Assembly: GCA_005888635.1 (NCBI GenBank)
Contig: VBAW01000017.1
Location: 4,537 to 68,536 of the forward strand
Source: Candidatus Bathyarchaeota archaeon
GTDB taxonomy: Archaea; Thermoproteota; Bathyarchaeia; 40CM-2-53-6
DNA length: 64,000 bases
Direction of reading: 5' to 3'
Part shown: piece by piece, positions 1 to 64,000 of the stretch
Layout of the letters: each line of letters starts with the position of its first letter
How positions within the stretch are numbered: position 1 is the first letter of the stretch
The notes under the pieces: model-generated
Told to the model about the DNA's origin: nothing
Database searches by the model: none
What the model saw: only the letters and a program-made list of their open reading frames with translations
Translations under genes and position numbers: made by a program

Positions 1-2
1 AT

Positions 3-638
3 GCCCTGACAGAACACGGCTCAACGCCGATCAACAACGAGTTTTACGTGAAAAACTACTATCTCCGTGCCTACGAGGAAGGCACCGGGCCCCGAATGGT
101 GCTGGAGACAGCACTAATAGGAAAGAACCGGCCGATGATCGACGCGGTTTACGAATCTTACAGGAAAATCTTCCAAGCCACGGTGGAAAGGGCAACACTC
201 CAGACCGGGGCCATCGAGATCCTCAAAGCCCTCAAACGAGCAGGATTCAAGATCAGCATTGCAACAATGAGGTACACAAAATCAGTCGTCGACTCTGAAC
301 TGAAACATCTGGCAGTCACTTCCCAAGTCGACCTCCTGTTGACCCGGCAGGACCTTGGCGTAAAGGGCACGTTAAGGTCCTTGGAAGAGACGGTAAATCA
401 GCGAGCCCGACTTGTAGCTAGAGCTCTCAGAGAAATCAGCCTCACACCAGATGAGGTGTTTCTCGTCGGTGACTCTTGGTGGGATGTTCGAGCAGGAAAA
501 CAGCTAGGGATAAGAACAGTTCTAGTCAAGACAGGTTTCGCTTCACACAATGACTTCTCGAGAGAGAATCCAGACCTAACGGTTTCTTCCATGAATGAGC
601 TGAGGGAAATCTTGGAGAAGAGCCACTGGGCGATCTGA
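3..638 (+). CDS. HAD-superfamily hydrolase/phosphatase, 5' end outside the window
   Basis: The reading frame is open from base 3, upstream of the listed ORF 48..638. It has the C-terminal HAD motif FLVGDSWWDVRAGKQLGIRTVLVKTG (GDxxxD type) and a cap-like middle region. The N-terminal DxD motif is absent, so the true start lies upstream of the window. Confidence 0.7.
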   Translation, partial: ALTEHGSTPINNEFYVKNYYLRAYEEGTGPRMVLETALIGKNRPMIDAVYESYRKIFQATVERATLQTGAIEILKALKRAGFKISIATMRYTKSVVDSELKHLAVTSQVDLLLTRQDLGVKGTLRSLEETVNQRARLVARALREISLTPDEVFLVGDSWWDVRAGKQLGIRTVLVKTGFASHNDFSRENPDLTVSSMNELREILEKSHWAI

Positions 639-717
639 CCAGGATTCTCGATGAGAAGATGGGCCTCTTCAGGACCTTAGGAAATGCGACTGTACGCATT
701 TGCCGAGTCATGCTTCT

Positions 718-1539
718 TCACGCCGTCTTGTAGAGGTCTGTCGTGGCTACTGGTTCAATGTCGTTCTTCTCCAGTTCTCTGAGCAGCCGGTTGATTCCTA
801 GCCAGTCGCTAGCGATGTGTCCAAGGACGATTAGATTAGAAAAGTTCTCCGCGGCTAGCTTTGTCAAATCAGCTTCTGAAATGTGGATGTAGGACAGAGT
901 TCCAACACCATTCTCGAAGTATGCTTTAGCCACATCATAGCCACCATTCGTGTAGCAGGCATGAGAGACTACAACTTTCCTAGCCTTGCGATTTGGAGAA
1001 CCGAGTCGCACTTCGATCCGAGTCTCCGCCTCGCGGAACTCGGGAAACGCGCCAATCCTAGAAACAAGTTGACCAACAGTGCTGTCTTCATCCAGCCCTT
1101 TGATCGCTTGGACGATCATTCTTCGACCAATCTCATCGCAGGGACTGTGAATCGTAACAAGGGGAAGGCCCAGCTTCTTTGCGGCGTTCGGGACCTGATC
1201 ATAATTCTCGGGATGGTGCTGAATGTCGAGGACTCGGTACTTGTTCTTCACAGCCTGCTGAGCTTCTTCTGACGGGACCCCGGCCGCCCTCAACTGGTCA
1301 ATATGACGGAGGAAGACCTTGTAGCCTTCAAGCTGGGCCTTTCCCCCAGCTGGATGGTGCGCGATTACTCCATCACAGTCGAGATTCCGGGCGAGCAATA
1401 GTTCGCCGACCCCCACATCAATAGCGACAAGGACCTTCCTGAGCTTGCGTCCCTTGACGTGAATCTCACTGTCAGCAGGAACACTGCTGAAGTGGGCGAG
1501 TTTGAGAGCCGTCCTCATTATTTGCTGAGCATCAAGCAA
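718..1539 (-). CDS. Conserved hypothetical protein, possibly NIF3/DUF34-like metal-centre protein
   Basis: 273-aa ORF with VIAHHPAGG and VTIHSPCDEIG motifs that loosely resemble NIF3 (HHP ... H..D) metal ligands. The family assignment is tentative. Confidence 0.35.
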   Translation of the reverse strand: MLDAQQIMRTALKLAHFSSVPADSEIHVKGRKLRKVLVAIDVGVGELLLARNLDCDGVIAHHPAGGKAQLEGYKVFLRHIDQLRAAGVPSEEAQQAVKNKYRVLDIQHHPENYDQVPNAAKKLGLPLVTIHSPCDEIGRRMIVQAIKGLDEDSTVGQLVSRIGAFPEFREAETRIEVRLGSPNRKARKVVVSHACYTNGGYDVAKAYFENGVGTLSYIHISEADLTKLAAENFSNLIVLGHIASDWLGINRLLRELEKNDIEPVATTDLYKTA

Positions 1540-1575
1540 GGCGCAGCCAAGCCCGTCAGATGGGGTCCTTGAGGC

Positions 1576-2991
1576 TCAGGCCCGTCCGCCCTTCGTCATC
1601 TTCTTGAGGTCGAGAATCTCGTCCAGTTTGTCTTTGGGCAGGATTCCCTCTTCCAAGACAACCTCTCGCAGGGACTTGTTCTCGGCCATGGCCTTCTTCG
1701 CGATCTTCGCCGCATTGTCGTAGCCAATCTTTGGAGTGAGCCTCGTCACCATCATCAGAGTCCTCTCTGCATATTCCAAGCAACGCTTCTTGTCCGCGGT
1801 GATCCCCCCGACACACTTCTCGCCAAGAACACGGGACCCGTTAGCCAATATCGTGATTGACTGTAGCAGATCGTAAGCGATAACCGGCATCATGACGTTC
1901 AGCTCCAGCTGGCCTAGCATCCCGCAGACGCCGATCGCTGTATCGTTTCCGTAGATCTGAGCAGCCACCAGATTTAGAGCTTCAGGAATCACAGGGTTGA
2001 CTTTACCGGGCATTATGCTCGACCCTGGCTCCATTGCAGGAAGATCAATCTCGCCCAGCGCAGTTCTAGGACCCGAGTTGAGAAGGCGGAGGTCGTTGGA
2101 TATTTTCATCAGGCTCGTAGCGATAGTTTTCAAATCGCCGCTCGCTTCGACACACGCATCCTTGCTCTGCATTGCCTCGAAAGCGTTCTCCGCCTTTCGA
2201 AACGACAGGCCGGTTAGACGGTTAATTTCTGCGATGGCCAGCTCAGCATACTTCGGGTCAGCGTTGAGACCTGTTCCCACTGCAGTCCCGCCCAACGGCA
2301 GTTCCATCAGGATGTCCCTAGCTTGTTCCGCCCGCTTGATACCGTGCCTGATCATGCTCGCGTAGCCGCTGAACTCCTGGCCTAGAGTAATCGGGACAGC
2401 GTCTTGCAGATGGGTCCGACCCGCTTTGACGACGTCGTCAAACTCTCTCGCCTTCTTCTCTAAGGCCTCAGCCAAGACACGTAGGCTCGGGAGGAGTCTG
2501 TGAACGATCTCTTCGGCCGACGAGACGTGAATCGCGGACGGAAAGACGTCATTCGTAGATTGGCACATATTCACATGATCATTTGGATGAATAATCGACT
2601 TGTCCCCCCTCTTACCACCGAGAAGCTCAACAGCGCGGTTCGCGATGACTTCGTTCATGTTCATGTTCGACGAGGTACCGCTACCTGTCTGGAAGACATC
2701 AACCACGAACTGGTCGTAGAGAGCCCCCTCCATAATCTCCTTCGCCGCAGAAACAATGGCCTCACCCTTCTTCGGGTCCAACAGTCCCAGCTGCATGTTG
2801 GCCCGCGTAGCAGAGAGCTTGATCAGAGCCATAGCCCGAACGAATTCCTTAGGAAGGCGTAGACCCGATATGGGAAAGTTCTGAACCGCCCGCTGGGTCT
2901 CAGCGCCATAATACGCAGAGCTAGGGACTTTGACCTCCCCCATGGAGTCCTTGTCCAACCGATATTCCTCGACCGTAACCATTATCGCCAC
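1576..2991 (-). CDS. fumC: Class II fumarate hydratase
   Basis: 471 aa with the lyase-1 signature GSSIMPGKVNP. QTGSGTSSNMNMNEV and GQEFSGY match fumarase C rather than aspartase. Confidence 0.9.
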   Translation of the reverse strand: MAIMVTVEEYRLDKDSMGEVKVPSSAYYGAETQRAVQNFPISGLRLPKEFVRAMALIKLSATRANMQLGLLDPKKGEAIVSAAKEIMEGALYDQFVVDVFQTGSGTSSNMNMNEVIANRAVELLGGKRGDKSIIHPNDHVNMCQSTNDVFPSAIHVSSAEEIVHRLLPSLRVLAEALEKKAREFDDVVKAGRTHLQDAVPITLGQEFSGYASMIRHGIKRAEQARDILMELPLGGTAVGTGLNADPKYAELAIAEINRLTGLSFRKAENAFEAMQSKDACVEASGDLKTIATSLMKISNDLRLLNSGPRTALGEIDLPAMEPGSSIMPGKVNPVIPEALNLVAAQIYGNDTAIGVCGMLGQLELNVMMPVIAYDLLQSITILANGSRVLGEKCVGGITADKKRCLEYAERTLMMVTRLTPKIGYDNAAKIAKKAMAENKSLREVVLEEGILPKDKLDEILDLKKMTKGGRA

Positions 2992-3353
2992 GCCGGAGAC
3001 AGCCCCGGAGAACTGGGACTAAAAAACACTCCCTATCAACTCTGAAAATAGTACCATTCATTCTGCGCTCTCAGTTTCGTCGACCTCTCCGCTCTAACAG
3101 TCCGAACAGGAAGATTCGGTGGAACCTTGATTTCACCTCGGAAGATGCGACGAAATAGCCAGAGGCTCAGAGACCAGATTCGACAGGTCCTATCGGTCCT
3201 CGACGAGGTAGAACAGTATCGTATGAAAAACCTCTCGAAGGCTCACGCGTGAGTCCAGAAACCTCTTCTCACCACCCTGCTGTGACTCAGTGAGGGAACA
3301 GTTTACATCATCAAACATTCGACTAGCGGCCTTCAAATCTAGGTCGCTAGTCC

Positions 3354-4280
3354 GTGAGACTGCTAAGATTCCAACAGAAGCCCTCCGAGAATCGGATGGG
3401 AATTATGATCGACTCGGCTCGGTTTGCTGAGCTGGGCTCCTCAAAGAACTCGGAACCCATTCTGGACTTTCTCCAGGACCCAAAGAGCGAGGCCAAAGCA
3501 AAACAGACGCTTGAGGCGGCGAAGAAACAGATTGGTGACTCGAGAGAAAAGAATCCGAAGGGAGTCTTCAACCTCGACAAAGTTACTGTTCTTCCTCCTA
3601 TCTCACGTCCAACAAAGATCATCTGCATGGGCGGAAACTTCTCAGACCACCTCCAAGAGGGATCGACAAGCCTTCCTCCGTTCCCAATATCATTTCTCAA
3701 ATCTCCGACTTCACTAGTAGGACATAGAGCTCCAATCTTCTATCCTCGAAGAGTCAAACTCCTAGACTACGAAGTGGAGCTCGCTGCCGTCATCGGCGTG
3801 AGGTGCAAAGACGTGTCCAGGAAGAGTGCCCTCAACCATATCGCTGGCTTCTCAGTCTTCAACGATATCAGCGCACGTGACATTCAGTTCGCAGAGATGA
3901 AGAGAGGCTTCTGCAACCTCGGCAAGAACTTCGCGTCCTTCGCCCCTATGGGGCCTTTCCTAGTTACTCCTGACCAAGCTGGGAATCCTGACAATCTTGG
4001 AATGGAACTCCGAGTCAACGGACAGACGAGACAGTTTTCCAGCACGAAGAACATGGTCTTCAAGATGCGACAGCTAGTCGAGTTCTTCTCATCCATGACC
4101 CTCGAACCAGGGGACATCATCACGTCAGGTACACCCTCCGGCGTGGCTATCTATAGACAACCTGACAAGACACCGTTTCTGCTACAGCCGGGAGATATGA
4201 TCGAATCGAAGATCGAGAACCTAGGAAGATTACAGAATACTGTCGTCGCAGAGACGAGTCCTGTAAAGACAGCTTTCTAG
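3354..4280 (+). CDS. Fumarylacetoacetate hydrolase (FAH) family protein
   Basis: 308 aa with DYEVELAAVIG and ITSGTPSGV motifs typical of FAH / 2-keto-4-pentenoate hydratase-like enzymes. It is divergent from fumC across a gap of about 360 bp. Confidence 0.85.
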   Translation: MRLLRFQQKPSENRMGIMIDSARFAELGSSKNSEPILDFLQDPKSEAKAKQTLEAAKKQIGDSREKNPKGVFNLDKVTVLPPISRPTKIICMGGNFSDHLQEGSTSLPPFPISFLKSPTSLVGHRAPIFYPRRVKLLDYEVELAAVIGVRCKDVSRKSALNHIAGFSVFNDISARDIQFAEMKRGFCNLGKNFASFAPMGPFLVTPDQAGNPDNLGMELRVNGQTRQFSSTKNMVFKMRQLVEFFSSMTLEPGDIITSGTPSGVAIYRQPDKTPFLLQPGDMIESKIENLGRLQNTVVAETSPVKTAF

Positions 4281-4298
4281 GGCCCGGAAGACCATAGC

Positions 4299-4544
4299 CT
4301 AGCGCGGGTAGGCCTCACCCTGTATCCTCTTAGTATACGTCGCAACCGTTGCGTTTTGAAGACTCCGCTCGCCGTTCTTCTGAGCCTTGTACGAGTCCCA
4401 TCCCAGCTTGACAATATGACTCAGAACCGCCGAAAAGGTCGGCTTCGGAGGCTCCATCCTATCAAACAGCCTCCTCATCTCATCCAATAGCTCCCTCGAA
4501 ATCCTGACCGAGTATGGGATTGTAACAGTCAATCGACTCATCAC
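4299..4544 (-). CDS. Small ribbon-helix-helix (CopG/Arc-like) protein
   Basis: 81 aa. The N-terminal segment RLTVTIPYSVRISRELLDEMRRL has a beta-strand then helix pattern typical of RHH DNA-binding proteins. Confidence 0.4.
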   Translation of the reverse strand: MMSRLTVTIPYSVRISRELLDEMRRLFDRMEPPKPTFSAVLSHIVKLGWDSYKAQKNGERSLQNATVATYTKRIQGEAYPR

Positions 4545-4659
4545 ACTACACTACGATACGCACTTCTCACTACGACCCGGTCGAGGACAGTTGATTGTGG
4601 TGTAACCTTTGCCCTTAAGCCCGGGTAACAAGAATACGGCACCCAGAGGTGAATTATGA

Positions 4660-4848
4660 ATGAGAAGAGATCAGCTAAGGAGATTCCTCAACAGTGATGT
4701 GGTGGGCCAGTTGAACAATGGACTCTTCTTCGAGGGATATGTTGCAGACGAAGCCGGAAGAGTATTAGTCTTCGACCGGGACAGTCGAGCCCATCAAATC
4801 AGCGCAACACAGGTCAAATGGCTCGCAAAAGCGGTAAGATACTGTTGA
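4660..4848 (+). CDS. Hypothetical small protein
   Basis: 62-aa ORF in an otherwise empty interval, with no recognisable motif. Confidence 0.25.
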   Translation: MRRDQLRRFLNSDVVGQLNNGLFFEGYVADEAGRVLVFDRDSRAHQISATQVKWLAKAVRYC

Positions 4849-4906
4849 CAGGCTGGGGAACAGACAACTGTGCTAGGATTCCCGATTTTTGGGGCGATGT
4901 TGGTTG

Positions 4907-5039
4907 TGGCGGGCCCGCCGGGAATTGAACCCGGGACAGCCGGGTGTCTTCCGCGAGGTAAAAGCTTCACCAGAGATAGCTCTTCCGGTGCTCTACCTCT
5001 TCAGGATCCCTGTTAGGAATCTGGCTGAGCTACGGGCCC
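4907..5039 (-). tRNA. tRNA-Lys (anticodon UUU) with three inferred introns and an encoded CCA
   Basis: Minus-strand exons reassemble to GGGCCCG TA GCTC AGCCAGGTA GAGC A CCGGG CTTTTAA CCCGG CTGTC CCGGG TTCAATT CCCGG CGGGCCC G CCA, 74 nt plus CCA. Inferred introns are 23 nt in the D-loop (about 5020-4998), 19 nt inside the anticodon stem (4984-4966) and 13 nt at canonical position 37/38 (4958-4946). The anticodon lies at 4962-4960. Confidence 0.8.
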
Positions 5040-5064
5040 GCGCGACGGCCGAGTTTGACCTGAT

Positions 5065-5072
5065 CTATATTA
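5065..5072 (-). promoter_or_regulatory. TATA-like box upstream of tRNA-Lys
   Basis: The minus strand reads TAATATAG, centred about 29 nt upstream of tRNA position 1 (5039). Comparable A/T boxes sit about 27-30 nt upstream of the other four tRNA genes. Confidence 0.35.
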
Positions 5073-5141
5073 GTTGATTTTCCAAACAAGACCAAGACGC
5101 TCTGTGAAAAAGCAAGTTGCCTCAACATTCGAGCCCTCAGA

Positions 5142-5594
5142 TCAAGATTGGCTAATCTGACTCATCCTGACCGCGCCGACAACCTCTAGCAGGCTTCTTC
5201 CTTGCGCAATGTTTGCCGGTACTTGCTTCCTTGCAATAAGGCCTGCAATAATGAGCTTCTCGACTACCCTAGCAGTCGGTCCTAGCACATCTTGTAAAGC
5301 CTTCACGAACTCTCCAACCAGTTTTGGAATCTGATCGGGTGAGATGGAATTTCGCCTTTGGAGGAGGAGAAATATTGACTCTTTGACAGTTGGTCCCAAT
5401 GCATCGAGAGCTGCGCTGACAGAGTCTACCAGAGCTTGGTCGAAAACGCCCGTCGGTTCATCACGCAACTCTATTAGACACCAACATCTGCGAACCTTTG
5501 CGTGACAGAGGCCTGACTGAGCAAGCATCTCGGCTCGTTCCGAGCTTCGCCCCTGACGTGTGAAGCAAGCCTTTGCCCATCGTGCCTTGACCAT
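5142..5594 (-). CDS. Hypothetical protein (start uncertain)
   Basis: 150-aa ORF. The C-terminal two thirds look like a helical globular protein. The N-terminal Arg/Cys-rich part may be untranslated, and an internal Met at MLAQSG is a possible start. Confidence 0.35.
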   Translation of the reverse strand: MVKARWAKACFTRQGRSSERAEMLAQSGLCHAKVRRCWCLIELRDEPTGVFDQALVDSVSAALDALGPTVKESIFLLLQRRNSISPDQIPKLVGEFVKALQDVLGPTARVVEKLIIAGLIARKQVPANIAQGRSLLEVVGAVRMSQISQS

Positions 5595-5780
5595 CCGCTT
5601 CTCTAATGAAAATTCAAGAAGATAGCAAGGATAGAGTCGAGATAAGAATCACGTTACTGTCAGCAACCCTACGAGGTCATCTCTGATTCAGCCGCGCTAG
5701 AACAGAGTCGCTTCTTAGTAATGCTGTGAACCAGCCTTCATACAGTCAATATTAACCATCTAAGATTCATAGCAGAGACT

Positions 5781-6332
5781 ATGATCGACCTTGCCGCGAT
5801 AACAGCGGACCTCAGTGCAGTGAGTTCGATAGCAATCATTCTAGGCGCCGTGTTCGTAATCTTTCAGCTCAGGCAGAACGCGAGACTGATCAGAACGGCC
5901 AACTTTGAAACCAAGGCCAACATGTCATTTTCAGTTCTGGAAATTATCACGGAAGAATCCTTCGCCCGTAGGAGGAAGAACATGCACGACGCGATAAAGA
6001 AGTACAGTCAGATCAACTGGGAAGGATTCGATGACAGTCTCGAAGATTTCGAAGCCCGAAACTTCGGCTACATCTACGAGCTAATCGGCGAGCTTGTCAG
6101 GGAAGGAATAATTGACTTCACGATCGCCATTCACTCCCTACGCTATCTGCTCGTGTTTGACTGGCAGAGATTCGAACCTCTGGTTAAGCATCTCATGGAA
6201 CGATACAAGGTCCCGGTGAACCCGTATGAAAACTTCGAATGGCTAGCGCAAGAAACAAGAAAGTACCTGGAGAACCAAGGAAGGATCGACACTGGACACC
6301 CCGAGATTCCTGCTCCCGCCAGCATGCACTAG
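5781..6332 (+). CDS. Hypothetical N-terminally membrane-anchored protein
   Basis: 183 aa with a single N-terminal hydrophobic helix (SSIAIILGAVFVIFQL) followed by a soluble helical domain. Confidence 0.45.
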   Translation: MIDLAAITADLSAVSSIAIILGAVFVIFQLRQNARLIRTANFETKANMSFSVLEIITEESFARRRKNMHDAIKKYSQINWEGFDDSLEDFEARNFGYIYELIGELVREGIIDFTIAIHSLRYLLVFDWQRFEPLVKHLMERYKVPVNPYENFEWLAQETRKYLENQGRIDTGHPEIPAPASMH

Positions 6333-6365
6333 CTTAAACATTAGAATAGAATCCTTCGCAGTCTG

Positions 6366-6698
6366 GTGCTAGACATGATCGTCAAGCATCTCTCCGAAAC
6401 AGTACCTGAGAGAGAAGGCGATTTTACACGATGGTATCTCTCGCGTGCCGACCGAGGCCATTCACTGGCCGTTAGATACGTTGAACTCACCGGAATGGTC
6501 CCACCACACACTCACGACGTTGAAGAGACAATCTTCTACATCGAGGGGAAGGGCTTAGCCCGAGTTGGTGGGAAAGAGGTTCGGGTCAAACCCGGAACCA
6601 TGGTGGTGGTTCCACCCGGCACCGTTCACAGTTCGATCAGGGAAGGCCTCGAACCACTCCGATACCTAGCGATCTTTGTAGGTAGCCCAGACCTCTAA
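6366..6698 (+). CDS. Cupin-domain protein
   Basis: 110 aa with the cupin_2-like motifs PPHTHDVEETIFYIEGKG and GTMVVVPPGTVHS. Confidence 0.75.
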   Translation: MLDMIVKHLSETVPEREGDFTRWYLSRADRGHSLAVRYVELTGMVPPHTHDVEETIFYIEGKGLARVGGKEVRVKPGTMVVVPPGTVHSSIREGLEPLRYLAIFVGSPDL

Positions 6699-6769
6699 CA
6701 CCAGCACGAATAAGACGACAGGACGCGAAGACACTGCAAGACCCCTCCGACTCATACAAACTAGAGCAG

Positions 6770-7429
6770 ATGAAGATCAAGCTGGCAAGAGGTGGAGAGA
6801 CCAGCATTGTCTACGGTCTGCCCTCCAAGATCCATGATCCATCGACATGCCTCATCATAGCCCACGGCGCCGGGGGACCAATGCACACGCCCTTCATACG
6901 ATATTTCCACACTGAACTCGCAAAGCGAGGCTTCCTGACTGTCAGGTTCAATTTTCCATACATGGAAGCCCGCAGGAGGGTGCCTGACAGGAGAGAGGTC
7001 CTGGAGGAAAGCTACCGCACAATCGTCGACCAAGCAAAGAACGGCACACATAAGCCAGATCGAATGGTCATAGGAGGAAAATCAATGGGGGGACGAATCG
7101 CGTCCCAGATAGCATCCAACGGGGTAGACGTGAACGGACTCTTCTTCCTCGGTTATCCACTCCATCCGATAGGCAAGACTGACCAGCTGAGGGATGAGCA
7201 CCTCTACCGGATCAAGAAGCCGATGCTTTTCTTGTCCGGGACGAGGGATAGTTTTGCCAGACAGGATCTTCTGGAAAAAGTCGTCTCAAGGATAGGATCA
7301 AACGCCCAGATCCATTGGATACAGAACGGAGACCATAGCTTCAAGACTCCTGATACGAAAACCGGCAACACAGGGAGTTTGCGGGAGGCCCTTGCACTTC
7401 TAGTGGATTGGTTGCAAACGATAGCCTAG
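6770..7429 (+). CDS. Alpha/beta hydrolase (dienelactone-hydrolase-like)
   Basis: 219 aa with the nucleophile elbow GGKSMGGRIAS (GxSxG), a late GTRD motif and a C-terminal GDHSF (His). Confidence 0.75.
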   Translation: MKIKLARGGETSIVYGLPSKIHDPSTCLIIAHGAGGPMHTPFIRYFHTELAKRGFLTVRFNFPYMEARRRVPDRREVLEESYRTIVDQAKNGTHKPDRMVIGGKSMGGRIASQIASNGVDVNGLFFLGYPLHPIGKTDQLRDEHLYRIKKPMLFLSGTRDSFARQDLLEKVVSRIGSNAQIHWIQNGDHSFKTPDTKTGNTGSLREALALLVDWLQTIA

Positions 7430-7673
7430 GGATCTGAAAGTCGGCGCGAGCTTCCTGCTCAATACTGTACATTTATTAGAGACGGACTGGGGTCGTGGGC
7501 TTAGAAGAACATTGTGCGACAGTTGCGGCTGTTCTTCAGAGCAGGAAGAGACGACTACTCAACCAGAGGAAGCCTAGCCCTATACCTGCTGGGGCATTGA
7601 AACTTCCCAAAAATCCAACGAAGGAGCAGCTGGGCTCCTTCCATCTTTTCAACCCTACAAAGTACCGAAAATC

Positions 7674-8093
7674 TTAGAGTCCTGGTATCGTCGGAAGAAC
7701 AAACAGAGCCCCTAGAGCTAAGGCCCCAAGAATAAAGATCAGTACTATCCCCACAACGACTGCCATGATTGATGTTCCTATCGCGCCTAACCATCCCGTC
7801 TTGAAGTAGTGTTTCACCAGCAACAGAAATATTAGCAGTCCGAGCAGGATGCCTATTGTTCCTAGGAACGCGATCGAAGCCCCAACTAGGAATGTTCCGA
7901 CACTAGCTATTCCCAAAGCCTCACCGAAAGTTACGCGGCGTCCAACTACTATTTCTCCCGCTAGCCAGAGTACAACCCCGATGACTAGGAGATAGATGAT
8001 GAAGAGGATGAGGAAGGTTATGAGAGTGGCGCTGAGACCTCCGATCGATGGTAGTGCCGGCGCCGGGTTCGCCATGAACGTCTTGCCCTGCAC
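7674..8093 (-). CDS. Hypothetical polytopic membrane protein
   Basis: 139 aa, almost entirely hydrophobic, with about 4 predicted TM helices. Confidence 0.55.
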   Translation of the reverse strand: MQGKTFMANPAPALPSIGGLSATLITFLILFIIYLLVIGVVLWLAGEIVVGRRVTFGEALGIASVGTFLVGASIAFLGTIGILLGLLIFLLLVKHYFKTGWLGAIGTSIMAVVVGIVLIFILGALALGALFVLPTIPGL

Positions 8094-8217
8094 ATCCCCG
8101 ATTGAAATGTCAAGTTATTCTTGATGAAACCTTTCTCATTCATCCATAGTAAGTTTCAGTTCTCTTCCGGGGAATATTGGGAAGGTTTAAGCTTGCACGC
8201 TTTCGGGTAGCGTGATT

Positions 8218-8395
8218 GCCCAGGAAATCAGTATCCGGGCTCGCGCCCCGTCCGTAAAATCCGGACGCGTTAAGGTAGTATAGCCCGGTCCACGGCTTGC
8301 GGGAGCCGGCCGAGAGTATGCACGGCTGTCACCCGTGCGACACTCGAAACGAACGGTCGAGCGCACGGCGGGTTCGAATCCCGCCCTGGGCGCCA
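8218..8395 (+). tRNA. tRNA-Asp (anticodon GUC) with three inferred introns and an encoded CCA
   Basis: Exons are 8218-8224 (GCCCAGG), 8276-8292 (TA GTAT AGCCCGGTCCA), 8316-8341 (GTAT G CACGG CTGTCAC CCGTG CGAC) and 8367-8392 (G GCGGG TTCGAAT CCCGC CCTGGGC G), followed by CCA. The acceptor stem forms a perfect 7 bp. The anticodon GTC is at 8328-8330. Inferred introns are 51, 23 and 25 nt. Confidence 0.8.
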
Positions 8396-8787
8396 AGCCA
8401 CTACACGACATCACTTCGACGCAATGGAGGATTATCTAGAATCGTCATGCTTCAAGTTGAACTATCGGGAACCCTGCCTAGAAACAAGGCTGGCTGACCA
8501 AGTGTCACAACATGCGAGGACCGCACACCTTGATGATCAGTCCAGCTTATCGGTGCTTACGTGATGACCCCGCACTAGCGCCACGCTTCCGACTATCTCG
8601 CAATTGGGAGATTATTCTGGGCGCTGCTCGATGCCGAGCCAAACAGAAGACTCAAGGTTGTATCGATTGTAGCCAGAACAATAATGCGAGTTTCTTGACT
8701 CATGTACGGCATGTGTACCCACTTGTGTTCTTGAGTACTTTAATGGCCCATGACGGGTCGAAATACTCTCGGTTGTAGACGTGTCGG

Positions 8788-8795
8788 TTATATGA
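8788..8795 (+). promoter_or_regulatory. TATA-like box for the oxidoreductase gene (leaderless or very short leader)
   Basis: TTATATGA is centred about 29 nt upstream of the ATG at 8821. Confidence 0.35.
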
Positions 8796-8820
8796 AAAGC
8801 CGCCTAGAGTGTTCCTCATC

Positions 8821-9873
8821 ATGAACCGCCTCAACATCGCAGTCATAGGCGCGGGCTACTGGGGAAAGAAGGTCATAGCCCAGATTCTTGACATAGCCCG
8901 GACTGGAGAAGAGATCAACCTCTATTCTGTAGCTGACAGTTCCCCGATTGCACTCGAACAGTGCAGAAAAGAATTCGGCCCCCTAAACTATCGCTTAGAC
9001 TATCGCGAACTACTCTCAGACCCCAAAGTGTCTGCAGTCCATCTATGCTCCCCGAACCAGACCCATTTTGAAATAGCCTCCGAATTTCTCAGAGAGGGAA
9101 AACACGTTCTGGTCGAGAAACCGCTAGCTATGAAATCCAGAGAGGGCTATGAATTGGTTAGACTCGCCAAAGAACATGGCAGTGTCCTCTGCACCGGCCA
9201 CGTCCACAGATTCAACAACGGCATCAGAGGACTACGACGACTAATGGATAGTGGAGTTCTGGGCGACATCTACTACCTCCGCCTCAAATGGACAGGCTTC
9301 ATGGCCATCCAGAATAACAGAGAAGTAATCACCGACCTGGGACCACACCCCTTCGACATCTGCAACAACCTCCTCGAAACATGGCCCAAGAAGATCTCCT
9401 GCAAAGGGAGAGGCTACAGGTCAAGTGCGGGATACGAAATGGCATCCATCTACTCCGAACACCCAGGCGGATATGACGCTGGCATCGAACTAAGCTGGCT
9501 GGACATGGAGAAACATCGAGACGTGACTGTAGTCGGCAGCGACGGCACTGCGGAGCTAGACTGCATCGAACAGAGACTGGTTTTACACCGGAAGGGAGCG
9601 GTGGAACGCGTAATGGTCGTCCCCAACAACACCCTCCGAGAAGAGATTCTCCACTTTGCCAGATGCATCGAGTACAACTCGTCTGCTGAACACTATCCCA
9701 ACCGGGCTGACGGAACACTTGGAGCCAACGTCGTCAGAGTCCTCGAGACGACGAAAAAGTCTCTTGAGGAGGAACGCACGATCCAAGTTGAAATTCCTCG
9801 CGGCGAACCTATACCAGCTAGTGAACCGATGCCTGGACTACACGCGGAGCCGCCGAGTATGGGGAGCCTCTGA
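8821..9873 (+). CDS. Gfo/Idh/MocA family NAD(P)-dependent oxidoreductase
   Basis: Has the Rossmann motif NIAVIGAGYWGKK and the EKPLA motif. The listed ORF starts at GTG 8809, but the ATG at 8821 fits the TATA spacing better. Confidence 0.85.
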   Translation: MNRLNIAVIGAGYWGKKVIAQILDIARTGEEINLYSVADSSPIALEQCRKEFGPLNYRLDYRELLSDPKVSAVHLCSPNQTHFEIASEFLREGKHVLVEKPLAMKSREGYELVRLAKEHGSVLCTGHVHRFNNGIRGLRRLMDSGVLGDIYYLRLKWTGFMAIQNNREVITDLGPHPFDICNNLLETWPKKISCKGRGYRSSAGYEMASIYSEHPGGYDAGIELSWLDMEKHRDVTVVGSDGTAELDCIEQRLVLHRKGAVERVMVVPNNTLREEILHFARCIEYNSSAEHYPNRADGTLGANVVRVLETTKKSLEEERTIQVEIPRGEPIPASEPMPGLHAEPPSMGSL

Positions 9874-9986
9874 ACGAACCAGCAAAATAACGATAAGGGT
9901 TGAGGAACTCATGACAGGGGTTATGGCGTGCGTTAGAATCACCCGATGAAAAACATGCGCACAGTCTAACCCGGGCAACAATCCAA

Positions 9987-10181
9987 ATGTGTGACAAATG
10001 CCATCGCTTCTTCGTAATTAGTTACGAGAAGAATGAGAAAGGAGAAGTTGTGGAGATCGGGCACGAACTCGATATTCGAGTCAAATCATCCGGCATCGTC
10101 CGGCTCGATGAAGGCGAACATCCGAGAGGTTCTGAACGAACTCCTCCGGTGAGGAAATATGAAGAAGAGACTTGTTGGTAA
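9987..10181 (+). CDS. Hypothetical small protein
   Basis: 64-aa ORF with an N-terminal CxxC. No other support. Confidence 0.2.
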   Translation: MCDKCHRFFVISYEKNEKGEVVEIGHELDIRVKSSGIVRLDEGEHPRGSERTPPVRKYEEETCW

Positions 10182-10326
10182 TCATTGAAATTCTCTCGCT
10201 ATACTAGTTTTAGAAACGCCGACTAAGATCCTCATAAACGTCTTGCGCGCGGACTATCGTCGCTGGCTTTGTAGAAAAAATGGGCTTCGCGGAAAAAGGG
10301 GCGAAGCCTTGTGGAACTGGATTGGA

Positions 10327-10935
10327 CTATCGCTGTGTGGCTATAGGAGATACTGGTGCAGGCATCGTGATTCGGAACTCGTTGGGACCCACGATCTGCG
10401 CGAATACTTGGTGCTCGCTCAGTCCAATGTCGACCTGAGTGTTAACCAAGTCCTTGAGAAGGGCTTTCACTGCTTCGCTGTAGAACAGCGATGCCTTTCG
10501 GCCGAAACCGTGGTTCAGTATTACAGTTGTCAGGTGGCCATCGTTGGTATATTCGAAACGGAACGCTTTGCCGTATCTGGGACCGAGTAGCTCTAGGGCT
10601 CGCACTGATGTTTCAAGGTCTACCCTCTTGAAGAGGAAGGCTATCAGGTCCTTGGCCAGGTTCTTTCCGAACCAACTGCCAAGCTCTTTGGCCTGTTCGT
10701 CAGTTGTATAGCCTACCAGCTTCTCGAAAATGTCCGAGGGCAGGGTGACGAAGCCCAGGCGGTCGGCAAAGACGTCCCACTCGACGAATTTCCGTAGGGC
10801 TTGGTTTGCGAAATAGTTGACGCTTACACGCTGTTCATGTGCTAATTTTTCGAGCTGGAAGTCGATGTCCTCGTCGATTCGGATAGTTCTAGTGACGCTC
10901 TTTGTCTTATTCTTGAACTGATAGCTTCTCAACAT
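10327..10935 (-). CDS. RHH-domain protein with a conserved ~130-aa C-terminal domain (paralogue of 14260..14841)
   Basis: 202 aa with an N-terminal RHH-like segment, RTIRIDEDIDFQLEKLAHEQRVSVNYFANQALRKFVEW. By eye it aligns over its full length with the 193-aa ORF at 14260..14841, for example ILNHGFGRKASLFYSEAVKAL versus ILRHSMGLSASAYYGASFKAL. Confidence 0.6.
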   Translation of the reverse strand: MLRSYQFKNKTKSVTRTIRIDEDIDFQLEKLAHEQRVSVNYFANQALRKFVEWDVFADRLGFVTLPSDIFEKLVGYTTDEQAKELGSWFGKNLAKDLIAFLFKRVDLETSVRALELLGPRYGKAFRFEYTNDGHLTTVILNHGFGRKASLFYSEAVKALLKDLVNTQVDIGLSEHQVFAQIVGPNEFRITMPAPVSPIATQR

Positions 10936-11409
10936 GGTTATAGAAGACTGCGTCGGCGTAGAATATATGCATAACTCATCCTTTGTGTTCGGACTGAAGA
11001 CACATATACTCTATTGTATTTGAATCGGCGGCGTCCCTTCGCATGTGTTCTAATTGACCCTGTTTCTGTTCCGTCGTACATTTGACGACTATTGTATTCC
11101 GATATATCACAATGTGATAGAAGCGAACCAAACTTAACCTTCCATTACGAGTTATAATCAATGTCGGGTCTTTGTATCCCAAACAAGCCCAAGTCGAGCC
11201 ATTTGAGATGGGACCGCTTACCGTTGGAGCAACCGGGCTACAAGTACTGATAAAAGAGGGCTAACTGAGGACAATAGCTTCAGTACTGGGAGGTCTTTCA
11301 GCTTTAGGACGATCGTTACGTGGAATGGTTTTGAGGGAACCGGAGCCGTCTTTTGGACACCTGCTAAGGCTTAACACTCTGGGACGATATAGCCGTCTTC
11401 GGCTCAAGC

Positions 11410-11781
11410 ATGGTTTCTATTATTCACGCTCCGCCTCAGGAGATCGTAGTCACCGGCCTCACGAGCTTCAATTCTCAGCAGAACCTCGCCTCTATGATTG
11501 CCTTCGTCATGAACGTCTCTGGCCAGGCCATGGCACTATACTGGGCGGAAGGGGTCGTATTCTTAGCTGATTTTGTCGAGCCGGAGGCTCTGCCTGATGA
11601 ATATGTCAAGGGAAAGATCTATGCCTCCAACGTCTCGCACGCTCCAATGGCCAAGTACAGCAACCTCATCCGGGTGGGAAACATGGAAGTACCCGTCATC
11701 GACGTCTCATCAAACATTGCTCTGCGAGACTTGGCTCAGTGGATACGTGAGAATCACCAGTCCGCGTCCGACAAATCTTAA
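11410..11781 (+). CDS. Hypothetical protein
   Basis: 123-aa ORF with an ATG start. A GATATAG box sits about 25 nt upstream, which suggests a leaderless transcript. No recognisable domain. Confidence 0.45.
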   Translation: MVSIIHAPPQEIVVTGLTSFNSQQNLASMIAFVMNVSGQAMALYWAEGVVFLADFVEPEALPDEYVKGKIYASNVSHAPMAKYSNLIRVGNMEVPVIDVSSNIALRDLAQWIRENHQSASDKS

Positions 11782-11810
11782 CTAATCACTCAAGCCCGGA
11801 TGGCCTCGGT

Positions 11811-12003
11811 CCCGGGGTAGCTCAGCCTGGAAGAGCTTCCGGCTGTAGTCCTGCACTCAACGTGCGGGTCAGCCAGCCGACCAGGCGTACAGATACCGGA
11901 GTGGAGAAGGTTCCACGGATTGTCGCCGGAGAATCGGACGTAACCGGTTCGGCGAGTTCAAAGTAGAGGTTTTCCCTCTATGGAACTCCGGCCCCCGGGA
12001 CCA
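11811..12003 (+). tRNA. tRNA-Tyr (anticodon GUA) with up to four inferred introns and an encoded CCA
   Basis: Has a C1-G72 acceptor pair (CCCGGGG/CCCCGGG) and discriminator A73, which are archaeal tRNA-Tyr identity features. Exon 1 is 11811-11848 and ends in the loop CTGTAG (anticodon 11845-11847). A 46-nt canonical intron lies at 11849-11894, followed by A38 and CCGGA. Further inferred introns are 11902-11920 (variable loop), 11930-11956 (53/54) and 11963-11986 (59/60). Removing them gives GCCGG TTCAAAT CCGGC, whose loop and 3' strand match the M. jannaschii tRNA-Tyr T-arm as I recall it. Confidence 0.85.
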
Positions 12004-12051
12004 GCTCCCCTACACCGGAAAAATCACAGATGGACCTAGAATCTCAGGCCA

Positions 12052-12435
12052 CTATTTCGACTTGACAGTCGTGGGTCGTGACTCGAGCTCGCGGAGGATG
12101 AGCTCGTTCTGCTTCATCATGATATTGTTCTGGTCCGTGAGGATTCGCAACGCGCTCGCGATTAGCGAGAGAGATGGGTTATCCCATCTGAACTCATTCT
12201 CTTTGACGGCAAGCGCTTGCTTTCCCTTGATAATCGACCCTCGCAAATTCTCATCGCTAGAGTCATCTGCAAAGGCGACACGCTGTCTCCGGTCCACCTT
12301 GTCCGACATGCTCGCGGCGGCGTGCTCCCGTTTGACGTCTGGATAACAATCTTCGCAGAACCTTTGACCTTTGAGTTCAAGGAGAGGGTCTATGAGGCTG
12401 AGAGTCTTTCCGCATCTCGAACAGAAATCTGCCAA
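12052..12435 (-). CDS. Hypothetical protein with an N-terminal zinc ribbon
   Basis: 127 aa. It has CSRCG ... CEDC at the N-terminus and a coiled-coil-like C-terminus. An antisense ORF at 12217..12699 competes with it. Confidence 0.45.
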   Translation of the reverse strand: MADFCSRCGKTLSLIDPLLELKGQRFCEDCYPDVKREHAAASMSDKVDRRQRVAFADDSSDENLRGSIIKGKQALAVKENEFRWDNPSLSLIASALRILTDQNNIMMKQNELILRELESRPTTVKSK

Positions 12436-12543
12436 ATTTGTTCTGTTAGCTCCGTTAACGGTTTGAGTCTTGGAGCGCTATTAAAGAGTCTTGTAACCAA
12501 CAGCCGAATGGCGACCCTGCGAATCGAAGACGGGAAGTCTGTC

Positions 12544-12789
12544 TTAGTGTCTAAGCCTGGCGACAGGCGAGACGAGGGTCCTGGAATTGCGGGATTCTCC
12601 CCCGTAGATCGGGGGTTGAAGCAGGTTGGAGTCATTCTCTCCAATGGGCTGTCCGTTCGAGTTCTGCTTTATCCAATCAGGCACGACAACCGCTCTTAGG
12701 AGCTGTTGTACAGTCACGTCCCGGTTCTTCGCCTCGTTCGATAGAACATCGTAAGCGTTCTCCCCGATTGACATTATGAACTTGGCCAT
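12544..12789 (-). CDS. Small RHH-like protein
   Basis: 81 aa. KFIMSIGENAYDVLSNEAKNRDVTVQQLLRAVV has a strand-helix-helix pattern. It is the third gene of a tightly packed small-ORF operon. Confidence 0.4.
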   Translation of the reverse strand: MAKFIMSIGENAYDVLSNEAKNRDVTVQQLLRAVVVPDWIKQNSNGQPIGENDSNLLQPPIYGGESRNSRTLVSPVARLRH

Positions 12790-12797
12790 TGTTGGTA

Positions 12798-13025
12798 TCA
12801 GTCTCCTAGTTGTCCGGGTTCTCGCCGACGAGGACTCTGTTCTAGAGCCAGAGTTCGGGAAGGGTCTGTTTGGCCCGCCTCAACTTGCACGACCATTGAG
12901 TAGTCGACACCAATCCATTTCAGATATTCTACCATGGCTTTGAACTCGGTCAGGATATCTTCGCTGGCGTCGACCGTCGTCTCACCGGTCATTCTGAGGA
13001 ACGCTTTCCATTTACGGTTCTCCAT
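12798..13025 (-). CDS. Hypothetical small protein
   Basis: 75 aa. It starts 2 nt after the stop of the upstream ORF and ends 8 nt before the next ORF, which is operon-like packing. Confidence 0.35.
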   Translation of the reverse strand: MENRKWKAFLRMTGETTVDASEDILTEFKAMVEYLKWIGVDYSMVVQVEAGQTDPSRTLALEQSPRRREPGQLGD

Positions 13026-13027
13026 AC

Positions 13028-13306
13028 TCAGGCCCTCCTAGATGCTGCCTCTTCGGGACTGTCCTGGCCGTCCACCTTTCCTTCGACCTTGAAGTAGACT
13101 TCTCGGCCCTTCATCCACTCTCGGTGAGTTCCTGCATTCTCTATGTCTGTGTAGACTCCGTCGAGCCAGACCCTCACATTCAGGCTTGCGGATGAGGATA
13201 TCAGCTCTGCAAGGAGACCCTTCAACTGGTCGTCGGTTATAGTATCTTGCGGGACGGTCTGACTCGGCGTTTCGGGCGGATATCCCACGTCAGCTGTTTC
13301 TTCCAA
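13028..13306 (-). CDS. Hypothetical small acidic protein
   Basis: 92 aa with a TTG start. It is the first gene of the small-ORF operon, and A/T-rich boxes (ATTATATC, CTATATC) lie just upstream on the minus strand. Confidence 0.35.
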   Translation of the reverse strand: MEETADVGYPPETPSQTVPQDTITDDQLKGLLAELISSSASLNVRVWLDGVYTDIENAGTHREWMKGREVYFKVEGKVDGQDSPEEAASRRA

Positions 13307-13406
13307 TGCGCTTCAGATATAGACACTCACCGATTTGATATAATCCCAACGTTTACACTCAATAGCACAAGCATGCCGGAGATAGCCAATCCTCAAACTT
13401 CAATCA

Positions 13407-13429
13407 AATGTGTTCGAGTCTAACACATT
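13407..13429. repeat. Perfect 8-bp inverted repeat with a 7-nt spacer in a non-coding gap
   Basis: AATGTGTT CGAGTCT AACACATT, read directly from the sequence, about 100 bp upstream of the small-ORF operon. Confidence 0.5.
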
Positions 13430-13721
13430 GTAGACACTGGCTTATTATCATCCAGTGCCCTGTATCCGTCGAAAATTCCAAGGGTTGCTTCTTGCGTAAA
13501 TTCATGGGTAGCGTTCGACGAGAAAGTGTTTAGAGAAACTCGACAAGGATGTGAAAAGCCGCAACATAAGCCTCCAAGCATTTCTTAGAGCAGGAGTCAT
13601 TCTCGAATGGATCCGAAACGGAAACGGAGCGATTACCTATCGTCCAACTATGCGTGAAACCTAGTCACAGCAAAACTGGTTTCAGACACTACTCTGAACA
13701 GGGAAGTAACTATTCGTCTGT

Positions 13722-14150
13722 CTAGCCTTTGAGGCCCCAACCCGCTTTGAAAGAAGGAATGACTTTGATGAAAGGGGCCTCACCTTCCTTCCAGGGAGCT
13801 CGCTTGACCCAGGTCAGCTTCGAATAGAACAGTCTGTAGAGACGCCGATACTCCTCTCCCTTCTCTATAATCTCCACTGGTCCACTGATCAATAGGAGCT
13901 TCTGAGTTCCGCCAGAATCAACGAGAACCGCCGCGTGGGGATTCTCCCTGAGATTCTTCAGTTTACGGGTCCCATAGTCAGTAACAATAAACGCGTAGTC
14001 CTGGTCCCAGACATATGAGACTGGAACAACATGAGGCTCGCCCTTTCGTGATGCTGTCGCAAATCTGCACAGCTCATTGCTCTTCAGGAAATCAATTTCT
14101 TTCGCGGACAACTTTACCTCGTGGGGGCCGTTGTTCGGTTTTTTTGGCAA
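13722..14150 (-). CDS. Pyridoxamine 5'-phosphate oxidase (PPOX) family flavin/F420-binding protein
   Basis: 142 aa with CRFATASRKGEPHVVPVSYVWD ... NLRENPHAAVLVD, typical of split-barrel PPOX-like proteins. Confidence 0.75.
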   Translation of the reverse strand: MPKKPNNGPHEVKLSAKEIDFLKSNELCRFATASRKGEPHVVPVSYVWDQDYAFIVTDYGTRKLKNLRENPHAAVLVDSGGTQKLLLISGPVEIIEKGEEYRRLYRLFYSKLTWVKRAPWKEGEAPFIKVIPSFKAGWGLKG

Positions 14151-14259
14151 GGTTTACGTCCGCAGACAGGTTCTATTATTTGAGTACGTCGGAAAGCATG
14201 CGGCCTTCAGGGGAGAGAAACAAGGGCTGCCTTTCAATCCTATGATTCGACCGGTCTCT

Positions 14260-14841
14260 CTATGACTGCTTGGTCAGTTGCTCTTTGAGGGTCTTTGGAG
14301 CTACCGTCTTCAGCGTGCTAGCGCTACTGATTTTACATGTCATTTGATCTTCGCTCTCCTCCAATTCGCATTTCACTCCGAGGCGGTCACAGAGTGCTTT
14401 GAAAGAGGCACCGTAGTATGCTGATGCGCTAAGTCCCATGCTGTGCCTTAGGATTATGGTGCGACTCTCCTTATCCCCGAACTCTGAATAGACATAGGCG
14501 TTTGCGTATTCTGCGCCTATCACCTCGAAGGTTTTGAGAACAGAGTCTAGGTCGAACTTGCGGAAGTAATAGAGGATAAACTCGACGACCGTATCTTTCC
14601 CATTCTTGGTGCCCATCTCTCTCGCCTCTCCAACGGTGACATGCGACCAGAGCGTTTTCATTAGTCGAGGATCGCTGGTGACCAGTTTGAAGCTGTCGAC
14701 GTATCTTCCCCATTCTATGTATCGTCGTATTGCTCTGTTGACGAGCACGTTGACCTCCAGATTATGACCGCCTACCATCTTGTCTATTTTCTCGCTGACG
14801 TCGGGGTCGATGGTGAAGGTCCTGCGCGTACGTCTTTCCAA
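14260..14841 (-). CDS. RHH-domain protein, paralogue of 10327..10935
   Basis: 193 aa with the N-terminal segment RTFTIDPDVSEKIDKMV...EVNVLVNRAIRRYIEW. The same C-terminal domain is conserved in the paralogue. Confidence 0.6.
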   Translation of the reverse strand: MERRTRRTFTIDPDVSEKIDKMVGGHNLEVNVLVNRAIRRYIEWGRYVDSFKLVTSDPRLMKTLWSHVTVGEAREMGTKNGKDTVVEFILYYFRKFDLDSVLKTFEVIGAEYANAYVYSEFGDKESRTIILRHSMGLSASAYYGASFKALCDRLGVKCELEESEDQMTCKISSASTLKTVAPKTLKEQLTKQS

Positions 14842-15318
14842 AAGCGTTTCTGAATAGACCGACTGGACTGCTCGTTATAGGACTTGCTCAGTTCAGCGAG
14901 AATCATGTGAACGCTGATATGGACTATCAGCATTTCCATAACATGTACAATACAAACAGGAAACGAGATAATCGCGGCAACATCTATAACGAAAAACGCG
15001 CTGTCATAGGGTAATGCACGATAATTCCCCAAAACAAACGTGGCATTGTGGGAGTGCATACCGCGACCCTAAAGCTAACTTAATAGCTGCATTGCTGGCA
15101 TGGGCCCCTAGAGAGTCGCGATCACTGCCGTTGCCGACCGCTGGCTGCCGCGGATGAACGCTATCAAGCGACCACGTTACAGGTAGACTGCAAACTTCGC
15201 TGCTCCGACGCCAAAACGAATCTCGGACCATTCAACTCGCCAGAGCAAATGGTGTCAGTGGGCAAATGGGGGCCCTTCGGCCCTTAGGATGATAACCGGA
15301 GAATGGGCAGAATATTTG

Positions 15319-15576
15319 TTACTCTGGCCTGATGCTTTCGCCCGTCACAGTGTCGATCATGGTCAACGGGTCTGAGTCGCGCAGATACTTGTCAATGTAC
15401 TGATTTGCTTCTACGATGTCTGGAGCAACGAAGACGACCACGGCATCGTATCCACCTGTTCCAAAGATCACCTTCTCGGTCGTACATCCTAGCCATCGTT
15501 GCGGCAACTTTTGAAGCCGCTGCTTTGCTCCTTCCACCCTACCGGATATCTTCAGCAAAGCCACAAAGCTAGGCAT
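15319..15576 (-). CDS. Stand-alone Lrp/AsnC ligand-binding (RAM) domain protein
   Basis: MPSFVALLKISG ... GGYDAVVVFVAPDIVEANQYI ... TMIDTVTG follows the RAM-domain pattern. The longest ORF extends to 15588. Confidence 0.5.
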   Translation of the reverse strand: MPSFVALLKISGRVEGAKQRLQKLPQRWLGCTTEKVIFGTGGYDAVVVFVAPDIVEANQYIDKYLRDSDPLTMIDTVTGESIRPE

Positions 15577-16104
15577 CCTTTGTCTCAAATATCGTTCATC
15601 TGACGATTGAAAATATTAGTGTTTTGATTCACCTGTAATCGTTTTGATATAGAATTGGTCGAGTGCGGTTTGGGAAATAATAGTCCAGGTCCTGAATCTC
15701 GACCCTTCAAGAACCGTTCTGCGGTTTGAACGGCTCCCTTTAGCCGGAAAGACTCGACCTACGACCGCCATCGTATCCTCTGCAAGAAGATCGATGAAAA
15801 GCTCTGCATCGGCGACGCCAGCGACCCCGAGGCTCATGTCGATCGGGATTCCTAGCAGAAAATCTAAAAAACTCGTTGGACTAGACTAGTTCACGTTTTC
15901 TGACAGTCTGGGAAATCTTGCTGACATTATGTGGCGACAAAGCAGAGAAGCCAACATCCGCGAACGATGATGACCGGAACCGCGCTCGATGGATCTCTTC
16001 GTTCAGCGAAATCACGCGTAAATACTCTGGCAAATCGGATCCAGTTATCCTCTCTTGACTTCCTATTCACGTTGCATTTGTCTTGAATATGGCCTCGTGG
16101 GTCC

Positions 16105-18777
16105 ATGACGAGCAGGACCAGTTCTTCCCAGGCCCGACTGGTTGGAATCTTCGTACTTGTCCTCATAATATCTCTCGCCGAGTTCGCTGCTCTGCTCCTT
16201 GATTACCAGAACAACCGGTACCTCCGCCAATACGTCTCAGACAATCTTGGCACAATAATCTTAGCCACGATCGGCCTCCTTTTCGTCGCAGGGGGCGCAG
16301 GATACTTAGTCTTCAAGAGACTTGGAATCCCGAAGTCACCCGGACCCCGTGTCCCCACGTTCGCGCGAATCGGCTCCTCCGTAGGAAGAAGATACAAGCT
16401 GATAATCGTCTTTTGGATTCTGCTATTTGCGGCAAGTTTTCCGTTATCTCAACAACTCTCTCAAGTCACTACTTCAAGCACCAGCGGCGGACAATCCAGT
16501 TCCTCTCAATCTGCTCTAGCCCAGAATCTTATGGCTCAAGAATTTCCCCATCCCCAGTCTAATGCAAGCGCCATAATTCTCCTCCAAGGAAACAATGTTA
16601 CCGACAACGCGACCAAAATCTTCACTCTTCACCTAGAGCAACGCCTTGAGGCACCAAGAGTCCTCAACAGTCTCGAGAATCTCACGACAATCTACACTAT
16701 CGCCAGGATAGCCCTCATTGGAGCCTATTTGCAAAAGGGCTACAACTTCACTGCGGCGCAATCAAGTGCCAACCAGACCCTATGGGCTGATACCCTGTAT
16801 GAAATCCTGTCTCAATATCCCAAACTGATCCCACCGGCGATCATCCAGAACTTCATCAGTCCGAACAAGAACGCAATGATCATTCTGGTAACCTTCTCCC
16901 AGGCTCCCGGCTCGTTCGGCTCAGCAGACACCGACCCGATACTGAAGAACGTAGTAACTATGCGAAACATCATCTCCCAACTCAAAGCAAGCGATCCCGA
17001 ACCCTTACAGACATACGTTACAGGTGACCTAGCCACCACAGCCGACTCTTCTCTGGGAAGCAACGCCGACCTGGGTCGCATCGAACCCGTCACAGTCGGC
17101 GCCATCCTTGTTCTAGCTGGACTGTTCTTCCTTGCAATCGTCACTCCCTTCGTACCGCTTGCTACCGTTGGAATGGCGCTGCTGATGGCAGAAGGCGGCC
17201 TTTACCTCATCGGCAAATACATCATCCCTATCCAAGACACTACCACCACATTCCTGTTCACGATAATGCTTGGGGTCGGTACAGACTACGCCATCTTTCT
17301 AATGGCCCGTTACCGTGAAGAACGCGTAGAAGGCCGCGACAAGGCCAAAGCTATCCAGACTTCCATAACCTGGTCAGGAGAGAGCATCGCCACTAGCGCG
17401 ACCACTGTCATAATCGCGTTCGGGGCAATGACGTTAACCAGCTTCACCCTCCTCAGATCCATCGGCGTCGGCCTGGGCTTCGGCGTCTTGATTGCACTTC
17501 TAGTAAGCCTGACACTAATCCCCTCGCTCATTCTGATCGCGGGAGACCGGATATTTTGGCCTACTTCCGGGAAGAGATTCGAGGGTTATGCGGCTCGTGC
17601 GCGGAAGAGGAGAACTGAAAGGCCCGGATATTTCCGGCGAGCTGCAAGCTTCAGCGTCAAAAGACCCGTCCTAGTCTTAGGATTGGCTCTGATCATATCC
17701 ATCCCAGCGATCTACGTATCACTAACAGGGTCGACCTCGTACGACTTTGCAGCGGGTCTTCCAGCGGCCGAAAGCGTCAAGGGTATCACTGCTCTAGAAC
17801 AGAGCTTCGGCGCTGGTCAAATAGGCCCTACGCAAGTACTCGTGCAATTCCCAACAACCATTCTCGCAAACGGAAATCTCAGCGCGGGCGCACGTGCAAG
17901 CCTAGAAAAGCTGAGCCAGGCCATCGCCAACTTGACCAATGTCAAGGAAGTCACGGGACCTACTCGGCCCAATGGAATCGCGATAACGGGGACCAATCTA
18001 GCAGACATAGGACGCGACAATCGGACCGCCATGCTGACTGTCCTATTTGCTGACGAGCCATTCACCCAAAACTCTCTCAACACAGTCACTCAGATACGGA
18101 ACCTCTTAACAAGTCTTCAGAACTCCGACGCGTCGCTGGCTCAGGACGCCGTACTGGTAGGAGGCGCATCCGCATCCACACTGGATTTCGCCAATGAGAC
18201 GGTCAACCAGTTCAATACAATCAGAATATTGACAGTCGCAGCCATATTCGTCGTCTTGCTGCTAGTTCTCGGCTCCTATCCGCTAGCAATAACCGGGATA
18301 CTATCCATAGGCCTGAGCATAATCTGGGCTTACGCAGCCACTCTTCTCTTCTTCAACAACGTGCTCCAATCAGGGGTCCTCTTCATCATCCCCCTCGTAC
18401 TATTTCTGCTCCTTTATGGAATCGGTATGGACTACAACATCTTCATTCTAACCAGGATCAGGGAAGAAGCACAGAAGGGTAAGGAGACCCGACAAGCAGT
18501 TGTAGACGCCGTCGACAGAACCGGGGGAATAATAACGGCTCTAGCGCTTATCCTTGCGGGAGCACTGGGCTCACTACTGCTCTCATCCAATCGTCTTCTC
18601 GAAGGTTTCGGTTTCGCGATCGCCTTAGCTGTCGTCCTTGACGCAATGGTCGTGCGGACATATCTCGTCCCGGCAATCATGTCACTTCTCGGCCCTAGAG
18701 CATGGTGGGGTCCCAATCGGCTGAGAAGGGTACGATTCGACAAGAAAAGCAATCCACAATCCTCCAGCGATGCCTAG
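16105..18777 (+). CDS. MMPL/RND-superfamily membrane transporter
   Basis: 890 aa with duplicated modules. Each module has a TM bundle and the MMPL hallmark (GVGTDYAIFLMARYREE and GIGMDYNIFILTRIREE), separated by large extracytoplasmic loops. Confidence 0.9.
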   Translation: MTSRTSSSQARLVGIFVLVLIISLAEFAALLLDYQNNRYLRQYVSDNLGTIILATIGLLFVAGGAGYLVFKRLGIPKSPGPRVPTFARIGSSVGRRYKLIIVFWILLFAASFPLSQQLSQVTTSSTSGGQSSSSQSALAQNLMAQEFPHPQSNASAIILLQGNNVTDNATKIFTLHLEQRLEAPRVLNSLENLTTIYTIARIALIGAYLQKGYNFTAAQSSANQTLWADTLYEILSQYPKLIPPAIIQNFISPNKNAMIILVTFSQAPGSFGSADTDPILKNVVTMRNIISQLKASDPEPLQTYVTGDLATTADSSLGSNADLGRIEPVTVGAILVLAGLFFLAIVTPFVPLATVGMALLMAEGGLYLIGKYIIPIQDTTTTFLFTIMLGVGTDYAIFLMARYREERVEGRDKAKAIQTSITWSGESIATSATTVIIAFGAMTLTSFTLLRSIGVGLGFGVLIALLVSLTLIPSLILIAGDRIFWPTSGKRFEGYAARARKRRTERPGYFRRAASFSVKRPVLVLGLALIISIPAIYVSLTGSTSYDFAAGLPAAESVKGITALEQSFGAGQIGPTQVLVQFPTTILANGNLSAGARASLEKLSQAIANLTNVKEVTGPTRPNGIAITGTNLADIGRDNRTAMLTVLFADEPFTQNSLNTVTQIRNLLTSLQNSDASLAQDAVLVGGASASTLDFANETVNQFNTIRILTVAAIFVVLLLVLGSYPLAITGILSIGLSIIWAYAATLLFFNNVLQSGVLFIIPLVLFLLLYGIGMDYNIFILTRIREEAQKGKETRQAVVDAVDRTGGIITALALILAGALGSLLLSSNRLLEGFGFAIALAVVLDAMVVRTYLVPAIMSLLGPRAWWGPNRLRRVRFDKKSNPQSSSDA

Positions 18778-18840
18778 AGTTTGAGTCCGTCAGTTCTAGA
18801 AGGCTCATAGTCGAGACGAGAGGTCTTCTCACTTGGAGCC

Positions 18841-19665
18841 TTGACCTACAGGACAGAATACACTCTGGGCTTCCTAGCCCTCCTGCCTCTTCTCGCTACC
18901 GGCGTCGCCAAGGGAACAGGCTGGCTCGTCACCATCATTGTCGTGTACGTCGGTATCCCTCTTCTCATCTGGAGTCTGCTGGTAGATCGTCTTGCCTTCC
19001 TAGCCTTGAGGATAATTTGCCGACTCCGTGAATCCTCGGGACACCAGTACTATTTTGAGAGACAGGTGGGGAAGCCGGGCGTTTCGCGTAGAATTCTAAG
19101 AGACATTCGCGTGTTAGTGTTTGTGTTCTTTCTGTCCGCGCTGATCGTTCCACAAGTTACTCAGGTCAATCCCCAAAATCCCCAAAATCTCGTCATTGTT
19201 AGCAACGCGTTCATCTATGTAGCCATTTTCCTGCTCGCAATACCATCATCGATACATGTCCTTCTCTGGGTCCTCGAAGATTCTGGACTACGGTGTCACA
19301 ACACATCGAGACTCACAGTTACCGTTCCAGCCGCTTGGACGTCGAGATGGCTGTCCTCTCTGGGAGGCATCGGCGCTTTCGTTTCCTTTGCTGTAGCAAT
19401 GGGCGGCAATCTTGATAGAGCCATTTCGCTCGGATTTACGTTAATGATCTCCCTTCTACCATCCTGCGTTTTGGCACCGACTCTCTTCTATCGCAGGCTA
19501 GAGCCTGGAATCATTGCAAAGATTCGTTCGAGTAAGGCGGCAATGACAATGGCACGCCTCTTCCCGCAGGTCTCTAATCCATCTCTTCCCCCTTTATCGG
19601 CGCCAACTCTACGCTCGGTTCGAGTGAATGAAGAAACGAAGCAGACCACTGAGCCTCATTCATAG
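18841..19665 (+). CDS. Hypothetical polytopic membrane protein
   Basis: 274 aa with multiple hydrophobic helices. It lies directly downstream of the MMPL gene. Confidence 0.5.
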   Translation: MTYRTEYTLGFLALLPLLATGVAKGTGWLVTIIVVYVGIPLLIWSLLVDRLAFLALRIICRLRESSGHQYYFERQVGKPGVSRRILRDIRVLVFVFFLSALIVPQVTQVNPQNPQNLVIVSNAFIYVAIFLLAIPSSIHVLLWVLEDSGLRCHNTSRLTVTVPAAWTSRWLSSLGGIGAFVSFAVAMGGNLDRAISLGFTLMISLLPSCVLAPTLFYRRLEPGIIAKIRSSKAAMTMARLFPQVSNPSLPPLSAPTLRSVRVNEETKQTTEPHS

Positions 19666-19732
19666 TACCCTACGCTATTCGGTCGGCAAGTTACTATTCG
19701 CTTAAAGAGCACTCGAACAATCCTGAGCCATC

Positions 19733-20182
19733 ATGAGCCTGGCCGAGGCGGCGAAGCCAGCCCCCCCGAGCAGCACGATTCGAAGCTATGCTATGATCGG
19801 AATAGTCCTTTACGCCTTCGGCCTTGTCTTGAACGAGATCGGCAACGGTCTGACACAGCTATGGCTAGTCCCCTATGCGGACACGATAAGCGCGCTAGGT
19901 TTCGTGATTGCACTTTACACCGCCGCTCTTGCTGGGCTCGGAACGCGTTTGACTGTGTTGATAGGCCTCATCTATGGCATTGGAATCTTCTACGTATGCG
20001 AGCCCGACGCTACCTACGTGGCTTCGGGTCTCAAGATTTCATCGTACAACACGACCCACTTTGTCGGGCTTGGTCTGATCGGCTTCACGATGATACTGTT
20101 GATTGCTCTCGCGTTCTATCTGACGCGTGCGAAATCAGGTCGTCGAACCCTTCCCAAACAAGACCCCGGTTCGACAAGCTAG
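19733..20182 (+). CDS. Hypothetical membrane protein
   Basis: 149 aa with about 4 TM helices. Confidence 0.5.
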   Translation: MSLAEAAKPAPPSSTIRSYAMIGIVLYAFGLVLNEIGNGLTQLWLVPYADTISALGFVIALYTAALAGLGTRLTVLIGLIYGIGIFYVCEPDATYVASGLKISSYNTTHFVGLGLIGFTMILLIALAFYLTRAKSGRRTLPKQDPGSTS

Positions 20183-20208
20183 TTCTCTCCCTGAGATTCA
20201 TTGGAATC

Positions 20209-20337
20209 TGGCGGGCCCGCGGGGATTTGAACCCCGGACCTCTAGCCGGAGATTTTTCTCGAATCTCCTACAGCTGACTCCGATGGTGAAACCCCACTTA
20301 GGGGGCTGCCGCTCTATCCAGGCTGAGCTACGGGCCC
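20209..20337 (-). tRNA. Multi-intron tRNA, isotype unresolved (best parse gives loop CUUUCAA, Glu-UUC, tentative)
   Basis: On the minus strand the 5' part reads GGGCCCG TA GCTC AGCCTGGATA GAGC and the 3' part reads CGGGG TTCAAAT CCCCG CGGGCCC G CCA. Between them are 74 nt where 23 are expected. My parse is G GCAGC C [12 nt] TTTCA [11 nt CCATCGGAGTC] A GCTGT AG [28 nt] GTC. The 11-nt element resembles the 13-nt 37/38 intron of tRNA-Lys (CCTCGCGGAAGAC). Confidence 0.7.
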
Positions 20338-20392
20338 AGAACAGACCCGGAGCGAAAGGATAGTTAATGATTCCTCACGGATGACGGGCTAG

Positions 20393-20629
20393 CTATTCGA
20401 GATTAATTGTCTGATTCCCAAAGAACTCCTTAGGATCGACAATGTGAACCCTCTTTCCCTTTTTCATCAACTCCTCCGCGACCTGCTCGTTGGTGGTGAA
20501 GTAGCAGCCGTCGCCGGTGAAAAATCGGAGCAGTCCATGTGACGAATCTCCACAAACTAGGAAGTTAGCCATGGTCTTGTCGTCGTCAAGATCCTTGCCG
20601 CATAGTGGACACTTGAACTCCACCCACAA
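20393..20629 (-). CDS. Hypothetical small Cys-containing protein
   Basis: 78 aa with CPLCG ... C....H, a possible zinc-binding site. Confidence 0.4.
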   Translation of the reverse strand: MWVEFKCPLCGKDLDDDKTMANFLVCGDSSHGLLRFFTGDGCYFTTNEQVAEELMKKGKRVHIVDPKEFFGNQTINLE

Positions 20630-20784
20630 AAGCCCGGACTCTCTGCATCTGTCCAGTCGCTCTAGCTGCCTTTAAACTGTTGACCTAACAAGAAAAATCC
20701 ATCCTCCGGGACCATTCCAGACGGAATCTTGTCACACCTCAGCGGTCTGGTTCAATATGAGAGTGAAATCTATATGAAAACAGA

Positions 20785-21231
20785 TTGACGGGGTGTATGG
20801 GAAACTTGGAAGAGAAGATCGTAGTCAAGACGAAGCATGGAGAGCTTACCCTAGAGCAACTCGCCGAACTACAACCTGGCTTAGCCCGGTTAATGAAGGA
20901 GATCGGAGATCGATTTCACATACTATACTATGCTGCTAAGGGTGGAAACTGGAAACTGGCCGAACACGAACAGAAGGTAACGATCAGCATCCTCAAAGCA
21001 GGAGCGACCTTGAGGCCAAAATACCATCAAGACATCACCAGCTTCATACAATCACAACTGCAACCGCTAGCTGAGAGCATCAAGGCCAAAGACTGGCAAA
21101 CATTCGAACATTGCTACAAGAACGCGGTAGAGGAAGCCAATAAGCTCCATGAAAAATATGGATACGGATTCATCCATTACAAACTCTCCAAGAACCCGCC
21201 TGATTACTACGACCTAAACCTTCGAGATTGA
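20785..21231 (+). CDS. Hypothetical helical protein
   Basis: 148-aa ORF. An ATG four codons in, at MGNLEEK, is the likely start. No motif recognised. Confidence 0.5.
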   Translation: MTGCMGNLEEKIVVKTKHGELTLEQLAELQPGLARLMKEIGDRFHILYYAAKGGNWKLAEHEQKVTISILKAGATLRPKYHQDITSFIQSQLQPLAESIKAKDWQTFEHCYKNAVEEANKLHEKYGYGFIHYKLSKNPPDYYDLNLRD

Positions 21232-21531
21232 ATCTCTGAGCGTAGGGCAAGCGCATGTCGTCAGTAGCGAGACGTAGCCGGGTCTTTAGTGATTTTTCAG
21301 CCTGCTGCCGCTGAAACATGAATGAGGCGTGTACGAAATTCTCTCTTTGTCCGCCTTCGCTTCAGTGCCTTGGACCTTGAGCGAAGATCTAGAGTCCCGT
21401 CACGATTGGGCGACCTCTCAGCCATCCAGCATTTCTCCCGCTGTTCGCTAAGACCGCCTGTCCTGTGGGTCCCTCTGATAAGTTTTCCTGAATAACTAGA
21501 CAAACAAGATGAATCAGGTCGAACTCTTATC

Positions 21532-22848
21532 CTAAGTTAGTATCTTTGCCATTTCTTCCACTACTCGATTCTTCGGAACGTTTCTTTCCTCGCCAGTCTT
21601 CATGTCTCTCAACCGCACATTGCCCTCCTTGAGCTCTCTAGGACCTACAATCACAATGATTCGAACCTTGGCCGAGTCGGCATAATCCATCTGTTTTTTC
21701 AATGGACGCTCTTTGAGATCTCTGTCCGCGCGCAGTCCGCTATCTCGCAACGCTCGCATCACCTTGATGGTCTCGTCTCGCACGTCTTCGCCTGCCATTG
21801 CAACGTAGACCTGTGGATTCTGTTCCAGATCTGGGAAGAGCCCCTTCTTTTCGAGGGAGATCATGAGCCTCTCGAAGCCCCCTGCCACGCCGGTTGCAGG
21901 CATGTCTCGTTTTCCGTATATTCGACAGAGCTTGTCGAAACGGCCACCGCCAAACACGGCACCGACATCCTCGCCAGCTTGATCGTACGCTTCGAAGACT
22001 GTTCCGTCGTAGTAGCTTATCCCTCTCACAATTCTTAGGTCCACTTGGACCTTGGACCTTTTTCCTAGGGAGTCGACGTTGTCAATGGTTCCTGTGAGTT
22101 CCTGTAGTCCTTTGCTGATCAAGTCATTCTTCGGGAGTTTCTTCTCTAGATCGGGTAGGACTTTGTCGGCGTCTCCGCCGATATCAGCGAACCCCATGAC
22201 GCGTTTCACTTTGTCTTGGGAGAGCCCCGCTCTGCCTAGTTCTCCTTCGATCTGTTCGGGACCCTTTTTGCCCATTCCGTCGATGATTCGTAGCAATCTC
22301 TCGAGTTCCTCTTGTGAGCGGACGCCTATGGTCTGGAGGAACCCTTCTGCGAGTTTTCTGTTGCTGACTCGGACTTCGTGATCTTTCAATCCGACTTTGT
22401 CTAGAATGTCGGAACCTAGGCTGATGATCTCCGCATCAGCAGTGGGTTCAGCTACTCCATAGATTTCCGCGTCCCATTGTGTGTGGTATCTGTATCTGGC
22501 GTATTGTGGCTCGTCGTATCGCCAGACTCCTCCGATGCATCCGATCTTTATGGGTTCAGGAAGGTCGAATCGGTTGGCGATCATCCGGGTCATGCCGACC
22601 GTTAAGTCGAATCGGAGACCCAGGTTTCGCCCTGCTTTGTCTTTGAACCAGTAGATTTCTTCTCGCACTCCGGGGCCAGATTTTGCTTCGAGAGTCTCAA
22701 GATTTTCCACTGGGCTGGGCTCTAACAGTTGGAACCCGTAGCTCCAGAGTACTTGGCGGATTTTGTCAGCGAGCCAAATTCTCTTGGTCATCTCTTCCGG
22801 TTCTATGTCCTTCATTCCGCGGGGGAGTGTGAATTGAGTCTCAGACAA
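21532..22848 (-). CDS. hisS: Histidine--tRNA ligase
   Basis: 438 aa with the class II aaRS/HisRS motifs LPRGMKD, RYDEPQ..RYR, DAEIYG and GGGRFDKL, plus a C-terminal anticodon-binding domain. Confidence 0.92.
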   Translation of the reverse strand: MSETQFTLPRGMKDIEPEEMTKRIWLADKIRQVLWSYGFQLLEPSPVENLETLEAKSGPGVREEIYWFKDKAGRNLGLRFDLTVGMTRMIANRFDLPEPIKIGCIGGVWRYDEPQYARYRYHTQWDAEIYGVAEPTADAEIISLGSDILDKVGLKDHEVRVSNRKLAEGFLQTIGVRSQEELERLLRIIDGMGKKGPEQIEGELGRAGLSQDKVKRVMGFADIGGDADKVLPDLEKKLPKNDLISKGLQELTGTIDNVDSLGKRSKVQVDLRIVRGISYYDGTVFEAYDQAGEDVGAVFGGGRFDKLCRIYGKRDMPATGVAGGFERLMISLEKKGLFPDLEQNPQVYVAMAGEDVRDETIKVMRALRDSGLRADRDLKERPLKKQMDYADSAKVRIIVIVGPRELKEGNVRLRDMKTGEERNVPKNRVVEEMAKILT

Positions 22849-22872
22849 GCCGAAGAACCTTCAACGTCTGAA

Positions 22873-23418
22873 TTATTGGGATTGGAAAGTCTCAGGGTTC
22901 AACGTGTAGTAGACGATGTCTGTGCGCCGATCAATGACGGCCAACACCAGGTCCTTGCCATCCTTGTTTGCTTTCGCTGACAAAGTTGCGAGTTTTTCGA
23001 GTGTAGACTCTCCCCCCTCGAACACAATAGTTACAAGCCTTCTGACGGCTCCCTTACCGAAGGTTTCGAAATCGTAGCCCGCTTCTCCATCCCGGACCAA
23101 GTATCCCCGGTCCCGAAGGTCTCTGTAGACCAGATACTTTGTCCATATGGCGGGCTTCCCTACCGATAGCTTCGTCACCAGCTGCTGAAGCGACTTGGAC
23201 TGCTTGGTCTTCTCGTCCAAGACTTTGATCCTCTTCTTCTCAACGAGGTAGAAGGTTTCGTAGGGATTGAGTGTGATTCTGTCGTCGACTAGAGTTCCGA
23301 ACGCTTTCTCGCGGAGGTCCATCAGTTTCTCAGGTTCTCGGAGAAAGACTCCTCCCCTGGAAAGATAGGCCTCGATTGCCTCAACGATAACCGGTACTTG
23401 CTCGCTCTTGGTTTCCAA
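22873..23418 (-). CDS. tRNA-splicing endonuclease (EndA) family subunit, probably non-catalytic/structural
   Basis: Collinear with M. jannaschii EndA as I recall it: KYLVYRDLRDRGYLVRDG versus KYLVYKDLRTRGYIVKTG, and LVLAVIDRRTDIVYYTL versus LLIAIVDADGDIVYYNM. The positions aligning to catalytic Tyr115 and His125 read Phe (DFETF) and Arg/Leu (VRRLVTIV). The longest ORF reaches 23496, but the TTG at 23418 gives 181 aa, close to EndA size. It sits 24 nt upstream of hisS on the same strand. Confidence 0.65.
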   Translation of the reverse strand: METKSEQVPVIVEAIEAYLSRGGVFLREPEKLMDLREKAFGTLVDDRITLNPYETFYLVEKKRIKVLDEKTKQSKSLQQLVTKLSVGKPAIWTKYLVYRDLRDRGYLVRDGEAGYDFETFGKGAVRRLVTIVFEGGESTLEKLATLSAKANKDGKDLVLAVIDRRTDIVYYTLNPETFQSQ

Positions 23419-23452
23419 AGGGTTCCAGAAAGTCGAGCACGCGGACGGGCGG

Positions 23453-23460
23453 CTATAAAG
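23453..23460. promoter_or_regulatory. Possible shared TATA element between the divergent endA-like and mtnA genes
   Basis: CTATAAAG on the plus strand reads CTTTATAG on the minus strand. It lies about 40 nt from the mtnA ATG (23497) and about 37 nt from the proposed TTG (23418). Confidence 0.25.
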
Positions 23461-23496
23461 CCATTCAAATAGAAAGACGCGGCGACTAGAAATCAA

Positions 23497-24534
23497 ATGA
23501 CCGGCAAGAATCTGGAGCCCTTGAGATGGCGCAACGGCGTATTGGAAGTCATAGACCAGACTCTCCTACCAGCCAAGCTAGCCTACGTCCGTTTGGGAAA
23601 TGTCGGACAGGTCTGTGCCGCGATCAGAACGATGATGGTTCGTGGGGCACCTCTGATCGGGGTTGTGGGCGCCTACGGCCTCGTCCTTTCGGTGAAGAAA
23701 GTCAAGACACGCGATCTAGCCGAGGCTCGAACTCAGCTCCGGAAATGGGCCGATCTTCTGATCCAGACTCGGCCCACAGGTGTGAATCTTCGATGGGCAG
23801 TAGAACGAGTCTTCAACGCCTCTACCAAAGCGGGAGACGTTTCGTCATTGAAAGAGGTACTCCTGAAGGAAGCAGATGCAATTTTCAATGGTGAGTTAGA
23901 GGCTGCTCGAAGAATTGGGAAATATGGGTCCGCACTCTTGGAGGATGGTGACACGGTTCTTACTCATTGTAATGCTGGCGCCCTCGCGACTGTTGGCTAC
24001 GGAACATCCCTCGCCGTAGTTAGAGCCGCCGTGGAGCAGGGAAAGCGGATCAGTGTGATAGCAACAGAGACTCGTCCGTTACTCCAGGGATCGAGGCTGA
24101 CAGCGTTCGAACTAGCGCATGACAAGATTCCGGTGAAAATCATCGTTGACAGTGCAACCGCCCAGATGATGGCGCGGGGTGCAGTGGACAAGATTCTCGT
24201 TGGCGCAGATCGAATATTGAAGACCGGTCACGTGACAAACAAGATTGGCACTCTGCCTATTGCATTGTCCGCGAAGTTTTATGGCGTCCCGTTCTACGTG
24301 GCTGCTCCAGTCTCCACTGTCGACATGGTTACGGACCCTTCGAGGGTTGTTATCGAAGAGCGAAACCAGCGAGAGGTTCTCTATGTTGCTGGGAGGAGGG
24401 TTGCACCGCGGAGTGTCGAGGCGCTGAATCCGGCGTTTGACGTTACTCCGCCCGAGTTAGTGACGAGCATTGTTACGGATAGGGGGATGGCTGGTCCGCC
24501 GTTTGTGGAGAGCCTACGCTCGTTGTCCAGGTGA
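23497..24534 (+). CDS. mtnA: S-methyl-5-thioribose-1-phosphate isomerase / eIF-2B-like ribose-bisphosphate isomerase family
   Basis: 345 aa with LEVIDQTLLP, MMVRGAPLIGV, THCNAGALATVGYGTSLAVVRAA and GADRILKTGHVTNKIGT. Confidence 0.85.
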   Translation: MTGKNLEPLRWRNGVLEVIDQTLLPAKLAYVRLGNVGQVCAAIRTMMVRGAPLIGVVGAYGLVLSVKKVKTRDLAEARTQLRKWADLLIQTRPTGVNLRWAVERVFNASTKAGDVSSLKEVLLKEADAIFNGELEAARRIGKYGSALLEDGDTVLTHCNAGALATVGYGTSLAVVRAAVEQGKRISVIATETRPLLQGSRLTAFELAHDKIPVKIIVDSATAQMMARGAVDKILVGADRILKTGHVTNKIGTLPIALSAKFYGVPFYVAAPVSTVDMVTDPSRVVIEERNQREVLYVAGRRVAPRSVEALNPAFDVTPPELVTSIVTDRGMAGPPFVESLRSLSR

Positions 24535-24586
24535 GTTTAATGGTTCTTTGCTGATGTTTCTACTTTGTCTACGCTGAAAGGTAGTC

Positions 24587-25327
24587 TTACGCCACCATCT
24601 TGACGAGCGATAGGCCGATCTCGACGGGAACATTGCCTACTGACTCTATTCGAGACTTCCACTCATTTCCGATAGCTACGAGTGCATAGATGCCTATGAC
24701 TTCCGCTCTTGCCTTGAGAATGACCTTCATCATTGCCCGCTGGGTCTCTCCGCTGTCGATGATGTCGTCGGCGATGAGTACGCCCTCTCCTTTCTTGAAC
24801 GCGTCCTTGGAGACGTAGAGACTCTTCATTATGGCGGTCTTGGGGGGAACGTAGAATTCTTCGATGAATTCTCGGACGCCGACCTCTCTGGATTGTTTAG
24901 CGACGATTAGTCTCGTGCCTAGCCGGTGAGCTAGGAGCGTCGCGAGAGGGACGCCGTCGACAGCAGCGGTCATGACCTTGTTCACTCTTTTGCCTGCAAA
25001 CTTTCCGACAGCTTGTTGTACTGCTCTTTCTAGTAGCATTGTGTCGTTGATTATTCCTGTGTTGTCAAAGTAGCCTAGGTCGTCGAATTTGATTCTCTCG
25101 TGCAGTTCTTTTTCTAGGCTCATGTATTTCTGGAGAGTCCTGTTGATTTCTTCAGCGCGCTCGGCGGTTGGTAGCACGTGGCCTTTGACATAGCGACTCA
25201 ATACGGTCTCTGGTAAATGTAGAATGCCGGAGAGTTCTCTGTAGGTGTATTGCTCTTTTGCCAGGTTCAAGAGTTCGATCGTTTGGAGTTTGTACTTGAG
25301 ATCTAGAATGCGCGAGGTGTCCTTCAT
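24587..25327 (-). CDS. HTH domain fused to a phosphoribosyltransferase-like domain (PyrE-like/GfcR-like regulator)
   Basis: 246 aa. It has an N-terminal HTH (YTYRELSGILHLPETVLSRYVKG) and a C-terminal PRTase PRPP loop (VLIADDIIDSGET). Confidence 0.7.
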   Translation of the reverse strand: MKDTSRILDLKYKLQTIELLNLAKEQYTYRELSGILHLPETVLSRYVKGHVLPTAERAEEINRTLQKYMSLEKELHERIKFDDLGYFDNTGIINDTMLLERAVQQAVGKFAGKRVNKVMTAAVDGVPLATLLAHRLGTRLIVAKQSREVGVREFIEEFYVPPKTAIMKSLYVSKDAFKKGEGVLIADDIIDSGETQRAMMKVILKARAEVIGIYALVAIGNEWKSRIESVGNVPVEIGLSLVKMVA

Positions 25328-25390
25328 TGCTTGTATTCGCGCTTTAGCCCTTTGTACCCTGTATAACGTTTTCCGTATCGCGCAACGTGA

Positions 25391-25825
25391 TCATTTTTTC
25401 CGGCGACTCTTGACGACTCCCCGACTGTTCTGGTATTTTCCCACGTATGCATGTGTCGCAGGCATTCCGAGTCTTAACAAAGAGAGCTGGATGAACCTCT
25501 CGCCCTTCCTGAGACTAACCAATCTATCTCCGGCATTATGGAGACTGACTGTGAGTTGTCCGCGGAAGCCGGGGTCGACTAGAGCGAGACTCGCAACTAT
25601 CCCCTCTCTTGCCAAAGATGACCGAATGTGGAGTATTCCGAGAAACCTCTCCGAAAGTTCCACCCGTTCAATAGTAGCCACTAGTCTCTGCTGGCCAGGT
25701 CTTAGTACCAGACTTCTATCGGCTCGCAGGTCTATACCGGCAGGATTCAGTTTCGGGTTTCGTGGAACGATGTGAAACTGGCCGGTTTTTATCGCACCAG
25801 TGATCTCGCTGTCGGAGAGGGCCAT
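25391..25825 (-). CDS. dcd: dCTP deaminase / dUTPase-superfamily enzyme
   Basis: PAGIDLR, RSSLAREGI, VDPGFRGQLTVSLHN and GERFIQLS motifs. The start is placed at MALSDSEI, although the longest ORF reaches 25882. Confidence 0.85.
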   Translation of the reverse strand: MALSDSEITGAIKTGQFHIVPRNPKLNPAGIDLRADRSLVLRPGQQRLVATIERVELSERFLGILHIRSSLAREGIVASLALVDPGFRGQLTVSLHNAGDRLVSLRKGERFIQLSLLRLGMPATHAYVGKYQNSRGVVKSRRKK

Positions 25826-25830
25826 TTCTG

Positions 25831-26595
25831 TTGGATGCGATGACGACGGTTTCAAAAAGGCTTCCAAGTGGGTGGAAGACATCGGAGCGTAACGGAAGAT
25901 CTGCCGTCAAGAGAGCGCTCTCTTCTTGTCCAGCACCTTATCGCAGCAGATCTGTAGGCTCTTTGGCCGACCGTAGAGTCTGGCAGAAGGGGGTTCGATA
26001 TTTGAAGAGGAGTGATCCGATCCTCGCCCGGATAATCGATAGAGTGGGTCCGGTCAAGTTCGAACTGGATGACGATCACTATGAAGCGGTTGTGGGCTCC
26101 ATCATCTTTCAGCAGCTAGCCGGTTCAACTGCTCGAGCGATTCTGAATAGGTTCAAACAACTCTACGGGGGACGAGTTCCTAGTCCGAGGGAATACTTGT
26201 CAACTGATGTTGAAAAGTTGCGTGGAAGCGGGTTGTCCCCGCAGAAAATCTCCTACATCAGGGATCTCGCTGAACGACTGGAGAACGGGACTCTGGACCT
26301 GAAGAGGCTGGAGAATCTCCCTGATGAGGAAGCCCTCAACGAACTGGACAACGTCAGGGGAATCGGGAGATGGACCGCCGAGATGTTTCTGATTTTCAAG
26401 CTGGGCAGGACAGACGTGTTGCCGGTTGATGATCTGGGTCTGCGCAAGGCGGCTCGGAAAGCTTACAGGCTTCGAACGCTTCCGAAGAGAGATAGGTTTG
26501 AACAGCTAGCGAAGAAGTGGCATCCTTACTCTTCAATCTCGACCTTCTACCTCTGGAAGAGCATGGAGAAGCCTGAAGCTCCCGCGAAATGGTAG
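25831..26595 (+). CDS. HhH-GPD DNA glycosylase (AlkA-like 3-methyladenine DNA glycosylase II)
   Basis: LDNVRGIGRWTAEMFLIFKLGRTDVLPVDDLGLRKA is the HhH-GPD motif with the catalytic Asp. The N-terminal ~50 aa of the ORF are Arg/Ser-rich, so the true start may be later (for example TTG at 26002). Confidence 0.8.
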   Translation: MDAMTTVSKRLPSGWKTSERNGRSAVKRALSSCPAPYRSRSVGSLADRRVWQKGVRYLKRSDPILARIIDRVGPVKFELDDDHYEAVVGSIIFQQLAGSTARAILNRFKQLYGGRVPSPREYLSTDVEKLRGSGLSPQKISYIRDLAERLENGTLDLKRLENLPDEEALNELDNVRGIGRWTAEMFLIFKLGRTDVLPVDDLGLRKAARKAYRLRTLPKRDRFEQLAKKWHPYSSISTFYLWKSMEKPEAPAKW

Positions 26596-26872
26596 CACAA
26601 GACCTGTCCGGCTTCCCCCAAAGTTTCCAATTTTCGAACCATTCTAATCTGTCAGCAAGTGGGCCTGATCTGCAAAGAAACAAAGAGTTGAATCAGACAC
26701 AGAATGTAGATTACCTACAATCGTGTCTGAAACCGCTAGACAACCAGCGAGTTCGGACATCTCAGGCGAAGACCCTCAGGGAAATAATTCGGATTTTAGA
26801 CGATTGGATAAATTCACACGCTTAATCGAGGTTAGAGCGACTACTCGATTCCTCGAACACGATGACTCGGTC

Positions 26873-27766
26873 TTATTTTCTTCCTATCCAGCATGCGTTC
26901 TTACTCTTGTCGTACCAAGAGTTAACATATTCACCAGTCGCTATTCTATTGCAGACAAAATTTGCGTCGCAGTAATCACAGATTTCTTCGTTACCGATGA
27001 CCCAGCCGGTCCCAGGGTCCATGTCTGTCTTTACTTCGACCATCTCTTCCGATAATCCCTGCGTCAGAGTGTCGAGGGGATCCTGGGTGCACTGGTTGCA
27101 TCCTTGAGCGCAGGGATAGGGTTCGACCGTGTAGAATGGCCCATTGGGACCATTGGCAGTGTCGTGATAATCACAGAAACTATTGCATGAGACGTCGCCT
27201 GAAATTGAGGCGGTGGTTCCTGGTGGCAGGAAGATGTTGTAGGCACCGGCAGTTCTGAGGTCCGCTACTGTTCCGGAGCTAATCCAGCCGATGAGGGTCT
27301 TGGCGATCTGATCGTTGGAGATTTGGGAGGGAGGGTCTTGTGGAATCATGACTGGTCCGATCAGTTTGCCAGTTCCTACATTGTACGTGCTTAGCCCGCC
27401 TGAGTAGCTAGTATCGGATTCTAGATGCGCCACAACTAGCTCTAGCCTCTTCATCCATTGTGATGAAGATGGTTTAGTGTAGTAGCTGCCCCAGTAAATG
27501 TTCTGCCAAGTATAACCGTCCTGCCAGAGGGGTCCACCGTTGTATTTCACGATCGATGATGTTGTTGCCGGGTGGACTCGGTGATTGCAGGGTTGAGAAT
27601 AGTGCCATATTCCAGAGGGCTGCTTGTCGTATGTGAGATTGTAGTCGACGACAGGAATCCTAAACCGACTCTTCGTCCCTCTCACGCCAACATGACGGAA
27701 ACTGTCAGAGGAGGTCCCGCAAATGGGGCACTTGAAAATATTCCTGCAGGAGTCGCATCTGTCCAT
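26873..27766 (-). CDS. Hypothetical cysteine-rich protein with an N-terminal zinc ribbon
   Basis: 297 aa with CDSC..(7)..CPICG at the N-terminus and many further Cys (SCNSFCDYHD, PCAQGCNQC, ICDYCDANFVC). It has neither a signal peptide nor a TM segment. Confidence 0.55.
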   Translation of the reverse strand: MDRCDSCRNIFKCPICGTSSDSFRHVGVRGTKSRFRIPVVDYNLTYDKQPSGIWHYSQPCNHRVHPATTSSIVKYNGGPLWQDGYTWQNIYWGSYYTKPSSSQWMKRLELVVAHLESDTSYSGGLSTYNVGTGKLIGPVMIPQDPPSQISNDQIAKTLIGWISSGTVADLRTAGAYNIFLPPGTTASISGDVSCNSFCDYHDTANGPNGPFYTVEPYPCAQGCNQCTQDPLDTLTQGLSEEMVEVKTDMDPGTGWVIGNEEICDYCDANFVCNRIATGEYVNSWYDKSKNACWIGRK

Positions 27767-27893
27767 GATAAGCGGTCATTATCGGGCTCCGTTTCTAAAA
27801 CTTCTCTAGATAGGATTGTTACTTGCGAGCGTGGTGTTCGGTTCAGACGCTGACAAATATCGTGCAGTTTGCCCTTTGTATTTCAGAGAAACA

Positions 27894-28409
27894 ATGTCCA
27901 AATCTGCATCAACTAGCTTTGTCTTCGCAAATGCTAAGGGAGAACTCGGACACATTGTCAGCCAGCTCAAACGAGTCGGCAGCATAGAATCCGTCACTCC
28001 GGTCACCGGACGCTTCGACCTCGTGATCCGACTGAAGACCAACGAGCTCATCAAAGCATTCAACACCGTCGAGAAGATCAGAAGCATCACCGGCATCACG
28101 TCCACCCAGACAGCGTTCTCGATCGAGAACGTTTCCAATGCCAAGAACAGGGAAGAGTCCTCTGAGCCCCCGCTCGCCTTTGCGCTGGTCAAGGTCAAAG
28201 GCAAGTTCCGAACCGTGCTCCAGAAGCTAAAGTCGTTCCCGAACCTCGTCGAGGCTCACCTGATTCCAGGAGAGTTCGATGTTGTCGCCTCTTTCAACGG
28301 CTTCAGTCAGGATGAGCTCATGGAGAATTCCGTTGAGAAGATCAGCAGAATCAACGGAGTAACCGCCAGCGAGACACTTATCACTTGGACCCCCACCAAA
28401 CAACCATAG
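27894..28409 (+). CDS. Tandem Lrp/AsnC ligand-binding (RAM) domain protein without an HTH
   Basis: Two repeats follow the RAM pattern: FVFANAKGELGHIVSQLKRVGSIESVTPVTGRFDLVIRL and AFALVKVKGKFRTVLQKLKSFPNLVEAHLIPGEFDVVASF. The ATG is at 27894. Confidence 0.6.
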   Translation: MSKSASTSFVFANAKGELGHIVSQLKRVGSIESVTPVTGRFDLVIRLKTNELIKAFNTVEKIRSITGITSTQTAFSIENVSNAKNREESSEPPLAFALVKVKGKFRTVLQKLKSFPNLVEAHLIPGEFDVVASFNGFSQDELMENSVEKISRINGVTASETLITWTPTKQP

Positions 28410-28530
28410 AAACTCCTCGCTAAGGAAGCGTATCAGCTTCCTTCTATTTTTCTAACGAGAAACCTAGTTCCGCTCTATTTCTAAACTTGCATATGGTTGA
28501 ACGACCAGTTGATGCGTATATTAGACAGGA

Positions 28531-28983
28531 CTACTCGTTGACTACCCGTTCTGGCTCTATCTTCACGAGGATTCTACCAACACCCGGTTGATGATGCGGA
28601 TTTTTGCTAGTACCAAGATACTTCACGGACAGCCTGTTGTTGTGTTCTTCCGCTCCTTTCGACGTCATGTCCAGCACCCGTCCCCTGATTACGACCTTCT
28701 CGTAGGGATCCTGCTGATTGAAAATGCTCAAGGCCACCCTATGATTCGCCTTCAGATACTTCGCCTTCGCTCGACCCTCAGCAGTGTTCACAAGAATAAG
28801 GTCTCCTTCACGATCAACCCACACGGGACTCACATGCGGCGAACCATCAGACATCACAAAGGCAAGATTGCCAAAATTCTTGCCATCAATCAGTTTGATT
28901 GCTTTCTCGGAGAGTCTTGCACGTGGCATGAGTAATGCAGCTTTCATGAACGAGGACTCCGTAATTAAAGAGATGCTACGCAC
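28531..28983 (-). CDS. PPOX-family (pyridoxamine-5'-phosphate-oxidase-like, possibly F420-dependent) protein
   Basis: NLAFVMSDGSPHVSPVWVDREGDLILVNT ... YLKANHRVALSI. The likely true start is the Met at 28929 (MPRARLSEK). Confidence 0.75.
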   Translation of the reverse strand: MRSISLITESSFMKAALLMPRARLSEKAIKLIDGKNFGNLAFVMSDGSPHVSPVWVDREGDLILVNTAEGRAKAKYLKANHRVALSIFNQQDPYEKVVIRGRVLDMTSKGAEEHNNRLSVKYLGTSKNPHHQPGVGRILVKIEPERVVNE

Positions 28984-29049
28984 CGCTACTCCGAATGCTT
29001 CAACTTTGCACGCAGAACAAATTCAAATAATTTTTGTCGATGAAGTAAA

Positions 29050-29152
29050 TGGCGGGCCCGGTGGGATTCGAACCCACGATTTTGGGCTCTCTTCACTCTG
29101 AAATCGAAAGCTCCGAAGGCCCACGTCTTGGTCCTGGCTCGACTACGGGCCC
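29050..29152 (-). tRNA. tRNA-Arg (anticodon UCG) with a canonical 24-nt intron and an encoded CCA
   Basis: The minus strand reads GGGCCCG TA GTCG AGCCAGGACCA AGAC G TGGGC CTTCGG [24 nt, 29112-29089] A GCCCA AAATC GTGGG TTCGAAT CCCAC CGGGCCC G CCA. The intron 3' segment GAAG pairs with loop CTTC, as expected for a bulge-helix-bulge (BHB) splice motif. Confidence 0.85.
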
Positions 29153-29406
29153 CGCGGCCATATCCAATTTACTAGCCCTTTTATTGCCTTGCGCGATCTG
29201 ACGGGAACGTGGGTCCAGCGTAAATCCCAGAAATTCCCGGCCTAAGAGTTAGAAATATCGATCAGGAGGTGGCAGCGCTTTCCTCAAGATCCTCCGCTTG
29301 AGGTCAGGTAGTAGGATTGAAGGCGAATATCTCCAACTGCAAAAAAACCAGTTCATAGATTGCTCTGCGCCTGATATCCAGATTTCGTCCTCGCCCAGTC
29401 TGGACT

Positions 29407-30324
29407 CTATTCTGTGCCTGACCCGCTCGATAGATGTCTAAGGAATCGTTGTATTGTGCGTCTTACTCCGTGAGCTTCCGGCTTGGCTTGGTTGAAAATC
29501 GATACGAAGTCAGCGTGGTACTGCTGCGCAAGTGCATTGTCAGTTGCAAATGTGGCGTTCTCAAAATTCTTGTTCTCCGCTCTCTCTGTATAGTTATAGC
29601 TCCCCCACTCTACAGTCTTCCCATCCACAACAATGTACTTGTCGTGCATTATTCCTCCATTCGGTGAAATCAGCCGTACATCGCACCCAGCTCTTTCCAG
29701 TGTGTCGTGGAGCTCTGCCTGTCGACCCCGTGTCTCCAGGCGGTCTAGGACAAGCGCGACCTTGACTCCCCTTTTGATCGCCTCTAGAATCGCCTTCTCG
29801 ACGTACATATTCGTGAATTCGTAGGCCGCCATCTCGATGCTCCCCACAGCGCTATCGATTAGAGCGACCGCTTGTCGTTCTATTCCTCCCGCCGGGGAGA
29901 ACAGAGCATTAACGCGAGGGGTTGACAGCTCACGCCCCACTTTCTCCGGTATACTGGTGTTCTGTTCTTCTTTCGAGACCGGCTCCAGACTGTCTGAGAC
30001 CGCGTTCTCGACCTTCCCAGGTGAAAGGACGGCTTGACCGCGATTTGAAAAGGGCCGCAAGGTGAGCTTTGCTCCCGTCTTCCCTTCTAGCGAAAGGAAG
30101 AGCTCAGTCCGATTCCCAGATCGATAAGCGCCCTCGATCCAAAGTTCGATCGAGTCGACGTTCAGACCCTTGAACCAGTCCAACAGCTCATCCAGTTTCA
30201 GCCTGAGACTCTTGAAGGGTGTAATCCCTGCGATTTGAGCTGCGGGGTTCTCGGGCGGCCTGAAAACCAGCACTACGTCGTCCGTTACGTCTGACCTACC
30301 CTTCCCAAGCAAGCTCATGTCCAT
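29407..30324 (-). CDS. Phospholipase D-family (HKD) nuclease-like protein with an unknown N-terminal domain
   Basis: The C-terminal ~165 aa resemble Nuc/PLD and carry a single HKD motif, HDKYIVVDGKTVEWGSYNYTERAENKN. The N-terminal ~140 aa have no recognisable motif. Confidence 0.8.
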   Translation of the reverse strand: MDMSLLGKGRSDVTDDVVLVFRPPENPAAQIAGITPFKSLRLKLDELLDWFKGLNVDSIELWIEGAYRSGNRTELFLSLEGKTGAKLTLRPFSNRGQAVLSPGKVENAVSDSLEPVSKEEQNTSIPEKVGRELSTPRVNALFSPAGGIERQAVALIDSAVGSIEMAAYEFTNMYVEKAILEAIKRGVKVALVLDRLETRGRQAELHDTLERAGCDVRLISPNGGIMHDKYIVVDGKTVEWGSYNYTERAENKNFENATFATDNALAQQYHADFVSIFNQAKPEAHGVRRTIQRFLRHLSSGSGTE

Positions 30325-30428
30325 GGCTCCCTATCGAGATTCATTGAATAACCGATTGAAACCCGCGTGCATCCCTCTAGGGTATTGGCCCCAAGAACGG
30401 AACTCTGCTCCACGTAAGCGGCGAGGCC

Positions 30429-31182
30429 TTACTGGTGAAAGGGCAGCCAGTCCTTACCTTGAATCCTTTCCGACCTCATCCTTCTGAAGATTCGGCTCGC
30501 TTCGATTCTGATCTGGTGATAGTTGATGAAGCTGAGAAACACGACTTCGGCTAGAGGTATGACCGCGTATGGATAGAGAGCCGTGGTTATCCCTGTGCTG
30601 AAGACCATTTTGAGGAAGGACGATCCCATCTCTGGGTATAGCAGGGGAAGATTCGACAGCGCTAGGATGCCGAGAAGTGCCCTGATGGCTGGCATGATCC
30701 TAATTTTATTGTAGATTAGAAATAGTGGGAGGGCGACGACCGCAAGTCTCGGATCGAAGAAAGCAAGTCCTAGAGCCAGCCCTGACCATGAAGCCCTTCC
30801 CGTCTTGCCAAGGTAGAATGATAGGGACAACAGAAGAGTCTCGAACACTTTTGATTGGCCTTCTTTCTACTGCCAGAAATAAGCGATTGAGAATCCCCAG
30901 CCCGGGGCTGGAGCGGGCACTAGCAGGACGATAACTTCGGCTATGATCGTGAAGGCCCATCCCTTCTCTTTTGTAAGGCTGTAGACCAGGATCATTGAAT
31001 AGTCTCCATGCTCCAATGTAGACTCCGGAGAAATCCTTGGCGAGAGGCTGGTTCGAGCAGCAGCCCGAATCAATGTTAGGTATTTGTGGATAGGCAGAGA
31101 GAAAGGTGCTGAAGTTGAGAGCTAGCAGCCTACAGACCAGGTCGAGAAGAGCTTTCTTGCCCAGTTTTCTGGTCTCCCCCAT
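30429..31182 (-). pseudogene. Disrupted integral-membrane gene (one frameshift plus one in-frame TAG)
   Basis: Three ORF pieces are present: 31182-30706 (meaningful only up to about DFSGVYIGAWRLFND), 31073-30867 (hydrophobic, ends YFWQ-TAG) and 30848-30429. The last piece is in the same frame as the middle one and continues KEGQSKVFETLLLSLSFYLG... with further TM helices. Confidence 0.4.
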
Positions 31183-31296
31183 TTGAGTCTGACCCGCTTC
31201 TGGCCGATAGAGGATGATGTGATTATTAATCGGAACAGTTCGTGCCTAATTCAAACAGTCGGGCGGTTCGTGGGATACGAGAGGTAGAACATTCTA

Positions 31297-32022
31297 ATGT
31301 CATTATCCGTTCAGGCGTGCATAGAAGCAAAGTTCGTCACGAAATCCTACGGCAAGACCGTCGCGCTCGATGATGTCTCCTTCAGCATCCCATGCGGCGA
31401 AAGGTATGCTCTTCTCGGTCCTAACGGGGCTGGGAAGTCAACTACCCTGAAGCTTCTCGTCGGCCTTTTGAAATCCGACACTGGGACGATTAGGATCAGC
31501 GGATACGAACCGTTCAGCTCGGACGCCAAGTCGATTCTCGGATATCTTCCGGAAGATGCGACGCCCTACAGGACATTGTCTGTCAGGGAGAACCTAGAAT
31601 ACATCGCCGCCCTTCGAGGAGTGAAGGATGTCCGTGAAGCGACTGAGAGATTCTTGGATGATTTGAGCCTCCGAGAGTACGAACGGGCCAAGGTCGGCAA
31701 GCTCTCGCGCGGGAACATGCAAAAACTAGCCATTGCCTTAGCACTCATCCACAAGCCGAGAATAGTCCTCCTTGATGAACCGCTAAACTATCTTGACATC
31801 CCAACTCAAGAGAGAGTTTTCAAGATGCTAAAGTCTCTCGACTCGACTCAGATAGTTTCCACTCACATCATGTCAATCGCCACACGACTCACAGAGAAGG
31901 TCATCATGATCTCAAGAGGGAGGATTGTCTGGAACGGGACCATTGACACGCTAAAGAGTCTGGAACAGGGCGAAGAGCCGATAGAAAGCGTCGTTGCTAG
32001 GCTAATGACAAATGCTGGCTAA
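31297..32022 (+). CDS. ABC transporter ATP-binding protein
   Basis: Walker [10 protein letters not shown], signature LSRGNMQKL and Walker B IVLLDEP. Confidence 0.9.
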
Positions 32023-33427
32023 ACTCGTAAAGTTCGTACTCCTAACCAGGTTCTCCAAGCCGCTCCTTGGCCTCGTAACTTTCTTTCTGATCTACGATGT
32101 GGTAATAAGAGCGGTTACGACTGGAGGCTCTCCAGAATTCTCTGGAGGATTCTCCTATTACGCTGTAGGCGCTTCGATCTTCTTCATCACGATAAGCCTC
32201 CTTTTCGGAGGTCTGTTCATCCTAAAGTCGGACAGGGACTACTTGCTGACTCTCCCGCTGAAACGAAGGGAGCTCAGCCTCTCGCTATTTACGGCTCAAT
32301 TCGTCGGTTCCGGCATCACCATACTCTTCCTCTTCGGATTCTATCTTGCGGGCGCCGGAACTCTCCAGACCACGATATTGCTAGGGGCAGACCTAGCGAT
32401 CCTGGCGGCTGTAGTCACTGCGCTTGGCGTCATCTCGAACATTCTCTCGACCCGAGTTAGGGTGGGGCTCGCAGCAATTCTCGGAATCTGGTGCCTCTCT
32501 TCGATCTTCGGGAACCCGTTTACCCCCGTTTCTCCTTTCACGGGAGACCTTCTGTACGGCAGCATAGTGCTGTTCGGTTTCGCAGCCATAACTGTGCCCG
32601 TTGCTCTGAGAGAGTTGGCCTATCTAGAGCTGGGATCGATGAGGAGTCTTTTGAGGGCTACCAGTTCTGAGTACAAGAAGACAATGAGCTTCGCTGGTAA
32701 GAGTCCCGTGAGAGCGATCTACTCTTACCACTTGTCATTCTTGGAACTGGTGGGGAGAGTCAATCTTGCGGGCTCCACCAGTTACAGGGCAGCGCGTGTA
32801 AGAACCTCTACTGTACTCATTATCTCCAGTGCTCTAGGCGCAGTCTATCTTTTTTTGGCCGGGCTATCGCCATTTGCCGATCTTCCGTCTAGGCCCGTCG
32901 TCATCGTCTTGCCAATTCTCATGGGAATCATTACCCTAGTCTTGATGTCTCAGGGTACGTTCTCTAACGAGAGAGGTTGGCTTGCCTTTACTGCCATGGA
33001 CCCGGCGGTATACCTGCGGCATCTTCTTCTTTCAAGAGCGGTCTCGACCTTAGCGATAACAGGGCCCTTCGCCATTGCGAATATAGTCCTCGCTTTTCGG
33101 GGCGTCCCAGCCGCTGTAAACTCCTCCATTGTGCTTCTCGTTACAGTTTCTTCAGCATCGATCCTCGCAACTTACCTGGTGGCGAGGCTGGGCGCTGTTC
33201 AGCAAGTCAAAGAAGAAGGAATGATGCCTGGACAATTTGACCTGAAACAACTTCTCGCCATCATCCCCACATACATTGTAATCATTCTCATAGTAGTCTC
33301 TGAGATATCATTGACAGCCTCCATCGTCATTGCTGGAGTCCTCGGGACCCTCTCACTGCTTATGATGCTAAGCAAAAGCGTCTGGAGAGGAATAGCCTAT
33401 CGTCTCACCCAGCGCGGATTTGTCTGA
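32012..33427 (+). CDS. Hypothetical polytopic membrane protein, presumed permease partner of the ABC ATPase
   Basis: 471 aa with more than 10 hydrophobic helices. It overlaps the ATPase gene by 11 nt. Confidence 0.6.
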
Positions 33428-33452
33428 CCCTACTTCTCAACGTCCTTTGCGA

Positions 33453-34847
33453 CTAGTCCGTGAACTTGTAATGCCGGTAGCCTTGGGGAGTCACATCGAT
33501 CAGAACGAACTCGTTTTCAGGTTCTGCCACAAACTTCCTCCCATCCGGCAGGGGTCCTGCTTCATGAAGCGCCTCATATTCAACCAAGGACACCGGTCTG
33601 CGGTGCTGCAGCTTCTCTGAATGACCAAATTTCCTCGCGACCTCACTCCATCCTTCCTGAAAGACCCAGCTAGAAACTTTTGCTTTAGAGCCGCTACCAT
33701 AGTTCCCGGAACCTCCCCTTCTCCCTGCGAGATCAACGCCTCTCTTCGCCTTTGTTTCAAGAAGCATCGAGAGACAGCTCTTCTCAGAAGCTGAGTAGCT
33801 GTTCCCGCTTTCCTTCGCATGAATGAGACCATCCGCAACTTTGTCCAAGTACTCCCTCTGAAACTGCGGCGTCTCCATGAAGTGGTGCATGTAATCCGAT
33901 TCGGCTTTCTCAAACTCCTCCCTCTTCCTGAAACTCGTAGCTTTGGGCTCGGGTCCAATCTTTTGAGTGACTTCCGTCCAGCGGGGTAGTCCCCGCCAGA
34001 AGTGTCTCAGAAGGTAGGCGAAGCCCTTCTCAGCCATCTTCGGATATGGTACGTGAAACGACATTGGTCCAACATGGTCCACTAATGATTCTCCGGGTCC
34101 AGCCTTGATCAACTTGGCGGCCTCTGCCTGTTCTGCCCAGTCATCAACCGCGCCCTCCATGGCTTTCAGATAGCATTTCTCTGAATGCTTGCCGTGTACT
34201 ACTGCAGTTGTGGAGAATAATGGTCTCCAGAAATCGTCTTCATCCTCCATGTAAGTGCCGATGACGTTGTCGAAGCTTAGCAATCTTGGTTCCTCTCTGA
34301 CCAAAAGTGCGACGGCTCCTGCTCCCTGGGTGGACTCTCCGGGAGTATTCAGCGGATACTTTGCAATGTCTGTTGAGCAGACAATGCTGGATCTGCCGTT
34401 GGCGCGACCTGCCCATGCCCAGTCCAGTGAGCTCTCTAGGGCATCAGCCGTACTGACACAAGCAAACTTGTATTCAACCCCTGACGTTTTCTTGAGGGCA
34501 CCCTTGCCATACTTCTGTTCTAGCATTCCATGAACGTAGGCTGCGACGGGTTTGGACTCGTCAACCCCTGTCTCAGTGGCGATATCGATTCTAGCAATGT
34601 TCGCGGGGGAAAGATTGTTCCGCTCGATTAGTTCGAAGATCGCGTTTGCAGCCAAGACCGAACTGTCCTGGTATGTGTCTGGAATAGACATCTTCGCAAT
34701 CCCGATCCCATGCAGATACTTTGCAGGGTCAGACTCTCTCGCGCGCGAAAACTCAGTAGGCTTTTCCGGATGCTCTTCACTAGCTAATTCCAGATATAAT
34801 CGAGGAACGTAGACCGCAATGTCGTCAATGCCAACGGATGTCTTCAA
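33453..34847 (-). CDS. Hydroxymethylglutaryl-CoA synthase family protein (long form)
   Basis: 464 aa with IDIATETGVDESKP, YKFACVSTADAL (nucleophile Cys region) and GESTQGAGAVALLV. These motifs are typical of HMG-CoA synthases. Confidence 0.85.
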   Translation of the reverse strand: MKTSVGIDDIAVYVPRLYLELASEEHPEKPTEFSRARESDPAKYLHGIGIAKMSIPDTYQDSSVLAANAIFELIERNNLSPANIARIDIATETGVDESKPVAAYVHGMLEQKYGKGALKKTSGVEYKFACVSTADALESSLDWAWAGRANGRSSIVCSTDIAKYPLNTPGESTQGAGAVALLVREEPRLLSFDNVIGTYMEDEDDFWRPLFSTTAVVHGKHSEKCYLKAMEGAVDDWAEQAEAAKLIKAGPGESLVDHVGPMSFHVPYPKMAEKGFAYLLRHFWRGLPRWTEVTQKIGPEPKATSFRKREEFEKAESDYMHHFMETPQFQREYLDKVADGLIHAKESGNSYSASEKSCLSMLLETKAKRGVDLAGRRGGSGNYGSGSKAKVSSWVFQEGWSEVARKFGHSEKLQHRRPVSLVEYEALHEAGPLPDGRKFVAEPENEFVLIDVTPQGYRHYKFTD

Positions 34848-35080
34848 TAGTCAACCTCCAGAACCTGATTGAGAGCTAACGAGCTGGTTTCTGCCTCTGA
34901 TGAAGCATTCTCGACGGCACGAAAAGATAGGTTCCCTGTTCTCCTTAGAGGCTTGTTTTCAGTTACAATCCTTCGTTGTATCCTTGAGCCGATGTCAGAA
35001 AATAGGATACTATCGGATTCTGTATCTGATACGATATAGTTTATATCCAGCCCAGCAATCACCTCTCAAAAGCTGGTCAA

Positions 35081-36094
35081 ATGCCCGGAATAATCGACGT
35101 GTCACAGCTTGTCAAGACCTATGGCGACGGGACCAAGGCCGTGAAGGGAATCACGTTCAGTGTTAACGAAGGAGAGTTCTTCGGTTTCCTGGGTCCGAAC
35201 GGCGCTGGAAAGAGCACGACCATCAAGATACTCACAACCCTCCTTCAAAAGACATCGGGTTTTGCCTCGGTCGCCGGACTCAACGTGGACTCTGATGCCG
35301 CGAAGATTAGAAAGATTATCGGAGTGCAGAATCAGGATACAGTAGTTGACGAGGATCTTACGGGCCGTGAGAATCTTGTGCTTCAAGGACAGTTGCAGCA
35401 GATGCATGGACCCGCAATCAAAGAGAGAGTCGATGACCTTCTCAAGATTGTCGATCTTGTAGACGCTGCAGACAAGCGCGCCGGCTTCTATTCGGGAGGT
35501 ATGAAGAAGCGACTCGACCTCGCAACAACCCTCGTACACAACCCGAAAATACTCTTTCTAGACGAGCCCACCACCGGACTGGACCCTCAGTCGAGAGCGG
35601 CAATCTGGGCCTACCTGAAACGTTTGAACGAACAGGGAATCACGATATTCATTACTACACAATACTTAGAGGAAGTTGATAGACTGTGTCGGCGACTCGC
35701 CATTGTTGACCTTGGAGAGATCGTTGCCCAAGGAACTCCTGGTGATCTGAAACAGGAAATAGGAGCTGATTCGATTTCGTTGGGATTCGAGAATTCGAGC
35801 TTGAACGGGGGCGACGTACGAACTAAAGCTCGACAGGTCCTCGAGAAGAAGTTTGACGGAGTGTCCAACATCGTAGACTCAGACATAGGTTTGACAGTCT
35901 ATGCGAAGAATGGTAGCTACATGGTCCCGGAACTCGTGAGAGCTTTCGATGAAGCCCAGATTAGACTCTCAACGATTGGAGTGTCCTCCCCGACCCTTGA
36001 CGACGTGTTCCTCAAGCACACAGGGAAGAGAATCCGGGTCGAAGAAGTCAGTAGCGCAAACATGCGAGGCATGTTTGGCCGAAGGAGACGCTAA
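35081..36094 (+). CDS. ABC transporter ATP-binding protein (DrrA/ABC-2 type)
   Basis: [18 protein letters not shown] and ILFLDEPTTGLD, plus a C-terminal regulatory extension. Confidence 0.9.
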   Translation: MPGIIDVSQLVKTYGDGTKAVKGITFSVNEGEFFGFLGPNGAGKSTTIKILTTLLQKTSGFASVAGLNVDSDAAKIRKIIGVQNQDTVVDEDLTGRENLVLQGQLQQMHGPAIKERVDDLLKIVDLVDAADKRAGFYSGGMKKRLDLATTLVHNPKILFLDEPTTGLDPQSRAAIWAYLKRLNEQGITIFITTQYLEEVDRLCRRLAIVDLGEIVAQGTPGDLKQEIGADSISLGFENSSLNGGDVRTKARQVLEKKFDGVSNIVDSDIGLTVYAKNGSYMVPELVRAFDEAQIRLSTIGVSSPTLDDVFLKHTGKRIRVEEVSSANMRGMFGRRRR

Positions 36095-36096
36095 GC

Positions 36097-36894
36097 ATGT
36101 CGTTCTTCTCAGACGCTACCCACCTATTCGTACGGTCAATGAAGAAGCTAGTACGGAATCCAATATTGGTCTTCTTCTCCCTCTTTCAGCCCATAATCTT
36201 CCTCCTACTTTTCACTCAGTTGTTCAGCGGTCTTGGCCGCTTCCTCGGGGCAGGGATCCTCAGCTACACAGCCTTCGCAACCGCAGGAATCGTCTTGCAG
36301 AACGCCTTCTCCAGCGCCTTCCAGTCAGGAACCGCCGTAGTTGATGACATAAAATCCGGCTTCCTTTCCAAAATGCTTGCGACTCCAGTGAACAGATCCG
36401 CAATTCTCTTTGGAAGATTACTCAGCGATGTCTTCAGAGTCGTAGTTCAAACGGTAATCATTCTAGTACTAGCATATGCCCTCGGCGTATACCCAGCTAC
36501 CGGAGCCATAGGCTACCTACTCGTCATCTTCACAGTTGCCTTCTTCGGCCTGGCTTGGTCGGGAATATCTCTCGCCCTAGGACTGAAGACAAAGAGTGCC
36601 GAGACAGTCTTCGGGATCGCCGGAGCCGTAACCTTCCCACTCTTGTTCATGAGCACTGCACTGGTCACAGCAGATTTCATGCCTCCTTGGATGCAAGACG
36701 TTTCAACTTACAATCCTGTCAGTATTGCCGTAAACGCGATTCGAAACCCCATCACCGGGTGCAATGTTGCTCAGAGAGTATGCAACATTGGATTTGATTG
36801 GAACACGATCCTCCAGGCCTACGGGGTAATCGCCGCCATCGGCTTAGTGACACTAGGAGCGACTCTGTACCTGTTCAGAAAGGTAGTCAGCTAA
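36097..36894 (+). CDS. ABC-2 type transporter permease
   Basis: 265 aa with 6 TM helices. It starts 3 nt after the ATPase stop. Confidence 0.8.
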   Translation: MSFFSDATHLFVRSMKKLVRNPILVFFSLFQPIIFLLLFTQLFSGLGRFLGAGILSYTAFATAGIVLQNAFSSAFQSGTAVVDDIKSGFLSKMLATPVNRSAILFGRLLSDVFRVVVQTVIILVLAYALGVYPATGAIGYLLVIFTVAFFGLAWSGISLALGLKTKSAETVFGIAGAVTFPLLFMSTALVTADFMPPWMQDVSTYNPVSIAVNAIRNPITGCNVAQRVCNIGFDWNTILQAYGVIAAIGLVTLGATLYLFRKVVS

Positions 36895-36898
36895 AGAG

Positions 36899-37858
36899 TT
36901 GTCCGGAATGAGCGGTCCCTCCATTGAAGCAGTGAATCTCTCAAAACGTTATGGCTCATTTCCCGCCCTTTCGAACCTTTCCTTGAAGATCGAAGGATCA
37001 AAGTGCGTTGGCTTTCTCGGCCCAAATGGCGCGGGAAAGACGACCACTCTCAAGATCTTCACTGATATGATTAGAGCATCGGAAGGGAAGGCTCTGATCA
37101 ATGGAATTGATGTGCATCTTAACAAGAAAAAGGCCTTGAGCTCAGTCGGGTCCCTGATTGAGAGTCCCGAGATCTACCCCTCGCTGACACCTAGAGAAGC
37201 GTTGTCGATGGTCTCTGATATCAGAGGACTTCCTAGAGCGGAAAAACGAAAGAAGATCGAAGAGGTTGTTTCCGAGGTAAAGATGGAGGAGTGGTTGGAC
37301 AAGAAGGTCGGGAAGTTCTCCAAAGGCATGAAGCAGAGAATCAACATTGCAGCGGCACTCCTCTCTGACCCGGACGTCTTTCTACTTGACGAGCCTACTA
37401 CCGGTCTTGACCCAAGAGGAATGGCCGAGGTTCGGGACATCGTCAAATCGTTAAAGACACGCAATAGGCTCATCTTCATGAGTTCACACTTGTTGAACGA
37501 GGTCCAAGACGTATGCGATGAGGTGGCGATGATCGACCACGGCAAGCTGCTCGTCTATGATAGCCTGTCTAACGTGACGAGTAGAGCTTCAAGCGATGGA
37601 GGAAACATAGTCGAAATAGAATTATTGAGGGACATCGACGAGCGAACCGTAAATGATGATATTGCATCCCTGGCCAACGTAAGCTCTGCCGAGAGACCTG
37701 ATCCCAGGAAGATTCGAATCCATTTCTCAGGGGGTGTTCAGAACCAGGAGAGACTTCTGCTAGATCTCGCTAACCTGAAGATTGGAATGATTAGTTTCCA
37801 TCCTTCTGCTTCAGCTCTCGAGGACACGTATCTGAGACTCATCAAGGACACCTTGTGA
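36899..37858 (+). CDS. ABC transporter ATP-binding protein (second module)
   Basis: GPNGAGKTT, FSKGMKQRI and VFLLDEPTTGLD. Confidence 0.9.
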   Translation: MSGMSGPSIEAVNLSKRYGSFPALSNLSLKIEGSKCVGFLGPNGAGKTTTLKIFTDMIRASEGKALINGIDVHLNKKKALSSVGSLIESPEIYPSLTPREALSMVSDIRGLPRAEKRKKIEEVVSEVKMEEWLDKKVGKFSKGMKQRINIAAALLSDPDVFLLDEPTTGLDPRGMAEVRDIVKSLKTRNRLIFMSSHLLNEVQDVCDEVAMIDHGKLLVYDSLSNVTSRASSDGGNIVEIELLRDIDERTVNDDIASLANVSSAERPDPRKIRIHFSGGVQNQERLLLDLANLKIGMISFHPSASALEDTYLRLIKDTL

Positions 37859-38751
37859 TCGGAACGATGAGCAAACTACCGGGTAAATCCCTCCCAACGC
37901 CGGGCAGTCGCGTCCTGCCAACTAGTGTGTCCCAAGTCGGAACGATTACCAAATACGAACTCTTGAACTACTTCAGGTCTAGACGATTCTTCATCCTGCT
38001 AGCTATTGGGCTGATCATCAGCGGACTTCTCACAGCACTAGTTGCGTATTACGGTGTTAGCAACGTTGCACCCTGCCTGCCAAGCATGTGCTCAAGTCCT
38101 CCTTTAGCGTTCTACTCCTTCTGGTGGGGGAGCTCGATCACTTTCGTAATAGTACTCTCTGGAATCTTTTTCGGTGGAGATGCAATCTCTGGAGAGTTCC
38201 AGAATAAGACCGGTTATTTTCTGGTCGCGAACCCTCTGCGCAGATCTTCAATATACATTGGGAAGTGGCTCGGCGCTTTGACAGCGTCTCTGATGGTGTT
38301 AGCTATCTATGCTGCTATAACGGTAGGAAACGGTCTCTACTATTTCGGGGCGAATGTCCCCTACCAGTTCGCAGAGTCCTTGAGCTTCTCAATATTGTAT
38401 CTTATTGCCGTACTCGGATTCACTTTCTTCTTCAGTTCACTCTTCAAGAGCAGCTCAATGTCGATCCTCGTGACCGCCATCCTCTTTCTCTTTGCCTTCA
38501 GCCTAATCCAACTCATCGTGTCAGGTCTCGCGCAGATCGAACCGTGGTTCATCATTACGTATGGTTCAGGAATAATTGGAAACGTGCTGATGGATACTTA
38601 CCCCACTACACAGCCTATTAGGGGTCCAGGTGGAAGAGACAGCACAACGTTCGCTGCAACCATCCCGGAAGGTATTGTGATATTGGTAGCCTACTTCTTT
38701 GCAACGGCGATTCTCGGGCTGGTTCTCTTCGAGAGAAAAGAGTTCACCTAG
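37855..38751 (+). CDS. ABC-2 family permease-like membrane protein
   Basis: 298 aa with about 6 TM helices. It overlaps the preceding ATPase gene by 4 nt. Confidence 0.65.
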   Translation: MIGTMSKLPGKSLPTPGSRVLPTSVSQVGTITKYELLNYFRSRRFFILLAIGLIISGLLTALVAYYGVSNVAPCLPSMCSSPPLAFYSFWWGSSITFVIVLSGIFFGGDAISGEFQNKTGYFLVANPLRRSSIYIGKWLGALTASLMVLAIYAAITVGNGLYYFGANVPYQFAESLSFSILYLIAVLGFTFFFSSLFKSSSMSILVTAILFLFAFSLIQLIVSGLAQIEPWFIITYGSGIIGNVLMDTYPTTQPIRGPGGRDSTTFAATIPEGIVILVAYFFATAILGLVLFERKEFT

Positions 38752-38792
38752 ATCAAGATACATGAAGGATCATATTCGCTTCTCGCACCTTT

Positions 38793-39551
38793 CTATCCAG
38801 CGACATACGACCGGATGAGGTCGCGGAACTTACCGTTGTTCATCAATTCCTCGGCGATCGTTTCGTTCTCCTTTCCTTCCCGGTCCCAGACCAGGAACCT
38901 TGATTCACCACCGCGTGAGAATCTTGCGATGAAGTAGGGCATATAGAACAGGTTGCCTTCCAGAAACTCGATTTTTTCCAGATCTATCTTAGCAGGTAGT
39001 TTCAAACCGTCTGCGAACATCTTCCATCGCGTGTCTCGAGTCTTCTTCAGGTGATCAAGATTTTCCTTGATCTCTTGTTTTGCACGGTCAGTCTTTGTAA
39101 GTGAATCATATTGTTTCGACAATTCTTGCAATTGGTGGTCGAAGTCAGACAACATTCTTCTTAGTTCATCCAGTCTCTCGCTGACAAGAATCGTCGAGTC
39201 GACTCCTCGCACCACCGAACCCGAGTCAGGCTCCACGTCGACTAGTTGGGGTAAGAAGGAGATTAGTTCAGGGTAGAACCCGAGGTTTACCTCTCGAAGG
39301 GCCATGACCGCCGACCTTCCTTGGGCGAGAACGCTCTGCTTTGATAGGAAGCCCTTCGCAGTTGAATACTGGTAACTAAACTCTAGATAGGGCAGATACA
39401 GCGTTTTCCCAAAGACGAATCGCTCTTCTGACCCGCCTAGAATTCCCTTTTTCACCCGTTTCTTCTCAGCACTCTGCTGGACAACACTTTCAGGCATCAA
39501 CATCGGCAAAGCCTTGACAATGGCCGGTCCTGAAGCAGCTCCTTCGCTCAA
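38793..39551 (-). CDS. Hypothetical protein with a central coiled coil
   Basis: 252 aa. Aromatic beta-like segments (LYLPYLEFSYQYS and LFYMPYFIARFS) flank a charged helical region (LDELRRMLSDFDHQLQELSKQYDSL...). Confidence 0.5.
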   Translation of the reverse strand: MSEGAASGPAIVKALPMLMPESVVQQSAEKKRVKKGILGGSEERFVFGKTLYLPYLEFSYQYSTAKGFLSKQSVLAQGRSAVMALREVNLGFYPELISFLPQLVDVEPDSGSVVRGVDSTILVSERLDELRRMLSDFDHQLQELSKQYDSLTKTDRAKQEIKENLDHLKKTRDTRWKMFADGLKLPAKIDLEKIEFLEGNLFYMPYFIARFSRGGESRFLVWDREGKENETIAEELMNNGKFRDLIRSYVAG

Positions 39552-39710
39552 CCTCCTGATCTCTCCTCGCTGTAATGGCGCGCTCTATGATAGCTCATAA
39601 GCAAAATTCCAGGTTTTCTCCCCGGTCGAAGAGCTGATAATAGAACTAGCTTGACTTTGGACCAGAAGCTGTTGCAAAATCGCGGGAATCTTCCGGATGA
39701 TTGCTGGAGT

Positions 39711-40391
39711 TTAGCTATAGACTATCTCGACGGTGTGCCCCGTCCCGTAAGGATATCCATTAGGGTATTGAGGGTCACCGGTAGCAGTCGGAGAACAAGG
39801 AGCACTGGTTGACTGAGCGCTGCAATAATCGTAGTGAGTTAGATCCAGGGACCCATATTCTGTGGAGTTTTGGGGGTTGGATTGTCCCCTGTCGATGAGT
39901 AGTGAAAGCGTATGGCCTTGGCCTATCTTGAAGCCCAGGATGTCGGTTGAATTGAAAATGATGGGACGATCGACTCCATCGACGCTAGCCCCATTGGGAA
40001 AGGTAAGCCTCCAGATTGTGAAGAAGGCACCTAGAGTATATTGATTCGATAGCGAAGGGGCCTCGATGTGAATTATACCGGATGCGTCGTGGGTGTGCAT
40101 TGGCTCAAGACAAGTCTGCGAAACGAATCCAACATACTGTGGAACACTCACACTTACGTTACTCGTGCCGGTGTTTACGTAGATCCGAAGCCAAGGGTGA
40201 ACATGCACAACGTTACCCTCGGCGCCGCAAGGAAATGGCCAGTCCCCGCCTCCCTTGCTCTGGGTGAGAGCGTAGACGCCGTACCCGATTGTCCCAATCA
40301 AAACAGCGACAATGACGACTGAGATGATAGTTCTTCGCTGGCGCTGCCTTCTGACCTCCTCAAGCACTTTCTTCTTACGAGCCTGGGTCAA
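39711..40391 (-). CDS. Hypothetical membrane-anchored extracytoplasmic protein with His-rich motifs
   Basis: 226 aa with an N-terminal signal anchor (TIISVVIVAVLIGTIGYGVYAL), then VHVHPWLRIYV and MHTHDASGIIHIE motifs. Confidence 0.55.
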   Translation of the reverse strand: MTQARKKKVLEEVRRQRQRRTIISVVIVAVLIGTIGYGVYALTQSKGGGDWPFPCGAEGNVVHVHPWLRIYVNTGTSNVSVSVPQYVGFVSQTCLEPMHTHDASGIIHIEAPSLSNQYTLGAFFTIWRLTFPNGASVDGVDRPIIFNSTDILGFKIGQGHTLSLLIDRGQSNPQNSTEYGSLDLTHYDYCSAQSTSAPCSPTATGDPQYPNGYPYGTGHTVEIVYS

Positions 40392-40484
40392 GCTACCAGT
40401 CCATCTCTAGGTGGTAATATCCTGACTCAAAAGTTTGCCCCTCGACTACTCTTAATATTCTGAGCCCGACGAATCTTAGCTGAA

Positions 40485-40691
40485 ATGAGGTCCACTATCC
40501 TCACGAGGATTGTCAACAGCGCCATATGGATCGTATCTGGTGCGATTGTCATCATCGTACGCGCCTCGGTAACTCAAGGAGGATCCGTCCTTATCTGGAC
40601 TACCATAGGTGGAGGAATGATAATCTACGGAGCCGGGCGCCTAGTTTGGGCCATCGTCAAGACCTCGTCAACGGCTCCTGCACCCGTTTAA
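40485..40691 (+). CDS. Hypothetical small membrane protein
   Basis: 68 aa with two hydrophobic helices. Confidence 0.3.
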   Translation: MRSTILTRIVNSAIWIVSGAIVIIVRASVTQGGSVLIWTTIGGGMIIYGAGRLVWAIVKTSSTAPAPV

Positions 40692-40790
40692 CAGACTCCC
40701 ACTCGACGGATAATCGAAATCCTATCGAGACGAGTATCATTTGAATGACCAACTCACTCGAGAATTGCAGCGTCGGGGCTGATTCTTCGC

Positions 40791-41417
40791 CTAGTCGCGA
40801 CGATCTGTCAACATTGTTGCGGGCGGTGGTCCCATTTGTCCCGGCATCGGCTGGGGTCCCATCGGCATCTGCTCTGGGAGAGAGAAGAAGGACACTATTT
40901 GCAGTATTTCTGCTATGAAGACGATTATGAACCCCACGAATATGATTGCAGTTGCGGCTCCGATGAGGTAGAGTAATCCTGTTGTGTGGAATGTTCCTAC
41001 GTTGAGCCTTGTCGCAATGGTGTCATAGCTCCTCTTCAGGAATATTGAGGCAATGAGATAGAAGATCCAAATCACGATGAGCCCAGCAATGATGGACGCT
41101 ATCACTGCGGAGAAGCCGGTCGGCAGAGTCGTCGTTCCGGGGGTGTAGGTATAGCTCCCTAGGCCGATCAGCGAATATACGGCGCCCAGCACGACTACAA
41201 CTCCTACGACTATCCCAATTATCGCCAAGACGACAGCGATGATCATGTTGTTGAAGATCTTTTGATCGCCGAGAATATCTGCAATGTATTTCACGGCGAT
41301 GAGAATCATGATGAAGCCTACAATCGAGAGGACAGCGCCTGCATACGGAATAGGACTCAGAAGAACGAGGATCGACCCAACTCCGCCAAGGGTCTTGGCT
41401 TGTCCCAGGGACGCCAT
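40791..41417 (-). CDS. DUF996-like archaeal membrane protein
   Basis: 208 aa. The N-terminus, LGQAKTLGGVGSILVLLSPIPYAGAVLSIVGFIMILIAVKYIADILGDQKIFNN, matches my memory of the DUF996 family. The C-terminal tail is Pro/Gly/Met-rich. Confidence 0.6.
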   Translation of the reverse strand: MASLGQAKTLGGVGSILVLLSPIPYAGAVLSIVGFIMILIAVKYIADILGDQKIFNNMIIAVVLAIIGIVVGVVVVLGAVYSLIGLGSYTYTPGTTTLPTGFSAVIASIIAGLIVIWIFYLIASIFLKRSYDTIATRLNVGTFHTTGLLYLIGAATAIIFVGFIIVFIAEILQIVSFFSLPEQMPMGPQPMPGQMGPPPATMLTDRRD

Positions 41418-41474
41418 GCTTTTGGATTGATCTCACAGTAGTTAACGCTTTACCAAGCTAGGGCGTCCCGGAAG

Positions 41475-42497
41475 CTAGTCGAGCTGGAGCACCATATACG
41501 TCTCGTCGATATATCCTTCCTGTAGCCATCCTGGAAGCTTTCCACACTCGACGAATCCCGCTTTTGCATAGAGTTTCTCAGCGGGATTGTTGCCTTCGAA
41601 AACTGTGAGAATGACTCTAGAGAGGTTAAGCCTCTTGGCGAGCGTCCTCATTGCGTCCATTAACAATGTCCCTACACCAATCCCCTGGTACTCTGCTCTG
41701 ATGTACATGCCGAGACTCATTACATGCTGCATCACATCAGGGCCGAGTCTGAAAAGGTCGAGCAACCCTACAGGCTCCCCAATCGACTCGTCCTCACAGA
41801 CTATAGAAAAAACTCTACGCTTCTCGAACCACTCATCATACGTTCCAGGACCCCAAGGGACTGACCCCTCAAAGACACCATTCGCTATTCCCCGAATGAC
41901 GTTCAGATGAGTCGCGGCTTTGTTCAGGAAGGGACGATCTTCCTTGCGGTAGCCTCTAAGCTTCAGCCTCTGACTCTTCGCCTTGTCAACCTCTAGAATC
42001 GGGTAGAGGCCGGGCTTGGCGTAGCTTCGACGAATACCGAAGTGGTATCGCTCATCGAGCTCTTTGTACAGGTAGTGTAGGTCAAACCTCTTTCCGTCGA
42101 GAGATACCGCACCCGGAATGGATGCACCGACCTTGTAGTCCAGAGCCCTGAGCGCTTGTAGACGCTTGCGATCATAGCCGAAGATGTGGGTTCGAAGAAC
42201 GAGTTTCTCCTGAGCGAGGGCCATGTCCTCGACCTTTCCAACAGCTTCCTTCAGACCGGCGAGGGAGTCTGTCACAATGACGAAATCTGCTCGGGGCGTC
42301 CATTTCTCTCGCCCCGAACTGAAGCAGAAAAGTGCGTCGATTGCTCTTACAGAGTAGAGAAGGAAGCTGCTTCTTTCAGGAAAGTATTCTTTGAAAATTT
42401 CCTCGCTGAGAGGTAGGACATGCCCGATCTGGAGACTTCGGTCGTTCAGATATTTACGTCCCGCATCAACGTCTTGATCGAGCGGAGTTAGGCGCAA
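41475..42497 (-). CDS. GNAT-family N-acetyltransferase (two-domain)
   Basis: The C-terminal half has the acetyl-CoA motif QGIGVGTLLMDAMRTLAKRL ... NNPAEKLYAKAGFVECG. The N-terminal half looks like a degenerate GNAT fold. Confidence 0.7.
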   Translation of the reverse strand: MRLTPLDQDVDAGRKYLNDRSLQIGHVLPLSEEIFKEYFPERSSFLLYSVRAIDALFCFSSGREKWTPRADFVIVTDSLAGLKEAVGKVEDMALAQEKLVLRTHIFGYDRKRLQALRALDYKVGASIPGAVSLDGKRFDLHYLYKELDERYHFGIRRSYAKPGLYPILEVDKAKSQRLKLRGYRKEDRPFLNKAATHLNVIRGIANGVFEGSVPWGPGTYDEWFEKRRVFSIVCEDESIGEPVGLLDLFRLGPDVMQHVMSLGMYIRAEYQGIGVGTLLMDAMRTLAKRLNLSRVILTVFEGNNPAEKLYAKAGFVECGKLPGWLQEGYIDETYMVLQLD

Positions 42498-42566
42498 CTC
42501 TCTCCATCTATCAACGGTCTGGACCGTTTAAGTTAGTTAACAAGGATGGTCAAACCAAGTCACCCA

Positions 42567-43559
42567 TTATCGCTTCCCCATCTCATGCGTCTTCTTCTGT
42601 TGTCTGTTGACTAGGACCACACCTGTCAGAATCAAGGCGAAGCTTACTCCATGCCATGGGCTGAGATTTTCTTTGAGTAGGAGGACTGAGGTTATGACGC
42701 CGAACACTGGGACCAGATTGCCGAAGATTGCTGCTCTTCCGGCTCCGATCTTGGAGACACCTACCACGTAGAAGAAGTAGCCTACTACGGTTGAGAGGAA
42801 GGCGAGGTATAGGATTCCAAGCCATGACAGCGGGCTCCAGCTGTAAGTCCAGGGAGCCTCCAATAGTGATAGGGGAATTAGGAAGAGCCAGCCGAACAGA
42901 GAGATCCATGCGAGGATCGCTAGGGAGGAGGGTGCCGAAACGGAATTGTCTGCCCTGTTTGCTGCTACAAATCCTCTCAAAGTAACAGTGTAGATGGCAT
43001 ACGCAATTGCTCCTCCGAAGACGAGACTTATTCCTAGAGGCCTGTTGAGAACATCGTTGTTGGGAGAGAGTAGAGAGATGACTCCGATGCCTGCGAGTCC
43101 TGAGATGAAGCCCAGACCCTTAGTCTTAGTCAAGCGTTCGTTAAGGACGAACGATGCCATGATTGCTATTAACACGGGTCCTATACCGATGACCAGTGAA
43201 TCATCGCTAGCGGCCGCATATCTGACACCATAGAGGAAGAAGATCTGATACAAGGTCGTAGAAAACAGCCCCATGACGACAAGATTCAAGATCCATTTTC
43301 GTTCAAGCCCGAGTGCTTGTCGTTTAACCCTTAGAATCCCGAACAATACGGGAACAACTATCGCGTATCTCAGCACTGCAATAGACACTGGAGGCAGGTT
43401 TGTCGCCAAGAGCCTGCCGACGGGCCACGCCAGTCCCCAGAGGAACATGGTGAGTAGAAGCTGAGAATAGACGATCCAGTTCCGGCTCTCGACTCCAATC
43501 GTCGTGGCCTCTGTGGGCAGGCGTTGCAGATCGGTCTTGCTCTGCCGGCCTGGGACCAT
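42567..43559 (-). CDS. DMT-superfamily (EamA-type) transporter
   Basis: 330 aa with about 10 TM helices in two EamA-like repeats. Confidence 0.8.
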   Translation of the reverse strand: MVPGRQSKTDLQRLPTEATTIGVESRNWIVYSQLLLTMFLWGLAWPVGRLLATNLPPVSIAVLRYAIVVPVLFGILRVKRQALGLERKWILNLVVMGLFSTTLYQIFFLYGVRYAAASDDSLVIGIGPVLIAIMASFVLNERLTKTKGLGFISGLAGIGVISLLSPNNDVLNRPLGISLVFGGAIAYAIYTVTLRGFVAANRADNSVSAPSSLAILAWISLFGWLFLIPLSLLEAPWTYSWSPLSWLGILYLAFLSTVVGYFFYVVGVSKIGAGRAAIFGNLVPVFGVITSVLLLKENLSPWHGVSFALILTGVVLVNRQQKKTHEMGKR

Positions 43560-43793
43560 GTGGGGAGAGTTTCAGAACGGGATAAGTAGTTTGACTCCGA
43601 ATCTTGCTCTCTAACTAGGCTGATGGTGAAGCAAACCGCAGACCTCAGCACAACTGTTACCACTTACGGTTACCAGATCCGTTACCAATCAAGAAATCCC
43701 AAAAATAATTCATTCCCGCGACACGAGAGTGCTAAACTGGCCGTGCGGAACCTTGGCCAGGGTGAAGAGTCTGCCTTTTTCTGGAGACTGAAG

Positions 43794-44264
43794 CTATGCG
43801 GGCTTGAAAGCTAGAATATCGGTCAGAGCACCGGTCCGTGCTGATGCTTCTTTCAGGATTGAGACGACCTTCATTCCGAAGGTCACGCTGCTGGGTTCGC
43901 TGACGTTCAGTTTGTGAACGATTCCTCCCTTCACTCCTTCAAATCTTATCAGTGCAAGGGTCACTGGTCCGTTAGGTTCTCCTGTTCTATTCCTGTTAAC
44001 GGTCGTGTAGCTGTAGACATATCCTGGCTCTTCGAGGGTTCTCGTCTCTTTCATCTCGATGAAGCAGGATGGACAAAACATTCGGGCGGGAACGTAGCTG
44101 TTCTTGCACTTGGAACACTCCGAAGCCAAGAACCGCCCGTTCCTCTTCAGTTCTCGACGAAACTCTTCCCCGGCCACGCCGGCTGTGTAGTGAAATTCTA
44201 GAGGGATGCTGTCGGTCCAGTGGCGCGCCTGGGACGCTTGGGATATCTTCTCTAGGATTGGCAT
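43794..44264 (-). CDS. DUF35 zinc-ribbon/OB-fold protein
   Basis: 156 aa with ASECSKCKNSYVPARMFCPSC (rubredoxin-like zinc ribbon) followed by an OB-fold-like segment. Confidence 0.75.
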   Translation of the reverse strand: MPILEKISQASQARHWTDSIPLEFHYTAGVAGEEFRRELKRNGRFLASECSKCKNSYVPARMFCPSCFIEMKETRTLEEPGYVYSYTTVNRNRTGEPNGPVTLALIRFEGVKGGIVHKLNVSEPSSVTFGMKVVSILKEASARTGALTDILAFKPA

Positions 44265-44267
44265 GTT

Positions 44268-44780
44268 CTAGGCCTCTATGGGCCTAAAGTATCGAATATC
44301 CGTGATTGCTCCCTGTCTCTCGCTGGGCTGTTTCCAGACCGCTTGGACCTTCATGCCGATCCTTATGCTAGCTGGCTCTACCTCTCCTAGGTTGTGGAGT
44401 ATTCCCATGCCCGGACTGGCGCCGTCTATGTCGACGACCGCGACTAGAATTGGGGTCTTGAGCCGTCTCGCATCGGTACCTACGTGTGAGATGGAGAAAG
44501 TGTTGACCGTCCCGGTGTCTCTGACTTGGACCCATGCGTCTGTGGGTCTGTAGCATTGCTCGCAGTACATTCTTGGAGGAACAAGGATTCGCTCGCACTG
44601 GCTACACTTTCGGGCAACTATCCTTCCCTCTTTCAACTCGTCTAGGAATCTGCTTATTGCGACGCCCGCGGCCCAGCTGTATCGGGGCACGAACTTGTAT
44701 TGGATATCGAGGTACTTTCCTTCCTTCAGCTCATCCGACGTGATCTCGTGGCCTGGATAGCTTGTTATTTTCTGGGACAT
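44268..44780 (-). CDS. DUF35 zinc-ribbon/OB-fold protein (second copy)
   Basis: 170 aa with ARKCSQCERILVPPRMYCEQC followed by an OB-like segment. It ends 3 nt before the next gene. Confidence 0.75.
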   Translation of the reverse strand: MSQKITSYPGHEITSDELKEGKYLDIQYKFVPRYSWAAGVAISRFLDELKEGRIVARKCSQCERILVPPRMYCEQCYRPTDAWVQVRDTGTVNTFSISHVGTDARRLKTPILVAVVDIDGASPGMGILHNLGEVEPASIRIGMKVQAVWKQPSERQGAITDIRYFRPIEA

Positions 44781-44792
44781 TTCTTGTCCACT

Positions 44793-45956
44793 CTATGACC
44801 TCATCACTGCTACAGTACCCACTTGCATCAGATCTCCCCACGCCTGCGCAACGCCTGTCCGGGCGTCCTTCTTGACCTGTCGTTTTCCCGCTTCTCCTCT
44901 CAATTGCCAGAACAGCTCACAGATCTTCATCATGCCAGCGGCGGCGATCGGATTCCCAACTCCCAATAGTCCACCGGAGGGACAGACGGGGAGGTCGCCG
45001 TCCCGCTGGGTTACTCCATCAACAGTCATCTTCGGAGCCTCCCCCTTGCCAGCGAGCTGTAGCCCCTCGAGATGGTGGAGTTCTTTGTAGTCAAAGGGAT
45101 CGTAAGGCTCGGCAATGTCAATCTCCTTCCGAGGGTTCTTGATGCCCGCCATCTTGTAGGCCATCTTGGCCGCCTTCTCAACATACTCCGGATATGCCAA
45201 GTCCCTGTTGGTCCAATGCGTCGAGTCAAGGGTCCAACCTACACCGTCCAGCCAAACAGGCTCATCGGTCAACTTCTTCGCAACCTTCTCCGAAACGAGA
45301 ACGACCGCTGCTGCACCGTCGCTTGGCGGACTTACGTCCAAACGCTTGACAGGAGAACAGATCGGCTCGGAATTCATCACGTCATTCACAGTTATCTTGG
45401 CTCCGAGCTGGGCCGAAGGATGATCAATAGCGTTTCCCTTGTTCTTCACTGCTACCTCTGCGATCTCTTCCTCCTTGATCCCGTACTTGTGCATGTACCG
45501 CCGCATCTCTAGCGAGAAGATCCAGAGCAGTGTGGTACCGAGCGGACGTTCAAGGATCTGGTCAAAGATACTCCAGAAAGCATACTGTGGATGAGGGTGT
45601 AGAGGCGACATCTTCTCCTCCGCGACACAGAGAACCGTATCGTACATTCCGGACGCTACATTCCACCAGCCGCCGATCGGTGTGAAGACTCCTGTTCCAC
45701 CCCCAACATAGACGCGTTCGTGGGGCTTTCCGATTGCTCCCATTCCGTCGAGATAGTATTCTCCTTTCATGTGCACCCCGTCGAAGGCGTCAGGCGCGGA
45801 GCCTGAGACCACGGACTGTATGTCTTTCAGCGTTAGACCCGCCGAGTCTAGGGCCATCTTTGATGCTTCGAAGGAGAGTTCCTTTGGGCTTTCCAGCATA
45901 CGACGTCGGAACAATGTGATTCCAGCGCCTACAATTGCAACTCGACTCTTCATCAC
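44793..45956 (-). CDS. Thiolase-fold (SCP-x-like) protein, apparently lacking the nucleophilic Cys
   Basis: 387 aa with the thiolase-like N-terminus RVAIVGAGITLF, then EEKMS, and C-terminal PSGGLLGVGNPIAAAG ... QLRGEAGKRQV. The position of the catalytic Cys reads VGGGTG, and the usual GHP reads GNP. Confidence 0.8.
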   Translation of the reverse strand: MMKSRVAIVGAGITLFRRRMLESPKELSFEASKMALDSAGLTLKDIQSVVSGSAPDAFDGVHMKGEYYLDGMGAIGKPHERVYVGGGTGVFTPIGGWWNVASGMYDTVLCVAEEKMSPLHPHPQYAFWSIFDQILERPLGTTLLWIFSLEMRRYMHKYGIKEEEIAEVAVKNKGNAIDHPSAQLGAKITVNDVMNSEPICSPVKRLDVSPPSDGAAAVVLVSEKVAKKLTDEPVWLDGVGWTLDSTHWTNRDLAYPEYVEKAAKMAYKMAGIKNPRKEIDIAEPYDPFDYKELHHLEGLQLAGKGEAPKMTVDGVTQRDGDLPVCPSGGLLGVGNPIAAAGMMKICELFWQLRGEAGKRQVKKDARTGVAQAWGDLMQVGTVAVMRS

Positions 45957-45965
45957 AGACTCCTC

Positions 45966-47120
45966 CTAGTTTCCTAGCACCGCTACTGCCCCCGTGGCAG
46001 TGGGTATGCCCCTCCAGCTCTGGACCAAGGCTCTCTTTGCGCTTGGAACCTGCAGTCGGCCTGCTTGTCCTCGCAACTGCATAACTGCCTCTAGCGTCCG
46101 ATGGAGTCCCGTCGCCTCTAGCAAGTGTCCGACTCCAAGTGAGCCCCCTGATGCGTTGACTGGCAATCTTCCATCAATGTCGAAGGCTCCAGCGTCAACC
46201 ATCTTGCCAGCCTTGCCTTTTGTTGCTAGCTTCAACGCTTCCAAGCTTTGTAGCTCCTTGTAGCTGTAGGTATCATCAACCTCGGCCAGGTCGAGATAAC
46301 TAGCGGGACTTCTGATGTTAGCCATCTTGTAGGCTCTGCCCGCTGCCTGTTCAACGTATTCCGCTCGCGCAAGATCTCTGTCTTCAACTACCGGTGTGTC
46401 GGAACTCCATCCAATCCCTTTTATCCAGACTGTATGGTCTCCGAGTTTCCTGGCCTTCTGGGCCGATGCTAGAACGAAAACGATGCTGGCGTCGATTCCC
46501 TTACTTGACTCCAGTTCGGTCAAGGGGGAGGCGGCGACCTGTGAGTTCATCACTATTCCTTTGTCAATGTTGGCTCCGTGAACCCCTCGAGGGTTTGATA
46601 GGGCATTCTTCTTGTTCTTGACCGCCACCTGGGCGCAGTACTCTCTCTTTGTGCCGGTCTCCTTGAGATATCTAGCCATCTCCATTCCTGCGAGGAATCT
46701 GGGGTCCGCGTCGAAGTGGTGATGAGTATAGACTGGGTCGTAGGCGAAACTGGCTATTTCGTCCGGGTTCACGACATCGGAGATTTTACTGTGAGATTCT
46801 ACGACCGCGACGTCAGCGATGCCGGACATGATGTGCATACAGGCTGTAGCTAGTCCGATTATTCCATCTGAGGAGATAGTGCATAATGGTCGTAGGACCG
46901 CGCCCAGCTGGTCGGGCATGTACTCGTCTGTGATGCTGATTCCTTCCCAGAAATCCTCGGTACAGCAGACGAAGCTCTGAACATCCTTTCGAGGGTCTAT
47001 TCCCGCGTCCTCATAGGCGCGAGTTGCAGCTTCAAACATTAGCTCTCGAGTCGAGAGTCCGGGGGTCATAGAATCGAAGCCGGCGTAGCCTACCCCAACG
47101 ATTCCTATCTGGAAGGGCAA
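45966..47120 (-). CDS. Thiolase-fold (SCP-x-like) protein, nucleophile position apparently Ser
   Basis: 384 aa with IGIVGVGYAGF and NASGGSLGVGHLLEATG ... QLRGQAGRLQV. The segment aligning to C-A-(S/T)-G reads S-S-D-G. Confidence 0.8.
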   Translation of the reverse strand: MPFQIGIVGVGYAGFDSMTPGLSTRELMFEAATRAYEDAGIDPRKDVQSFVCCTEDFWEGISITDEYMPDQLGAVLRPLCTISSDGIIGLATACMHIMSGIADVAVVESHSKISDVVNPDEIASFAYDPVYTHHHFDADPRFLAGMEMARYLKETGTKREYCAQVAVKNKKNALSNPRGVHGANIDKGIVMNSQVAASPLTELESSKGIDASIVFVLASAQKARKLGDHTVWIKGIGWSSDTPVVEDRDLARAEYVEQAAGRAYKMANIRSPASYLDLAEVDDTYSYKELQSLEALKLATKGKAGKMVDAGAFDIDGRLPVNASGGSLGVGHLLEATGLHRTLEAVMQLRGQAGRLQVPSAKRALVQSWRGIPTATGAVAVLGN

Positions 47121-47181
47121 GAATCCATCGAGAAAATCGGCGATGAACTGTTTACTATAAGACTTCCGCGAGAAAAAATCG

Positions 47182-48873
47182 TCATTGCGCCATTATGCGT
47201 GGCGTTCCGCAACTGGTGCAGAAATTAGCGGTAGGCGACAGCGGCTGCCCGCATGACCGGCAAAAGCTCGATCCGAAAGCGGGTGCTGGAATCGATTGTG
47301 CTTGAATCATCGCTTGCCGCTGTCTCTCCTTTCTCGCGACGGCTACTGCTACCACAATGGCGATTAGTATCGGTGGAATGACCAGCGTGATCAGTTCTGG
47401 AAGACTGAAGACTTTGGCTATGAGAGACCCGGGATTGCTTATGCTCTGCGTCGTCGTTGAAGATATTCCATAAGGCACTGTGACATGGAAGGTGTAATTG
47501 GCAACTGGCAGCTTTGTGAAGACAGCCTGTCCGTTATTGTCGGTCTTCGCCGTCTCGTTGGTTGAGTCTGGTAGATACATTATGACCGTCGTGTTCTTGA
47601 CTGGAAGTGAGTAGAAGTATCCGACCACGTGCATCGTGACCGAAAAGACATTTGTCGGGACGATCTGGCTGCTCGCGGTTGAGTTGACCACTGCTCCAGT
47701 TGCAACGTTCTTGGCGCGCCATGAGATCTGATTGATCGTCCACTGTCCTGACGGACTGGGAATCTGTTGATTGTTGTAAGTTGTTAGGAATATCTCTCTT
47801 CCAGATGTTGAGTCAGATAGGGAGACCCAAGTTGGCGTGAGGCTGTTCCCATCCATATCGACGAAGGAAAGCGGCGGAAGATTCCAGTTGTTTCCGACGC
47901 ACGACAAAGCTATTGTCGACCACAAGTCTGAGCCGTTAGAGACGCCGCTCCCGCACTGATCTGTAGGATAGGATATGTCACTACCTGTCAAAAAGTCGTT
48001 TTGTCGCCCAAACACTTCAGTGGCGGTGTAGGGATTGGGAAGGGTCATGGAGCTAGTTGCGCCGTATCCAATGTGGACCTTTCCAACCTGGACTAACTGC
48101 CAAGCTCCTGGGTTCGTTTCGTACATGAAACTCTTGAATTCTGCAGGGCCAATAACGTCCGTGTTGGACGTAGTCTGTGCAACCTCTGCAAGAACCGCGG
48201 CCGGGTGACTCCCTGAGTCGGTGTCGCCGCCTCCTAGATAGTACTGTTGTCCTTGCGTTGGGCTCGACCCTAGGAACTGGTTATCCATGTAGAATGACCA
48301 GACACCACTTCCGGTATAGTTCATGGTGTAGGTGTGCCATGATCCGATTGGGCCGGCCGATCCCGCGGGGCCAATTATCGGTGGAGAGTTCGTGTTTCCT
48401 GCTGGGAAGAATTCGTAGAACCATGCGCAACAATAGTACTGGTTAGTTGTGGTTAGCCCATTGTAATATCCGACCTGGACGAAGGCCCCGTTAGCCAGTA
48501 TGCTACCGACCCAGTAAGAGTGCGCATCATTGTTGACCTTGTCGTATACAGTCCTGATCATTACACTTGCGCCTACGCTCTTGTAAATGCCTGAATCGCC
48601 GATCGCTCCTACTTGGAACCAGAAAGGGTCGCCGGCTGTGGCGCTTGTCACTCCCATGGGGCCCTGGGGTATCAGAAGAGGCTGCCCAGAGACCGAGCCG
48701 GAAGGAGCGAGAATATGATTCGAGGTTGCTCCTCCGAAGTAGATAATCCCGACGACAGCGAGAACGATAATGCTCCAGGTCCTCGCGCTCGGGCATCGCC
48801 AGCTGGTCAAGACAAGAGAAGAAAGCCGGTGCGGTGCTGAAAAACGTGTTGTACTAAAGATTAAACGGACCAA
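47182..48873 (-). CDS. Large extracytoplasmic protein with a C-terminal TM helix and cytoplasmic zinc ribbon
   Basis: 563 aa with an N-terminal signal anchor (WSIIVLAVVGIIYFGG). The segment SYWVGSILANGAFVQVGYYNG ... YYCCAWFYEFFP resembles the WVG...Q.G...AW.E..P pattern of concanavalin-like/peptidase-G1 folds. The C-terminus has a TM helix (LITLVIPPILIAIVVAVAV) followed by CRSCG...CTSCG. The start is uncertain: the listed start is a TTG, and another TTG at 48810 is possible. Confidence 0.6.
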   Translation of the reverse strand: MVRLIFSTTRFSAPHRLSSLVLTSWRCPSARTWSIIVLAVVGIIYFGGATSNHILAPSGSVSGQPLLIPQGPMGVTSATAGDPFWFQVGAIGDSGIYKSVGASVMIRTVYDKVNNDAHSYWVGSILANGAFVQVGYYNGLTTTNQYYCCAWFYEFFPAGNTNSPPIIGPAGSAGPIGSWHTYTMNYTGSGVWSFYMDNQFLGSSPTQGQQYYLGGGDTDSGSHPAAVLAEVAQTTSNTDVIGPAEFKSFMYETNPGAWQLVQVGKVHIGYGATSSMTLPNPYTATEVFGRQNDFLTGSDISYPTDQCGSGVSNGSDLWSTIALSCVGNNWNLPPLSFVDMDGNSLTPTWVSLSDSTSGREIFLTTYNNQQIPSPSGQWTINQISWRAKNVATGAVVNSTASSQIVPTNVFSVTMHVVGYFYSLPVKNTTVIMYLPDSTNETAKTDNNGQAVFTKLPVANYTFHVTVPYGISSTTTQSISNPGSLIAKVFSLPELITLVIPPILIAIVVAVAVARKERQRQAMIQAQSIPAPAFGSSFCRSCGQPLSPTANFCTSCGTPRIMAQ

Positions 48874-48901
48874 GGAAAGGGCCGACGATGAGAGAGTCCC
48901 G

Positions 48902-50071
48902 ATGGTCGGTTTCTTTGGTCCGGAACAGAAAGAACTCGTTCAGATGATGTACGGGTCGACATCCGAAGATTATCTGCTCCTTCTTGAGTCGTTGGGAGAT
49001 TTCTTCGAGAAGGAGATAGAGCCGACAGCTCGTCAGATCGACGTGAAGGCAGAGTTTCCTCGAGAGAACATTCGGAAACTCTTCGAGCAAGGATTCACCA
49101 GCATGGGCTTTCCAAAAGATTTTGGTGGCCTTGAACTTCCATGGCCTATTTACGTCGCGGCGATGGAGATGTGCGGGAAGGCTTGCGCAAGCACCGCTCT
49201 CTCCCTCGCCATTCACGGGACCTGTTGTGAGGGAGTTCGCCAATTCAGCAATCCCAGTCAAAAGAAAGAGTATCTTCCCCAGATGATAAGCGGCAAAAAG
49301 TTTGCGGGCTTTTCTTTGACCGAGCCAGGCGCGGGCTCCGACGCACGCAATCTTCAGACCACCGCGCGTCTCGAAGGTGGACAATGGGTGGTGAATGGTA
49401 CGAAAATGTTCACCACAAACGGCGGCCACTGCGATCTCTACTTCCTCTTCGCCAAGACTCCCAAGGGACCCTCAGCATTCCTCGTTGACGCAAAGTCTGC
49501 GAAATCTAGTAAGCATATCGACAAGCTGGGATATCGAGGCTCGGTTACCGCGGAGGTTGTCTTCGAGAATGCTCATGTTCCAAAGGAGAGCCTCGTCGGT
49601 ACCGAGGGAGAGGGTTTCGAGTATGCGAAGAAGATGCTTTTTGGGGGAAGAGTGACTGTCGGGGCCATTTCCACTGGGATTGCTCGGGCTGCTTTTGACA
49701 AGGCTGTCAAGTACAGCAAGGACCGGACCGCTTTTGGGAAACCCCTCTCAGACTTTGAGATGATACAGTCCAAGCTAGCCGACATGCTGACGGATATCAA
49801 CGCGTCGAGGATGATGGTCTACCGAGCAGCATACTTGAAGGACCAAGGAAAGCCGTTCGAGTCTGAGGCTGCCCAAGCCAAGGTCTTCGCTAGCGAGCAT
49901 GGATTGAGAGTCTGCGACGAGGCGATCCAGATACATGGAGGCTATGGCTATGCGGACGAGTTTGATGTGCACCGGCACTGGCGAGATTCAAGACTCAATA
50001 CTCTTGGGGAGGGGACCTCGGAAATCATGAGGCTGATTATCTCGAAGAACATCATTAAGGGGATGAAGTAA
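48902..50071 (+). CDS. Acyl-CoA dehydrogenase
   Basis: FSLTEPGAGSDARNLQTTA and IHGGYGYADEFDVHRHWRDSRLNTLGEGTSEI. The start is set at the ATG at 48902 (MVGFFGPEQ), giving 389 aa. Confidence 0.9.
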   Translation: MVGFFGPEQKELVQMMYGSTSEDYLLLLESLGDFFEKEIEPTARQIDVKAEFPRENIRKLFEQGFTSMGFPKDFGGLELPWPIYVAAMEMCGKACASTALSLAIHGTCCEGVRQFSNPSQKKEYLPQMISGKKFAGFSLTEPGAGSDARNLQTTARLEGGQWVVNGTKMFTTNGGHCDLYFLFAKTPKGPSAFLVDAKSAKSSKHIDKLGYRGSVTAEVVFENAHVPKESLVGTEGEGFEYAKKMLFGGRVTVGAISTGIARAAFDKAVKYSKDRTAFGKPLSDFEMIQSKLADMLTDINASRMMVYRAAYLKDQGKPFESEAAQAKVFASEHGLRVCDEAIQIHGGYGYADEFDVHRHWRDSRLNTLGEGTSEIMRLIISKNIIKGMK

Positions 50072-50492
50072 GCCTCTGACTCTGGTTGTGAGGCTTCCCA
50101 GGCTGGAATGATTATAGTCGATTTTTCGATAGTGCAGGTTTCCGACTGAGTCCTTCCGACACCGCGGATTGCATGTGCAGATCGATGAAAATAGCTCAGA
50201 ATATGCCCTGATCCGAAATCGGGGCAGGCGGTTTGAGATCGCGACTTTTTCACGCTGAGCTCTCCGCTTAGTCTGCAATTGGGAAAACGTCTGATCGTTC
50301 TATTCTACGCCCTGAACAACGAGACTCGCCCATTTCATTTTCAACTGGCAGGACCCCTCTCCGAAAAATCTCAAAAGCAGTTGATCCTCGCGACACGAAA
50401 CTGCCTTTCAACCCTAAGGTTATTACAATCCGAGGGGTCGGTGACGGTTATCTGGAATAGTCGTGTTTACAATCAGAAGAGCCAGGAATTAG

Positions 50493-51164
50493 TTGAGAGC
50501 CTTAATCATCGGAGCTGGGAGGATTGGAATGCACCTTATTCGGTACCTCTCGAGCAGCGATGACAATCGACTGACCGTTATAGAGAAGAAACAGGAGCGC
50601 TGCAAGGAAGCATCCACCAACTCCGATGCAACCATTCTAAACGCCGATGGCTCCAAGCCTGACGTTCTCAAGCTGGCAGAGGCTTCACAAGCGGACATTG
50701 TCATAGTTACGACGGACGATGACAGAGTCAACCTGGCTGCAACCAGACAGGCGAAGAAGGAGTTCGGCGTTCCCCGCATTATCGCTGTGGCAAACAGCCC
50801 CAAGAACAAGGAACGACTAAGAGAAGCAGGGGCTGACATGGTCATCTGCCCAGCCGAGTTAGCCCTCAAAGACCTCGAAAACATGCTGGAGAGAGATCGC
50901 GCGGTCACTCTCATGTACCGATCGGAATTGGACCTGCGGGTTGCTGAGACAGTAATTCCGCTCAACGCGACCCTCATCGGAAAGAAGATCCATGAGATAC
51001 AGATGCCAGAGAAATGCAGAGTCGCCCTAGTATGTAGAGACAGCAGCTACGTCTTCCCCGAAGCCGAACTCGAACTCAAATCCGGAGACAAAGTTCTGCT
51101 ACTAGGCGACGCGCCATCTGTCGCGCGAACCGTGGAACTCTTAAGGTCAAGCGAAACAGCCTAG
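50493..51164 (+). CDS. trkA: TrkA-type potassium transport regulatory protein (RCK N and C domains)
   Basis: MRALIIGAGRIGMHL is a Rossmann/TrkA-N motif. The C-terminal region is TrkA-C-like (KIHEIQMPEKCRVALVCRDS...GDKVLLLG). Confidence 0.85.
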   Translation: MRALIIGAGRIGMHLIRYLSSSDDNRLTVIEKKQERCKEASTNSDATILNADGSKPDVLKLAEASQADIVIVTTDDDRVNLAATRQAKKEFGVPRIIAVANSPKNKERLREAGADMVICPAELALKDLENMLERDRAVTLMYRSELDLRVAETVIPLNATLIGKKIHEIQMPEKCRVALVCRDSSYVFPEAELELKSGDKVLLLGDAPSVARTVELLRSSETA

Positions 51165-51192
51165 CACCCTTCGGGGTAGGGCTGGACAAAGA

Positions 51193-51948
51193 GTGGCCTC
51201 CAACATATTCGACCTGTTCACCAGTCCGCCCGCCGAGCAGATCCTCACCATAATACTCATTCTCGTACTCACCTACTCAGTCGTCCGGGTGTACAGGAGC
51301 ATCATTACAAGAATAGCAGGCACTGTCCCATCTGGATTGATCGTCAGCCTGCAACAGATAGGAACGTGGTCCATCAGGATATTCGGCGCCTTCTACATAC
51401 TCAACACACTCAACGTCAACATACTCCTACTAGTCGCGCTACTCTCCCTCGGGGGTCTCGCGATGATCGTGGCCTACAGGAACATTCTTGCTGACATGGC
51501 CGCGTCCCAGTTCGTGTCCACATTCCAGCCGTTTAAGGTCGGAGAATGGATCGAAGTGCAAGACTACTACGGACGAGTAATCGAGAGAAATCTGATACAA
51601 ACAAAGATCCTTACACCAGACAACGAAATAGTCATCATCCCGAACTCGACATTGTTGAGAAGATCTGTCATTAACCGCACCCGCTCAGGAGCCCTCCGCA
51701 TCCAGATACCAGTCGCAGTCAGCACAGAGATAGACCTGGCGAAGATTCAGGATCAACTGCTACACATCGCTGAGGACATCAAGGTCGACCTACTCCCAGA
51801 CACGATCCCCCAAGTCCGCGTTACCCAAGTAACCCCACAGGAGACCCAGCTCGTCCTCCTCCTACAGATCGCCAACCCTGCCAAACGGGACCAGATAATT
51901 TCTGAGGTTCAAAAGCAATTCTACGAACTTCTCTCCAAGAGAAACTAA
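51193..51948 (+). CDS. Small-conductance mechanosensitive channel (MscS family)
   Basis: Three TM helices followed by FKVGEWIEVQDYYGRVIERNLIQTKILTPDNEIVIIPNSTLL, the MscS beta-domain signature. Confidence 0.8.
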   Translation: MASNIFDLFTSPPAEQILTIILILVLTYSVVRVYRSIITRIAGTVPSGLIVSLQQIGTWSIRIFGAFYILNTLNVNILLLVALLSLGGLAMIVAYRNILADMAASQFVSTFQPFKVGEWIEVQDYYGRVIERNLIQTKILTPDNEIVIIPNSTLLRRSVINRTRSGALRIQIPVAVSTEIDLAKIQDQLLHIAEDIKVDLLPDTIPQVRVTQVTPQETQLVLLLQIANPAKRDQIISEVQKQFYELLSKRN

Positions 51949-52025
51949 GCCCAAATAGCCTCAAATATCATAGCGCTGGAGGACCCGGCTGTTTCAGCGC
52001 CCATAGATGACTGAGGAACTTCTGT

Positions 52026-53495
52026 TTGACACAGCCCGCCCAGAGACCTGCCGGGCGCAGAAGACAAGGACTTAGACGAAACATCGGCATCCTGGGCAAC
52101 TTCGCCTTCGGCTACGCCGACGTAGCAGAAGGGATCTACTTCACCCTAGGCCTCGTCGTGATATACGCAGGCGCGGCCGCAACATACGCATACCTCTTCG
52201 CGACAACAGCCTACATTCTCACAGCCCTCTGCTACGCAGAACTCGCCAGCTCCTACCACCAGGCCGGAGGCGCTTTCGTATACGCTAGAAGAGCATTCGG
52301 GCGAAACATCGCTTTCCTCGCAGCCTGGGCACTCCTTCTCGATTACGTCGTCACTACCGCGATTTCCTCTCTTGCCGCTATAGGCTATCTAGGCTACTTC
52401 TTTCCCCAACTCAATGCGCCACTACTGATCGGTGGAGCTACCGCAGCCGCGATACTCTTTCTGATGAGCCTCAACATCCTTGGAATAGGCGAGTCGGCAA
52501 AATTCTCATACTTTCTAGTTCTGTTCAACCTGGCTGGAATGGCACTTGTTCTAGCGACCGGCTTCTTGTTCTCCTACAGACCCGGGCTCAACACTCTTCA
52601 TTTCGGCACCTCGCCGACATATCCCAACTTCCTATACGCGATCACAATCGCCATGTCCGGGTACCTTGGGATCGAAGTCATATCGCAGACCGCCGGAGAG
52701 ACTAGGAGACCGGCCAAGAATATTCCAAGAGCCGTATTCCTGATTAGCGCGGCCGTTGTTGCAGCTACGCTTTCCTTCTCAACCCTAGCACTGGGAGTCA
52801 GAAGTTATCAGGAGTTCCTGAGCAACCCCGCCAGCATAAACGACCCGGTATCTTTCATCGCCCTCGCATTTCCGAATGGCTGGATTCTTGCCGGCTTCGC
52901 CGCCATCTTGGGAATGTCCGTTCTTCTAGTTGCTGCCAATGCCGGGATAATTGGATCGTCACGCATAAGCTACGCAATGAGCCGGGACGGCGTAATACCC
53001 AAGGCGTTCGGAAGACTCCACAAGAAGCGCAATACCCCATTCATTTCGATAATCGCGTTTTCTTCGGTATCTGTCGCGCTTGCTCTCTCAGGTGAGCTCA
53101 GCTTTGTGGCAGAGTTGTACAATTTTGGAGCACTAATCGCATATGTGATCGTCGGTCTAAGCCTAATCTCTCTTAGAAACAAAGAGAAGGCCGTTTTCCG
53201 TCCATTCAAGACTCCAGGAAGCATTAGCATCAGGCCATTTTGGAAGAGAAACACCAATGAGGCTTCAGCGAGTTACGAGCGGTACACAATTCCAATTATA
53301 GGAGTGCTAACCATAATCGCAGATCTAGCGATCTGGCTTCTCGTAGTCGTTCTTCACCCGCTTGGCAGGATCTTCGGCAGCATCTGGATGGGCTTCGGAC
53401 TCTTGCTACTGTTCGCATACACGAGAATTCAGAAAACGAAACAGGACCCTTCGTCTGATTCGCATTCCGCAGAGGAGCGCCAAAGTTCGGAATAG
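52026..53495 (+). CDS. APC-superfamily amino acid permease
   Basis: 489 aa with about 12 TM helices and typical APC segments (AELASSYHQAGGAFVYA, GIEVISQTAGETRRP). Confidence 0.85.
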   Translation: MTQPAQRPAGRRRQGLRRNIGILGNFAFGYADVAEGIYFTLGLVVIYAGAAATYAYLFATTAYILTALCYAELASSYHQAGGAFVYARRAFGRNIAFLAAWALLLDYVVTTAISSLAAIGYLGYFFPQLNAPLLIGGATAAAILFLMSLNILGIGESAKFSYFLVLFNLAGMALVLATGFLFSYRPGLNTLHFGTSPTYPNFLYAITIAMSGYLGIEVISQTAGETRRPAKNIPRAVFLISAAVVAATLSFSTLALGVRSYQEFLSNPASINDPVSFIALAFPNGWILAGFAAILGMSVLLVAANAGIIGSSRISYAMSRDGVIPKAFGRLHKKRNTPFISIIAFSSVSVALALSGELSFVAELYNFGALIAYVIVGLSLISLRNKEKAVFRPFKTPGSISIRPFWKRNTNEASASYERYTIPIIGVLTIIADLAIWLLVVVLHPLGRIFGSIWMGFGLLLLFAYTRIQKTKQDPSSDSHSAEERQSSE

Positions 53496-53577
53496 CCGTC
53501 TGTAAGTCTTTTGAAAAAGAGAGCGAACAGCTGTCGGCGACATCCTTTGCTGGACATTGGTCGCTGTTGAACCGAGA

Positions 53578-53973
53578 CTACTCATTAAGCCTCTTCAATC
53601 GCTTCTCGATCACGTCGATCTGTTTGGACAGAAATGACTTGTATGCTCGTAGAAGCTTGACCTGTTGTGTTTTCGTTTGAGCATCGATCGTATTCATCGT
53701 TCGCTTGAACGTTTCAGAGGTCTTCTCGAGAGTCTCGTCTATTGTCGCAGAGACCTTCGGGGCCTTGTCTTGCACAAACTTACTAGTCGAATCAACCCAA
53801 GTCTTGCTTGCAGAGGCGAGATCTCTTCGAGCATGATCCATGTCTCGACGTATTCTCTCAAGGGCTATCCTGATGTCACGCCTCGCATGCTCAGATCCTT
53901 TCCTAGAAGACAATTCATGGCAAGGGACATCACCGTCCCAAGATAAATCTTCAATTTGAACAGCCCGGCCCAA
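53578..53973 (-). CDS. Hypothetical charged helical (coiled-coil-like) protein
   Basis: 131-aa ORF with no recognisable motif. Confidence 0.4.
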   Translation of the reverse strand: MGRAVQIEDLSWDGDVPCHELSSRKGSEHARRDIRIALERIRRDMDHARRDLASASKTWVDSTSKFVQDKAPKVSATIDETLEKTSETFKRTMNTIDAQTKTQQVKLLRAYKSFLSKQIDVIEKRLKRLNE

Positions 53974-54008
53974 CCAATATTACTGAGAACCACAACCGAC
54001 CTCCAGCA

Positions 54009-54428
54009 ATGAAGGGAATCAAGGAGAAAGTCTACCACGCCTGGAAGACTGGAACTTATCCCAGTCCCGCGACGAAGACCCTTGGCATCAAAATAATAGA
54101 ACTCTCCGAGGGACGCTCCCTAGTCGAAATGCAGATCGACGAGCATCTCCACAACATGTCAGCCACCATGCACGGAGGAGTAATGGCCGACATTGCAGAC
54201 GCAGCTATGGGAATAGCCATTTCCACCACTATATCTCCAGACGAGGACTTTACTACGATGGAGATGAAGATCAGTTTCTACAGACCACACATCAAGGGAC
54301 CATTGAGAGCAGAAGGGATCGTGGCGAAACGAGGAAAAAGGGTGGCCTTCGCAGAAGCGGTCCTGACGAATCAGCAGAAACAAATCATCGCCAAAGCGAA
54401 TGGCACGTGGCTCTTCCTGACGACATAG
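54009..54428 (+). CDS. PaaI/hotdog-fold acyl-CoA thioesterase
   Basis: 139 aa with NMSATMHGGVMADIADAAMGIA, typical of PaaI-type thioesterases. Confidence 0.8.
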   Translation: MKGIKEKVYHAWKTGTYPSPATKTLGIKIIELSEGRSLVEMQIDEHLHNMSATMHGGVMADIADAAMGIAISTTISPDEDFTTMEMKISFYRPHIKGPLRAEGIVAKRGKRVAFAEAVLTNQQKQIIAKANGTWLFLTT

Positions 54429-54482
54429 ATTTTCAAATTTCGGTCAGACCTCTGCCTAGTCCGGATGACTTATCATGCTTGA

Positions 54483-56066
54483 CTAGATTTCTAGACGAAC
54501 TCTGTACTCACCAAATCTGCTTCTGAAAAGGTCGCTGATTTCCCCGACCGTACATTCAGACCGCACCGCTCTCAAAATGTCATCGACCAAGTTAGAATCC
54601 CCAGAAGCCGCACTACCAAGTCTTGACAGAGCGCTGTTCACCTTCGCTTTGCTTCTTGAATTCTTGAACTTCCTCAGTTGTTGAATCTGTCGTCTCTCCA
54701 CGCTTGGGCTAATTCGCTGAATGTTCACATCTTTCTGATCCCTTTCTTCGAACCGGTTTACTCCGACAATTACAGTCTGACCCTCATCCACGGATCGCTG
54801 AAACTTGTAGGCGCTTTCTTGAATCTGTCTGTGGACAAAGCCGGATTCGATAGCCTTCCTCGCTCCTCCAAGCTGTTGGACTCTTTTGATGAGATCTGTG
54901 ACTTTGGTTTCGATCGTTCTTGTCAAGGATTCCAGATAGTAACTTCCCCCTAGCGGATCCGCCGTGCGGCTCACACCAGATTCGTACGCGATAATCTGCT
55001 GAGTCCGTAGCGCGATTTTAACAGAATCCTCCGTGGGAAGACCCAGAGCCTCGTCACGGGAGTTTGTATGAAGCGACTGGGAGCCTCCGAGAACGGCCGC
55101 TAGTGCCTGGATCGAGACTCGAGCAATGTTATTGTCGGGTTGTTGGGCGGTCAGAGTCTCGCCGCTCGTCTGAGCATGAAATCGGAGTTTGCAAGATTCA
55201 GGGTCGTGAGCTTTGAAACGTAGTCGCATTATGCTCGCCCAGATTTTTCGGGCTGCTCTGAACTTTGCGATCTCTTCTAGAAAGTCGTTTCGACATGCGA
55301 AGAAGAATGAAAGCTGAGAAGCAAAGTCATCGATCTTGAGACCGCGAGCTAGCACGGCCTCTACGTATTCAATCGCATTTGAGAAACAGAACGCAAGTTC
55401 CTGAATGGCGTCTGCTCCAGACTCACGAATGTGATAGCCACTGATACTGATGGGATGCCAATGAGGCATCTTCCGAGCAGAATATTCTATGAGATCGACC
55501 GCCAGTCTCAGAGAAAACTCCGGCGGATAGATGTAGGTATTCCGGGCAATGTACTCCTTCAGAATATCATTCTGGGTAGTTCCACGCAACTGCCTCTGCG
55601 GGACCCGTTGCTCCAGTCCAGCCGCAGCATACAAGCAGAGCAGAATCGGAGCGGTAGAATTGATTGTCATGCTAGTGCTGATCTTTCCGAGATCGATTCC
55701 ATCGAACAACCGTCTCATATCGTCGATACTGCTGACAGCGACTCCGACCTTGCCCACTTCCCCATGCGCTCTTGGATGATCAGAGTCAAGGCCGAGCTGC
55801 GTTGGAAGATCGAAGGCAGTGCTAAGTCCAGTCTCTCCATGAGAGATCAGATACTTGAATCGCCGGTTGGTTTCGCTGGCTGAACCGAATCCAGTGTACT
55901 GTCTCATCGTCCAAAGTCGGTCCCGGTACATGCTCGGGTAGATTCCTCTAGCATAAGGGAACTCTCCAGGCTTTCCGAGGGAACGAACCATTCCCCTAGA
56001 AACGTCTCTGTTGTCGTACGATGTCTTGACAGGTATTCCTGAGTCTGTGGTGATGCGATCAGGCAT
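54483..56066 (-). CDS. Methylmalonyl-CoA mutase, large (substrate-binding TIM-barrel) subunit
   Basis: 527 aa. RQYTGF and YIARNTYIYPP carry the Tyr/Arg pair characteristic of methylmalonyl-CoA mutase. It has no C-terminal B12-binding domain. Confidence 0.9.
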   Translation of the reverse strand: MPDRITTDSGIPVKTSYDNRDVSRGMVRSLGKPGEFPYARGIYPSMYRDRLWTMRQYTGFGSASETNRRFKYLISHGETGLSTAFDLPTQLGLDSDHPRAHGEVGKVGVAVSSIDDMRRLFDGIDLGKISTSMTINSTAPILLCLYAAAGLEQRVPQRQLRGTTQNDILKEYIARNTYIYPPEFSLRLAVDLIEYSARKMPHWHPISISGYHIRESGADAIQELAFCFSNAIEYVEAVLARGLKIDDFASQLSFFFACRNDFLEEIAKFRAARKIWASIMRLRFKAHDPESCKLRFHAQTSGETLTAQQPDNNIARVSIQALAAVLGGSQSLHTNSRDEALGLPTEDSVKIALRTQQIIAYESGVSRTADPLGGSYYLESLTRTIETKVTDLIKRVQQLGGARKAIESGFVHRQIQESAYKFQRSVDEGQTVIVGVNRFEERDQKDVNIQRISPSVERRQIQQLRKFKNSRSKAKVNSALSRLGSAASGDSNLVDDILRAVRSECTVGEISDLFRSRFGEYRVRLEI

Positions 56067-57057
56067 TTTCTGACACGTCTAATCTTGCGATGGCCTTCAC
56101 GAGTTTTGACGCTGCTGTCTCAGGGTCCAGTTCTTTCTTCGCAACTTGGCCGAGTAGATGCTGCCATGACTTTTCTTGCTTGAGACGGGTGACTGTCTCG
56201 GTGTAAAAGTCTGAAAACGCAGCTTCGATGAGTTCAGACTCAAGTCGCTTATTCCTCCTCTCTTCTCTTATGCCGTGATCATCTAAGAATTTCTGGAATT
56301 TTTCGATGCTGTCCACTAGCGAGGGCACTCCTGTTCCTTCGATTGCTACTGTCTTTAGCACAGGCGGTCTCCATCCGTTCTTTTCCTGTAGCCCGCTGGC
56401 GACATTGAACATTGTCTTCGATGGGTTGGTTATGTCTGCCTTGTTGACGACGAAAATGTCGCCGATCTCGTTAAAGCCTGCTTTGAACGCTTGAACTTCG
56501 TCCCCGAGCTGTGGCATTACAACGACCACGGTCGCGTCTACGGCGCTGGCGACTTGGACTTCGGTCTGGCCAGCTCCGACGGTCTCTACTATTACTATGT
56601 CCATTCCGGCCGCATCGAGGACCCTGATCGTGTTTATTGCGGCGCGAGCGAGGCCGCCGACATCGCCGCGAGATGCCATGCTGCGAATGTAAACTTCTCT
56701 TTCGAGGCTATGATCCATCATGCGTATCCTGTCGCCTAACAGTGCACCTCCTGTGTAGGGACTGGAGGGGTCTATGGCTAACACGCCCACTTTTCGTCCT
56801 CTCCTGCGGAATTCTTGGATCGTCTTGTCGACGAGAGTGCTTTTGCCCGTCCCTGTAGGACCAGTTATGCCGACTGTGAAGGCTTTTCCTGTACGTGGAT
56901 ACAGCTCGTGAATGAGTCGGCGACGACCGATTCCTCCAGATTCAACAATCGAAATGGCCTTAGCGAGGGCCCTGTGATCGCCCTTCAATACTCTCGAGGC
57001 TAGATCACTGACCAAGCTAGAGCCCTGATTGCCGGTTCGCTCTGGAACGTATTTCAA
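56059..57057 (-). CDS. meaB: Methylmalonyl-CoA mutase-associated G-protein chaperone (MeaB/ArgK)
   Basis: P-loop GITGPTGTGKSTL, then VIVETVGAGQ and VVNKAD. It overlaps the downstream mutase gene by 8 nt. Confidence 0.9.
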   Translation of the reverse strand: MKYVPERTGNQGSSLVSDLASRVLKGDHRALAKAISIVESGGIGRRRLIHELYPRTGKAFTVGITGPTGTGKSTLVDKTIQEFRRRGRKVGVLAIDPSSPYTGGALLGDRIRMMDHSLEREVYIRSMASRGDVGGLARAAINTIRVLDAAGMDIVIVETVGAGQTEVQVASAVDATVVVVMPQLGDEVQAFKAGFNEIGDIFVVNKADITNPSKTMFNVASGLQEKNGWRPPVLKTVAIEGTGVPSLVDSIEKFQKFLDDHGIREERRNKRLESELIEAAFSDFYTETVTRLKQEKSWQHLLGQVAKKELDPETAASKLVKAIARLDVSENA

Positions 57058-57123
57058 CGTTCAGAAGACGGTCCCGTGGAGATAATGGAGAAATAGGAAA
57101 ATCCGGCCCGTTATGGATGTATT

Positions 57124-58881
57124 GTGACTATTTTGGCAAAGGGCTACTGGAAGAAAGTTCTCGACGATATCAAGAGGCAGCGGAAGGCTAAGCCTTCAAC
57201 CTTCAACGCGAAATATCTCGCCAAGCTGAAGCGCCAAGAAGCGGAATGGCAGGCAAAGACTCTCAAACAGTGGACGAAGGACAGCCCGGAGCGGAAGCAG
57301 GAGTTCAGGAACCCTTCCAACATTCCGATCAAACGAGTCTACACTCCAAGAGACGTCGCGTACCAGGACGAGTCTCGCGACGCTGGTCTTCCAGGCGAGT
57401 ATCCTTACCTCCGAGGGGTCTATCCTACGCTGTACAGAGGGCGGCTCTGGACCATGCGAATGTTCTCAGGCTTCGGCACTCCAGAGGACACGAACAAGCG
57501 GCTCCACTATCTCCTAGAACACGGTGAAACAGGATTGAGCATAGCTTTCGACATGCCGACATTGTATGGATATGATCCTGATCATGAACGGGCAGAGGGG
57601 GAGGTGGGACGATGCGGCGTCTCAGTTGGTTCGCTGAAGGACATGGAGATCATTCTGGAAGGAATCCCGTTGGAAAAGGTGAGTACGAGCATGACGATCA
57701 ACGCACCTGCCTCCGTCTTGACCGCGATGTATGTTGGTGTCGCGGAGAGACAGGGATTGAAGCCGAACGAGTTGAGAGGGACCGTCCAGGCGGACATTCT
57801 CAAAGAGTATATTGCGCAGAAAGAGTGGGCGTTCCCTCCAGAAGCGCATCTCCGAATCATCCGTGACATGATGGTCTACTGCAGCAAGGAGATGCCGCAG
57901 TGGAACTACATCAGCATCAGTGGCTATCACATTCGCGAGGCTGGATCTAGCGCCGTCCAAGAACTAGCGTTTACACTCGCGGACGGCTTCGCGTATGTTG
58001 ATCTTGGAATCGAATCTGGTTTGAAAGTGGATGATTTCGCACCGCGATTGTCTTTCTTCTGGAACTGTGGAATGGACTTCTTCGAAGAGATCGCAAAATT
58101 CAGGGCGGCAAGAAGAATCTGGGCACGCGTTATGAGAGAGAAATACAAAGCAAAAGACCCCCGATCCTTGCTGTTGAGGACACACGCTCAGAACTCTGGT
58201 GCGTCACTAACTTGGCAACAGCCACTGAACAATATTGTTCGGACTACAATCGAAGCGCTAGCCACAGTCCTCGGCGGGACGCAGTCTCTTCATACAAACT
58301 CCTACGATGAAGCGTGGGCTCTTCCTTCAGAACAGGCAGCTACCGTCGCACTGAGAACCCAACAGATCATCGCGGAAGAGACAGGCGTCACGGACACAAT
58401 CGATCCGCTTGGCGGTTCGTACTACCTGGAATGGCTTACTGATGAGATGGAGGAAAAAGCGTTCGAGTATTTTGACAAGATCGAACGTGTAGGAGGGTTG
58501 CTGAACGCGATCAAGACCGGATTCTTGCAGCGCGAGATTGCAGAGACAGCCTACCGTTACCAGCAGGAACTTGAGCGGGACGAGAGGGTCGTGGTTGGTG
58601 TGAACAAGTATCAGGTCGATGAGAAACAGCCAATCGATACCCTGAAGATCAACGAGGAGGCTCAGAGGCGACAGATCGAGCGGATAGTCCGGGTCCGAGA
58701 CACAAGGGACAATGCAAAGGTTCGGGAAGCATTGGACGAGTTGCGCAAGACGTTCGAGGACGAGAAGTCCAATTCCATGTACCCCATCATCAAAGCGGTC
58801 CGAGCCTACGCAACGCTAGGCGAGATCATGGATGTCGGTCGGAAGGTCTTCGGAGACTACAAGGAGCCTCCAATCCTCTAA
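57124..58881 (+). CDS. Acyl-CoA mutase large subunit, isobutyryl-CoA-mutase-like
   Basis: 585 aa. RMFSGF, AFDMPTL and [11 protein letters not shown] carry the Phe/Gln pair that I recall as diagnostic of IcmA, in contrast to Tyr/Arg in MCM. It is divergent from meaB. Confidence 0.8.
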
Positions 58882-58920
58882 CCAGCAAAATCATCCCTAG
58901 AGACGACCGGAACCAGGCAT

Positions 58921-59501
58921 ATGGAAACTGAGAACGCTTACTCCTCTAAAGAGCTGAGCCCTACTACCTGGCCAGACTTCGAAGCGTTATTCGCAAAACA
59001 CAACGGTGTCTGGGGAGGCTGCTGGTGCATGTTCTACCATACAAAAGGAAAGTTTCTCATCAAAGGCCAAGGTCCAGATAACAAGAAGGCAAAGAAAGCT
59101 CTTGTAAAGAAACGACGAACACACGGCATAATCGTCTATTCCAACAATACTCCCGTTGGCTGGGTCCAGTACGGTCCGAAACCGGAACTCCCACGACTGG
59201 ACGCTAGCAAAACCTACCAGAGTTTGAGTCTCGGCAATGGAGGAAAGAAACTCTGGCGGATTACCTGTTTCTTCGTTGATAGAAACAATCGACGGAAAGG
59301 CGTAGCCGGATTCGGCCTGAACACAGCTCTCGCCTCCATCAAGAAGAAAGGCGGAGGCGTAATCGAGCGTACCCGTCGACTAAACCTAATCGCGGAGCGA
59401 GCTTGATGTGGTCCGGGACTGTGAAGATGTTCGAAGAGGCCGGATTCGGTGTGACTTCACGACTAGGCAAATCTAGCGTCGTTATGAGAAAGGCTGTCTG
59501 A
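58921..59501 (+). pseudogene. GNAT-like acetyltransferase interrupted by a 1-nt frameshift
   Basis: The ORF 58921..59406 ends ...KKKGGGVIE RTRRLNLIAERA*. Shifting one nucleotide at about 59368 gives AYPSTKPNRGASLMWSGTVKMFEEAGFGVTSRLGKSSVVMRKAV*, with a stop at 59499-59501. This looks like the natural C-terminus of this family. Confidence 0.55.
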
Positions 59502-59514
59502 TGATGCAAGCTCT

Positions 59515-60081
59515 TTGACAACAAGGATCAGAAAATTTCAAGGGACCCCGAAACCGTGGAGAATTACAGGGTCCCGGAGACTAATTGATCTTGGAGAAGT
59601 GAAACTCTACCGTGATAAGATAGTATCCAAGTCCGGTTTTAGGACGAATCATCTGCGACTCTCACTCCACGACTTTTCGATCATCGTGCCGTTATTGGAT
59701 GACGATCGTCTTGTCTTCATCTGGAACTATCGCCATCCGATTCAGGGCTGGGAACTCGAACTACCCGCCGGATTAGTGGACGATGGGGAAGACCCGGAAT
59801 CCGGCGCGAAACGGGAACTGAAAGAGGAGACTGGTTACTCTGCGCGGTCTTGGAAGGATCTTGGCTGGCTTCACACTCTGCCGGGAATATCGTCCCAGCG
59901 AGCGCATGTTTTCTTGGCGCGACAGTTGAAGAAGGGTAGCGCGAGCCGGGAGCCTTACGAGTACATGAAGATCAAGATTCTGAAGACTAGAGAGGCGTAT
60001 CGTCTGTTGTGGACTGGGAAGATTATCCACTCTCCAACTGTCTCGGCGTTGGGATTGGCTGAGAAGATGATTCTAGGATAG
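59515..60081 (+). CDS. NUDIX hydrolase (ADP-ribose pyrophosphatase-like)
   Basis: Nudix box GLVDDGEDPESGAKRELKEETGY. The start is a TTG. Confidence 0.8.
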   Translation: MTTRIRKFQGTPKPWRITGSRRLIDLGEVKLYRDKIVSKSGFRTNHLRLSLHDFSIIVPLLDDDRLVFIWNYRHPIQGWELELPAGLVDDGEDPESGAKRELKEETGYSARSWKDLGWLHTLPGISSQRAHVFLARQLKKGSASREPYEYMKIKILKTREAYRLLWTGKIIHSPTVSALGLAEKMILG

Positions 60082-60123
60082 GATCAGAGGTATTCTCGGC
60101 GATTTTCCAGGGATTAAAGTGCG

Positions 60124-60825
60124 TTAGATCGCCGCTCCGCAGGTAAGACACTTCTTTGTGCCCATTGGAAGTGTGCTGTGACAATACGGACAAACCGGTG
60201 CCTTGCCGCCGCTGGAAGAACCAGAAGATGCGAGGGTCGATGAGACAGTGCTGGGCCCAGGAGTACTTGCTGATGATCCTTGTGAGATAGGCAGAAAAGT
60301 GACGTGCGGATCTGTCGCCGACGGTTGACCATAGCCGGCATTTGTCGCGATTTGGGGCTGATTTCCCTGAGGTCCCAGTGAATATGGCATCGTGTACGCA
60401 GGCGTGATTGGTAATCCGCCTTTTCCGAAGAAGGCTTTCACATGAGTCCTCGTCAGATAGTACAGCATCAGACCCCAGAAGATCAATCCGCCGACCCCAC
60501 CGGTGATTAGACCGATTGTCAGAGCGCCAATGGCCCCGAGCAGTGAGAGTATGCTGAAAATCATCCCGAGAGTCCAAGACCAACCCCTACCGTGAAGAAA
60601 CCCTACGCCGGTAGCGAGCCAGATGATGCTGAAGAAGAGAACGACTCCCCCGATGACCAAACCGATAGCTCCAACCAGAGGGCCCACTGTTGGTAAAGTC
60701 GCGAACAGAGCGGAGAAGCCGATAATCACAAGACTAGCTAAGAGCCCAACAATTCCCATCAGAATCTCCAAAACCGCTAGTATCGTAATTCCTACTGGTC
60801 GAGAGGGCTTCTGCGCCATAGGCAC
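60124..60825 (-). CDS. Polytopic membrane protein with a C-terminal Ser-rich linker and zinc ribbon
   Basis: 233 aa with about 4 TM helices, the conserved YYLTRTHVKAFFGKGG motif, and then a low-complexity linker ending CPYCHS...CLTCG. Confidence 0.6.
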   Translation of the reverse strand: MPMAQKPSRPVGITILAVLEILMGIVGLLASLVIIGFSALFATLPTVGPLVGAIGLVIGGVVLFFSIIWLATGVGFLHGRGWSWTLGMIFSILSLLGAIGALTIGLITGGVGGLIFWGLMLYYLTRTHVKAFFGKGGLPITPAYTMPYSLGPQGNQPQIATNAGYGQPSATDPHVTFLPISQGSSASTPGPSTVSSTLASSGSSSGGKAPVCPYCHSTLPMGTKKCLTCGAAI

Positions 60826-60978
60826 AATTCGAGAAATGACGCAGTGTTAAGGCGACTGTTACTGAATACCCAGTTTAGTTGGTCATCGGTCTACCGGAAG
60901 ATATCCGGGAAACTTATAGATTCGACAGCCGAATACGGCCGTACGGCAGCTAGGCCAACGAGTAGCTCCAGCATTGGC

Positions 60979-61470
60979 TCATCCCTGCGTGGGCATTGGG
61001 GAAGCAATCGTCGAACCTCCTTTGCCAAAGAAGACCTTGACGTGTGGCCTGGTAAGATAGTAAATTATCAATAGACCAATAACCAATCCGAAGGCATTGC
61101 TGTAGGCACCAAACGCAATCTGGATAATGTCAAGGACTACGCTGATGGCAGTAACGATGATTCCAACGGTCCAAGCCCAGCCCTTGCCTCCAAAGTATCC
61201 GATTCCTACAGCGAAGTACAATATTCCCAGAACAAGTACTACTGCACCGAGTGCCAGTAGGATTACAGCGATTGTTCCCGCACCAATGGAGGCTAGCCCG
61301 GAATAGCCAGCGTTTGAAAGAGCATTTGTGAAGGCCGAGCCCGCGTAGGTTCCAATTACAAGTCCAAGACCAATTGCAGCTACTCCAGCAAGGAGGAGTG
61401 CTATTCCTCCAAGTATCGCGAGAACTCCTAGAATTGTTACGCCGGTCGGTCTGCGAGGTTTCGGTTGCAT
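60979..61470 (-). CDS. Polytopic membrane protein, paralogue of 60124..60825 without the zinc ribbon
   Basis: 163 aa with the same architecture and the motif YYLTRPHVKVFFGKGG. The N-termini are also similar (RRPTGVTILGVLAILGGI versus SRPVGITILAVLEILMGI). Confidence 0.6.
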   Translation of the reverse strand: MQPKPRRPTGVTILGVLAILGGIALLLAGVAAIGLGLVIGTYAGSAFTNALSNAGYSGLASIGAGTIAVILLALGAVVLVLGILYFAVGIGYFGGKGWAWTVGIIVTAISVVLDIIQIAFGAYSNAFGLVIGLLIIYYLTRPHVKVFFGKGGSTIASPMPTQG

Positions 61471-61752
61471 GGAAACCGGTCTATTTTATCGTATATAACA
61501 CATTCGATAAAGTCGATTTTTTGAACGATTTCGAAGGAGGGTCCTAGAATTTTTCCCGGTTTCGGGCTACTGACGATAGGTTTTGTCGTTTTTATGCGGG
61601 TCAATTCAGCTTGATACGAAGACTGAGCTCAGGAGTCGTAGCGTAATTTGCTACCAAGAGAAGCTGGACGGCAAACGCGCACTGCAAAGTTGACTCAGAG
61701 AAATCTGGAAATTTCTTGCCCTGTAAGGAATAATCGGGAATAACCTAGCGGC

Positions 61753-62235
61753 TTAGACGGTCGCGCCGCAGCTGGGGCAACGCGTAGATCCAGCAGGAAT
61801 ACTTGCTCCACAGTTCTTACATGTCATTCCCATTGAACCCATTGCTTGCCCAGATCCCATTGAGCCCATGGGCATTGCTCCCATCGGCTGGGAGGGCATC
61901 ATGGCGGGACCCATCGACGGTTTGTAAACCAACGCCAAGATCGCACCAATAAACGCCAACAAAGAGCCTATTCCGAAGCCCCAAGCAGAGGGGAAAGCAA
62001 TTATCGAAAGGATGAGAATGATGACCCCCCACATAGTGTGACTTTGAGGCTTCTGATAGAGCATCACAGATCCTAGGATAACTATCAGTCCAAAAATTAC
62101 CCCTACGATACCAAAAATTGCCCCTATACCACCGAATAAGAAAGAGAAACCAACTGCAAGAGCGACTCCACCCAGAAGTATGAATATCCCACCGATCAAC
62201 GACAGAACGAATGCGGCCGTGGGTTTGTCCGACAA
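61753..62235 (-). CDS. Membrane protein (DUF4064-like) with a Met/Gly-rich linker and C-terminal zinc ribbon
   Basis: 160 aa with about 4 TM helices, then PSQPMGAMPMGSMGSGQAMGSMG, then CKNCG...CPSCG. Confidence 0.55.
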   Translation of the reverse strand: MSDKPTAAFVLSLIGGIFILLGGVALAVGFSFLFGGIGAIFGIVGVIFGLIVILGSVMLYQKPQSHTMWGVIILILSIIAFPSAWGFGIGSLLAFIGAILALVYKPSMGPAMMPSQPMGAMPMGSMGSGQAMGSMGMTCKNCGASIPAGSTRCPSCGATV

Positions 62236-62431
62236 ATCCAGTCCCGCTGAAACTCAAGCCAGAGAATATTTAACGCATTCGATACGGTGCAGTTTGGACG
62301 ATTTTCGTTGGATATCTGGGAATTCCTCCATTAACATGCTATCTGACACCGGGTTAGTGTGGTTTGGGTGGTTCAACGCTGACTTGAGCCGGAGAGGATG
62401 CTCCGTGGAATCTTGGAAATAATTGAGGTCC

Positions 62432-63829
62432 CTAAACTGACGGGTGTGCGACTGAGACTTGGAACGGAGGTTCCTTGATTCGCGTTCTAGCGATCAATAC
62501 AGCCGACCCGATGGTTGCTGCGGCAATTATTCCTAGAATCCCGTACATCCATGGTACCCGGCTGACCGACTTGGTGGTGGATTTTGATTGCGCCAGATTA
62601 TTGGATGATTGCCCAGCTCCCGTTGTTGTACCGCTCGTCCCTGGATTGTACCCGCTCCCCGAGCCTGAGTTTGATCCGGAGTTAGAACCCCGTCTTGGGC
62701 TCGTGCCAGGTCCTTGACCGTTCCCGGTACCTGTTCCTGAGCCGCTACCAGAACTTGATTCGGTGGGTGATTCAGAACCACTTGTCGGTGTTAGTCGCTG
62801 GCTTAGGTCGAGAGTTGTGCTGGTGAGCTTTAGGGAGGCCCGAACGTCGATCCCGAATTGCCTCATTACGGGTATAGGAGTAGCAGGACAAACAGTCAGG
62901 GCTGGAGCGGTAGTCGCTGAAGGGCTGCAGGGTGCTGGCGGGATGAATGTTTCCTCGCCGAATCCAAGGTGGATGTCAGCGCTTGCGGAGAGTAGAAGAT
63001 CGCTGGTCTGATCATAGTTGAAAGTAAGCGCGAATCTGAAGTTGTTGGTGATCGGAATCGTGGAAGCCATTGTCGTCATTGGGTCTGGAGGCAGAGGAGA
63101 TCCGATCCTAGGAAACGCTAAAGTCCACGCAGACCGAGTTCCAATGCTGCCACCAAGATCGAGACTCGTCGAGCCAGTCACACTGGTTGGAAAAACTAGA
63201 ACTGACACAGTGTCGTTTACTTTGAGCGGTCCGTTGACCCACCACATTGTGTGAGGGGGTTGACGCATCATCGTGACGTCTAAGCCCGGCATGGTCGAAC
63301 CCCGGCTAGCACCTGTTGGCATGGTGGCGCCTATGTTTGTCTGGGCCATCCGTAGAGCCTGGTCCATTTCTGGCTCGATGAACGGCAGGATAGTGGCTAT
63401 TCGGGTTGCTAGATCGATGGATTCGTTGAAGTTCCCGGTATGATGCGTGGCTGGAGTAATGGTTTCGCCACTCGATGTTGTTATGTCCCGAGTGACGTTA
63501 AGAGTGGCTGTGGTGGAGTTCAGATCAGTGACGATCCAGCCCAAGGTCCCGTTGATGTTGAGGCTCGGCGAGATCATTGCGATCATTGGGCAGACAATTC
63601 CGGCACTGAGGGTCGAACTCAGAACAGGTGCACAAGACTGAAGGAGTGAGACAGAAACGGATAGATTGTAACTGGTCTGACTACCCGCGTGAAGATCAGG
63701 CGCCGCATTCACTGGGACAGCGACCAGCAGAAGAAGCGTCAAAGCTCCGAGGGAGAGGCTAGTTAACCGCATGACTATCTGATATCGCACCTTAGACCTT
63801 ATCTCATAAAAAGGGTTAACGGTGTTCAT
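62432..63829 (-). CDS. Secreted or surface protein with a Ser/Gly/Thr-rich stalk and C-terminal TM anchor
   Basis: 465 aa with an N-terminal signal/anchor (LTSLSLGALTLLLLVAVPVNA), a ~330-aa domain, a GS-rich linker (SSSGSGSGTGTGNGQG...) and a C-terminal TM helix (ILGIIAAATIGSAVLIA). Confidence 0.6.
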   Translation of the reverse strand: MNTVNPFYEIRSKVRYQIVMRLTSLSLGALTLLLLVAVPVNAAPDLHAGSQTSYNLSVSVSLLQSCAPVLSSTLSAGIVCPMIAMISPSLNINGTLGWIVTDLNSTTATLNVTRDITTSSGETITPATHHTGNFNESIDLATRIATILPFIEPEMDQALRMAQTNIGATMPTGASRGSTMPGLDVTMMRQPPHTMWWVNGPLKVNDTVSVLVFPTSVTGSTSLDLGGSIGTRSAWTLAFPRIGSPLPPDPMTTMASTIPITNNFRFALTFNYDQTSDLLLSASADIHLGFGEETFIPPAPCSPSATTAPALTVCPATPIPVMRQFGIDVRASLKLTSTTLDLSQRLTPTSGSESPTESSSGSGSGTGTGNGQGPGTSPRRGSNSGSNSGSGSGYNPGTSGTTTGAGQSSNNLAQSKSTTKSVSRVPWMYGILGIIAAATIGSAVLIARTRIKEPPFQVSVAHPSV

Positions 63830-63940
63830 CCAATTTGATCGTCAAAATTCCTGAGGAAACGCGTAGACGAAAAAAGGGAGTTCTCGATAGTCCGCCTAAC
63901 TAGGCGTAGCTCGGGGTCCGAGCCCTTCGTCTGCGTTAGG

Positions 63941-64000
63941 TTACTTTTTGCTCCAGAGGCCTATGACGTTGCCGTGCGGATCTCCGATGGTGCCCCAGTA
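63941..64000 (-). CDS. 3' end of a VOC/glyoxalase-family gene (partial)
   Basis: The minus strand reads YWGTIGDPHGNVIGLWSKK followed by a stop. The DPxGN..l ending is typical of glyoxalase/bleomycin-resistance folds. Only 19 codons are in the window. Confidence 0.4.
   Translation of the reverse strand, partial: YWGTIGDPHGNVIGLWSKK

Follow-up and report, generated by a model that had tools for sequence, protein, structure and literature searches.

Intron-rich tRNA genes with bulge-helix-bulge splice sites in a soil member of the Bathyarchaeia

The evidence supports all five tRNA genes in a 64-kb window (the whole 64,000-nucleotide stretch of DNA analysed here) being archaeal intron-bearing or multi-intron genes with bulge-helix-bulge (BHB) splice sites. 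We consider it very probable from their sequences and those of their relatives that they are functional and that their introns are spliced by the archaeal EndA pathway. Thirteen introns are distributed as three each in tRNA-Lys and tRNA-Asp, four in tRNA-Tyr, two in tRNA-Arg(CCU) and one in tRNA-Arg(UCG). The mechanism is already known, and it is the density of introns that is unusually high, at 2.6 per gene in this small sample of five genes.

Identification of the interrupted tRNA genes

A first-pass annotation had placed five tRNA genes here, all of them interrupted and all encoding the 3' CCA, and both observations hold, although its count of about 14 introns falls to 13. The genes are 103-193 nt long, with colinear exons contiguous within that length and introns of 13-46 nt, and standard finders miss or miscall the unspliced versions. 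ARAGORN in default mode calls none of the five unspliced genes, and the Rfam tRNA model recovers two in the unspliced window at the gathering score and three at a relaxed E-value; the remaining two were located with a scan for acceptor stems and CCA. Removal of the insertions restores canonical cloverleafs, as had been claimed, with ARAGORN calling all five as tRNAs of 77-79 nt including CCA (Lys-ttt, Asp-gtc, Tyr-gta, Arg-cct and Arg-tcg). Scans of the 30-64 kb portion of the window, which could miss a gene with interrupted D- and T-loops and no CCA, find no additional tRNA. Interruption and the encoded CCA are not uniform among relatives: several orthologues of both Arg genes lack the CCA, tRNA-Leu(CAG) of the relatives has no intron, and Arg(UCG) is intronless in some of their genomes. 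The first-pass annotation noted that multi-intron tRNAs are known mainly from Thermoproteales-like archaea; histidyl-tRNA synthetase (HisRS) homology identifies this organism as a soil member of the Bathyarchaeia, not of the Thermoproteales.

Geometry of the splice sites

Each junction is described by a central helix (H), an outer helix (h) and an inner helix or hairpin within the intron (h'). Eleven of the 13 junctions have all four H pairs and 3-nt bulges in exact register, and the other two (Tyr 44/45 and Arg(CCU) 37/38) have three of the four pairs. A complete four-pair helix occurs at a rate of 0.023 for arbitrary position pairs in these genes, so that the observed registers would arise by chance with a probability of about 1e-16, rising to about 1e-11 when each intron is given three alternative registers. 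The flanking helices are more variable, with an outer or inner helix of just 0-1 bp at several introns in the full precursor, and five of the 13 central helices are seen in the predicted minimum free energy (MFE) folds of the precursors, by a strict pair check that may undercount. The reading of these insertions as BHB introns, both at 37/38 and at non-canonical sites, is upheld by geometry and by the restored cloverleafs, together with the presence and absence of introns among orthologues, the covariation and the EndA-family gene described below.

tRNA-Lys and tRNA-Tyr

The tRNA-Lys(UUU) gene (4907-5039, reverse strand; 133 nt, mature 77 nt) encodes its CCA, scores 38.5 bits with the Rfam tRNA model and is called as tRNA-Lys(ttt) by ARAGORN when spliced. 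Its three intron sites are identical in the orthologues of L010 and L015. Intron 1 (4999-5022, 24 nt) follows position 17 of the D-loop (H 4/4, h 1, h' 7), at a site common to L010 and L015, the latter with a HisRS 54% identical. Intron 2 (4966-4984, 19 nt) is a 30/31 insertion within the anticodon stem (H 4/4, h 4, h' 4), and its site is kept with introns of 25 nt in L010 and 40 nt in L015. Intron 3 (4946-4958, 13 nt) occupies the canonical 37/38 position with H 4/4 (CUUU/GAAG), and its outer helix grows from 1 to 5 bp upon removal of intron 2, which suggests an order of splicing.

The tRNA-Tyr(GUA) gene (11811-12003, forward strand; 193 nt, mature 77 nt) has a C1-G72 pair, an encoded CCA and four introns; the unspliced gene is matched neither by Rfam, at gathering or relaxed thresholds, nor by ARAGORN, and the spliced one is called as tRNA-Tyr(gta). 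Intron 1 (11849-11894, 46 nt) is at the canonical 37/38 site and of the relaxed hBH type, with H 4/4 (CUGU/ACAG), h 6 and h' 0. Intron 2 (11902-11920, 19 nt) lies in the variable loop at 44/45 (H 3/4, h' 4), with a boundary that a GU/UG repeat leaves uncertain by as much as 2 nt; it is missing in L006, L008, L009 and L018, where the loop reads as an uninterrupted GUGUC, and is present in L010 with H 4/4. Intron 3 (11930-11956, 27 nt) is at the T-stem/T-loop junction, 53/54 (H 4/4, h' 7), and intron 4 (11963-11986, 24 nt) in the T-loop at 59/60 (H 4/4, h' 6), where the outer helix extends from 1 to 5 bp after removal of intron 3.

A survey of more than 100 soil metagenome contigs, using a search pattern that an intron-less copy would match, yields 83 distinct Tyr genes, with four introns in 73 of them, five in three and three, the minimum seen, in the other seven. 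The 37/38 and 59/60 sites are occupied in all 83, 44/45 in 43 and 53/54 in 50, and H is complete in 261 of the 328 introns. At the 59/60 intron, pairing holds for H in 95.8% of cells and for h' in 88%, and five of the six h' pairs show two-sided changes; slid controls are paired in 32-52% of cells.

tRNA-Asp and its 5' leader

The tRNA-Asp(GUC) gene (8245-8395, forward strand; 151 nt, mature 78 nt), called as tRNA-Asp(gtc) by ARAGORN when spliced, encodes its CCA and shares its three intron sites with four orthologues. Intron 2 (8292-8314, 23 nt) falls at 20b/21 of the D-loop (H 4/4, h 1, h' 6), a conserved site, and intron 3 (8342-8367, 26 nt), at the variable-loop/T-stem junction 48/49, has a strict BHB (H 4/4, h 5, h' 5) that is seen in the MFE fold, with a conserved site and an intron sequence that has diverged among orthologues.

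The first insertion had been described as 51 nt at the acceptor/position-8 boundary; the better reading is an intron of 24 nt at 4/5 of the acceptor stem (8249-8272; H 4/4, h 2, h' 5), which depends on a 5' end at 8245. Upstream of the gene is a conserved leader (8218-8244) in which the spliced 5' acceptor strand, GCCCAGG, is duplicated exactly ahead of CCGGGCUCGC, and leader positions -4 to -1 contribute to the predicted BHB; the orthologues likewise have H 4/4, with h' of 1-7. The choice is thus between a 24-nt intron with RNase P removal of a 27-nt leader, and a mature 5' end formed by the upstream GCCCAGG at 8218-8224 (giving a gene of 178 nt), with a 51-nt insertion between positions 7 and 8 removed, possibly in two nested steps. 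The mature sequence is the same under both, and several features are as the longer insertion would have them: the upstream copy is an exact 7-mer, about 35 of 38 distinct Asp genes keep the leader, its spacer varying from 8 to 14 nt, the MFE fold has the copy base-paired to the 3' acceptor strand, and a conserved TATA-like GGTTTAAG lies ~26 nt upstream of the 8218 copy, the same distance that separates promoter and mature 5' end in the window's other tRNAs. However, no BHB can be drawn at the 7/8 junction or in any register of the GCCCAGG repeat, and the 3' splice-site helix (GCGU) has its sole 4-bp partner in GCGC, formed by leader positions -2 and -1 with G1-C2 of the second copy. Excision of the 24-nt intron, moreover, turns the second copy into GCCCAGG-UA-GUAU, which makes a complete 5' acceptor/D junction, and we regard the 51-nt insertion as unlikely.

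The tRNA-Arg genes

The tRNA that the first-pass annotation left unresolved is tRNA-Arg(CCU) (20209-20337, reverse strand; 129 nt, mature 78 nt with CCA), which scores 42.2 bits with Rfam, is called as tRNA-Arg(cct) when spliced, and has an anticodon loop, CCCCUAA, with an unusual C33. The loop block is kept in nine aligned orthologues, as CCCCUA in the eight of the soil clade and as a normal CUCCUAA in L014, and CCCCUA is present in all 23 distinct soil-clade versions. Intron 1 (20276-20298, 23 nt) is at the canonical 37/38 position, with H 3/4, h 5 and h' 1, a site found in all orthologues with diverged sequences. Complementarity to the anticodon loop had been proposed for all four 37/38 introns and stands for Arg(UCG), Tyr and Lys, but the TTTC/GGAG pairing given for this gene does not: the TTTC falls inside the intron, so that the true central helix is CCCC/GGAG, with one mismatch (C33-A). 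Intron 2 (20242-20269, 28 nt) sits at 43/44, where anticodon stem and variable loop meet (H 4/4, h 3, h' 7), and is missing in L006, L008, L009, L010, L018 and L014, all of which have GCUGU|AGGUC, joined as predicted, and a 30/31 intron in its place.

The tRNA-Arg(UCG) gene (29050-29152, reverse strand; 103 nt), with an encoded CCA, an Rfam score of 53 bits and an ARAGORN call of tRNA-Arg(tcg), has a single canonical 37/38 intron (29089-29112, 24 nt) of the strict hBHBh' type, with H 4/4 (CUUC/GAAG), h 5 and h' 5. The L018 orthologue is without it and has exactly the predicted junction.

Conservation and alternative explanations

Exons are 96.5% identical to those of L010, introns 67.5% and HisRS 70%; mature Tyr is 100% the same in L010, and one pair of the Asp anticodon stem is changed there in a compensatory way, from C:G to U:A. 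Orthologues that lack individual introns join as predicted, which settles those junctions. Together these comparisons suggest that introns have been gained and lost within the clade on short evolutionary time scales, with the mature tRNA almost invariant.

They also bear on whether the loci are decaying pseudogenes with accumulated insertions, functional uninterrupted copies lying elsewhere in the genome, which had been named as one of the findings that would overturn the annotation. Such decay might be suspected from the failure of standard finders, from C33 in Arg(CCU), and from coverage of the host genome by the 64-kb window only. Against it, the exons are near-invariant between genomes with a 30% difference in HisRS even as the introns diverge, compensatory changes are found both in a tRNA stem (Asp) and in an intron helix (Tyr 59/60), no Tyr gene among the 83 has under three introns, and the insertions fall exactly at BHB registers. 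We judge the pseudogene alternative to be close to refuted by these sequence comparisons. Somewhat less remote, but still highly improbable, is that the insertions with weak BHBs (Tyr 44/45, Arg(CCU) 37/38 and Lys 37/38) are not removed by EndA and are instead kept as extra arms or cut by another activity. In the full precursor, these three sites do show either 3/4 central pairs or flanking helices that are very short, and ARAGORN can be made to give alternative single-intron parses for some genes, although these parses are implausible and inconsistent among orthologues (Pyl, Asn, Leu, Pro, Val). Retention would wreck the anticodon or variable loop of otherwise canonical tRNAs; moreover, 37/38 is the universal EndA site, the Lys 37/38 BHB is complete once the neighbouring intron is gone, and the Tyr 44/45 insertion has a 4/4 helix in L010 and is missing in many orthologues, leaving a normal 5-nt loop.

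The splicing enzyme and a proposed pathway

The window also codes for an EndA-family tRNA-splicing endonuclease protein of 207 aa (22873-23496, reverse strand; Pfam PF01974, 4.8e-13, and PF02778, 3.2e-08), whose PDB matches are the EndA proteins of M. kandleri and M. jannaschii and whose gene is syntenic across Bathyarchaeia loci, adjoining that for HisRS. In alignment it lacks the catalytic Tyr and His, with M. jannaschii Y115 replaced by F and H125 by A, and is probably a structural (beta) EndA subunit; the absence of these residues fits a heterotetrameric enzyme of broad specificity. Neither the catalytic EndA subunit nor an RNA ligase is found within the window.

We propose that each gene is transcribed as a long precursor from which the short introns would be excised through the archaeal protein-only tRNA splicing pathway. 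Each intron would mostly be closed by its own 4-7-bp hairpin (h'), EndA would cleave within both bulges, and an RNA ligase would then join the exons. This EndA probably combines a catalytic alpha subunit with the non-catalytic beta-like protein in a heterotetramer, an enzyme type that accepts relaxed BHBs anywhere in the tRNA. The order is probably fixed for some introns, as the outer helix of both Lys intron 3 and Tyr intron 4 forms only after removal of a neighbour. Excision and ligation, the exact cleavage phosphates, the subunit make-up of the enzyme and the splicing order are what we infer from these features.

Comparison with other archaeal tRNA introns

No report of such multi-intron tRNA genes for this lineage was found among the searchable papers. 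Multi-intron tRNA genes are described in the Thermoproteales (Pyrobaculum, Thermofilum and Caldivirga; Sugahara 2008 and Fujishima 2010, summarised in PMC4033280 and PMC8450103), where by these accounts no gene has more than three introns, the average over the Thermoproteales is 0.84 per gene, and the record stands at 71 introns across 46 genes (PMC4033280, PMC8450103). The genes described here share with them short BHB introns at canonical and non-canonical sites (D-loop, anticodon stem, variable loop, T-arm and acceptor stem), the presence of several introns in one gene, quick gain and loss between relatives, BHBs that in some cases form only once a neighbouring intron is removed and, probably, association with a heterotetrameric EndA. 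They differ in belonging to mesophilic soil Bathyarchaeia, apparently of the order Houtuarculales (o__40CM-2-53-6), and in having four introns in Tyr and five in some relatives. The split and circularly permuted tRNA genes of Nanoarchaeum, Caldivirga and Thermofilum (PMC4033280, PMC3978253) are likewise resolved by EndA acting on BHB motifs, but here no gene is divided into halves at different loci, and the exons keep their normal order. In the Thaumarchaeota/Nitrososphaeria, a neighbouring lineage of the TACK group, non-canonical BHB introns are also numerous, enough to require a clade-specific covariance model (PMC8450103), although with fewer introns per gene so far as that source states.

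The window's 13 introns in five genes place it, as had been proposed, at the extreme end of intron density. Intron-rich tRNA genes are also described in the soil Asgard archaea Atabeyarchaeia and Freyarchaeia, which have about 228 introns in three genomes, or roughly 1.9 per gene as against 2.6 in our small sample, and in which tRNAscan-SE undercounts introns (PMC11291895). Both are wetland or soil archaea whose tRNA genes (most of them, in Asgard) are often interrupted at non-canonical positions by several introns, although they belong to different phyla. Supplementary Data 4 of that study contains genes with four observed introns and lists no five-intron gene (PMC11291895); the three distinct five-intron Tyr genes of the soil Bathyarchaeia clade thus exceed the published maximum of four.

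Identification of the tRNA genes

Five tRNA genes were identified in the window: Lys-UUU (4907-5039, reverse strand), Asp-GUC (8245-8395, forward), Tyr-GUA (11811-12003, forward), Arg-CCU (20209-20337, reverse) and Arg-UCG (29050-29152, reverse). Inspection of all five sequences bears out the first-pass annotation in that every one of them is interrupted, with identifiable acceptor, D, anticodon and T pieces and insertions between them, and the genes are 103-193 nt long, far above tRNA size. ARAGORN in its default mode calls no tRNA anywhere in the 64-kb window; the Rfam tRNA model matches 29053-29152 and 20212-20337 (both reverse strand) when held to its gathering score and, at a relaxed E-value, also 4910-5039. 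Searching for acceptor pairs of 7 bp that precede an N-CCA returns the same three genes together with 8218-8395 and 11811-12003 (both forward strand).

Scanning the second half of the window for more tRNAs found none, and scans of the window for T-arm and D-arm motifs revealed no additional tRNA, all candidates being inspected and discarded; a scan of GC content for hidden tRNA exons did not discriminate. T-arm-like candidates near 15515 and 23731 (both reverse strand) are in coding sequence without an acceptor or D-arm, the former inside a small GYD-like open reading frame and the latter inside an eIF-2B-family gene, and a candidate near 21457 (reverse strand) has neither T-arm nor acceptor pairing. 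The small reading frame (~80 aa, ~15340-15590, reverse strand) has a motif resembling GYD-domain proteins (...GTGGYDAVVVFVAPD...) and accounts for part of an apparent 1-kb non-coding gap at 15059-16105. At 32635-32672 (forward strand) Rfam gives a weak hit to sR47, a C/D-box sRNA family, that is below threshold (21 bits, E = 0.68) and probably due to chance.

Intron positions and splice sites

Candidate splice sites were located by scanning for bulge-helix-bulge (BHB) motifs. Such a motif has two 3-nt bulges, with the exon's final base in the middle of one and the intron's final base in the middle of the other; the 4-nt segments immediately 5' of the two bulges make up the central helix (H), an outer helix (h) is on the exon side, and an inner helix (h') is within the intron. 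The top candidates fall on the insertions whose removal is needed for a cloverleaf. The Lys-UUU gene has a 24-nt intron in the D-loop, following position 17 (17/17a), a 19-nt one at 30/31 and a 13-nt one at 37/38; in Asp-GUC the introns lie at 4/5 (24 nt), 20b/21 in the D-loop (23 nt) and 48/49 (26 nt); in Tyr-GUA they lie at 37/38 (46 nt), 44/45 (19 nt), 53/54 (27 nt) and 59/60 (24 nt); in Arg-CCU they lie at 37/38 (23 nt) and 43/44 (28 nt); and Arg-UCG has one 24-nt intron at 37/38 with a strict hBHBh' structure. There are therefore four multi-intron genes with non-canonical positions, containing three (Lys), three (Asp), four (Tyr) and two (Arg-CCU) introns, and the exons are colinear inside each of the five genes, with no separate loci and no permuted order. 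That many introns occupy five genes had been recognized previously, although the estimate of about 14 is revised to 13 by the BHB scan and cloverleaf restoration.

Removal of the insertions restores canonical cloverleafs with a 7-nt anticodon loop, as was proposed at the outset for Lys, Asp, Tyr and one Arg gene, and all five spliced sequences are called by ARAGORN, as Lys(ttt), Asp(gtc), Tyr(gta), Arg(cct) and Arg(tcg), with lengths of 77-79 nt including CCA. All five genes do encode their 3' CCA (4907-4909, 8393-8395, 12001-12003, 20209-20211 and 29050-29052), but CCA is missing from several orthologues of the two Arg genes, so genomic CCA is gene-specific and not clade-wide.

The central helix, in exact register, has four of four pairs in 11 of the 13 introns and three of four in the other two. 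Arbitrary position pairs of the same genes reach four of four at a background rate of 2.3%, so that the probability of at least 11 such helices among 13 is ~1e-16, or ~1e-11 with three registers allowed per intron. A typical non-canonical intron opens with a single bulge base (mostly A), continues with a hairpin whose stem is 4-7 bp long and then the four nucleotides of the H strand, and ends on two bulge bases. At Lys 37/38 and Tyr 59/60 the outer helix is complete only once the adjacent intron is out, and BHBs completed after removal of a neighbouring intron are also described for Crenarchaeota (tRNAscan-SE 2.0 paper, PMC8450103). Minimum-free-energy folding is uninformative on BHBs, with RNAfold favouring symmetric internal loops over paired bulges even at the textbook Arg-UCG intron. 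Cleavage, ligation and the order of splicing at these introns are inferred.

The Arg-CCU gene was initially left unassigned, with a proposed TTTC/GGAG pairing at its 37/38 intron. The block conserved among its orthologues is CCCCUA, which follows the anticodon-stem strand GCAGC, and the more distant related locus L014 reads a normal CUCCUAA; the anticodon is therefore CCU and the TTTC/GGAG pairing is dismissed. Dismissed likewise is a parse of this gene as Glu(UUC) with two tiny introns (C/12 nt/UUUCA/11 nt/A), for which the UUUCACC sequence is not conserved in the orthologues. The anticodon loop, CCCCUAA (~20299-20304 plus 20275, reverse strand), has C33 instead of the near-universal U, a feature common to 23/23 distinct soil-clade Arg(CCU) orthologues and not shared by the L014 Bathyarchaeia locus.

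Host lineage and a probable splicing-endonuclease subunit

The host was placed using the histidyl-tRNA synthetase (HisRS) gene at 21532-22848 (reverse strand). Its nearest relatives, 70-99% identical, are from soil MAGs of the Californian grassland series (13_1_40CM..., BA_n) and SMAG soil assemblies, most of them labelled Bathyarchaeota or Bathyarchaeia, several as "archaeon" or "Crenarchaeota archaeon", and two as bacteria. The next tiers are hot-spring and other Bathyarchaeia at 50-56% and other archaea at ~35%. The MAG names, together with Hou et al. 2023 (PMC10321748), point to the soil-dominated order Houtuarculales (GTDB o__40CM-2-53-6).

Directly upstream of the HisRS gene is an open reading frame (22873-23496, reverse strand) that matches both Pfam tRNA-intron endonuclease domains as well as solved structures of EndA, the archaeal tRNA-splicing endonuclease, and the pairing of these two genes is syntenic in all Bathyarchaeia loci fetched. 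Alignment to the M. jannaschii enzyme reveals Phe in place of the catalytic Tyr115 and Ala in place of His125, with the Lys retained. The catalytic His is absent from every Bathyarchaeia orthologue at the syntenic position, and is retained at the non-Bathyarchaeia locus L023. Judged by these residues the protein looks like a structural beta subunit of an (alpha-beta)2 EndA; because no second EndA gene, and hence no catalytic alpha subunit, is seen within the 64-kb window, this subunit composition is a predicted one.

Splice junctions in orthologous genes

Orthologues of all five window tRNAs are present in the related loci fetched for comparison (designated by L numbers), and where introns are missing from these, in Arg-UCG, at Arg-CCU 43/44 and at Tyr 44/45, the junctions match those predicted exactly. 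The L018 copy of Arg-UCG has no intron and is joined precisely as predicted (...CUUCGG/AGCCC...), and other loci have 24- or 39-nt introns at the identical site. The Arg-CCU 43/44 intron is missing in L006, L008, L009, L010, L018 and L014, where the sequence is the predicted GCUGU/AGGUC, and genes without it have a 30/31 intron with a 4/4 helix. The Tyr genes of L006, L008, L009 and L018 similarly have no 44/45 intron, a plain GUGUC loop and a 30/31 intron; in L010 both sites are occupied, giving five introns in a 253-nt gene in which all five helices are 4/4 and the spliced product is identical to that of the window. The three Lys sites are unchanged even in L015 (HisRS identity 54%), and L010 has a fourth intron. 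The three Asp sites are kept as well, and in L010 an anticodon-stem pair has changed in a compensatory way from C:G to U:A. Between the window and L010, exon identity is 96.5% and shared-intron identity 67.5%.

An intron-less 88-nt tRNA-Leu(CAG) is present on contigs of the same soil clade (L034, L068, L107, L126 and L147), and not all tRNAs of these organisms are thus interrupted. A search of the related-locus flanks for more tRNA families yielded mostly the same five and the intron-less Leu(CAG), from which no genome-wide density is derivable.

tRNA-Tyr genes in metagenomes

The first exon of tRNA-Tyr (31 nt) has exact matches in at least 120 JGI metagenome contigs, mostly from soil as judged by the contig series names. 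Among the matches listed there are 83 distinct complete Tyr genes, 73 of which have four introns, three have five and seven have three; none of these 83 has fewer than three, and an intron-less copy would fit the search pattern. In the same listed matches the introns occupy different combinations of the sites 30/31, 37/38, 44/45, 53/54 and 59/60, gene lengths range from 163 to 253 nt, and 261 of 328 introns have a 4/4 central helix. Just a handful of single-base variants of the mature tRNA are seen over the 117 complete copies among the matches listed, and CCA is encoded in all 117.

For a test of covariation, 30 diverse versions of the Tyr 59/60 intron were aligned, and the remaining introns were inspected by eye. 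At the 59/60 BHB, 85% of cells are paired overall, as are 95.8% of those in the central helix, against 32-52% in controls with slid partners; both-side changes are present at five of the six h' pairs. These data show that the splice-site structure is under selection and, with the metagenome Tyr set, exclude pseudogenes and assembly artefacts. Decay to pseudogenes is the alternative that the first-pass annotation itself had raised, and it is contradicted by the excess of exon over intron identity, the compensatory stem changes and the near-invariant mature Tyr. The main proposal of that annotation, that these are BHB-spliced multi-intron tRNAs, is supported by the BHB registers, the restored cloverleafs, the orthologue junctions and the Tyr 59/60 covariation.

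The 5' end of tRNA-Asp

The tRNA-Asp gene can be counted from either of two GCCCAGG acceptor strands, and both choices yield an identical mature tRNA. If the gene is counted from the upstream GCCCAGG at 8218, as was done originally, a 51-nt insertion separates the acceptor strand from position 8 (7/8), an arrangement of low probability that permits no BHB in any register. The only BHB available lies at 4/5, cutting after GCCC (8248) and before AGG (8273), with a central helix composed of two leader bases and G1-C2, and splicing there yields GCCCAGG-UA-GUAU. It follows from this sole BHB and its product that tRNA-Asp most probably starts at 8245 and has a 24-nt intron at 4/5.

With the start at 8245, the upstream GCCCAGG is read as a leader element. 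The leader (8218-8244, forward strand) contains an exact GCCCAGG copy of the spliced 5' acceptor strand, a variable 8-14-nt spacer and then CCGGGCUCGC, and is conserved in ~35 of 38 distinct Asp genes. A conserved TATA-like GGTTTAAG precedes the GCCCAGG copy by ~26 nt, a distance that equals the promoter-to-mature-5'-end spacing at the other window tRNAs. In the predicted precursor fold the leader GCCCAGG pairs with the 3' acceptor strand, and a hairpin is also possible. We speculate that the leader could hold the 3' acceptor strand, or make an acceptor-like hairpin, while the 5' strand is interrupted; with the acceptor strand of this gene split by an intron, the element may assist processing.

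Consequences for annotation

When anticodon-loop introns are allowed, ARAGORN reports the window Arg(CCU) gene as tRNA-Pyl(cta), an amber suppressor, and its orthologues as Asn, Leu, Pro, Gly or Val (loci including L001, L004, L011, L016, L030 and L032). In 140 kb of related loci the Rfam gathering score gives six tRNAs; the Tyr, Asp and Lys genes with several introns are missed, as are most Arg(CCU) genes. Because standard finders miss or mislabel these tRNAs, MAG-quality tRNA counts and genetic-code inferences are unreliable without BHB-aware tools; the mislabelling of Arg(CCU), in particular, could lead annotators to a spurious amber suppressor.

Relationship to other interrupted tRNA genes

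A maximum of three introns per tRNA gene was given in a 2014 review (PMC4033280) and again in the tRNAscan-SE 2.0 paper of 2021, which reports a Thermoproteales mean of 0.84 per gene and, as the record, Pyrobaculum calidifontis with 71 introns in 46 genes (PMC8450103). Valentin-Alvarado et al. 2024 describe 228 introns in three soil Asgard genomes, and their Supplementary Data 4 includes several genes with four observed introns (PMC11291895). The literature searched contains no report of Bathyarchaeia tRNA introns or of a five-intron tRNA gene, which does not prove the absence of such reports. At 13 introns in five genes, or 2.6 per gene, the window exceeds all published genome means, but it is a sample of only five genes; the genome-wide density will be lower because relatives have an intron-less Leu(CAG) and sometimes an intron-less Arg-UCG. 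Four introns are the rule for tRNA-Tyr, and the five in relatives are one above the published maximum of four.

We tentatively propose, with confidence somewhat short of even, that soil Bathyarchaeia, apparently Houtuarculales, have the most fragmented tRNA gene sets described, with four introns normal in Tyr and five occurring, a genome-wide mean of more than two per gene, and rapid intron turnover between close relatives. If so, most of these tRNAs would be missed or misnamed by ordinary finders (e.g. as a false tRNA-Pyl), and MAG quality scores and inferred codes would be distorted for a group that is among the dominant soil archaea. Extreme tRNA gene fragmentation, seen earlier in hyperthermophilic Thermoproteales and lately in soil Asgard archaea, is extended by the present genes to the mesophilic soil Bathyarchaeia, which are abundant and uncultured. 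The observed ceiling is raised to five introns in a 77-nt tRNA, and dozens of near-identical mature tRNAs that differ only in the occupancy of five sites provide good data for BHB intron gain and loss; the Tyr site-occupancy set also suits testing for ordered intron removal.

These BHB-spliced multi-intron tRNA genes are of a known kind, in a lineage and habitat for which no report was found in the literature searched. They are like the multiple-intron tRNAs of Thermoproteales in mechanism and gene architecture but differ in host, the window falling with soil Bathyarchaeia by HisRS, and they are distinct from split and permuted tRNA genes in that their pieces are neither at separate loci nor permuted.

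Follow-up and report, generated by a model that had tools for sequence, protein, structure and literature searches.

A tRNA-Lys(UUU) gene of a soil Bathyarchaeia genome interrupted by three BHB-type introns, with a predicted order of splicing

Can a stretch of DNA that reads as tRNA-Lys(UUU) only after three internal segments have been left out supply a cell with that tRNA, and are those segments introns? The question is raised by a locus at positions 4907..5039, minus strand, of a 64-kb window (the whole stretch of DNA that was analysed, C69:4537-68536 of host assembly G000). The host is a member of the soil Bathyarchaeia, and its genome was assembled from a metagenome (2.18 Mb in 159 contigs, 92% complete). 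The original prediction, of a tRNA-Lys(UUU) with introns in the D-loop, in the anticodon stem and at the canonical position, is borne out by our analysis: each of the three insertions has the properties of an archaeal BHB intron, and once they are taken out a tRNA-Lys(UUU) cloverleaf results. We consider it highly probable that the locus is a functional gene and the sole detectable one for tRNA-Lys(UUU) in this host, that its own promoter drives transcription of a 133-nt precursor, and that EndA and RtcB, acting on three BHB introns, turn this precursor into a 77-nt tRNA.

The gene is easily overlooked. ARAGORN reported no tRNA in the whole 64-kb window and none in the unspliced gene, and an Rfam search of the whole window at the gathering score missed it, finding two other interrupted tRNAs (20212-20337 and 29053-29152). 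A local search with the Rfam tRNA model matched 4910-5039 (38.5 bits, E 1.3e-6), with inserts of 30 nt (model D-loop, 4) and 41 nt (model anticodon loop, 9). On the minus strand the gene runs from G1 at 5039 to the final A of an encoded CCA at 4907 (CCA at 4909-4907), and its acceptor strands read GGGCCCG on the 5' side and CGGGCCC, followed by discriminator G and the encoded CCA, on the 3' side. No further Lys(UUU) anticodon arm set in a tRNA context turned up when the 92%-complete assembly was searched. Upstream of the gene, at 5065..5082 on the minus strand, lies a promoter-like element, GAAAATCAACTAATATAG, in which a BRE-like purine-rich part followed by a TATA-like box (TAATATA, at -34 to -27 from the mature 5' end) can be read from the sequence. 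This element is kept in the closest orthologues (L001-L004, L009, L011 and L014) and fits a putative archaeal promoter of the tRNA-Lys(UUU) gene itself. On the opposite strand the whole tRNA gene is covered by a 62-codon ORF with a TTG start (window 4889-5077, plus strand), which is in all likelihood spurious and carries a risk of being miscalled as a gene.

The precursor is divided into four exons and three introns, all on the minus strand. Exon 1 (5039-5023, 17 nt) comprises the acceptor 5' strand, U8 and A9, the 5' strand of the D-stem and the D-loop bases A14-C17, and is followed by intron 1 (5022-4999, 24 nt), which lies in the D-loop between C17 and A17a. Exon 2 (4998-4985, 14 nt) continues with A17a-A21, the 3' strand of the D-stem, A26 and positions 27-30 (CCGG), and is separated by intron 2 (4984-4966, 19 nt, position 30/31) from exon 3 (4965-4959), the 7 nt GCUUUUA, which hold G31 and C32 U33 U34 U35 U36 A37 with the anticodon UUU. 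Intron 3 (4958-4946, 13 nt) occupies the canonical position 37/38, and exon 4 (4945-4907, 39 nt) supplies A38, the 3' strand of the anticodon stem, the variable loop CUGUC, the T-arm, the acceptor 3' strand, G and CCA. The spliced 77-nt product forms a perfect cloverleaf that ARAGORN calls tRNA-Lys(ttt), with a 7-nt anticodon loop CUUUUAA (U33, purine at 37), a T-loop UUCAAUU and the variable loop of a class I tRNA, features that identify it as tRNA-Lys(UUU). The 5-bp anticodon stem CCGGG/CCCGG is restored exactly by excising 19 nt at 30/31 and 13 nt at 37/38, as had been proposed. The D-loop insertion, previously given as 23 nt, is 24 nt long, in agreement with the length difference between precursor and product (133 - 77 = 56 = 24+19+13). 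Because "AG" stands at both ends of intron 1, three junction registers lead to one and the same mature D-loop, AGCCAGGUA; BHB geometry picks the most 5' of them (CC↓AGAU...GAAG↓AGG, 5022-4999; arrows mark cuts), and the junction first put forward, AGCCAG↓...↓GTA, is the most 3' register, so that the BHB cut falls 2 nt upstream of it with the mature sequence unchanged.

The scheme was compared with other ways of dividing the locus by removing BHB candidates recursively (at most four per product) and retaining the products of 70-92 nt, 21 in number. The product with 24, 19 and 13 nt removed was the only one of these with 7+4+5+5 = 21/21 stem pairs, and it has a D-loop of 9 nt, a variable loop of 5 nt and the loop CUUUUAA. 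The other 20 BHB-guided products formed 9-20 of the 21 stem pairs and had abnormal variable regions, so the search for a better exon assignment, which would have counted against the prediction, returned none. These results bear on the possibility that the exons are assigned differently, for instance with two introns only and the D-loop insertion retained as an expanded D-arm, or with another anticodon. Such a reading can point to the 2-nt ambiguity of the D-loop junction and to ARAGORN, which is permissive and also accepts a (24,19) product of 87 nt and a (24,21) product as Ala; in addition to the poorer stems and variable regions of the alternatives, it has to contend with a D-loop insertion that has a BHB and exon-intron covariation of its own and that is precisely absent from nine relatives and from the paralogous Lys(CUU) gene (all described below). 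We therefore give it only a slim chance and proceed with the three-intron assignment.

The cut sites of the three introns were evaluated by scanning all 13,237 candidate cut-site pairs in 4877-5069 for a geometry that combines a central helix of 4 bp with two outer helices and with two bulges of 3 nt, each cut after its second base. Intron 2 is the best of the 13,237 pairs (12/12 helix pairs) and intron 1 the second best (11/12). Intron 2 forms a full hBHBh' motif from the helices AGAG/CUUU, CACC/GGUG and AGAG/CUCU with the bulges GG↓A and AA↓G. In intron 1, the central helix UCAG/CUGA is flanked by the bulges CC↓A and AG↓A; one outer helix, UAGC/GGUA, has 3/4 pairs owing to a G-G mismatch, and the other, GAUU/GAUC, extends to a 6-bp hairpin (GAUUCC/GGGAUC). 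Intron 3 is arranged canonically: C32-U35 pair with GAAG of the intron (CUUU/GAAG) between the bulges UA↓C and AC↓A, and the motif is relaxed because the intron-internal helix is a single C-G pair. All three introns thus have 4/4 central pairs and 3-nt bulges, together with flanking helices of an hBHBh', hBH or HBh' arrangement, the exon helix of intron 3 being the anticodon stem, which forms only once intron 2 has been excised. A loose threshold was passed by 21 site pairs, compared with 16 ± 6 in shuffled sequences; weak motifs are therefore common and only the top scores carry weight, and the relaxed motif type of intron 3 also occurs by chance. The original prediction had placed a 13-nt intron near the lower size limit of a BHB substrate. 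This holds in that the minimum predicted among 90 archaeal genomes is 11 nt (Table S1, PMC3218864), yet the length is not unusual: in the same table the medians for Ile(GAU), Tyr, Thr(CGU) and Arg(CCU) are 12-13 nt, such introns are common, and a 13-nt intron is accordingly ordinary. Lys(UUU) introns in those genomes measure 14-36 nt.

Evidence independent of motif scoring was obtained from orthologues. A search of 40 related genomes and all species representatives returned 36 distinct orthologues, from Bathyarchaeia and Nitrososphaerales-labelled assemblies, in which the exons are nearly invariant and the insertions differ in length and sequence at the same positions (intron 1, 21-27 nt; intron 2, 17-42 nt; intron 3, 13-16 nt). 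The encoded CCA is conserved as well. Intron 1 is exactly absent in nine relatives (L015-L018, L026, L036, L040, L048 and L049), which read GCTCAG[C/T]CAGGTAGAGC, and introns 1 and 3 are both absent in two Nitrososphaerales-labelled genes (L024 and L035), which read GCTTTTAACCCGG. These natural intron-less alleles fix the intron borders independently of any motif. Introns 2 and 3 of L017, which is without intron 1, are almost identical to those of L006 and L012, which have it, and the same pattern is seen between L048 (without) and L039 (with); as the two cases belong to very different sequence groups, the alignments suggest at least two recent precise losses, or gains, of intron 1, with L015-L018 and L040/L048 as seemingly independent cases. 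A further orthologous tRNA-Lys(UUU) gene of Bathyarchaeia, L058:6784-6938 (DASRSU010000008.1), has a fourth intron of 17 nt at 48/49, with the central helix GGAG/CUCU, the outer helix CCCG/CGGG and the bulges UC↓A and AG↓A. Its other introns measure 24, 25 and 15 nt; when all four are removed, the remaining tRNA is 74 nt long and has an A49-C65 mismatch.

The orthologue alignment also reveals covariation between exons and introns. Across the 36 orthologues the helix cells of BHB1 and BHB2 are 99.3% paired, a figure that falls to 25-50% once the 3' partners are shifted by 1-3 columns, and the central helices of all three introns are 100% paired. Changes on both sides occur in five pairs of BHB1 and BHB2, and 0/500 shuffles reach the observed score, a count that is not a probability because the sequences are related. 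A change of C13 to U13 in the D-stem of three sequences is matched by a G to A change of the partner in intron 1, and the first two pairs of the intron's own helix in intron 2 are split 17:17 among the orthologues between A-U/G-C and G-C/A-U. In intron 3, the CUUU is fixed and faces either A or G, always with pairing preserved, and the closing C-G is kept in 33/34 sequences.

The anatomy, conservation and covariation established by these comparisons also weigh on two further explanations. One holds that the locus is a decaying tRNA pseudogene, out of use and laden with accumulated insertions. The failure of standard finders to detect the gene would agree with this, as would the incompleteness of the assembly (92%), in which another copy could be hidden; however, exons that are nearly invariant in 36 orthologues, next to insertions that vary and covary in their BHB helices, are difficult to reconcile with decay, and so are the conserved promoter-like element and encoded CCA, the position of the locus as the only Lys(UUU) gene found, and a genome in which most tRNA genes are similarly interrupted. 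We thus regard a pseudogene as very improbable. An origin of the insertions as mobile-element footprints or as an artefact of assembly, and not as spliced introns, is extremely improbable: although tRNA genes are common integration sites and the sequence comes from a metagenome assembly, 14 soil runs contain at least half of the words sampled from the stretch (12 of them at 0.89-1.00), the orthologues come from many independently assembled genomes, and the insertions are 13-24 nt long, are without terminal repeats and sit exactly in BHB motifs.

For a functional gene with three introns, the order in which these would leave the precursor was considered by folding. In the modelling of the pre-tRNA structure, which had been suggested as a check, unconstrained RNAfold draws BHB1, whereas the exact BHB2 and the mature cloverleaf are not drawn, the minimum extending CACC/GGUG through the BHB2 bulge. 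Owing to this mismatch, the folds were used for relative costs only. In constrained folds of the full precursor, BHB1 costs 2.6 kcal/mol above the unconstrained fold, BHB2 4.4 kcal/mol, the two together 7.0 kcal/mol and the core of BHB3 13.3 kcal/mol. When introns 1 and 2 are removed, the BHB3 constraint yields the cloverleaf plus BHB3 at a cost of 5.6 kcal/mol (−37.5 vs −43.1). Both strands of the D-stem are engaged in BHB1 and BHB2, U12-G15 by pairing with intron 1 and A21-G24 by pairing with C32-U35, so the precursor is not yet a cloverleaf; C32-U35 are needed for the central helix of intron 3 too, which makes BHB2 and BHB3 mutually exclusive. Because intron 3 has hardly any helix of its own and relies on the anticodon stem for its outer helix, it should become a good substrate only after intron 2 has been excised. 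On these thermodynamic models, intron 2 is predicted to leave before intron 3.

A maturation pathway can be proposed on this basis. Transcription from the gene's own promoter would yield the 133-nt precursor with its three BHB introns, and introns 1 and 2 would be presented in a fold without a D-stem, in which each D-stem strand pairs elsewhere and so builds a BHB. EndA would cut after the second base of each 3-nt bulge, and RtcB would then ligate the exons into the 77-nt tRNA, intron 3 becoming a good substrate once intron 2 is gone and the anticodon stem has formed. That the introns constitute an obligate maturation cascade, and that the 30/31 intron of tRNA-Lys is either one ancient intron or a strongly favoured insertion site common to Bathyarchaeia, Nitrososphaerales-labelled and DPANN-labelled assemblies, is a broader proposal that we put forward tentatively and consider doubtful.

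The presence of the enzyme genes is established in the host genome, which encodes both the endonuclease and the ligase of BHB splicing. There are two EndA paralogues, each with both EndA domains, and RtcB was found at 570 bits. One EndA paralogue (207 aa, PF01974 and PF02778) is encoded in the window itself, at 22873..23496 on the minus strand; the other, L067:1216-1785 on contig C17, is closest to the Aeropyrum pernix EndA chains 3P1Z_B and 3AJV_B (E 5e-45), the catalytic subunit of a heterotetramer. When the two paralogues are aligned, Y of "AVYEHG" and H of "IDHAP" in the C17 copy stand opposite F and R in the window copy, and this Y and H are presumably the catalytic Tyr and His of EndA. 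The substitutions make the window protein a probable non-catalytic (beta) structural subunit, and from the presence of two paralogues EndA is predicted to assemble, most probably, as an (alpha-beta)2 heterotetramer. Enzymes of the alpha2beta2 type are found in Crenarchaeota, Thaumarchaeota and Nanoarchaeota, which are also the groups with non-canonical and multiple introns (Yoshihisa 2014, PMC4090602).

Cleavage of the precursor by EndA is inferred from these features. Four RNA-labelled runs, available as assembled contigs, contained no joint across any intron, and their contigs do not cover the intron region. A 1504-nt contig of one run (X17) touches both ends of the gene, with other letters and a spacing near that of the unspliced gene; we read it as a relative's unspliced copy, perhaps of DNA, and it is neutral on splicing.

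The only other Lys gene found in the assembly, tRNA-Lys(CUU), lies outside the window (G000:C35:1380-1528, minus strand, 149 nt). It is interrupted by three BHB-type introns, of 29 nt at 9/10, 16 nt at 30/31 and 30 nt at 43/44, and has no 37/38 intron; its spliced 74-nt body plus CCA is called tRNA-Lys(ctt) by ARAGORN. The comparison with this gene, which had been recommended alongside the original prediction, favours the D-loop intron: the D-arm of tRNA-Lys(CUU) is uninterrupted and identical to the spliced D-arm of tRNA-Lys(UUU). An intron at 30/31 is found here too, and this is the sole intron position common to the two host Lys genes. Two other candidates for tRNA-Lys(CUU) were rejected, G000:C94:15694-15819 for a poor parse and G000:C101:9661-9768 because its anticodon loop is CAU. 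The latter, a plus-strand tRNA 108 nt long, shares the acceptor stem, and its D-loop is likewise interrupted, by about 20 nt near the site of intron 1.

Interruption extends to most tRNA genes of this genome. A stringent search anchored on acceptor stem and T-arm gave 25 candidates, 22 of which span 98-188 nt. A genome-wide census of BHB-guided splicing judged by ARAGORN was discarded as too permissive, with many conflicting isotypes, and a strict cloverleaf score was used in its place. In the resulting crude census, 11 genes were cleanly resolved, with 0, 1, 2 and 3 introns in 1, 4, 3 and 3 of them, respectively (mean 1.7), and Ala(GGC) and Phe(GAA) also have three introns. The tRNA genes of the soil Bathyarchaeia, an abundant and uncultured group, are thereby seen to be as heavily interrupted as those of Pyrobaculum. 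Since standard finders miss interrupted genes, the tRNA counts by which assembled genomes of the group are judged will be too low. The gain and loss of BHB introns can be studied to advantage in the many orthologues, given their intron-less alleles and exon-intron covariation.

The tRNA-Lys(UUU) gene adds no new principle and belongs to a known archaeal gene type. In Thermoproteales, introns at non-canonical positions, 30/31 among them, and three-intron genes have already been described (PMC4090602, PMC4033280), an example being tRNA-Pro(UGG) of Pyrobaculum islandicum, with introns at 25/26, 37/38 and 56/57 (Sugahara 2007/2008 as cited in PMC4090602, PMC4033280). Like these, the present gene combines one canonical with two non-canonical BHB or relaxed-BHB introns, in a host with tRNA genes interrupted genome-wide and with two EndA paralogues, as is typical for (alpha-beta)2 enzymes; it differs in its host, a soil Bathyarchaeia member, and in its set of positions (D-loop 17/17a, 30/31 and 37/38). 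Asgard archaea likewise have many tRNA genes with two or more introns, canonical BHB boundaries and D-arm introns missed by annotators, although they belong to a different phylum and reach up to five introns per gene (bioRxiv 10.64898/2026.10.13.758758), in contrast to three in tRNA-Lys(UUU) here. A literature search found no publication on tRNA introns in Bathyarchaeia.

[quoted passage not shown] 2011, PMC3218864). Isotype, junction and the canonical hBHBh' motif at it are shared with the present gene, whereas the halves there are separately transcribed and joined in trans; here the sequence is contiguous, the 19-nt intron is removed in cis and the anticodon is UUU. A split, trans-spliced tRNA-Lys is ruled out for the Bathyarchaeia locus by exons that are all contiguous within 133 nt, so that only the junction position is shared.

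In a set of DPANN-type tRNA-Lys genes from assemblies labelled Nanobdellati/Nanohalarchaeota or "archaeon" (L022:2550-2679, L041:5513-5657, L042:7591-7722, L044:3668-3796, L060:2293-2420 and L062:2523-2658), the 30/31 intron opens with a strictly conserved GCUCUUAA right after CCGG. Such a gene accordingly reads as a CUU and then a UUU anticodon cassette before one shared 3' stem, and might yield both Lys isoacceptors by alternative BHB splicing; the intron might instead be left over from a duplication of the anticodon loop. When five of these small assemblies were searched with a loose pattern, a separate anticodon arm for Lys(CUU) was not found, and the CUU route would place a C-A mismatch in the central helix. 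Three other loci, taken with their flanks (L025:3138-3191, L031:3159-3197 and L059:6776-6815), contain a tRNA-Lys(UUU) gene with a 30/31 intron and a T-loop intron, and a Geothermarchaeota-labelled one (L051:205-262, with flanks) combines the 30/31 intron with an insertion after position 9. Across these lineages, the 30/31 intron is the constant element.

What the first reader, a model, noticed from the sequence alone, without database searches (positions are those of the whole stretch)
8218..8395. tRNA-Asp with three introns, one of which splits off the 5' acceptor strand
The 5' acceptor strand GCCCAGG (perfectly complementary to CCTGGGC at 8385-8391) is separated by 51 nt from the rest of the D-arm. 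The junction is ambiguous because AGG is repeated, so the intron could lie anywhere from 4/5 to 7/8. A 23-nt insertion sits in the D-loop and a 25-nt insertion sits in the variable loop. The anticodon arm CACGG CTGTCAC CCGTG is itself uninterrupted. Introns this close to the 5' end need a relaxed-specificity endonuclease and can be evolutionary intermediates towards split tRNAs.
Basis: inference. Interest (0 to 1): 0.65.

Follow-up and report, generated by a model that had tools for sequence, protein, structure and literature searches.

The report
Three-intron tRNA-Asp gene of Bathyarchaeia

Summary
The locus is a real tRNA-Asp(GUC) gene that ARAGORN and Rfam both miss. Removing three segments gives a textbook 78-nt tRNA-Asp with encoded CCA.

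All three segments have archaeal bulge-helix-bulge (BHB) geometry: a 4-bp central helix between two 3-nt bulges. The same design occurs in 72 distinct sequences from soil Bathyarchaeia genomes and metagenomes. Exons do not vary, intron loops vary freely, and the stem of intron 1 shows compensatory changes at all 5 pairs.

- The variable-region intron is 26 nt (8342-8367), not 25.
- The 5' intron is not 51 nt. The BHB cuts at 8248/8249 and 8272/8273. Exon 1 is therefore a second GCCC at 8245-8248, and intron 1 is 24 nt at position 4/5. No 51-nt register forms a BHB.

It sits where these genomes normally place tRNA base 1, 32 nt from the TATA-like box. I read it as the start of a 27-30-nt leader that helps build the first BHB and is later removed, presumably by RNase P.

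No spliced RNA was seen. Multi-intron archaeal tRNAs, and an intron at 3/4, are already described, so this is a new member of a known kind.

The parts
8186..8191 (+). TATA-like box TTTAAG (putative archaeal promoter)
   Evidence: TTTAAG is present in 71 of 73 distinct relatives. The spacer to GCCCAGG is 24-27 nt, and 26 nt in 61 of them. In 24 other tRNA genes from related contigs, a TATA-like hexamer starts 29-33 nt upstream of tRNA base 1. That it works as a promoter is inferred.
8218..8224 (+). Leader copy of the 5' acceptor strand (GCCCAGG); probable 5' end of the primary transcript
   Evidence: It is the exact complement of 8385-8391. It is GCCCAGG in 72 of 73 distinct relatives, with one GCCCAGA. 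A T precedes it in 72 of 73. It lies 32 nt from the start of the TATA-like box, where base 1 of ordinary tRNA genes lies. No BHB forms at any junction here.
8225..8234 (+). Variable leader linker
   Evidence: Length is 5-13 nt, with 35 distinct sequences among 73 relatives.
8235..8240 (+). Leader element CCGGGC, complementary to D-loop GCCCGG (8283-8288) and also to the leader copy
   Evidence: It is CCGGGC in 71 of 73 relatives. The two variants are C-to-T changes that keep G-U pairing. It pairs with the D-loop in the single-sequence fold, in the fold with BHB 1 enforced, and in the RNAalifold consensus. Because nothing varies, there is no covariation to choose between partners.
8241..8244 (+). 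Leader linker TCGC: TC pairs with G6 and G7 (2-bp exon-side helix); GC is the first half of the central helix of BHB 1
   Evidence: It is TCGC in 70 of 73 relatives, and all variants end in CGC. The pairs 8241-8275 and 8242-8274 are kept in 72 of 72 sequences.
8245..8248 (+). Exon 1, tRNA positions 1-4 (GCCC)
   Evidence: G1 and C2 complete the central helix GCGC/GCGT. C3, C4 and C8249 form the 5' bulge. The cut after the second bulge base falls at 8248/8249.
8249..8272 (+). Intron 1, 24 nt, at position 4/5; relaxed BHB
   Evidence: The central helix is 4/4 in 72 of 73 relatives. The intron-side helix is 4-7 bp, and all 5 of its pairs show changes on both sides (GTCCG/CGGAC, ATTCC/GGAGT, GTCCA/TGGAC, ATCCC/GGGAT, GTCT/AGAC). 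The exon-side helix is only 2 bp. Length is 18-27 nt in relatives.
8273..8291 (+). Exon 2, positions 5-20b (AGG TAGTATAGCCCGGTCC)
   Evidence: It is invariant in alignment A2. The joined D-loop GGTCC-AGTATG matches the intronless relatives L137, L155 and L160.
8292..8314 (+). Intron 2, 23 nt, in the D-loop (20b/21); relaxed BHB
   Evidence: The central helix CGGT/GCCG is 4/4 in 73 of 73 relatives. The intron-side helix is 4-6 bp and the exon-side helix 1 bp.
8315..8341 (+). Exon 3, positions 21-48 (D-stem 3' strand, whole anticodon arm with GTC, 4-nt variable loop CGAC)
   Evidence: This stretch was the query for the metagenome scan, so its invariance there is by design.
8342..8367 (+). Intron 3, 26 nt, between the variable loop and the T-stem (48/49); canonical hBHBh'
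   Evidence: It was the top hit of the BHB scan. The exon-side helix is 5 bp. The central helix is TGCG with CGCA, CGCG or CGTG, 4/4 in 73 of 73. The intron-side helix is 5-7 bp. Length is 22-28 nt in relatives.
8368..8395 (+). Exon 4, positions 49-76: T-arm, 3' acceptor strand CCTGGGC, G73, encoded CCA
   Evidence: Sequence conservation among relatives stops at 8396.

Best explanation
This is the working tRNA-Asp(GUC) gene of a soil Bathyarchaeia lineage.

Structure. Four exons of 4, 19, 27 and 28 nt are separated by three BHB introns of 24, 23 and 26 nt. The introns lie at tRNA positions 4/5, 20b/21 and 48/49.

Proposed pathway (every step is inferred; none was observed as RNA):
1. Transcription starts about 8215-8218, downstream of the TATA-like box at 8186-8191. 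The precursor therefore carries a 27-30-nt 5' leader.
2. Exon 1 is only 4 nt long, so the leader has to supply the exon side of the first BHB. Its last two bases (GC) plus G1-C2 pair with GCGU of the intron to form the 4-bp central helix. C3-C4 sit in the bulge. Leader UC pairs with G6-G7. Leader CCGGGC can lengthen this helix by pairing with D-loop GCCCGG.
3. The first seven leader bases, GCCCAGG, can meanwhile hold the free 3' acceptor strand.
4. The archaeal splicing endonuclease cuts after the second base of each 3-nt bulge. An RtcB-type ligase joins the exons.
5. The true acceptor stem then forms, and RNase P cuts at 8244/8245 to remove the leader.

The product is a normal 78-nt tRNA-Asp.
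For: The cleavage rule was calibrated on the canonical-intron tRNA-Arg(UCG) in the same window. An unbiased BHB scan of 8150-8450 ranks the three proposed introns first, second and joint third (fifth in the printed list, at a score of 9 shared with six unrelated candidate pairs), including the unexpected 8248/8272 pair.

Splicing in silico gives a tRNA-Asp(GTC) that ARAGORN accepts.

Five species-level Bathyarchaeota genomes and 119 metagenome loci were examined. 102 of 124 loci share the architecture, 72-73 of them distinct.

On alignment A2, 99.1% of BHB cells pair, against 28-48% when partners are slid by 1-3 columns. All 5 pairs of the intron 1 stem change on both sides. One-sided changes elsewhere are G-C to G-U.

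Bulge bases and intron loops vary while exons do not.

The intronless relatives L137, L155 and L160 have exactly the predicted joined D-loop and the 4-nt variable loop.

A distant Bathyarchaeia tRNA-Asp (L046) also has a 24-nt BHB intron at 4/5 behind a long leader.

Promoter spacing: the TATA-like box lies 30-33 nt from the leader copy and 54-64 nt from exon 1, compared with 29-33 nt from base 1 in 24 other tRNA genes.

Folding with BHB 1 enforced pairs the leader copy with the 3' acceptor strand and CCGGGC with the D-loop (-74.1 kcal/mol, against -69.6 with the leader hairpin). After splicing, the mature fold plus leader hairpin (-48.8) is as stable as the precursor-like fold (-48.7).
Against: There is no RNA evidence of splicing. 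Contigs from 12 RNA-labelled runs hold only the unspliced gene. Several run on into flanking DNA, so they may be DNA carry-over.

The transcription start, the RNase P step and the endonuclease type are inferred, not observed.

Introns 1 and 2 have exon-side helices of only 2 bp and 1 bp.

The leader elements, the acceptor stem and the D-loop never vary, so no covariation shows which pairings the leader really makes.

In L046 the equivalent leader 7-mer (GCGCAGG) does not match that gene's own acceptor strand (GCCCTGG). This argues against a strict need for an acceptor copy.

The whole precursor folds no better than shuffled sequence (z = -1.6).

Part of the exon invariance follows from how the relatives were collected (exact exon 3 query, then a parsing pattern).
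Confidence: 0.75

Rival explanations
1. The upstream GCCCAGG (8218-8224) is the real 5' exon, and a single 51-nt intron somewhere between 4/5 and 7/8 is removed.
For: The upstream copy is a perfect, nearly invariant complement of the 3' acceptor strand. It sits at exactly the distance from the TATA-like box where base 1 of other tRNA genes lies. The minimum-energy fold pairs it with the 3' strand.
Against: None of the registers 3/4 to 7/8 has a BHB. The central helix reaches at most 3 of 4 pairs, with flanking helices of at most 2 bp in one register and 0-1 bp in the rest. A conserved, covarying BHB inside the supposed intron would be cut at 8248/8249 anyway, which joins the downstream GCCC to AGG. 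One relative has GCCCAGA upstream with an unchanged 3' strand.
Confidence: 0.08
2. The exon and intron structure is as in the best explanation, but the upstream GCCCAGG...CCGGGC module has no role in RNA folding. It would be a leftover of how the gene was disrupted (duplication or mobile-element recombination), or a DNA-level promoter-proximal element. RNase P simply removes a passive leader, or transcription starts downstream of the module.
For: A 5' tRNA gene fragment upstream of an intron-gaining tRNA gene has been described in Caldiarchaeum and attributed to mobile-element integration and recombination (PMC3293823). In L046 the corresponding 7-mer has drifted away from that gene's own acceptor sequence. 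No covariation supports any leader pairing.
Against: The two elements are fixed in 71-72 of 73 distinct relatives. The 5-13-nt linker between them and the spacer upstream vary freely (35 and 48 distinct sequences respectively). That indicates selection rather than a neutral relic. The only changes in CCGGGC are C-to-T, which preserves pairing with G. A5 of the copy is conserved even though it would be bulged in the leader hairpin.
Confidence: 0.2
3. The locus is a decaying or unexpressed tRNA pseudogene whose insertions happen to resemble introns.
For: No spliced RNA was detected. Standard tRNA finders reject the locus.
Against: All four exons are invariant across 72 distinct sequences, while intron loops, bulge bases and flanks diverge and the intron 1 stem shows compensatory changes. 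The spliced product is a flawless cloverleaf with GUC, G73 and CCA. No other tRNA-Asp lies in the window.
Confidence: 0.03

Closest known systems
Multi-intron tRNA genes of Thermoproteales, for example Pyrobaculum calidifontis pre-tRNA-Glu(UUC) and P. islandicum pre-tRNA-Pro(UGG) with three introns (PMC4390854; PMC4033280; PMC8450103)
   Same: Up to three short BHB introns in one tRNA gene, at non-canonical positions, mixing strict and relaxed motifs. Standard tRNA finders miss them.
   Different: The lineage is different: mesophilic soil Bathyarchaeia rather than hyperthermophilic Crenarchaeota. The isoacceptor and positions differ too (4/5, 20b/21, 48/49, with the canonical 37/38 site empty). 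The gene has a long, conserved, structured 5' leader.
Intron at position 3/4 in some Thermoproteales tRNAs, cited as the extreme case (PMC4090602, citing Sugahara et al. 2008)
   Same: An intron within the first few bases of the 5' acceptor strand, so leader bases have to take part in the BHB.
   Different: Here the position is 4/5. I could not read the primary paper, so I do not know whether the 3/4 cases have a comparably long leader or a leader copy of the acceptor strand.
Caldiarchaeum subterraneum tRNA-Thr-II with an upstream 5' tRNA fragment, tRNA-Thr-F (PMC3293823)
   Same: A partial copy of the tRNA's 5' end lies upstream of an intron-containing version of the same tRNA gene. This offers an origin model for the copy.
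   Different: There the fragment is 1.8 kb away, or more than 500 kb, and is separated by a recombinase-carrying element. Here the copy is 7 nt long, 20 nt upstream, behind the same promoter, and conserved in 72 of 73 distinct relatives.
Split tRNA-Asp(GUC) of Aeropyrum and Thermosphaera, and permuted tRNAs of Thermofilum pendens (PMC3218864)
   Same: Disrupted tRNA-Asp genes occur in TACK archaea. An unusually long distance from promoter to tRNA was the clue there, as it is here.
   Different: Those are made from separate or permuted transcripts joined at a BHB formed by leader and trailer. This gene is contiguous and in normal order.

Membership tests
Archaeal BHB (splicing-endonuclease) tRNA introns | Two 3-nt bulges on opposite strands, separated by a 4-bp central helix, with the cuts at symmetric positions in the bulges | tested here: met
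   All three introns meet it. The central helix is 4/4 in the window, and in 72/73, 73/73 and 73/73 relatives. Overall 99.1% of cells pair. The register was calibrated on tRNA-Arg(UCG) at 29053-29152.
Archaeal BHB (splicing-endonuclease) tRNA introns | Canonical hBHBh': both outer helices have at least two Watson-Crick pairs (definition in PMC7714728) | tested here: not met
   It is met only by intron 3 (exon side 5 bp, intron side 5-7 bp). Intron 1 has C-G plus U-G on the exon side. Intron 2 has 1 bp. Introns 1 and 2 are therefore relaxed motifs. These are still accepted members of the wider family in Crenarchaeota (PMC4033280, PMC4090602).
Archaeal BHB (splicing-endonuclease) tRNA introns | Removing the introns restores a canonical cloverleaf tRNA | tested here: met
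   ARAGORN calls a 78-nt tRNA-Asp(GTC) after splicing in silico. The product matches intronless relatives at both informative joints.
Archaeal BHB (splicing-endonuclease) tRNA introns | Spliced RNA exists in cells | tested here: inconclusive
   Contigs from 12 RNA-labelled soil and rhizosphere runs show only the unspliced form and no joints. Ordinary RNA-seq assemblies rarely recover mature tRNAs.
Archaeal BHB (splicing-endonuclease) tRNA introns | The host encodes a broad-specificity endonuclease (alpha2-beta2 or epsilon2 type) able to cut relaxed BHBs | not tested
   No endonuclease gene was looked for in the window or in the related genomes.
tRNA-Asp(GUC) | Anticodon GUC, discriminator G73, class I cloverleaf with a short variable loop | tested here: met
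   One search shows GTC at positions 34-36, G73, the G10-U25 pair and the 4-nt variable loop CGAC. Aminoacylation cannot be tested here.
Split or permuted tRNA genes | Exons encoded at separate loci or in permuted order, joined through a leader-trailer BHB | tested here: not met
   All exons are collinear within 178 nt, behind one TATA-like box, in every relative.

The most novel reading that the evidence does not exclude
The 5' leader acts as a built-in folding guide for a tRNA whose first exon is too short to fold by itself. Before splicing, the leader's GCCCAGG stands in for the broken 5' acceptor strand by pairing with CCUGGGC. Its CCGGGC pairs with the D-loop and so provides the missing exon-side helix of the first BHB. 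After splicing, the two leader elements pair with each other. That releases the tRNA body so that RNase P can cut. This would be a programmed strand exchange encoded in a pre-tRNA leader. I found no description of such a thing in the papers I could read.
Probability: 0.25. Interest if true: 0.65.

Novelty: new member of a known kind. Interest (0 to 1): 0.45.

Why it matters
- Heavy tRNA gene fragmentation is described mainly for hyperthermophilic Thermoproteales. Here it is also common and stably inherited in abundant mesophilic soil Bathyarchaeia. All four tRNA genes in this window carry introns, about nine in total.
- Such genes are invisible to ARAGORN and Rfam. Genome completeness and tRNA inventories for these lineages will therefore be underestimated unless BHB-aware tools are used.
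- A 4-nt first exon pushes the processing machinery towards its limit, close to the 3/4 intron cited as the extreme case. The conserved leader gives a concrete, testable case of how a precursor builds a BHB when almost no 5' exon is available.

Tried and rejected
- ARAGORN and Rfam (gathering and E<=10) on the raw locus found no tRNA.
- All 51-nt intron registers, and all 27-nt registers left after removing intron 1, were tested for a BHB. None was found. I therefore rejected a second, nested intron that would remove the leader copy.
- Twelve RNA-labelled runs were searched for spliced forms. There were no joints. One contig starting at 8273 is explained by strain variation, not splicing.
- I considered a hairpin upstream of the leader copy (CACGCT...AGCGTG, 8197-8214). 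It is seen in some clades only and lies upstream of the likely transcription start, so I dropped it.
- I considered a tandem-duplication origin, comparing 8218-8244 with 8245-8271. They share GCCC and ATCCGG. The similarity is too weak to claim.
- An IMG/VR scan for exon 3, looking for mobile elements at this tRNA, gave 0 hits.
- The RNAalifold consensus was not informative about the leader copy.
- Two papers could not be consulted: the look-up of Sugahara 2007 (PMC1852824) failed, and I did not try to fetch Sugahara 2008. The comparison with the 3/4 introns therefore rests on reviews.
- The sigma-70 promoter scanner was not used because it does not cover archaeal promoters.

Full report
**What is in the sequence.**
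- GCCCAGG is at 8218-8224 and its exact complement CCTGGGC is at 8385-8391.
- There is an intact anticodon arm carrying GTC, a T-arm, G73 and an encoded CCA ending at 8395.
- ARAGORN finds no tRNA anywhere in the window.
- Rfam finds only two other tRNAs at its gathering score. Even at E<=10 it sees only the T-arm of this locus.

If this is a gene, standard tools cannot see it.

**Calibrating the splice rule.**
The tRNA-Arg(UCG) at 29053-29152 (minus strand) has one canonical intron. Reading it gives the rule I used throughout. Each strand runs 5' to 3' as outer helix, 4-nt central helix, 3-nt bulge, inner helix, and the cut falls after the second bulge base. This agrees with published descriptions of the bulge-helix-bulge motif (PMC4090602, PMC7714728).

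**An unbiased scan.**
I scored every possible pair of cut sites in 8150-8450 with that rule.
- Best hit: 8341/8367. This is a 26-nt intron with a 5-bp exon-side helix, a 4/4 central helix and a 5-bp intron-side helix.
- Second: 8248/8272. This is a 24-nt intron that nobody had proposed. Its 5' exon ends in a second GCCC at 8245-8248.

None of the possible 51-nt registers starting from the upstream GCCCAGG forms a BHB. Neither does any 27-nt register that would remove the upstream copy after intron 1 is gone.

Removing 8249-8272, 8292-8314 and 8342-8367 yields a 78-nt sequence that ARAGORN calls tRNA-Asp(GTC), with a normal cloverleaf.

**Relatives.**
A scan of species-representative genomes with the D-arm sequence found the same gene in five soil or sediment Bathyarchaeota genomes: BA_7, BA_23, BA_25, UBA185 and one further MAG. 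BA_7 is nearly identical to the window.

A metagenome scan with exon 3 returned 119 loci. Of 124 loci that hold exon 3, 102 parse to one architecture, and 73 of these are distinct. As far as I inspected them, the rest are cut by contig ends (five were not seen, because that output was cut) or belong to three intronless genes. The architecture is:
- TTTAAG, then 24-27 nt, then GCCCAGG
- 5-13 nt, then CCGGGC, then TCGC
- GCCC | intron 1 (18-27 nt) | AGGTAGTATAGCCCGGTCC
- | intron 2 (23-24 nt) | exon 3 | intron 3 (22-28 nt) | T-arm, CCTGGGC, GCCA

**Conservation and covariation.**
BHB geometry is kept in essentially every relative. On a 72-sequence alignment, 99.1% of the proposed pair cells are standard pairs. 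When partners are slid by 1-3 columns the figure is 28-48%. All five pairs of the intron 1 stem show changes on both sides. Changes in the central helices are G-C to G-U transitions.

Bulge bases, intron loops, the leader linker and the promoter spacer vary freely. Exons do not vary. One caveat applies: exon 3 was the search query, and the parsing pattern fixed parts of the other exons.

Three intronless tRNA-Asp genes from other organisms (L137, L155, L160) carry the same exon 3. They show exactly the predicted joints, GGTCC-AGTATG in the D-loop and a 4-nt variable loop CGAC followed directly by the T-stem.

This settles the length of intron 3 at 26 nt rather than 25.

**The 5' end.**
Exon 1 is the downstream GCCC (8245-8248), so the intron sits unambiguously at 4/5. 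The upstream GCCCAGG is still not an accident.
- It is fixed in 72 of 73 distinct relatives and is preceded by T in 72 of 73.
- It lies 30-33 nt from the start of the TATA-like box. That is the distance at which 24 other tRNA genes on related contigs place their first base (29-33 nt).
- Exon 1 lies 54-64 nt from the box.

I infer that transcription starts at or just before 8218, and that 8218-8244 is a 27-nt leader.

The last four leader bases have clear roles. GC forms half of the central helix, and UC pairs with G6-G7.

CCGGGC is complementary to three things: D-loop GCCCGG, the leader copy, and the future 5' acceptor strand. The leader copy is complementary to the 3' acceptor strand. Folding the window's precursor, with or without BHB 1 enforced, pairs the copy with the 3' strand and CCGGGC with the D-loop; the RNAalifold consensus reproduces only the CCGGGC-D-loop pairing and leaves the copy unpaired. 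After splicing, the mature fold plus a leader hairpin is as stable as the precursor-like fold.

None of these partners ever varies, so comparative data cannot choose among the pairings. In the one distant relative with a 4/5 intron (L046, acceptor GCCCTGG), the leader 7-mer is GCGCAGG and does not match that gene's own acceptor strand. The leader model is therefore a hypothesis. The exon and intron map is well supported.

**Expression.**
Twelve RNA-labelled soil and rhizosphere runs hold contigs of close relatives. All of these contigs are unspliced, and some run into unrelated flanks, so they may be DNA carry-over or read-through. Splicing is therefore inferred from structure and conservation only.

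**Comparison with what is known.**
- An intron at 3/4 is cited as the extreme case (PMC4090602).
- Relaxed motifs are linked to broad-specificity endonucleases (PMC4033280, PMC3488258).
- Two literature searches on tRNA introns in Bathyarchaeota or Bathyarchaeia turned up no paper that treats them: the first returned a single paper, which names Bathyarchaeota only in a footnote, and none of the papers listed by the second mentions Bathyarchaeia.
- A 5' tRNA fragment upstream of an intron-gaining tRNA gene has a precedent in Caldiarchaeum (PMC3293823).

I therefore file this as a new member of a known kind. The conserved leader module is the one feature for which I found no description.

**Verdict.**
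The gene and its three introns are real. The 51-nt intron and the 25-nt length are not. Interest is moderate.

Noticed in passing
window 4906-5039 (-): Another hidden tRNA gene (GGGCCCG...GGTTCAATTCC...CCA). ARAGORN accepts it as tRNA-Lys(UUU) only after three BHB-like insertions are removed, roughly 5022-4999, 4984-4966 and 4947-4935. The anticodon-stem pairing of that solution looked poor, so the junctions are not settled.
   Followed up: partly
window 20212-20337 (-): This Rfam tRNA hit is best explained as tRNA-Arg(CCU) with two introns: 23 nt at 20298-20276, and a strong 28-nt BHB intron in the variable region at 20269-20242. In intron mode ARAGORN mislabels it 'tRNA-Pyl (cta)'. Position 33 would be C, which is unusual.
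   Followed up: partly
window 4906-5039, 8218-8395, 20212-20337, 29053-29152: All four tRNA genes found in this 64-kb window contain introns, about nine in total. That density is like the one reported for Thermoproteales, yet this is a soil Bathyarchaeia genome with about 51% G+C.
   Followed up: partly
L046 (Bathyarchaeia MAG CAYGZB010000101), about 2003-2282: A distant tRNA-Asp with introns at 4/5 (24 nt), in the D-loop (21 nt) and at 68/69 in the 3' acceptor strand (30 nt). The 4/5 and 68/69 introns share the direct repeat CAAAG-N-GATGTGCAAT, which suggests that an intron was copied between the two acceptor strands.
   Followed up: partly
L005, L030, L066 (other Bathyarchaeia genomes): tRNA-Glu(CUC) genes with insertions in the D-loop, the anticodon loop and the T-loop. 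L019, L096 and L099 have D-loop and T-loop insertions. Multi-intron tRNAs seem widespread in this class.
   Followed up: no
window 8197-8214 and the region between TATA box and tRNA start at 20338-20370 (-): The spacer between the TATA-like box and the tRNA start carries a recurring motif, TTTC..CCGGGT / CTTTCGGGTAGC, in several tRNA genes and clades. In some clades it can form a small hairpin (CACGCT/AGCGTG, AGGCT/AGCCT, AGCT/AGCT). Its meaning is unknown.
   Followed up: no
window 54483-56066 (-) and 57124-58881 (+): Two full-length methylmalonyl-CoA mutase homologues lie within 3 kb of each other. A histidyl-tRNA synthetase is at 21532-22848 and an MMPL-family transporter at 16105-18777.
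   Followed up: no

Follow-up and report, generated by a model that had tools for sequence, protein, structure and literature searches.

At positions 11811-12003 of the plus strand, the window (the whole 64-kb stretch of DNA that was analysed) contains a 193-nt locus with the sequence of a tRNA-Tyr(GUA) gene that is interrupted by four introns (Table 1). The locus begins with CCCGGGG TA GCTC AGCCTGGAA GAGC T TCCGG CTGTAG, and this part is followed over the next ~150 nt by ACCGGAG, TGTCGCCGG, TTCAAA, and TCCGGC CCCCGGG A CCA, in this order and with spacers of 46, 19, 27, and 24 nt. The acceptor stem is formed by CCCGGGG and CCCCGGG, and the anticodon loop by CTGTAG and an A on the other side of the first spacer. 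C1 (11811) pairs with G72 (11999), and the discriminator A73 at 12000 is followed by an encoded CCA. C1-G72 and A73 are identity elements for archaeal and eukaryal TyrRS. When the four spacers (46+19+27+24 nt) were excised in silico, ARAGORN called the remaining 77 nt as tRNA-Tyr(gta) with every stem perfectly paired. The features on which the first-pass annotation had based the tyrosine identity, i.e., C1-G72, A73, CTGTAG, and the anticodon GUA, are all present in the sequence and agree with this call. The predicted mature product is a class-I tRNA of 74 nt plus CCA, with spliced junction sequences such as CTGTAGACCGGAGTGTCGCCGGTTCAAATCCGGCC.

Standard tRNA finders did not detect the gene. 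The unspliced locus gave no tRNA call with ARAGORN or with Rfam, either at the gathering threshold or at E≤10. On the whole unspliced window, ARAGORN returned zero tRNA calls, while Rfam called two other tRNAs. No second tRNA-Tyr was found within the 64-kb window using Rfam and further checks, and no ORF of ≥80 aa overlaps the locus. An Rfam match to SNORD101 near the locus, on the opposite strand (E=5.2; 14.9 bits), was taken as a chance match. The exons match those of single-intron tRNA-Tyr genes in 16 other Bathyarchaeia/Nitrososphaeria MAGs, consistent with orthology, and the gene is present on >100 independent contigs from several studies, which argues against an assembly artefact. Judged from its sequence, the locus is a real tRNA-Tyr gene that is missed by standard tRNA finders.

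The motif CTTAACTA upstream of the gene is located at the same distance from the tRNA in nearly all of the ~80 relatives listed. This motif could be a TATA-like box; it also overlaps the TAA stop codon of the upstream ORF 11410-11781 (+), and its conservation could partly reflect the end of this ORF. As had been proposed in the first-pass annotation, the leader GGT is complementary to the encoded ACC. In the relatives, T-1 and G-2 are nearly universal, while G-3, and with it the full GGT, is present in approximately half. CCA is genomically encoded in all relatives listed.

We note that ORF 11410-11781 has no Pfam match and that its 3' end (...ENHQS...KS*) is kept just upstream of tRNA-Tyr in most relatives. 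Two ORFs that flank the tRNA-Tyr region, at 10327-10935 (-) and 14260-14841 (-), are paralogous (27% identity over 187 aa; E=5e-31) and match no Pfam family except for a sub-threshold HicB-like N-terminal match.

Table 1. Coordinates of the tRNA-Tyr locus and of other genes in the window that are discussed in the text (introns are lettered by their site in the clade; the helices H, h, and h' are defined in the text)
Feature	Position	Strand	Remarks
Motif CTTAACTA, candidate TATA-like promoter element	11777..11784	+	-34 to -27 from the mature 5' end
5' leader GGT	11808..11810	+	Complementary to A73-C74-C75
tRNA-Tyr exon 1	11811..11848	+	Positions 1-37: acceptor 5' strand, D-arm, anticodon stem 5' strand, loop CTGTAG, anticodon GTA; identical in all relatives
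tRNA-Tyr intron B	11849..11894	+	Canonical, 37/38, 46 nt; hBH motif
tRNA-Tyr exon 2, ACCGGAG	11895..11901	+	Positions 38-44, 7 nt
tRNA-Tyr intron C	11902..11920	+	Variable loop, 44/45, 19 nt; relaxed HBh' motif
tRNA-Tyr exon 3	11921..11929	+	Positions 45-53, 9 nt: TGTC and T-stem 5' strand GCCGG
tRNA-Tyr intron D	11930..11956	+	53/54, 27 nt; HBh' motif
tRNA-Tyr exon 4, micro-exon TTCAAA	11957..11962	+	Positions 54-59, 6 nt
tRNA-Tyr intron E	11963..11986	+	59/60, 24 nt; HBh' motif, full hBHBh' once intron D is out
tRNA-Tyr exon 5	11987..12003	+	Positions 60-73: T, T-stem 3' strand CCGGC, acceptor 3' strand CCCCGGG, A73; plus CCA at 12001-12003
tRNA-Lys(UUU)	4907-5039	-	Three BHB introns; spliced 77-mer is a perfect cloverleaf
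tRNA-Lys D-loop intron	5022-4999	-	H 4/4, h' 7
tRNA-Lys 30/31 intron	4984-4966	-	H 4/4, h' 4, h 4
tRNA-Lys 37/38 intron	4958-4946	-	Canonical, 13 nt
tRNA-Arg(CCU)-like	20209-20337	-	Anticodon CCT; two introns
tRNA-Arg(CCU)-like canonical intron	20298-20276	-	
tRNA-Arg(CCU)-like 43/44 intron	20269-20242	-	Variable-loop edge; H 4/4, h' 7
EndA-family ORF	22873..23496	-	~11 kb from tRNA-Tyr; start codon uncertain; PF01974 (4.8e-13) and PF02778
tRNA-Arg(UCG)	29050-29152	-	One canonical 24-nt intron; full hBHBh' at 29112-29089

Homologous genes and intron-lacking alleles

A first scan with the exact 5'-exon pattern, using one genome per species, identified 18 loci, all in Bathyarchaeia/"Nitrososphaeria" MAGs. 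With two further scans and one metagenome scan, the total increased to at least 143 loci with the clade-specific 5' exon. Complete homologous genes numbered at least 126, at least 83 of them distinct, and these genes have lengths of 160-250 nt and derive from soil Bathyarchaeia MAGs and metagenomes. In 16 loci of the first scan, the canonical intron (~42-46 nt) is the only one, and the 3' half is the contiguous sequence ACCGGAGTGTCGTCGGTTCAAATCCGGCCCCCGGGA or a close variant; this 3' half of the single-intron outgroup is nearly identical to the spliced product predicted for the window. By contrast, the four insertions of the window all recur in L010 from the soil MAG BA_7, with a few substitutions, all of which are within the insertions.

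Among the matches listed, all parsed genes give one 74-nt mature sequence, in which C65T is the only variation. Introns in the clade occupy five sites, which we refer to as A (30/31), B (37/38), C (44/45), D (53/54), and E (59/60). The distinct genes listed have the architectures AB-DE (32 genes), ABC-E (28), -BCDE (13), -BC-E (4), AB--E (3), and ABCDE (3), and the gene in the window is of the -BCDE type. The genes with five introns are L030 (1447-1696; 250 nt), L084 (223 nt), and L091 (232 nt). Intron C is absent from 35 of the distinct genes listed as well as from all outgroup genes, the exons being otherwise identical, and intron D is absent from 35 of the distinct genes listed. Because clade genes without A, C, or D read straight through, these three junctions are each confirmed by natural alleles; similarly, the outgroup genes that do not have the 59/60 intron confirm junction E. 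Thus, the four splicing events suggested in the first-pass annotation are supported by intron-lacking natural alleles, in addition to BHB motifs at the exact junctions and compensatory changes in the intron helices.

Exons and introns differ sharply in variability. In the alignments, 1 of 74 exon columns is variable, compared to 31 of 36 (A), 50 of 63 (B), 38 of 38 (C), 13 of 28 (D), and 28 of 30 (E) intron columns, where the exon invariance is partly fixed by the search, which specified 31 nt at the 5' end and 8 nt at the 3' end and left ~35 positions free. Invariant exons together with variable introns indicate purifying selection on the exons and support a functional gene from which the inserts are removed rather than a pseudogene. 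The alternative that the locus is a decaying tRNA pseudogene with insertions, and that the real tRNA-Tyr gene lies elsewhere in the genome, would account for the lack of a call by standard detectors and draws on the fact that the sequence in view is 64 kb of a genome. However, over at least 83 distinct genes the exons are invariant while the introns are free to vary, the insertions keep BHB geometry and show compensatory changes, and conservation extends to the upstream motif and the encoded CCA. Moreover, a scan for the contiguous, intron-free 3' half matched 7 outgroup MAGs only and 0 of the soil-clade species-representative genomes, so that no intron-free copy is evident in the clade, and the window has no other tRNA-Tyr gene. 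Based on these data, we give the pseudogene alternative next to no weight.

L091 combines A, B, and C introns like those of the ABC-E group with D and E introns that are nearly identical to those in the window; on sequence similarity, this mix may reflect recombination of alleles or descent from an ancestor with five introns. We also observed that a core of the canonical tRNA-Tyr intron, TCAGCC..N..CAGGC, which forms a small hairpin, is kept across distant Bathyarchaeia/Nitrososphaeria (L001-L018 and intron B of the window). Such conservation is unusual for an intron.

Splice motifs at the exon-intron junctions

The first-pass annotation had proposed that each exon-intron junction be scored for BHB motifs. 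In the model that we used, the central helix H pairs exon positions i-5..i-2 with intron positions j-2..j-5, each of the two 3-nt bulges is cut between its second and third bases, the intron helix h' extends from i+2:j-6, and the exon helix h extends from i-6:j+2. Among the 14,820 possible pairs of 5' and 3' splice sites in the gene, only 3 have H 4/4 together with an h' of ≥6 bp, and these 3 are the 53/54 junction, the 59/60 junction, and a 1-nt slide of the 53/54 junction. The agreement of junctions D and E with these BHB pairs is well beyond chance, and the introns of 27 and 24 nt previously placed at these sites coincide exactly with two of the three pairs. Overall, the motifs at B, D, and E are exact (H 4/4), while that at C is relaxed (3/4).

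Intron B, for which the suggested length of 46 nt held, has the H CTGT/ACAG (4/4) and the 3-nt bulges AG|T and AT|A, and its outer helix h is the anticodon stem (6 bp). Among the matches listed, this H is paired in 95% of 46 distinct contexts vs 26-64% with the 3' partner slid. Intron D has the H CGCC/GGCG (4/4), the bulges GG|A and AG|T, and a 7-bp h' hairpin; among the matches listed, H and h'1-5 are paired in 100% of 35 contexts, and h'4 occurs as CG, TG, or TA. Intron E has the H TTCA/TGGA (4/4), the bulges AA|G and AC|T, and a 6-bp h' hairpin, and its outer helix in genes without intron D has GC/GC/CG at the three outer pairs. Intron C in the window has the H CCG(G)/(A)CGG (3/4), located on the 3' strand of the anticodon stem, and the h' GGA(G)/(T)TCC (4 bp); it has no exon-side outer helix and fits the BHB model only with the 5' site after G44. 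This register is fixed by L027, in which H is CCGG/CTGG (4/4) and h' is TGGC/GCCA, also with the 5' site after G44. For the variable-loop intron, therefore, the length of 19 nt and the product GTGTC given in the first-pass annotation stand, while its register of 11904-11922 is corrected to 11902-11920 by the relatives. All four motifs have a closing helix of at least 2 bp, and that of intron E is joined by the T-stem after removal of intron D.

The same geometry is kept in the relatives. Across the distinct genes among the matches listed, the proportion with a paired H is 99% for A, 95% for B, 81% for C, 100% for D, and 98% for E, and sliding the 3' partner by 1-3 nt decreased H pairing to 11-75% across introns A-E. 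Covariation was counted on gap-free anchored alignments with shuffle and slide controls, and phylogenetic relatedness is still contained in the resulting statistics. For intron E, 95.5% of the cells are paired vs 24-58% when slid, double changes occur in three of four h' pairs, and the covariation is 0.365 vs 0.270 in shuffled alignments (reached in 0/500 shuffles). For intron C, 85.4% of the cells are paired vs 21-50% when slid, double changes occur in all four h' pairs, and the covariation is 0.439 vs 0.137 in shuffled alignments (reached in 0/500 shuffles). The slide control and the variety of pair types, e.g., GC/CG/UA at h'1 of intron C, argue for a real structural constraint.

Because intron C has the weakest BHB motif, with H at 3/4 in the window and 81% pairing in the relatives, we considered that the insertion could be retained as a class-II-like long variable arm, leaving only three splicing events. 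The hairpin GTGGA/TCCAC formed by the insertion and the textbook assignment of bacterial tRNA-Tyr to class II would be in line with such an arm, whereas archaeal tRNA-Tyr is, again according to textbooks, class I. The insertion is also precisely absent at 44/45 in the genes without intron C described above, it has a length of 18-28 nt and a sequence that varies at all alignment columns, and the bases that directly follow the hairpin on its 3' side can still pair with positions 39-42 in the BHB register, a pairing that collapses upon sliding. These observations make a retained arm very unlikely, and we maintain that the insertion is an intron.

A gene model with fewer or different introns would either use ACCGG at 11943-11947 for the T-stem or join two of the proposed introns into a composite one. 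The CCGG-rich sequence permits many alternative pairings, and the BHB-like pair 11845/11927 scores well on geometry alone. A relaxed enumeration of BHB excisions screened with ARAGORN likewise returned many acceptable products; these were dozens of poor tRNAs with many identities, and the enumeration was too permissive to rank models. However, the products of such models are unlike any homologous tRNA-Tyr, and introns C and D are present or absent independently of each other and, therefore, represent separate units. The ACCGG sequence itself was rejected as a T-stem strand: it lies inside the intron D hairpin, varies in the relatives, and is gone together with intron D in the 35 genes listed. 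We consider a model of this kind extremely improbable. Altogether, it is very likely that the locus serves a soil archaeon of the Bathyarchaeia as its functional tRNA-Tyr(GUA) gene and has four protein-spliced introns.

Order of splicing and the candidate endonuclease

We propose that the gene is transcribed as a precursor of ~190 nt that would include the encoded CCA. Each intron would offer EndA its BHB substrate, i.e., a 4-bp helix with two 3-nt bulges that are cut between nucleotides 2 and 3, closed by either the intron hairpin (HBh') or the exon helix (hBH). Cleavage by EndA and ligation, presumably by an RtcB-type enzyme, at the four sites would then give the class-I 74-nt tRNA plus CCA. 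Removal of intron D is predicted to create the T-stem and, in this way, to complete the motif of intron E as hBHBh', and the cut-and-ligate cycles would proceed stepwise with refolding in between.

Three features suggest that splicing is probably stepwise. First, the exons between the introns are only 6-9 nt long (7, 9, and 6 nt). Second, the central helix of intron D is formed on positions 48-51, the 5' strand of the T-stem, which becomes available for intron E upon removal of D. Third, the central helix of intron C is formed on positions 39-42, the 3' strand of the anticodon stem that is needed by the motif of intron B. RNAfold at 37 C gave low probabilities for most of the 4-bp central helices; since the helix of the canonical intron was also near 0, folding does not discriminate between candidate junctions. 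When the precursor and all splicing intermediates were folded, the outer helix of intron E (the T-stem) reached a probability of 0.95 only after intron D was removed.

Simultaneous excision of all four introns is conceivable in view of the self-contained HBh' motifs that introns D and E have in the primary transcript. In that case, once both sides were cut, exons of 6, 7, and 9 nt would be kept in place by ~4 bp only, and the central helices of C and D would compete for strands needed by the motifs of B and E, both of which argue indirectly against simultaneous excision. [quoted passage not shown] We regard simultaneous excision as unlikely and favor stepwise splicing.

An ORF of the EndA family is located on the minus strand of the window (Table 1). 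We take the catalytic triad of M. jannaschii EndA to be Tyr115/His125/Lys156. In the EndA-like protein, the catalytic Tyr is replaced by Phe, the His-bearing loop is deleted, and the Lys is kept, based on PDB and clade protein alignments. The M. jannaschii EndA sequence served solely as a probe in tblastn, and the residue calls were made from the PDB alignment. Using tblastn, we also identified the EndA homologue in 8 relatives, where it is syntenic and within a few kb of the tRNA-Tyr gene. Among solved structures, those of the enzymes from M. kandleri and M. jannaschii come closest (PDB alignments 1a79, 5x89). All NCBIfam matches are below the cut-off and are to the N-terminal repeat of dimeric enzymes, which is non-catalytic, and, weakly, to beta subunits. 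No catalytic EndA subunit was found in the 64-kb window or in the loci of the relatives that were examined. These comparisons suggest that the EndA-like protein probably serves a heteromeric splicing endonuclease as a structural subunit, and it may have a role in splicing of tRNA-Tyr. Heteromeric EndA is the enzyme type associated with relaxed BHB substrates (PMC4090602, PMC4033280). We note that the neighbors of the EndA-like ORF encode a histidyl-tRNA synthetase (21532-22848, -) and an IF-2B-family protein (23497-24534, +).

Comparison with known multi-intron tRNA genes

Well-documented features of crenarchaeal tRNA genes are non-canonical BHB introns at 30/31, 45/46, 53/54, and 59/60 and the occurrence of two or three introns in one gene (PMC4090602). 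Multi-intron tRNA genes were reported in Thermoproteales, e.g., Pyrobaculum, Thermofilum, and Caldivirga, by Sugahara et al. 2007/2008, as summarized in PMC4033280 and PMC8450103. Like these genes, the tRNA-Tyr gene described here is colinear, combines canonical and non-canonical BHB/HBh' introns, shares with its clade the use of sites already on record, such as 30/31, 53/54, and 59/60 (PMC4090602), and gains or loses introns between close relatives; multi-intron genes in Thermoproteales are associated with a broad-specificity heteromeric EndA. Unlike them, it has four introns, and relatives have five, in contrast to the stated maximum of three; the host is a soil, presumably mesophilic, member of the Bathyarchaeia and not a hyperthermophile; the variable-loop site is 44/45 instead of the listed 45/46; and three introns are placed within the last 30 nt of the tRNA.

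The introns of nuclear tRNA genes in C. merolae are also of the BHB type and include T-loop and variable-arm sites, but this alga is a eukaryote, has a maximum of three introns per gene, and has permuted genes in addition, while there is no permutation at the locus described here (PMC3728597). The junction positions of split and tri-split tRNAs in Nanoarchaeum equitans and Caldivirga maquilingensis overlap the intron positions, and their joining is BHB dependent; unlike in those trans-spliced tRNAs, all exons are present in order in one 193-nt locus, which supports splicing in cis. The single-intron tRNA-Tyr genes of other Bathyarchaeia (L001-L018) have the same 5' exon, nearly the same 3' half, and a homologous canonical intron of 42-46 nt, while they have no introns at 30/31, 44/45, 53/54, and 59/60.

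The maximum for archaeal tRNA genes has been given as three introns per gene (PMC4033280, 2014; PMC8450103, 2021). The first-pass annotation had named the same maximum, in agreement with these sources, but it underestimated the phenomenon in that relatives have five introns. The gene in the window, with four introns, and L030, L084, and L091, with five, exceed the limit of at most three that applies to the multi-intron genes described so far. A search of the full-text literature, in which most subscription journals lie outside the searchable part and an earlier description is, therefore, possible, returned no report on archaeal tRNAs with four or five introns or on tRNA introns in Bathyarchaeota. 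Thus, the mechanism is already known, and what is new is the number of introns, the presence of three of them in the last 30 nt, the 44/45 site, and the host lineage. The highest number of protein-spliced introns seen in a tRNA gene rises from three to four with the gene in the window and to five with its relatives, and intron proliferation is extended from hyperthermophilic Thermoproteales to a widespread soil lineage. The natural series of alleles with three, four, and five introns and identical exons offers a system for studying intron gain and loss and splicing order as well as how exons of 6-9 nt stay in place and the substrate range of the endonuclease.

The other three tRNA genes in the window have 1, 2, and 3 BHB introns, which brings the total to 10 introns in 4 genes, or 2.5 per gene. 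By comparison, Thermoproteales have 0.84 tRNA introns per gene, and the record holder P. calidifontis has 71 in 46 genes. It is conceivable that the tRNA genes of the clade are the most intron dense known, that the tRNA-Tyr gene descends from a five-intron ancestor with precise losses of A, C, or D in its lineages, and that maturation follows an obligatory, conformation-switching order of splicing, as exons of only 6-9 nt would require. We advance this combined reading tentatively, as somewhat short of an even chance. If true, intron proliferation would not be tied to hyperthermophily, and a large share of the tRNA genes in these MAGs would be invisible to routine annotation. The three-intron tRNA-Lys(UUU) gene gave no call with Rfam (gathering threshold) or ARAGORN; because these programs miss both this gene and tRNA-Tyr, the tRNA complements of Bathyarchaeia MAGs, and hence their quality scores, will be undercounted.

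In each of the four tRNA genes of the window, CCA is genomically encoded. In the tRNA-Arg(CCU)-like gene, the anticodon loop after splicing is CCCCTAA, in which position 33 is C and not the near-universal U.
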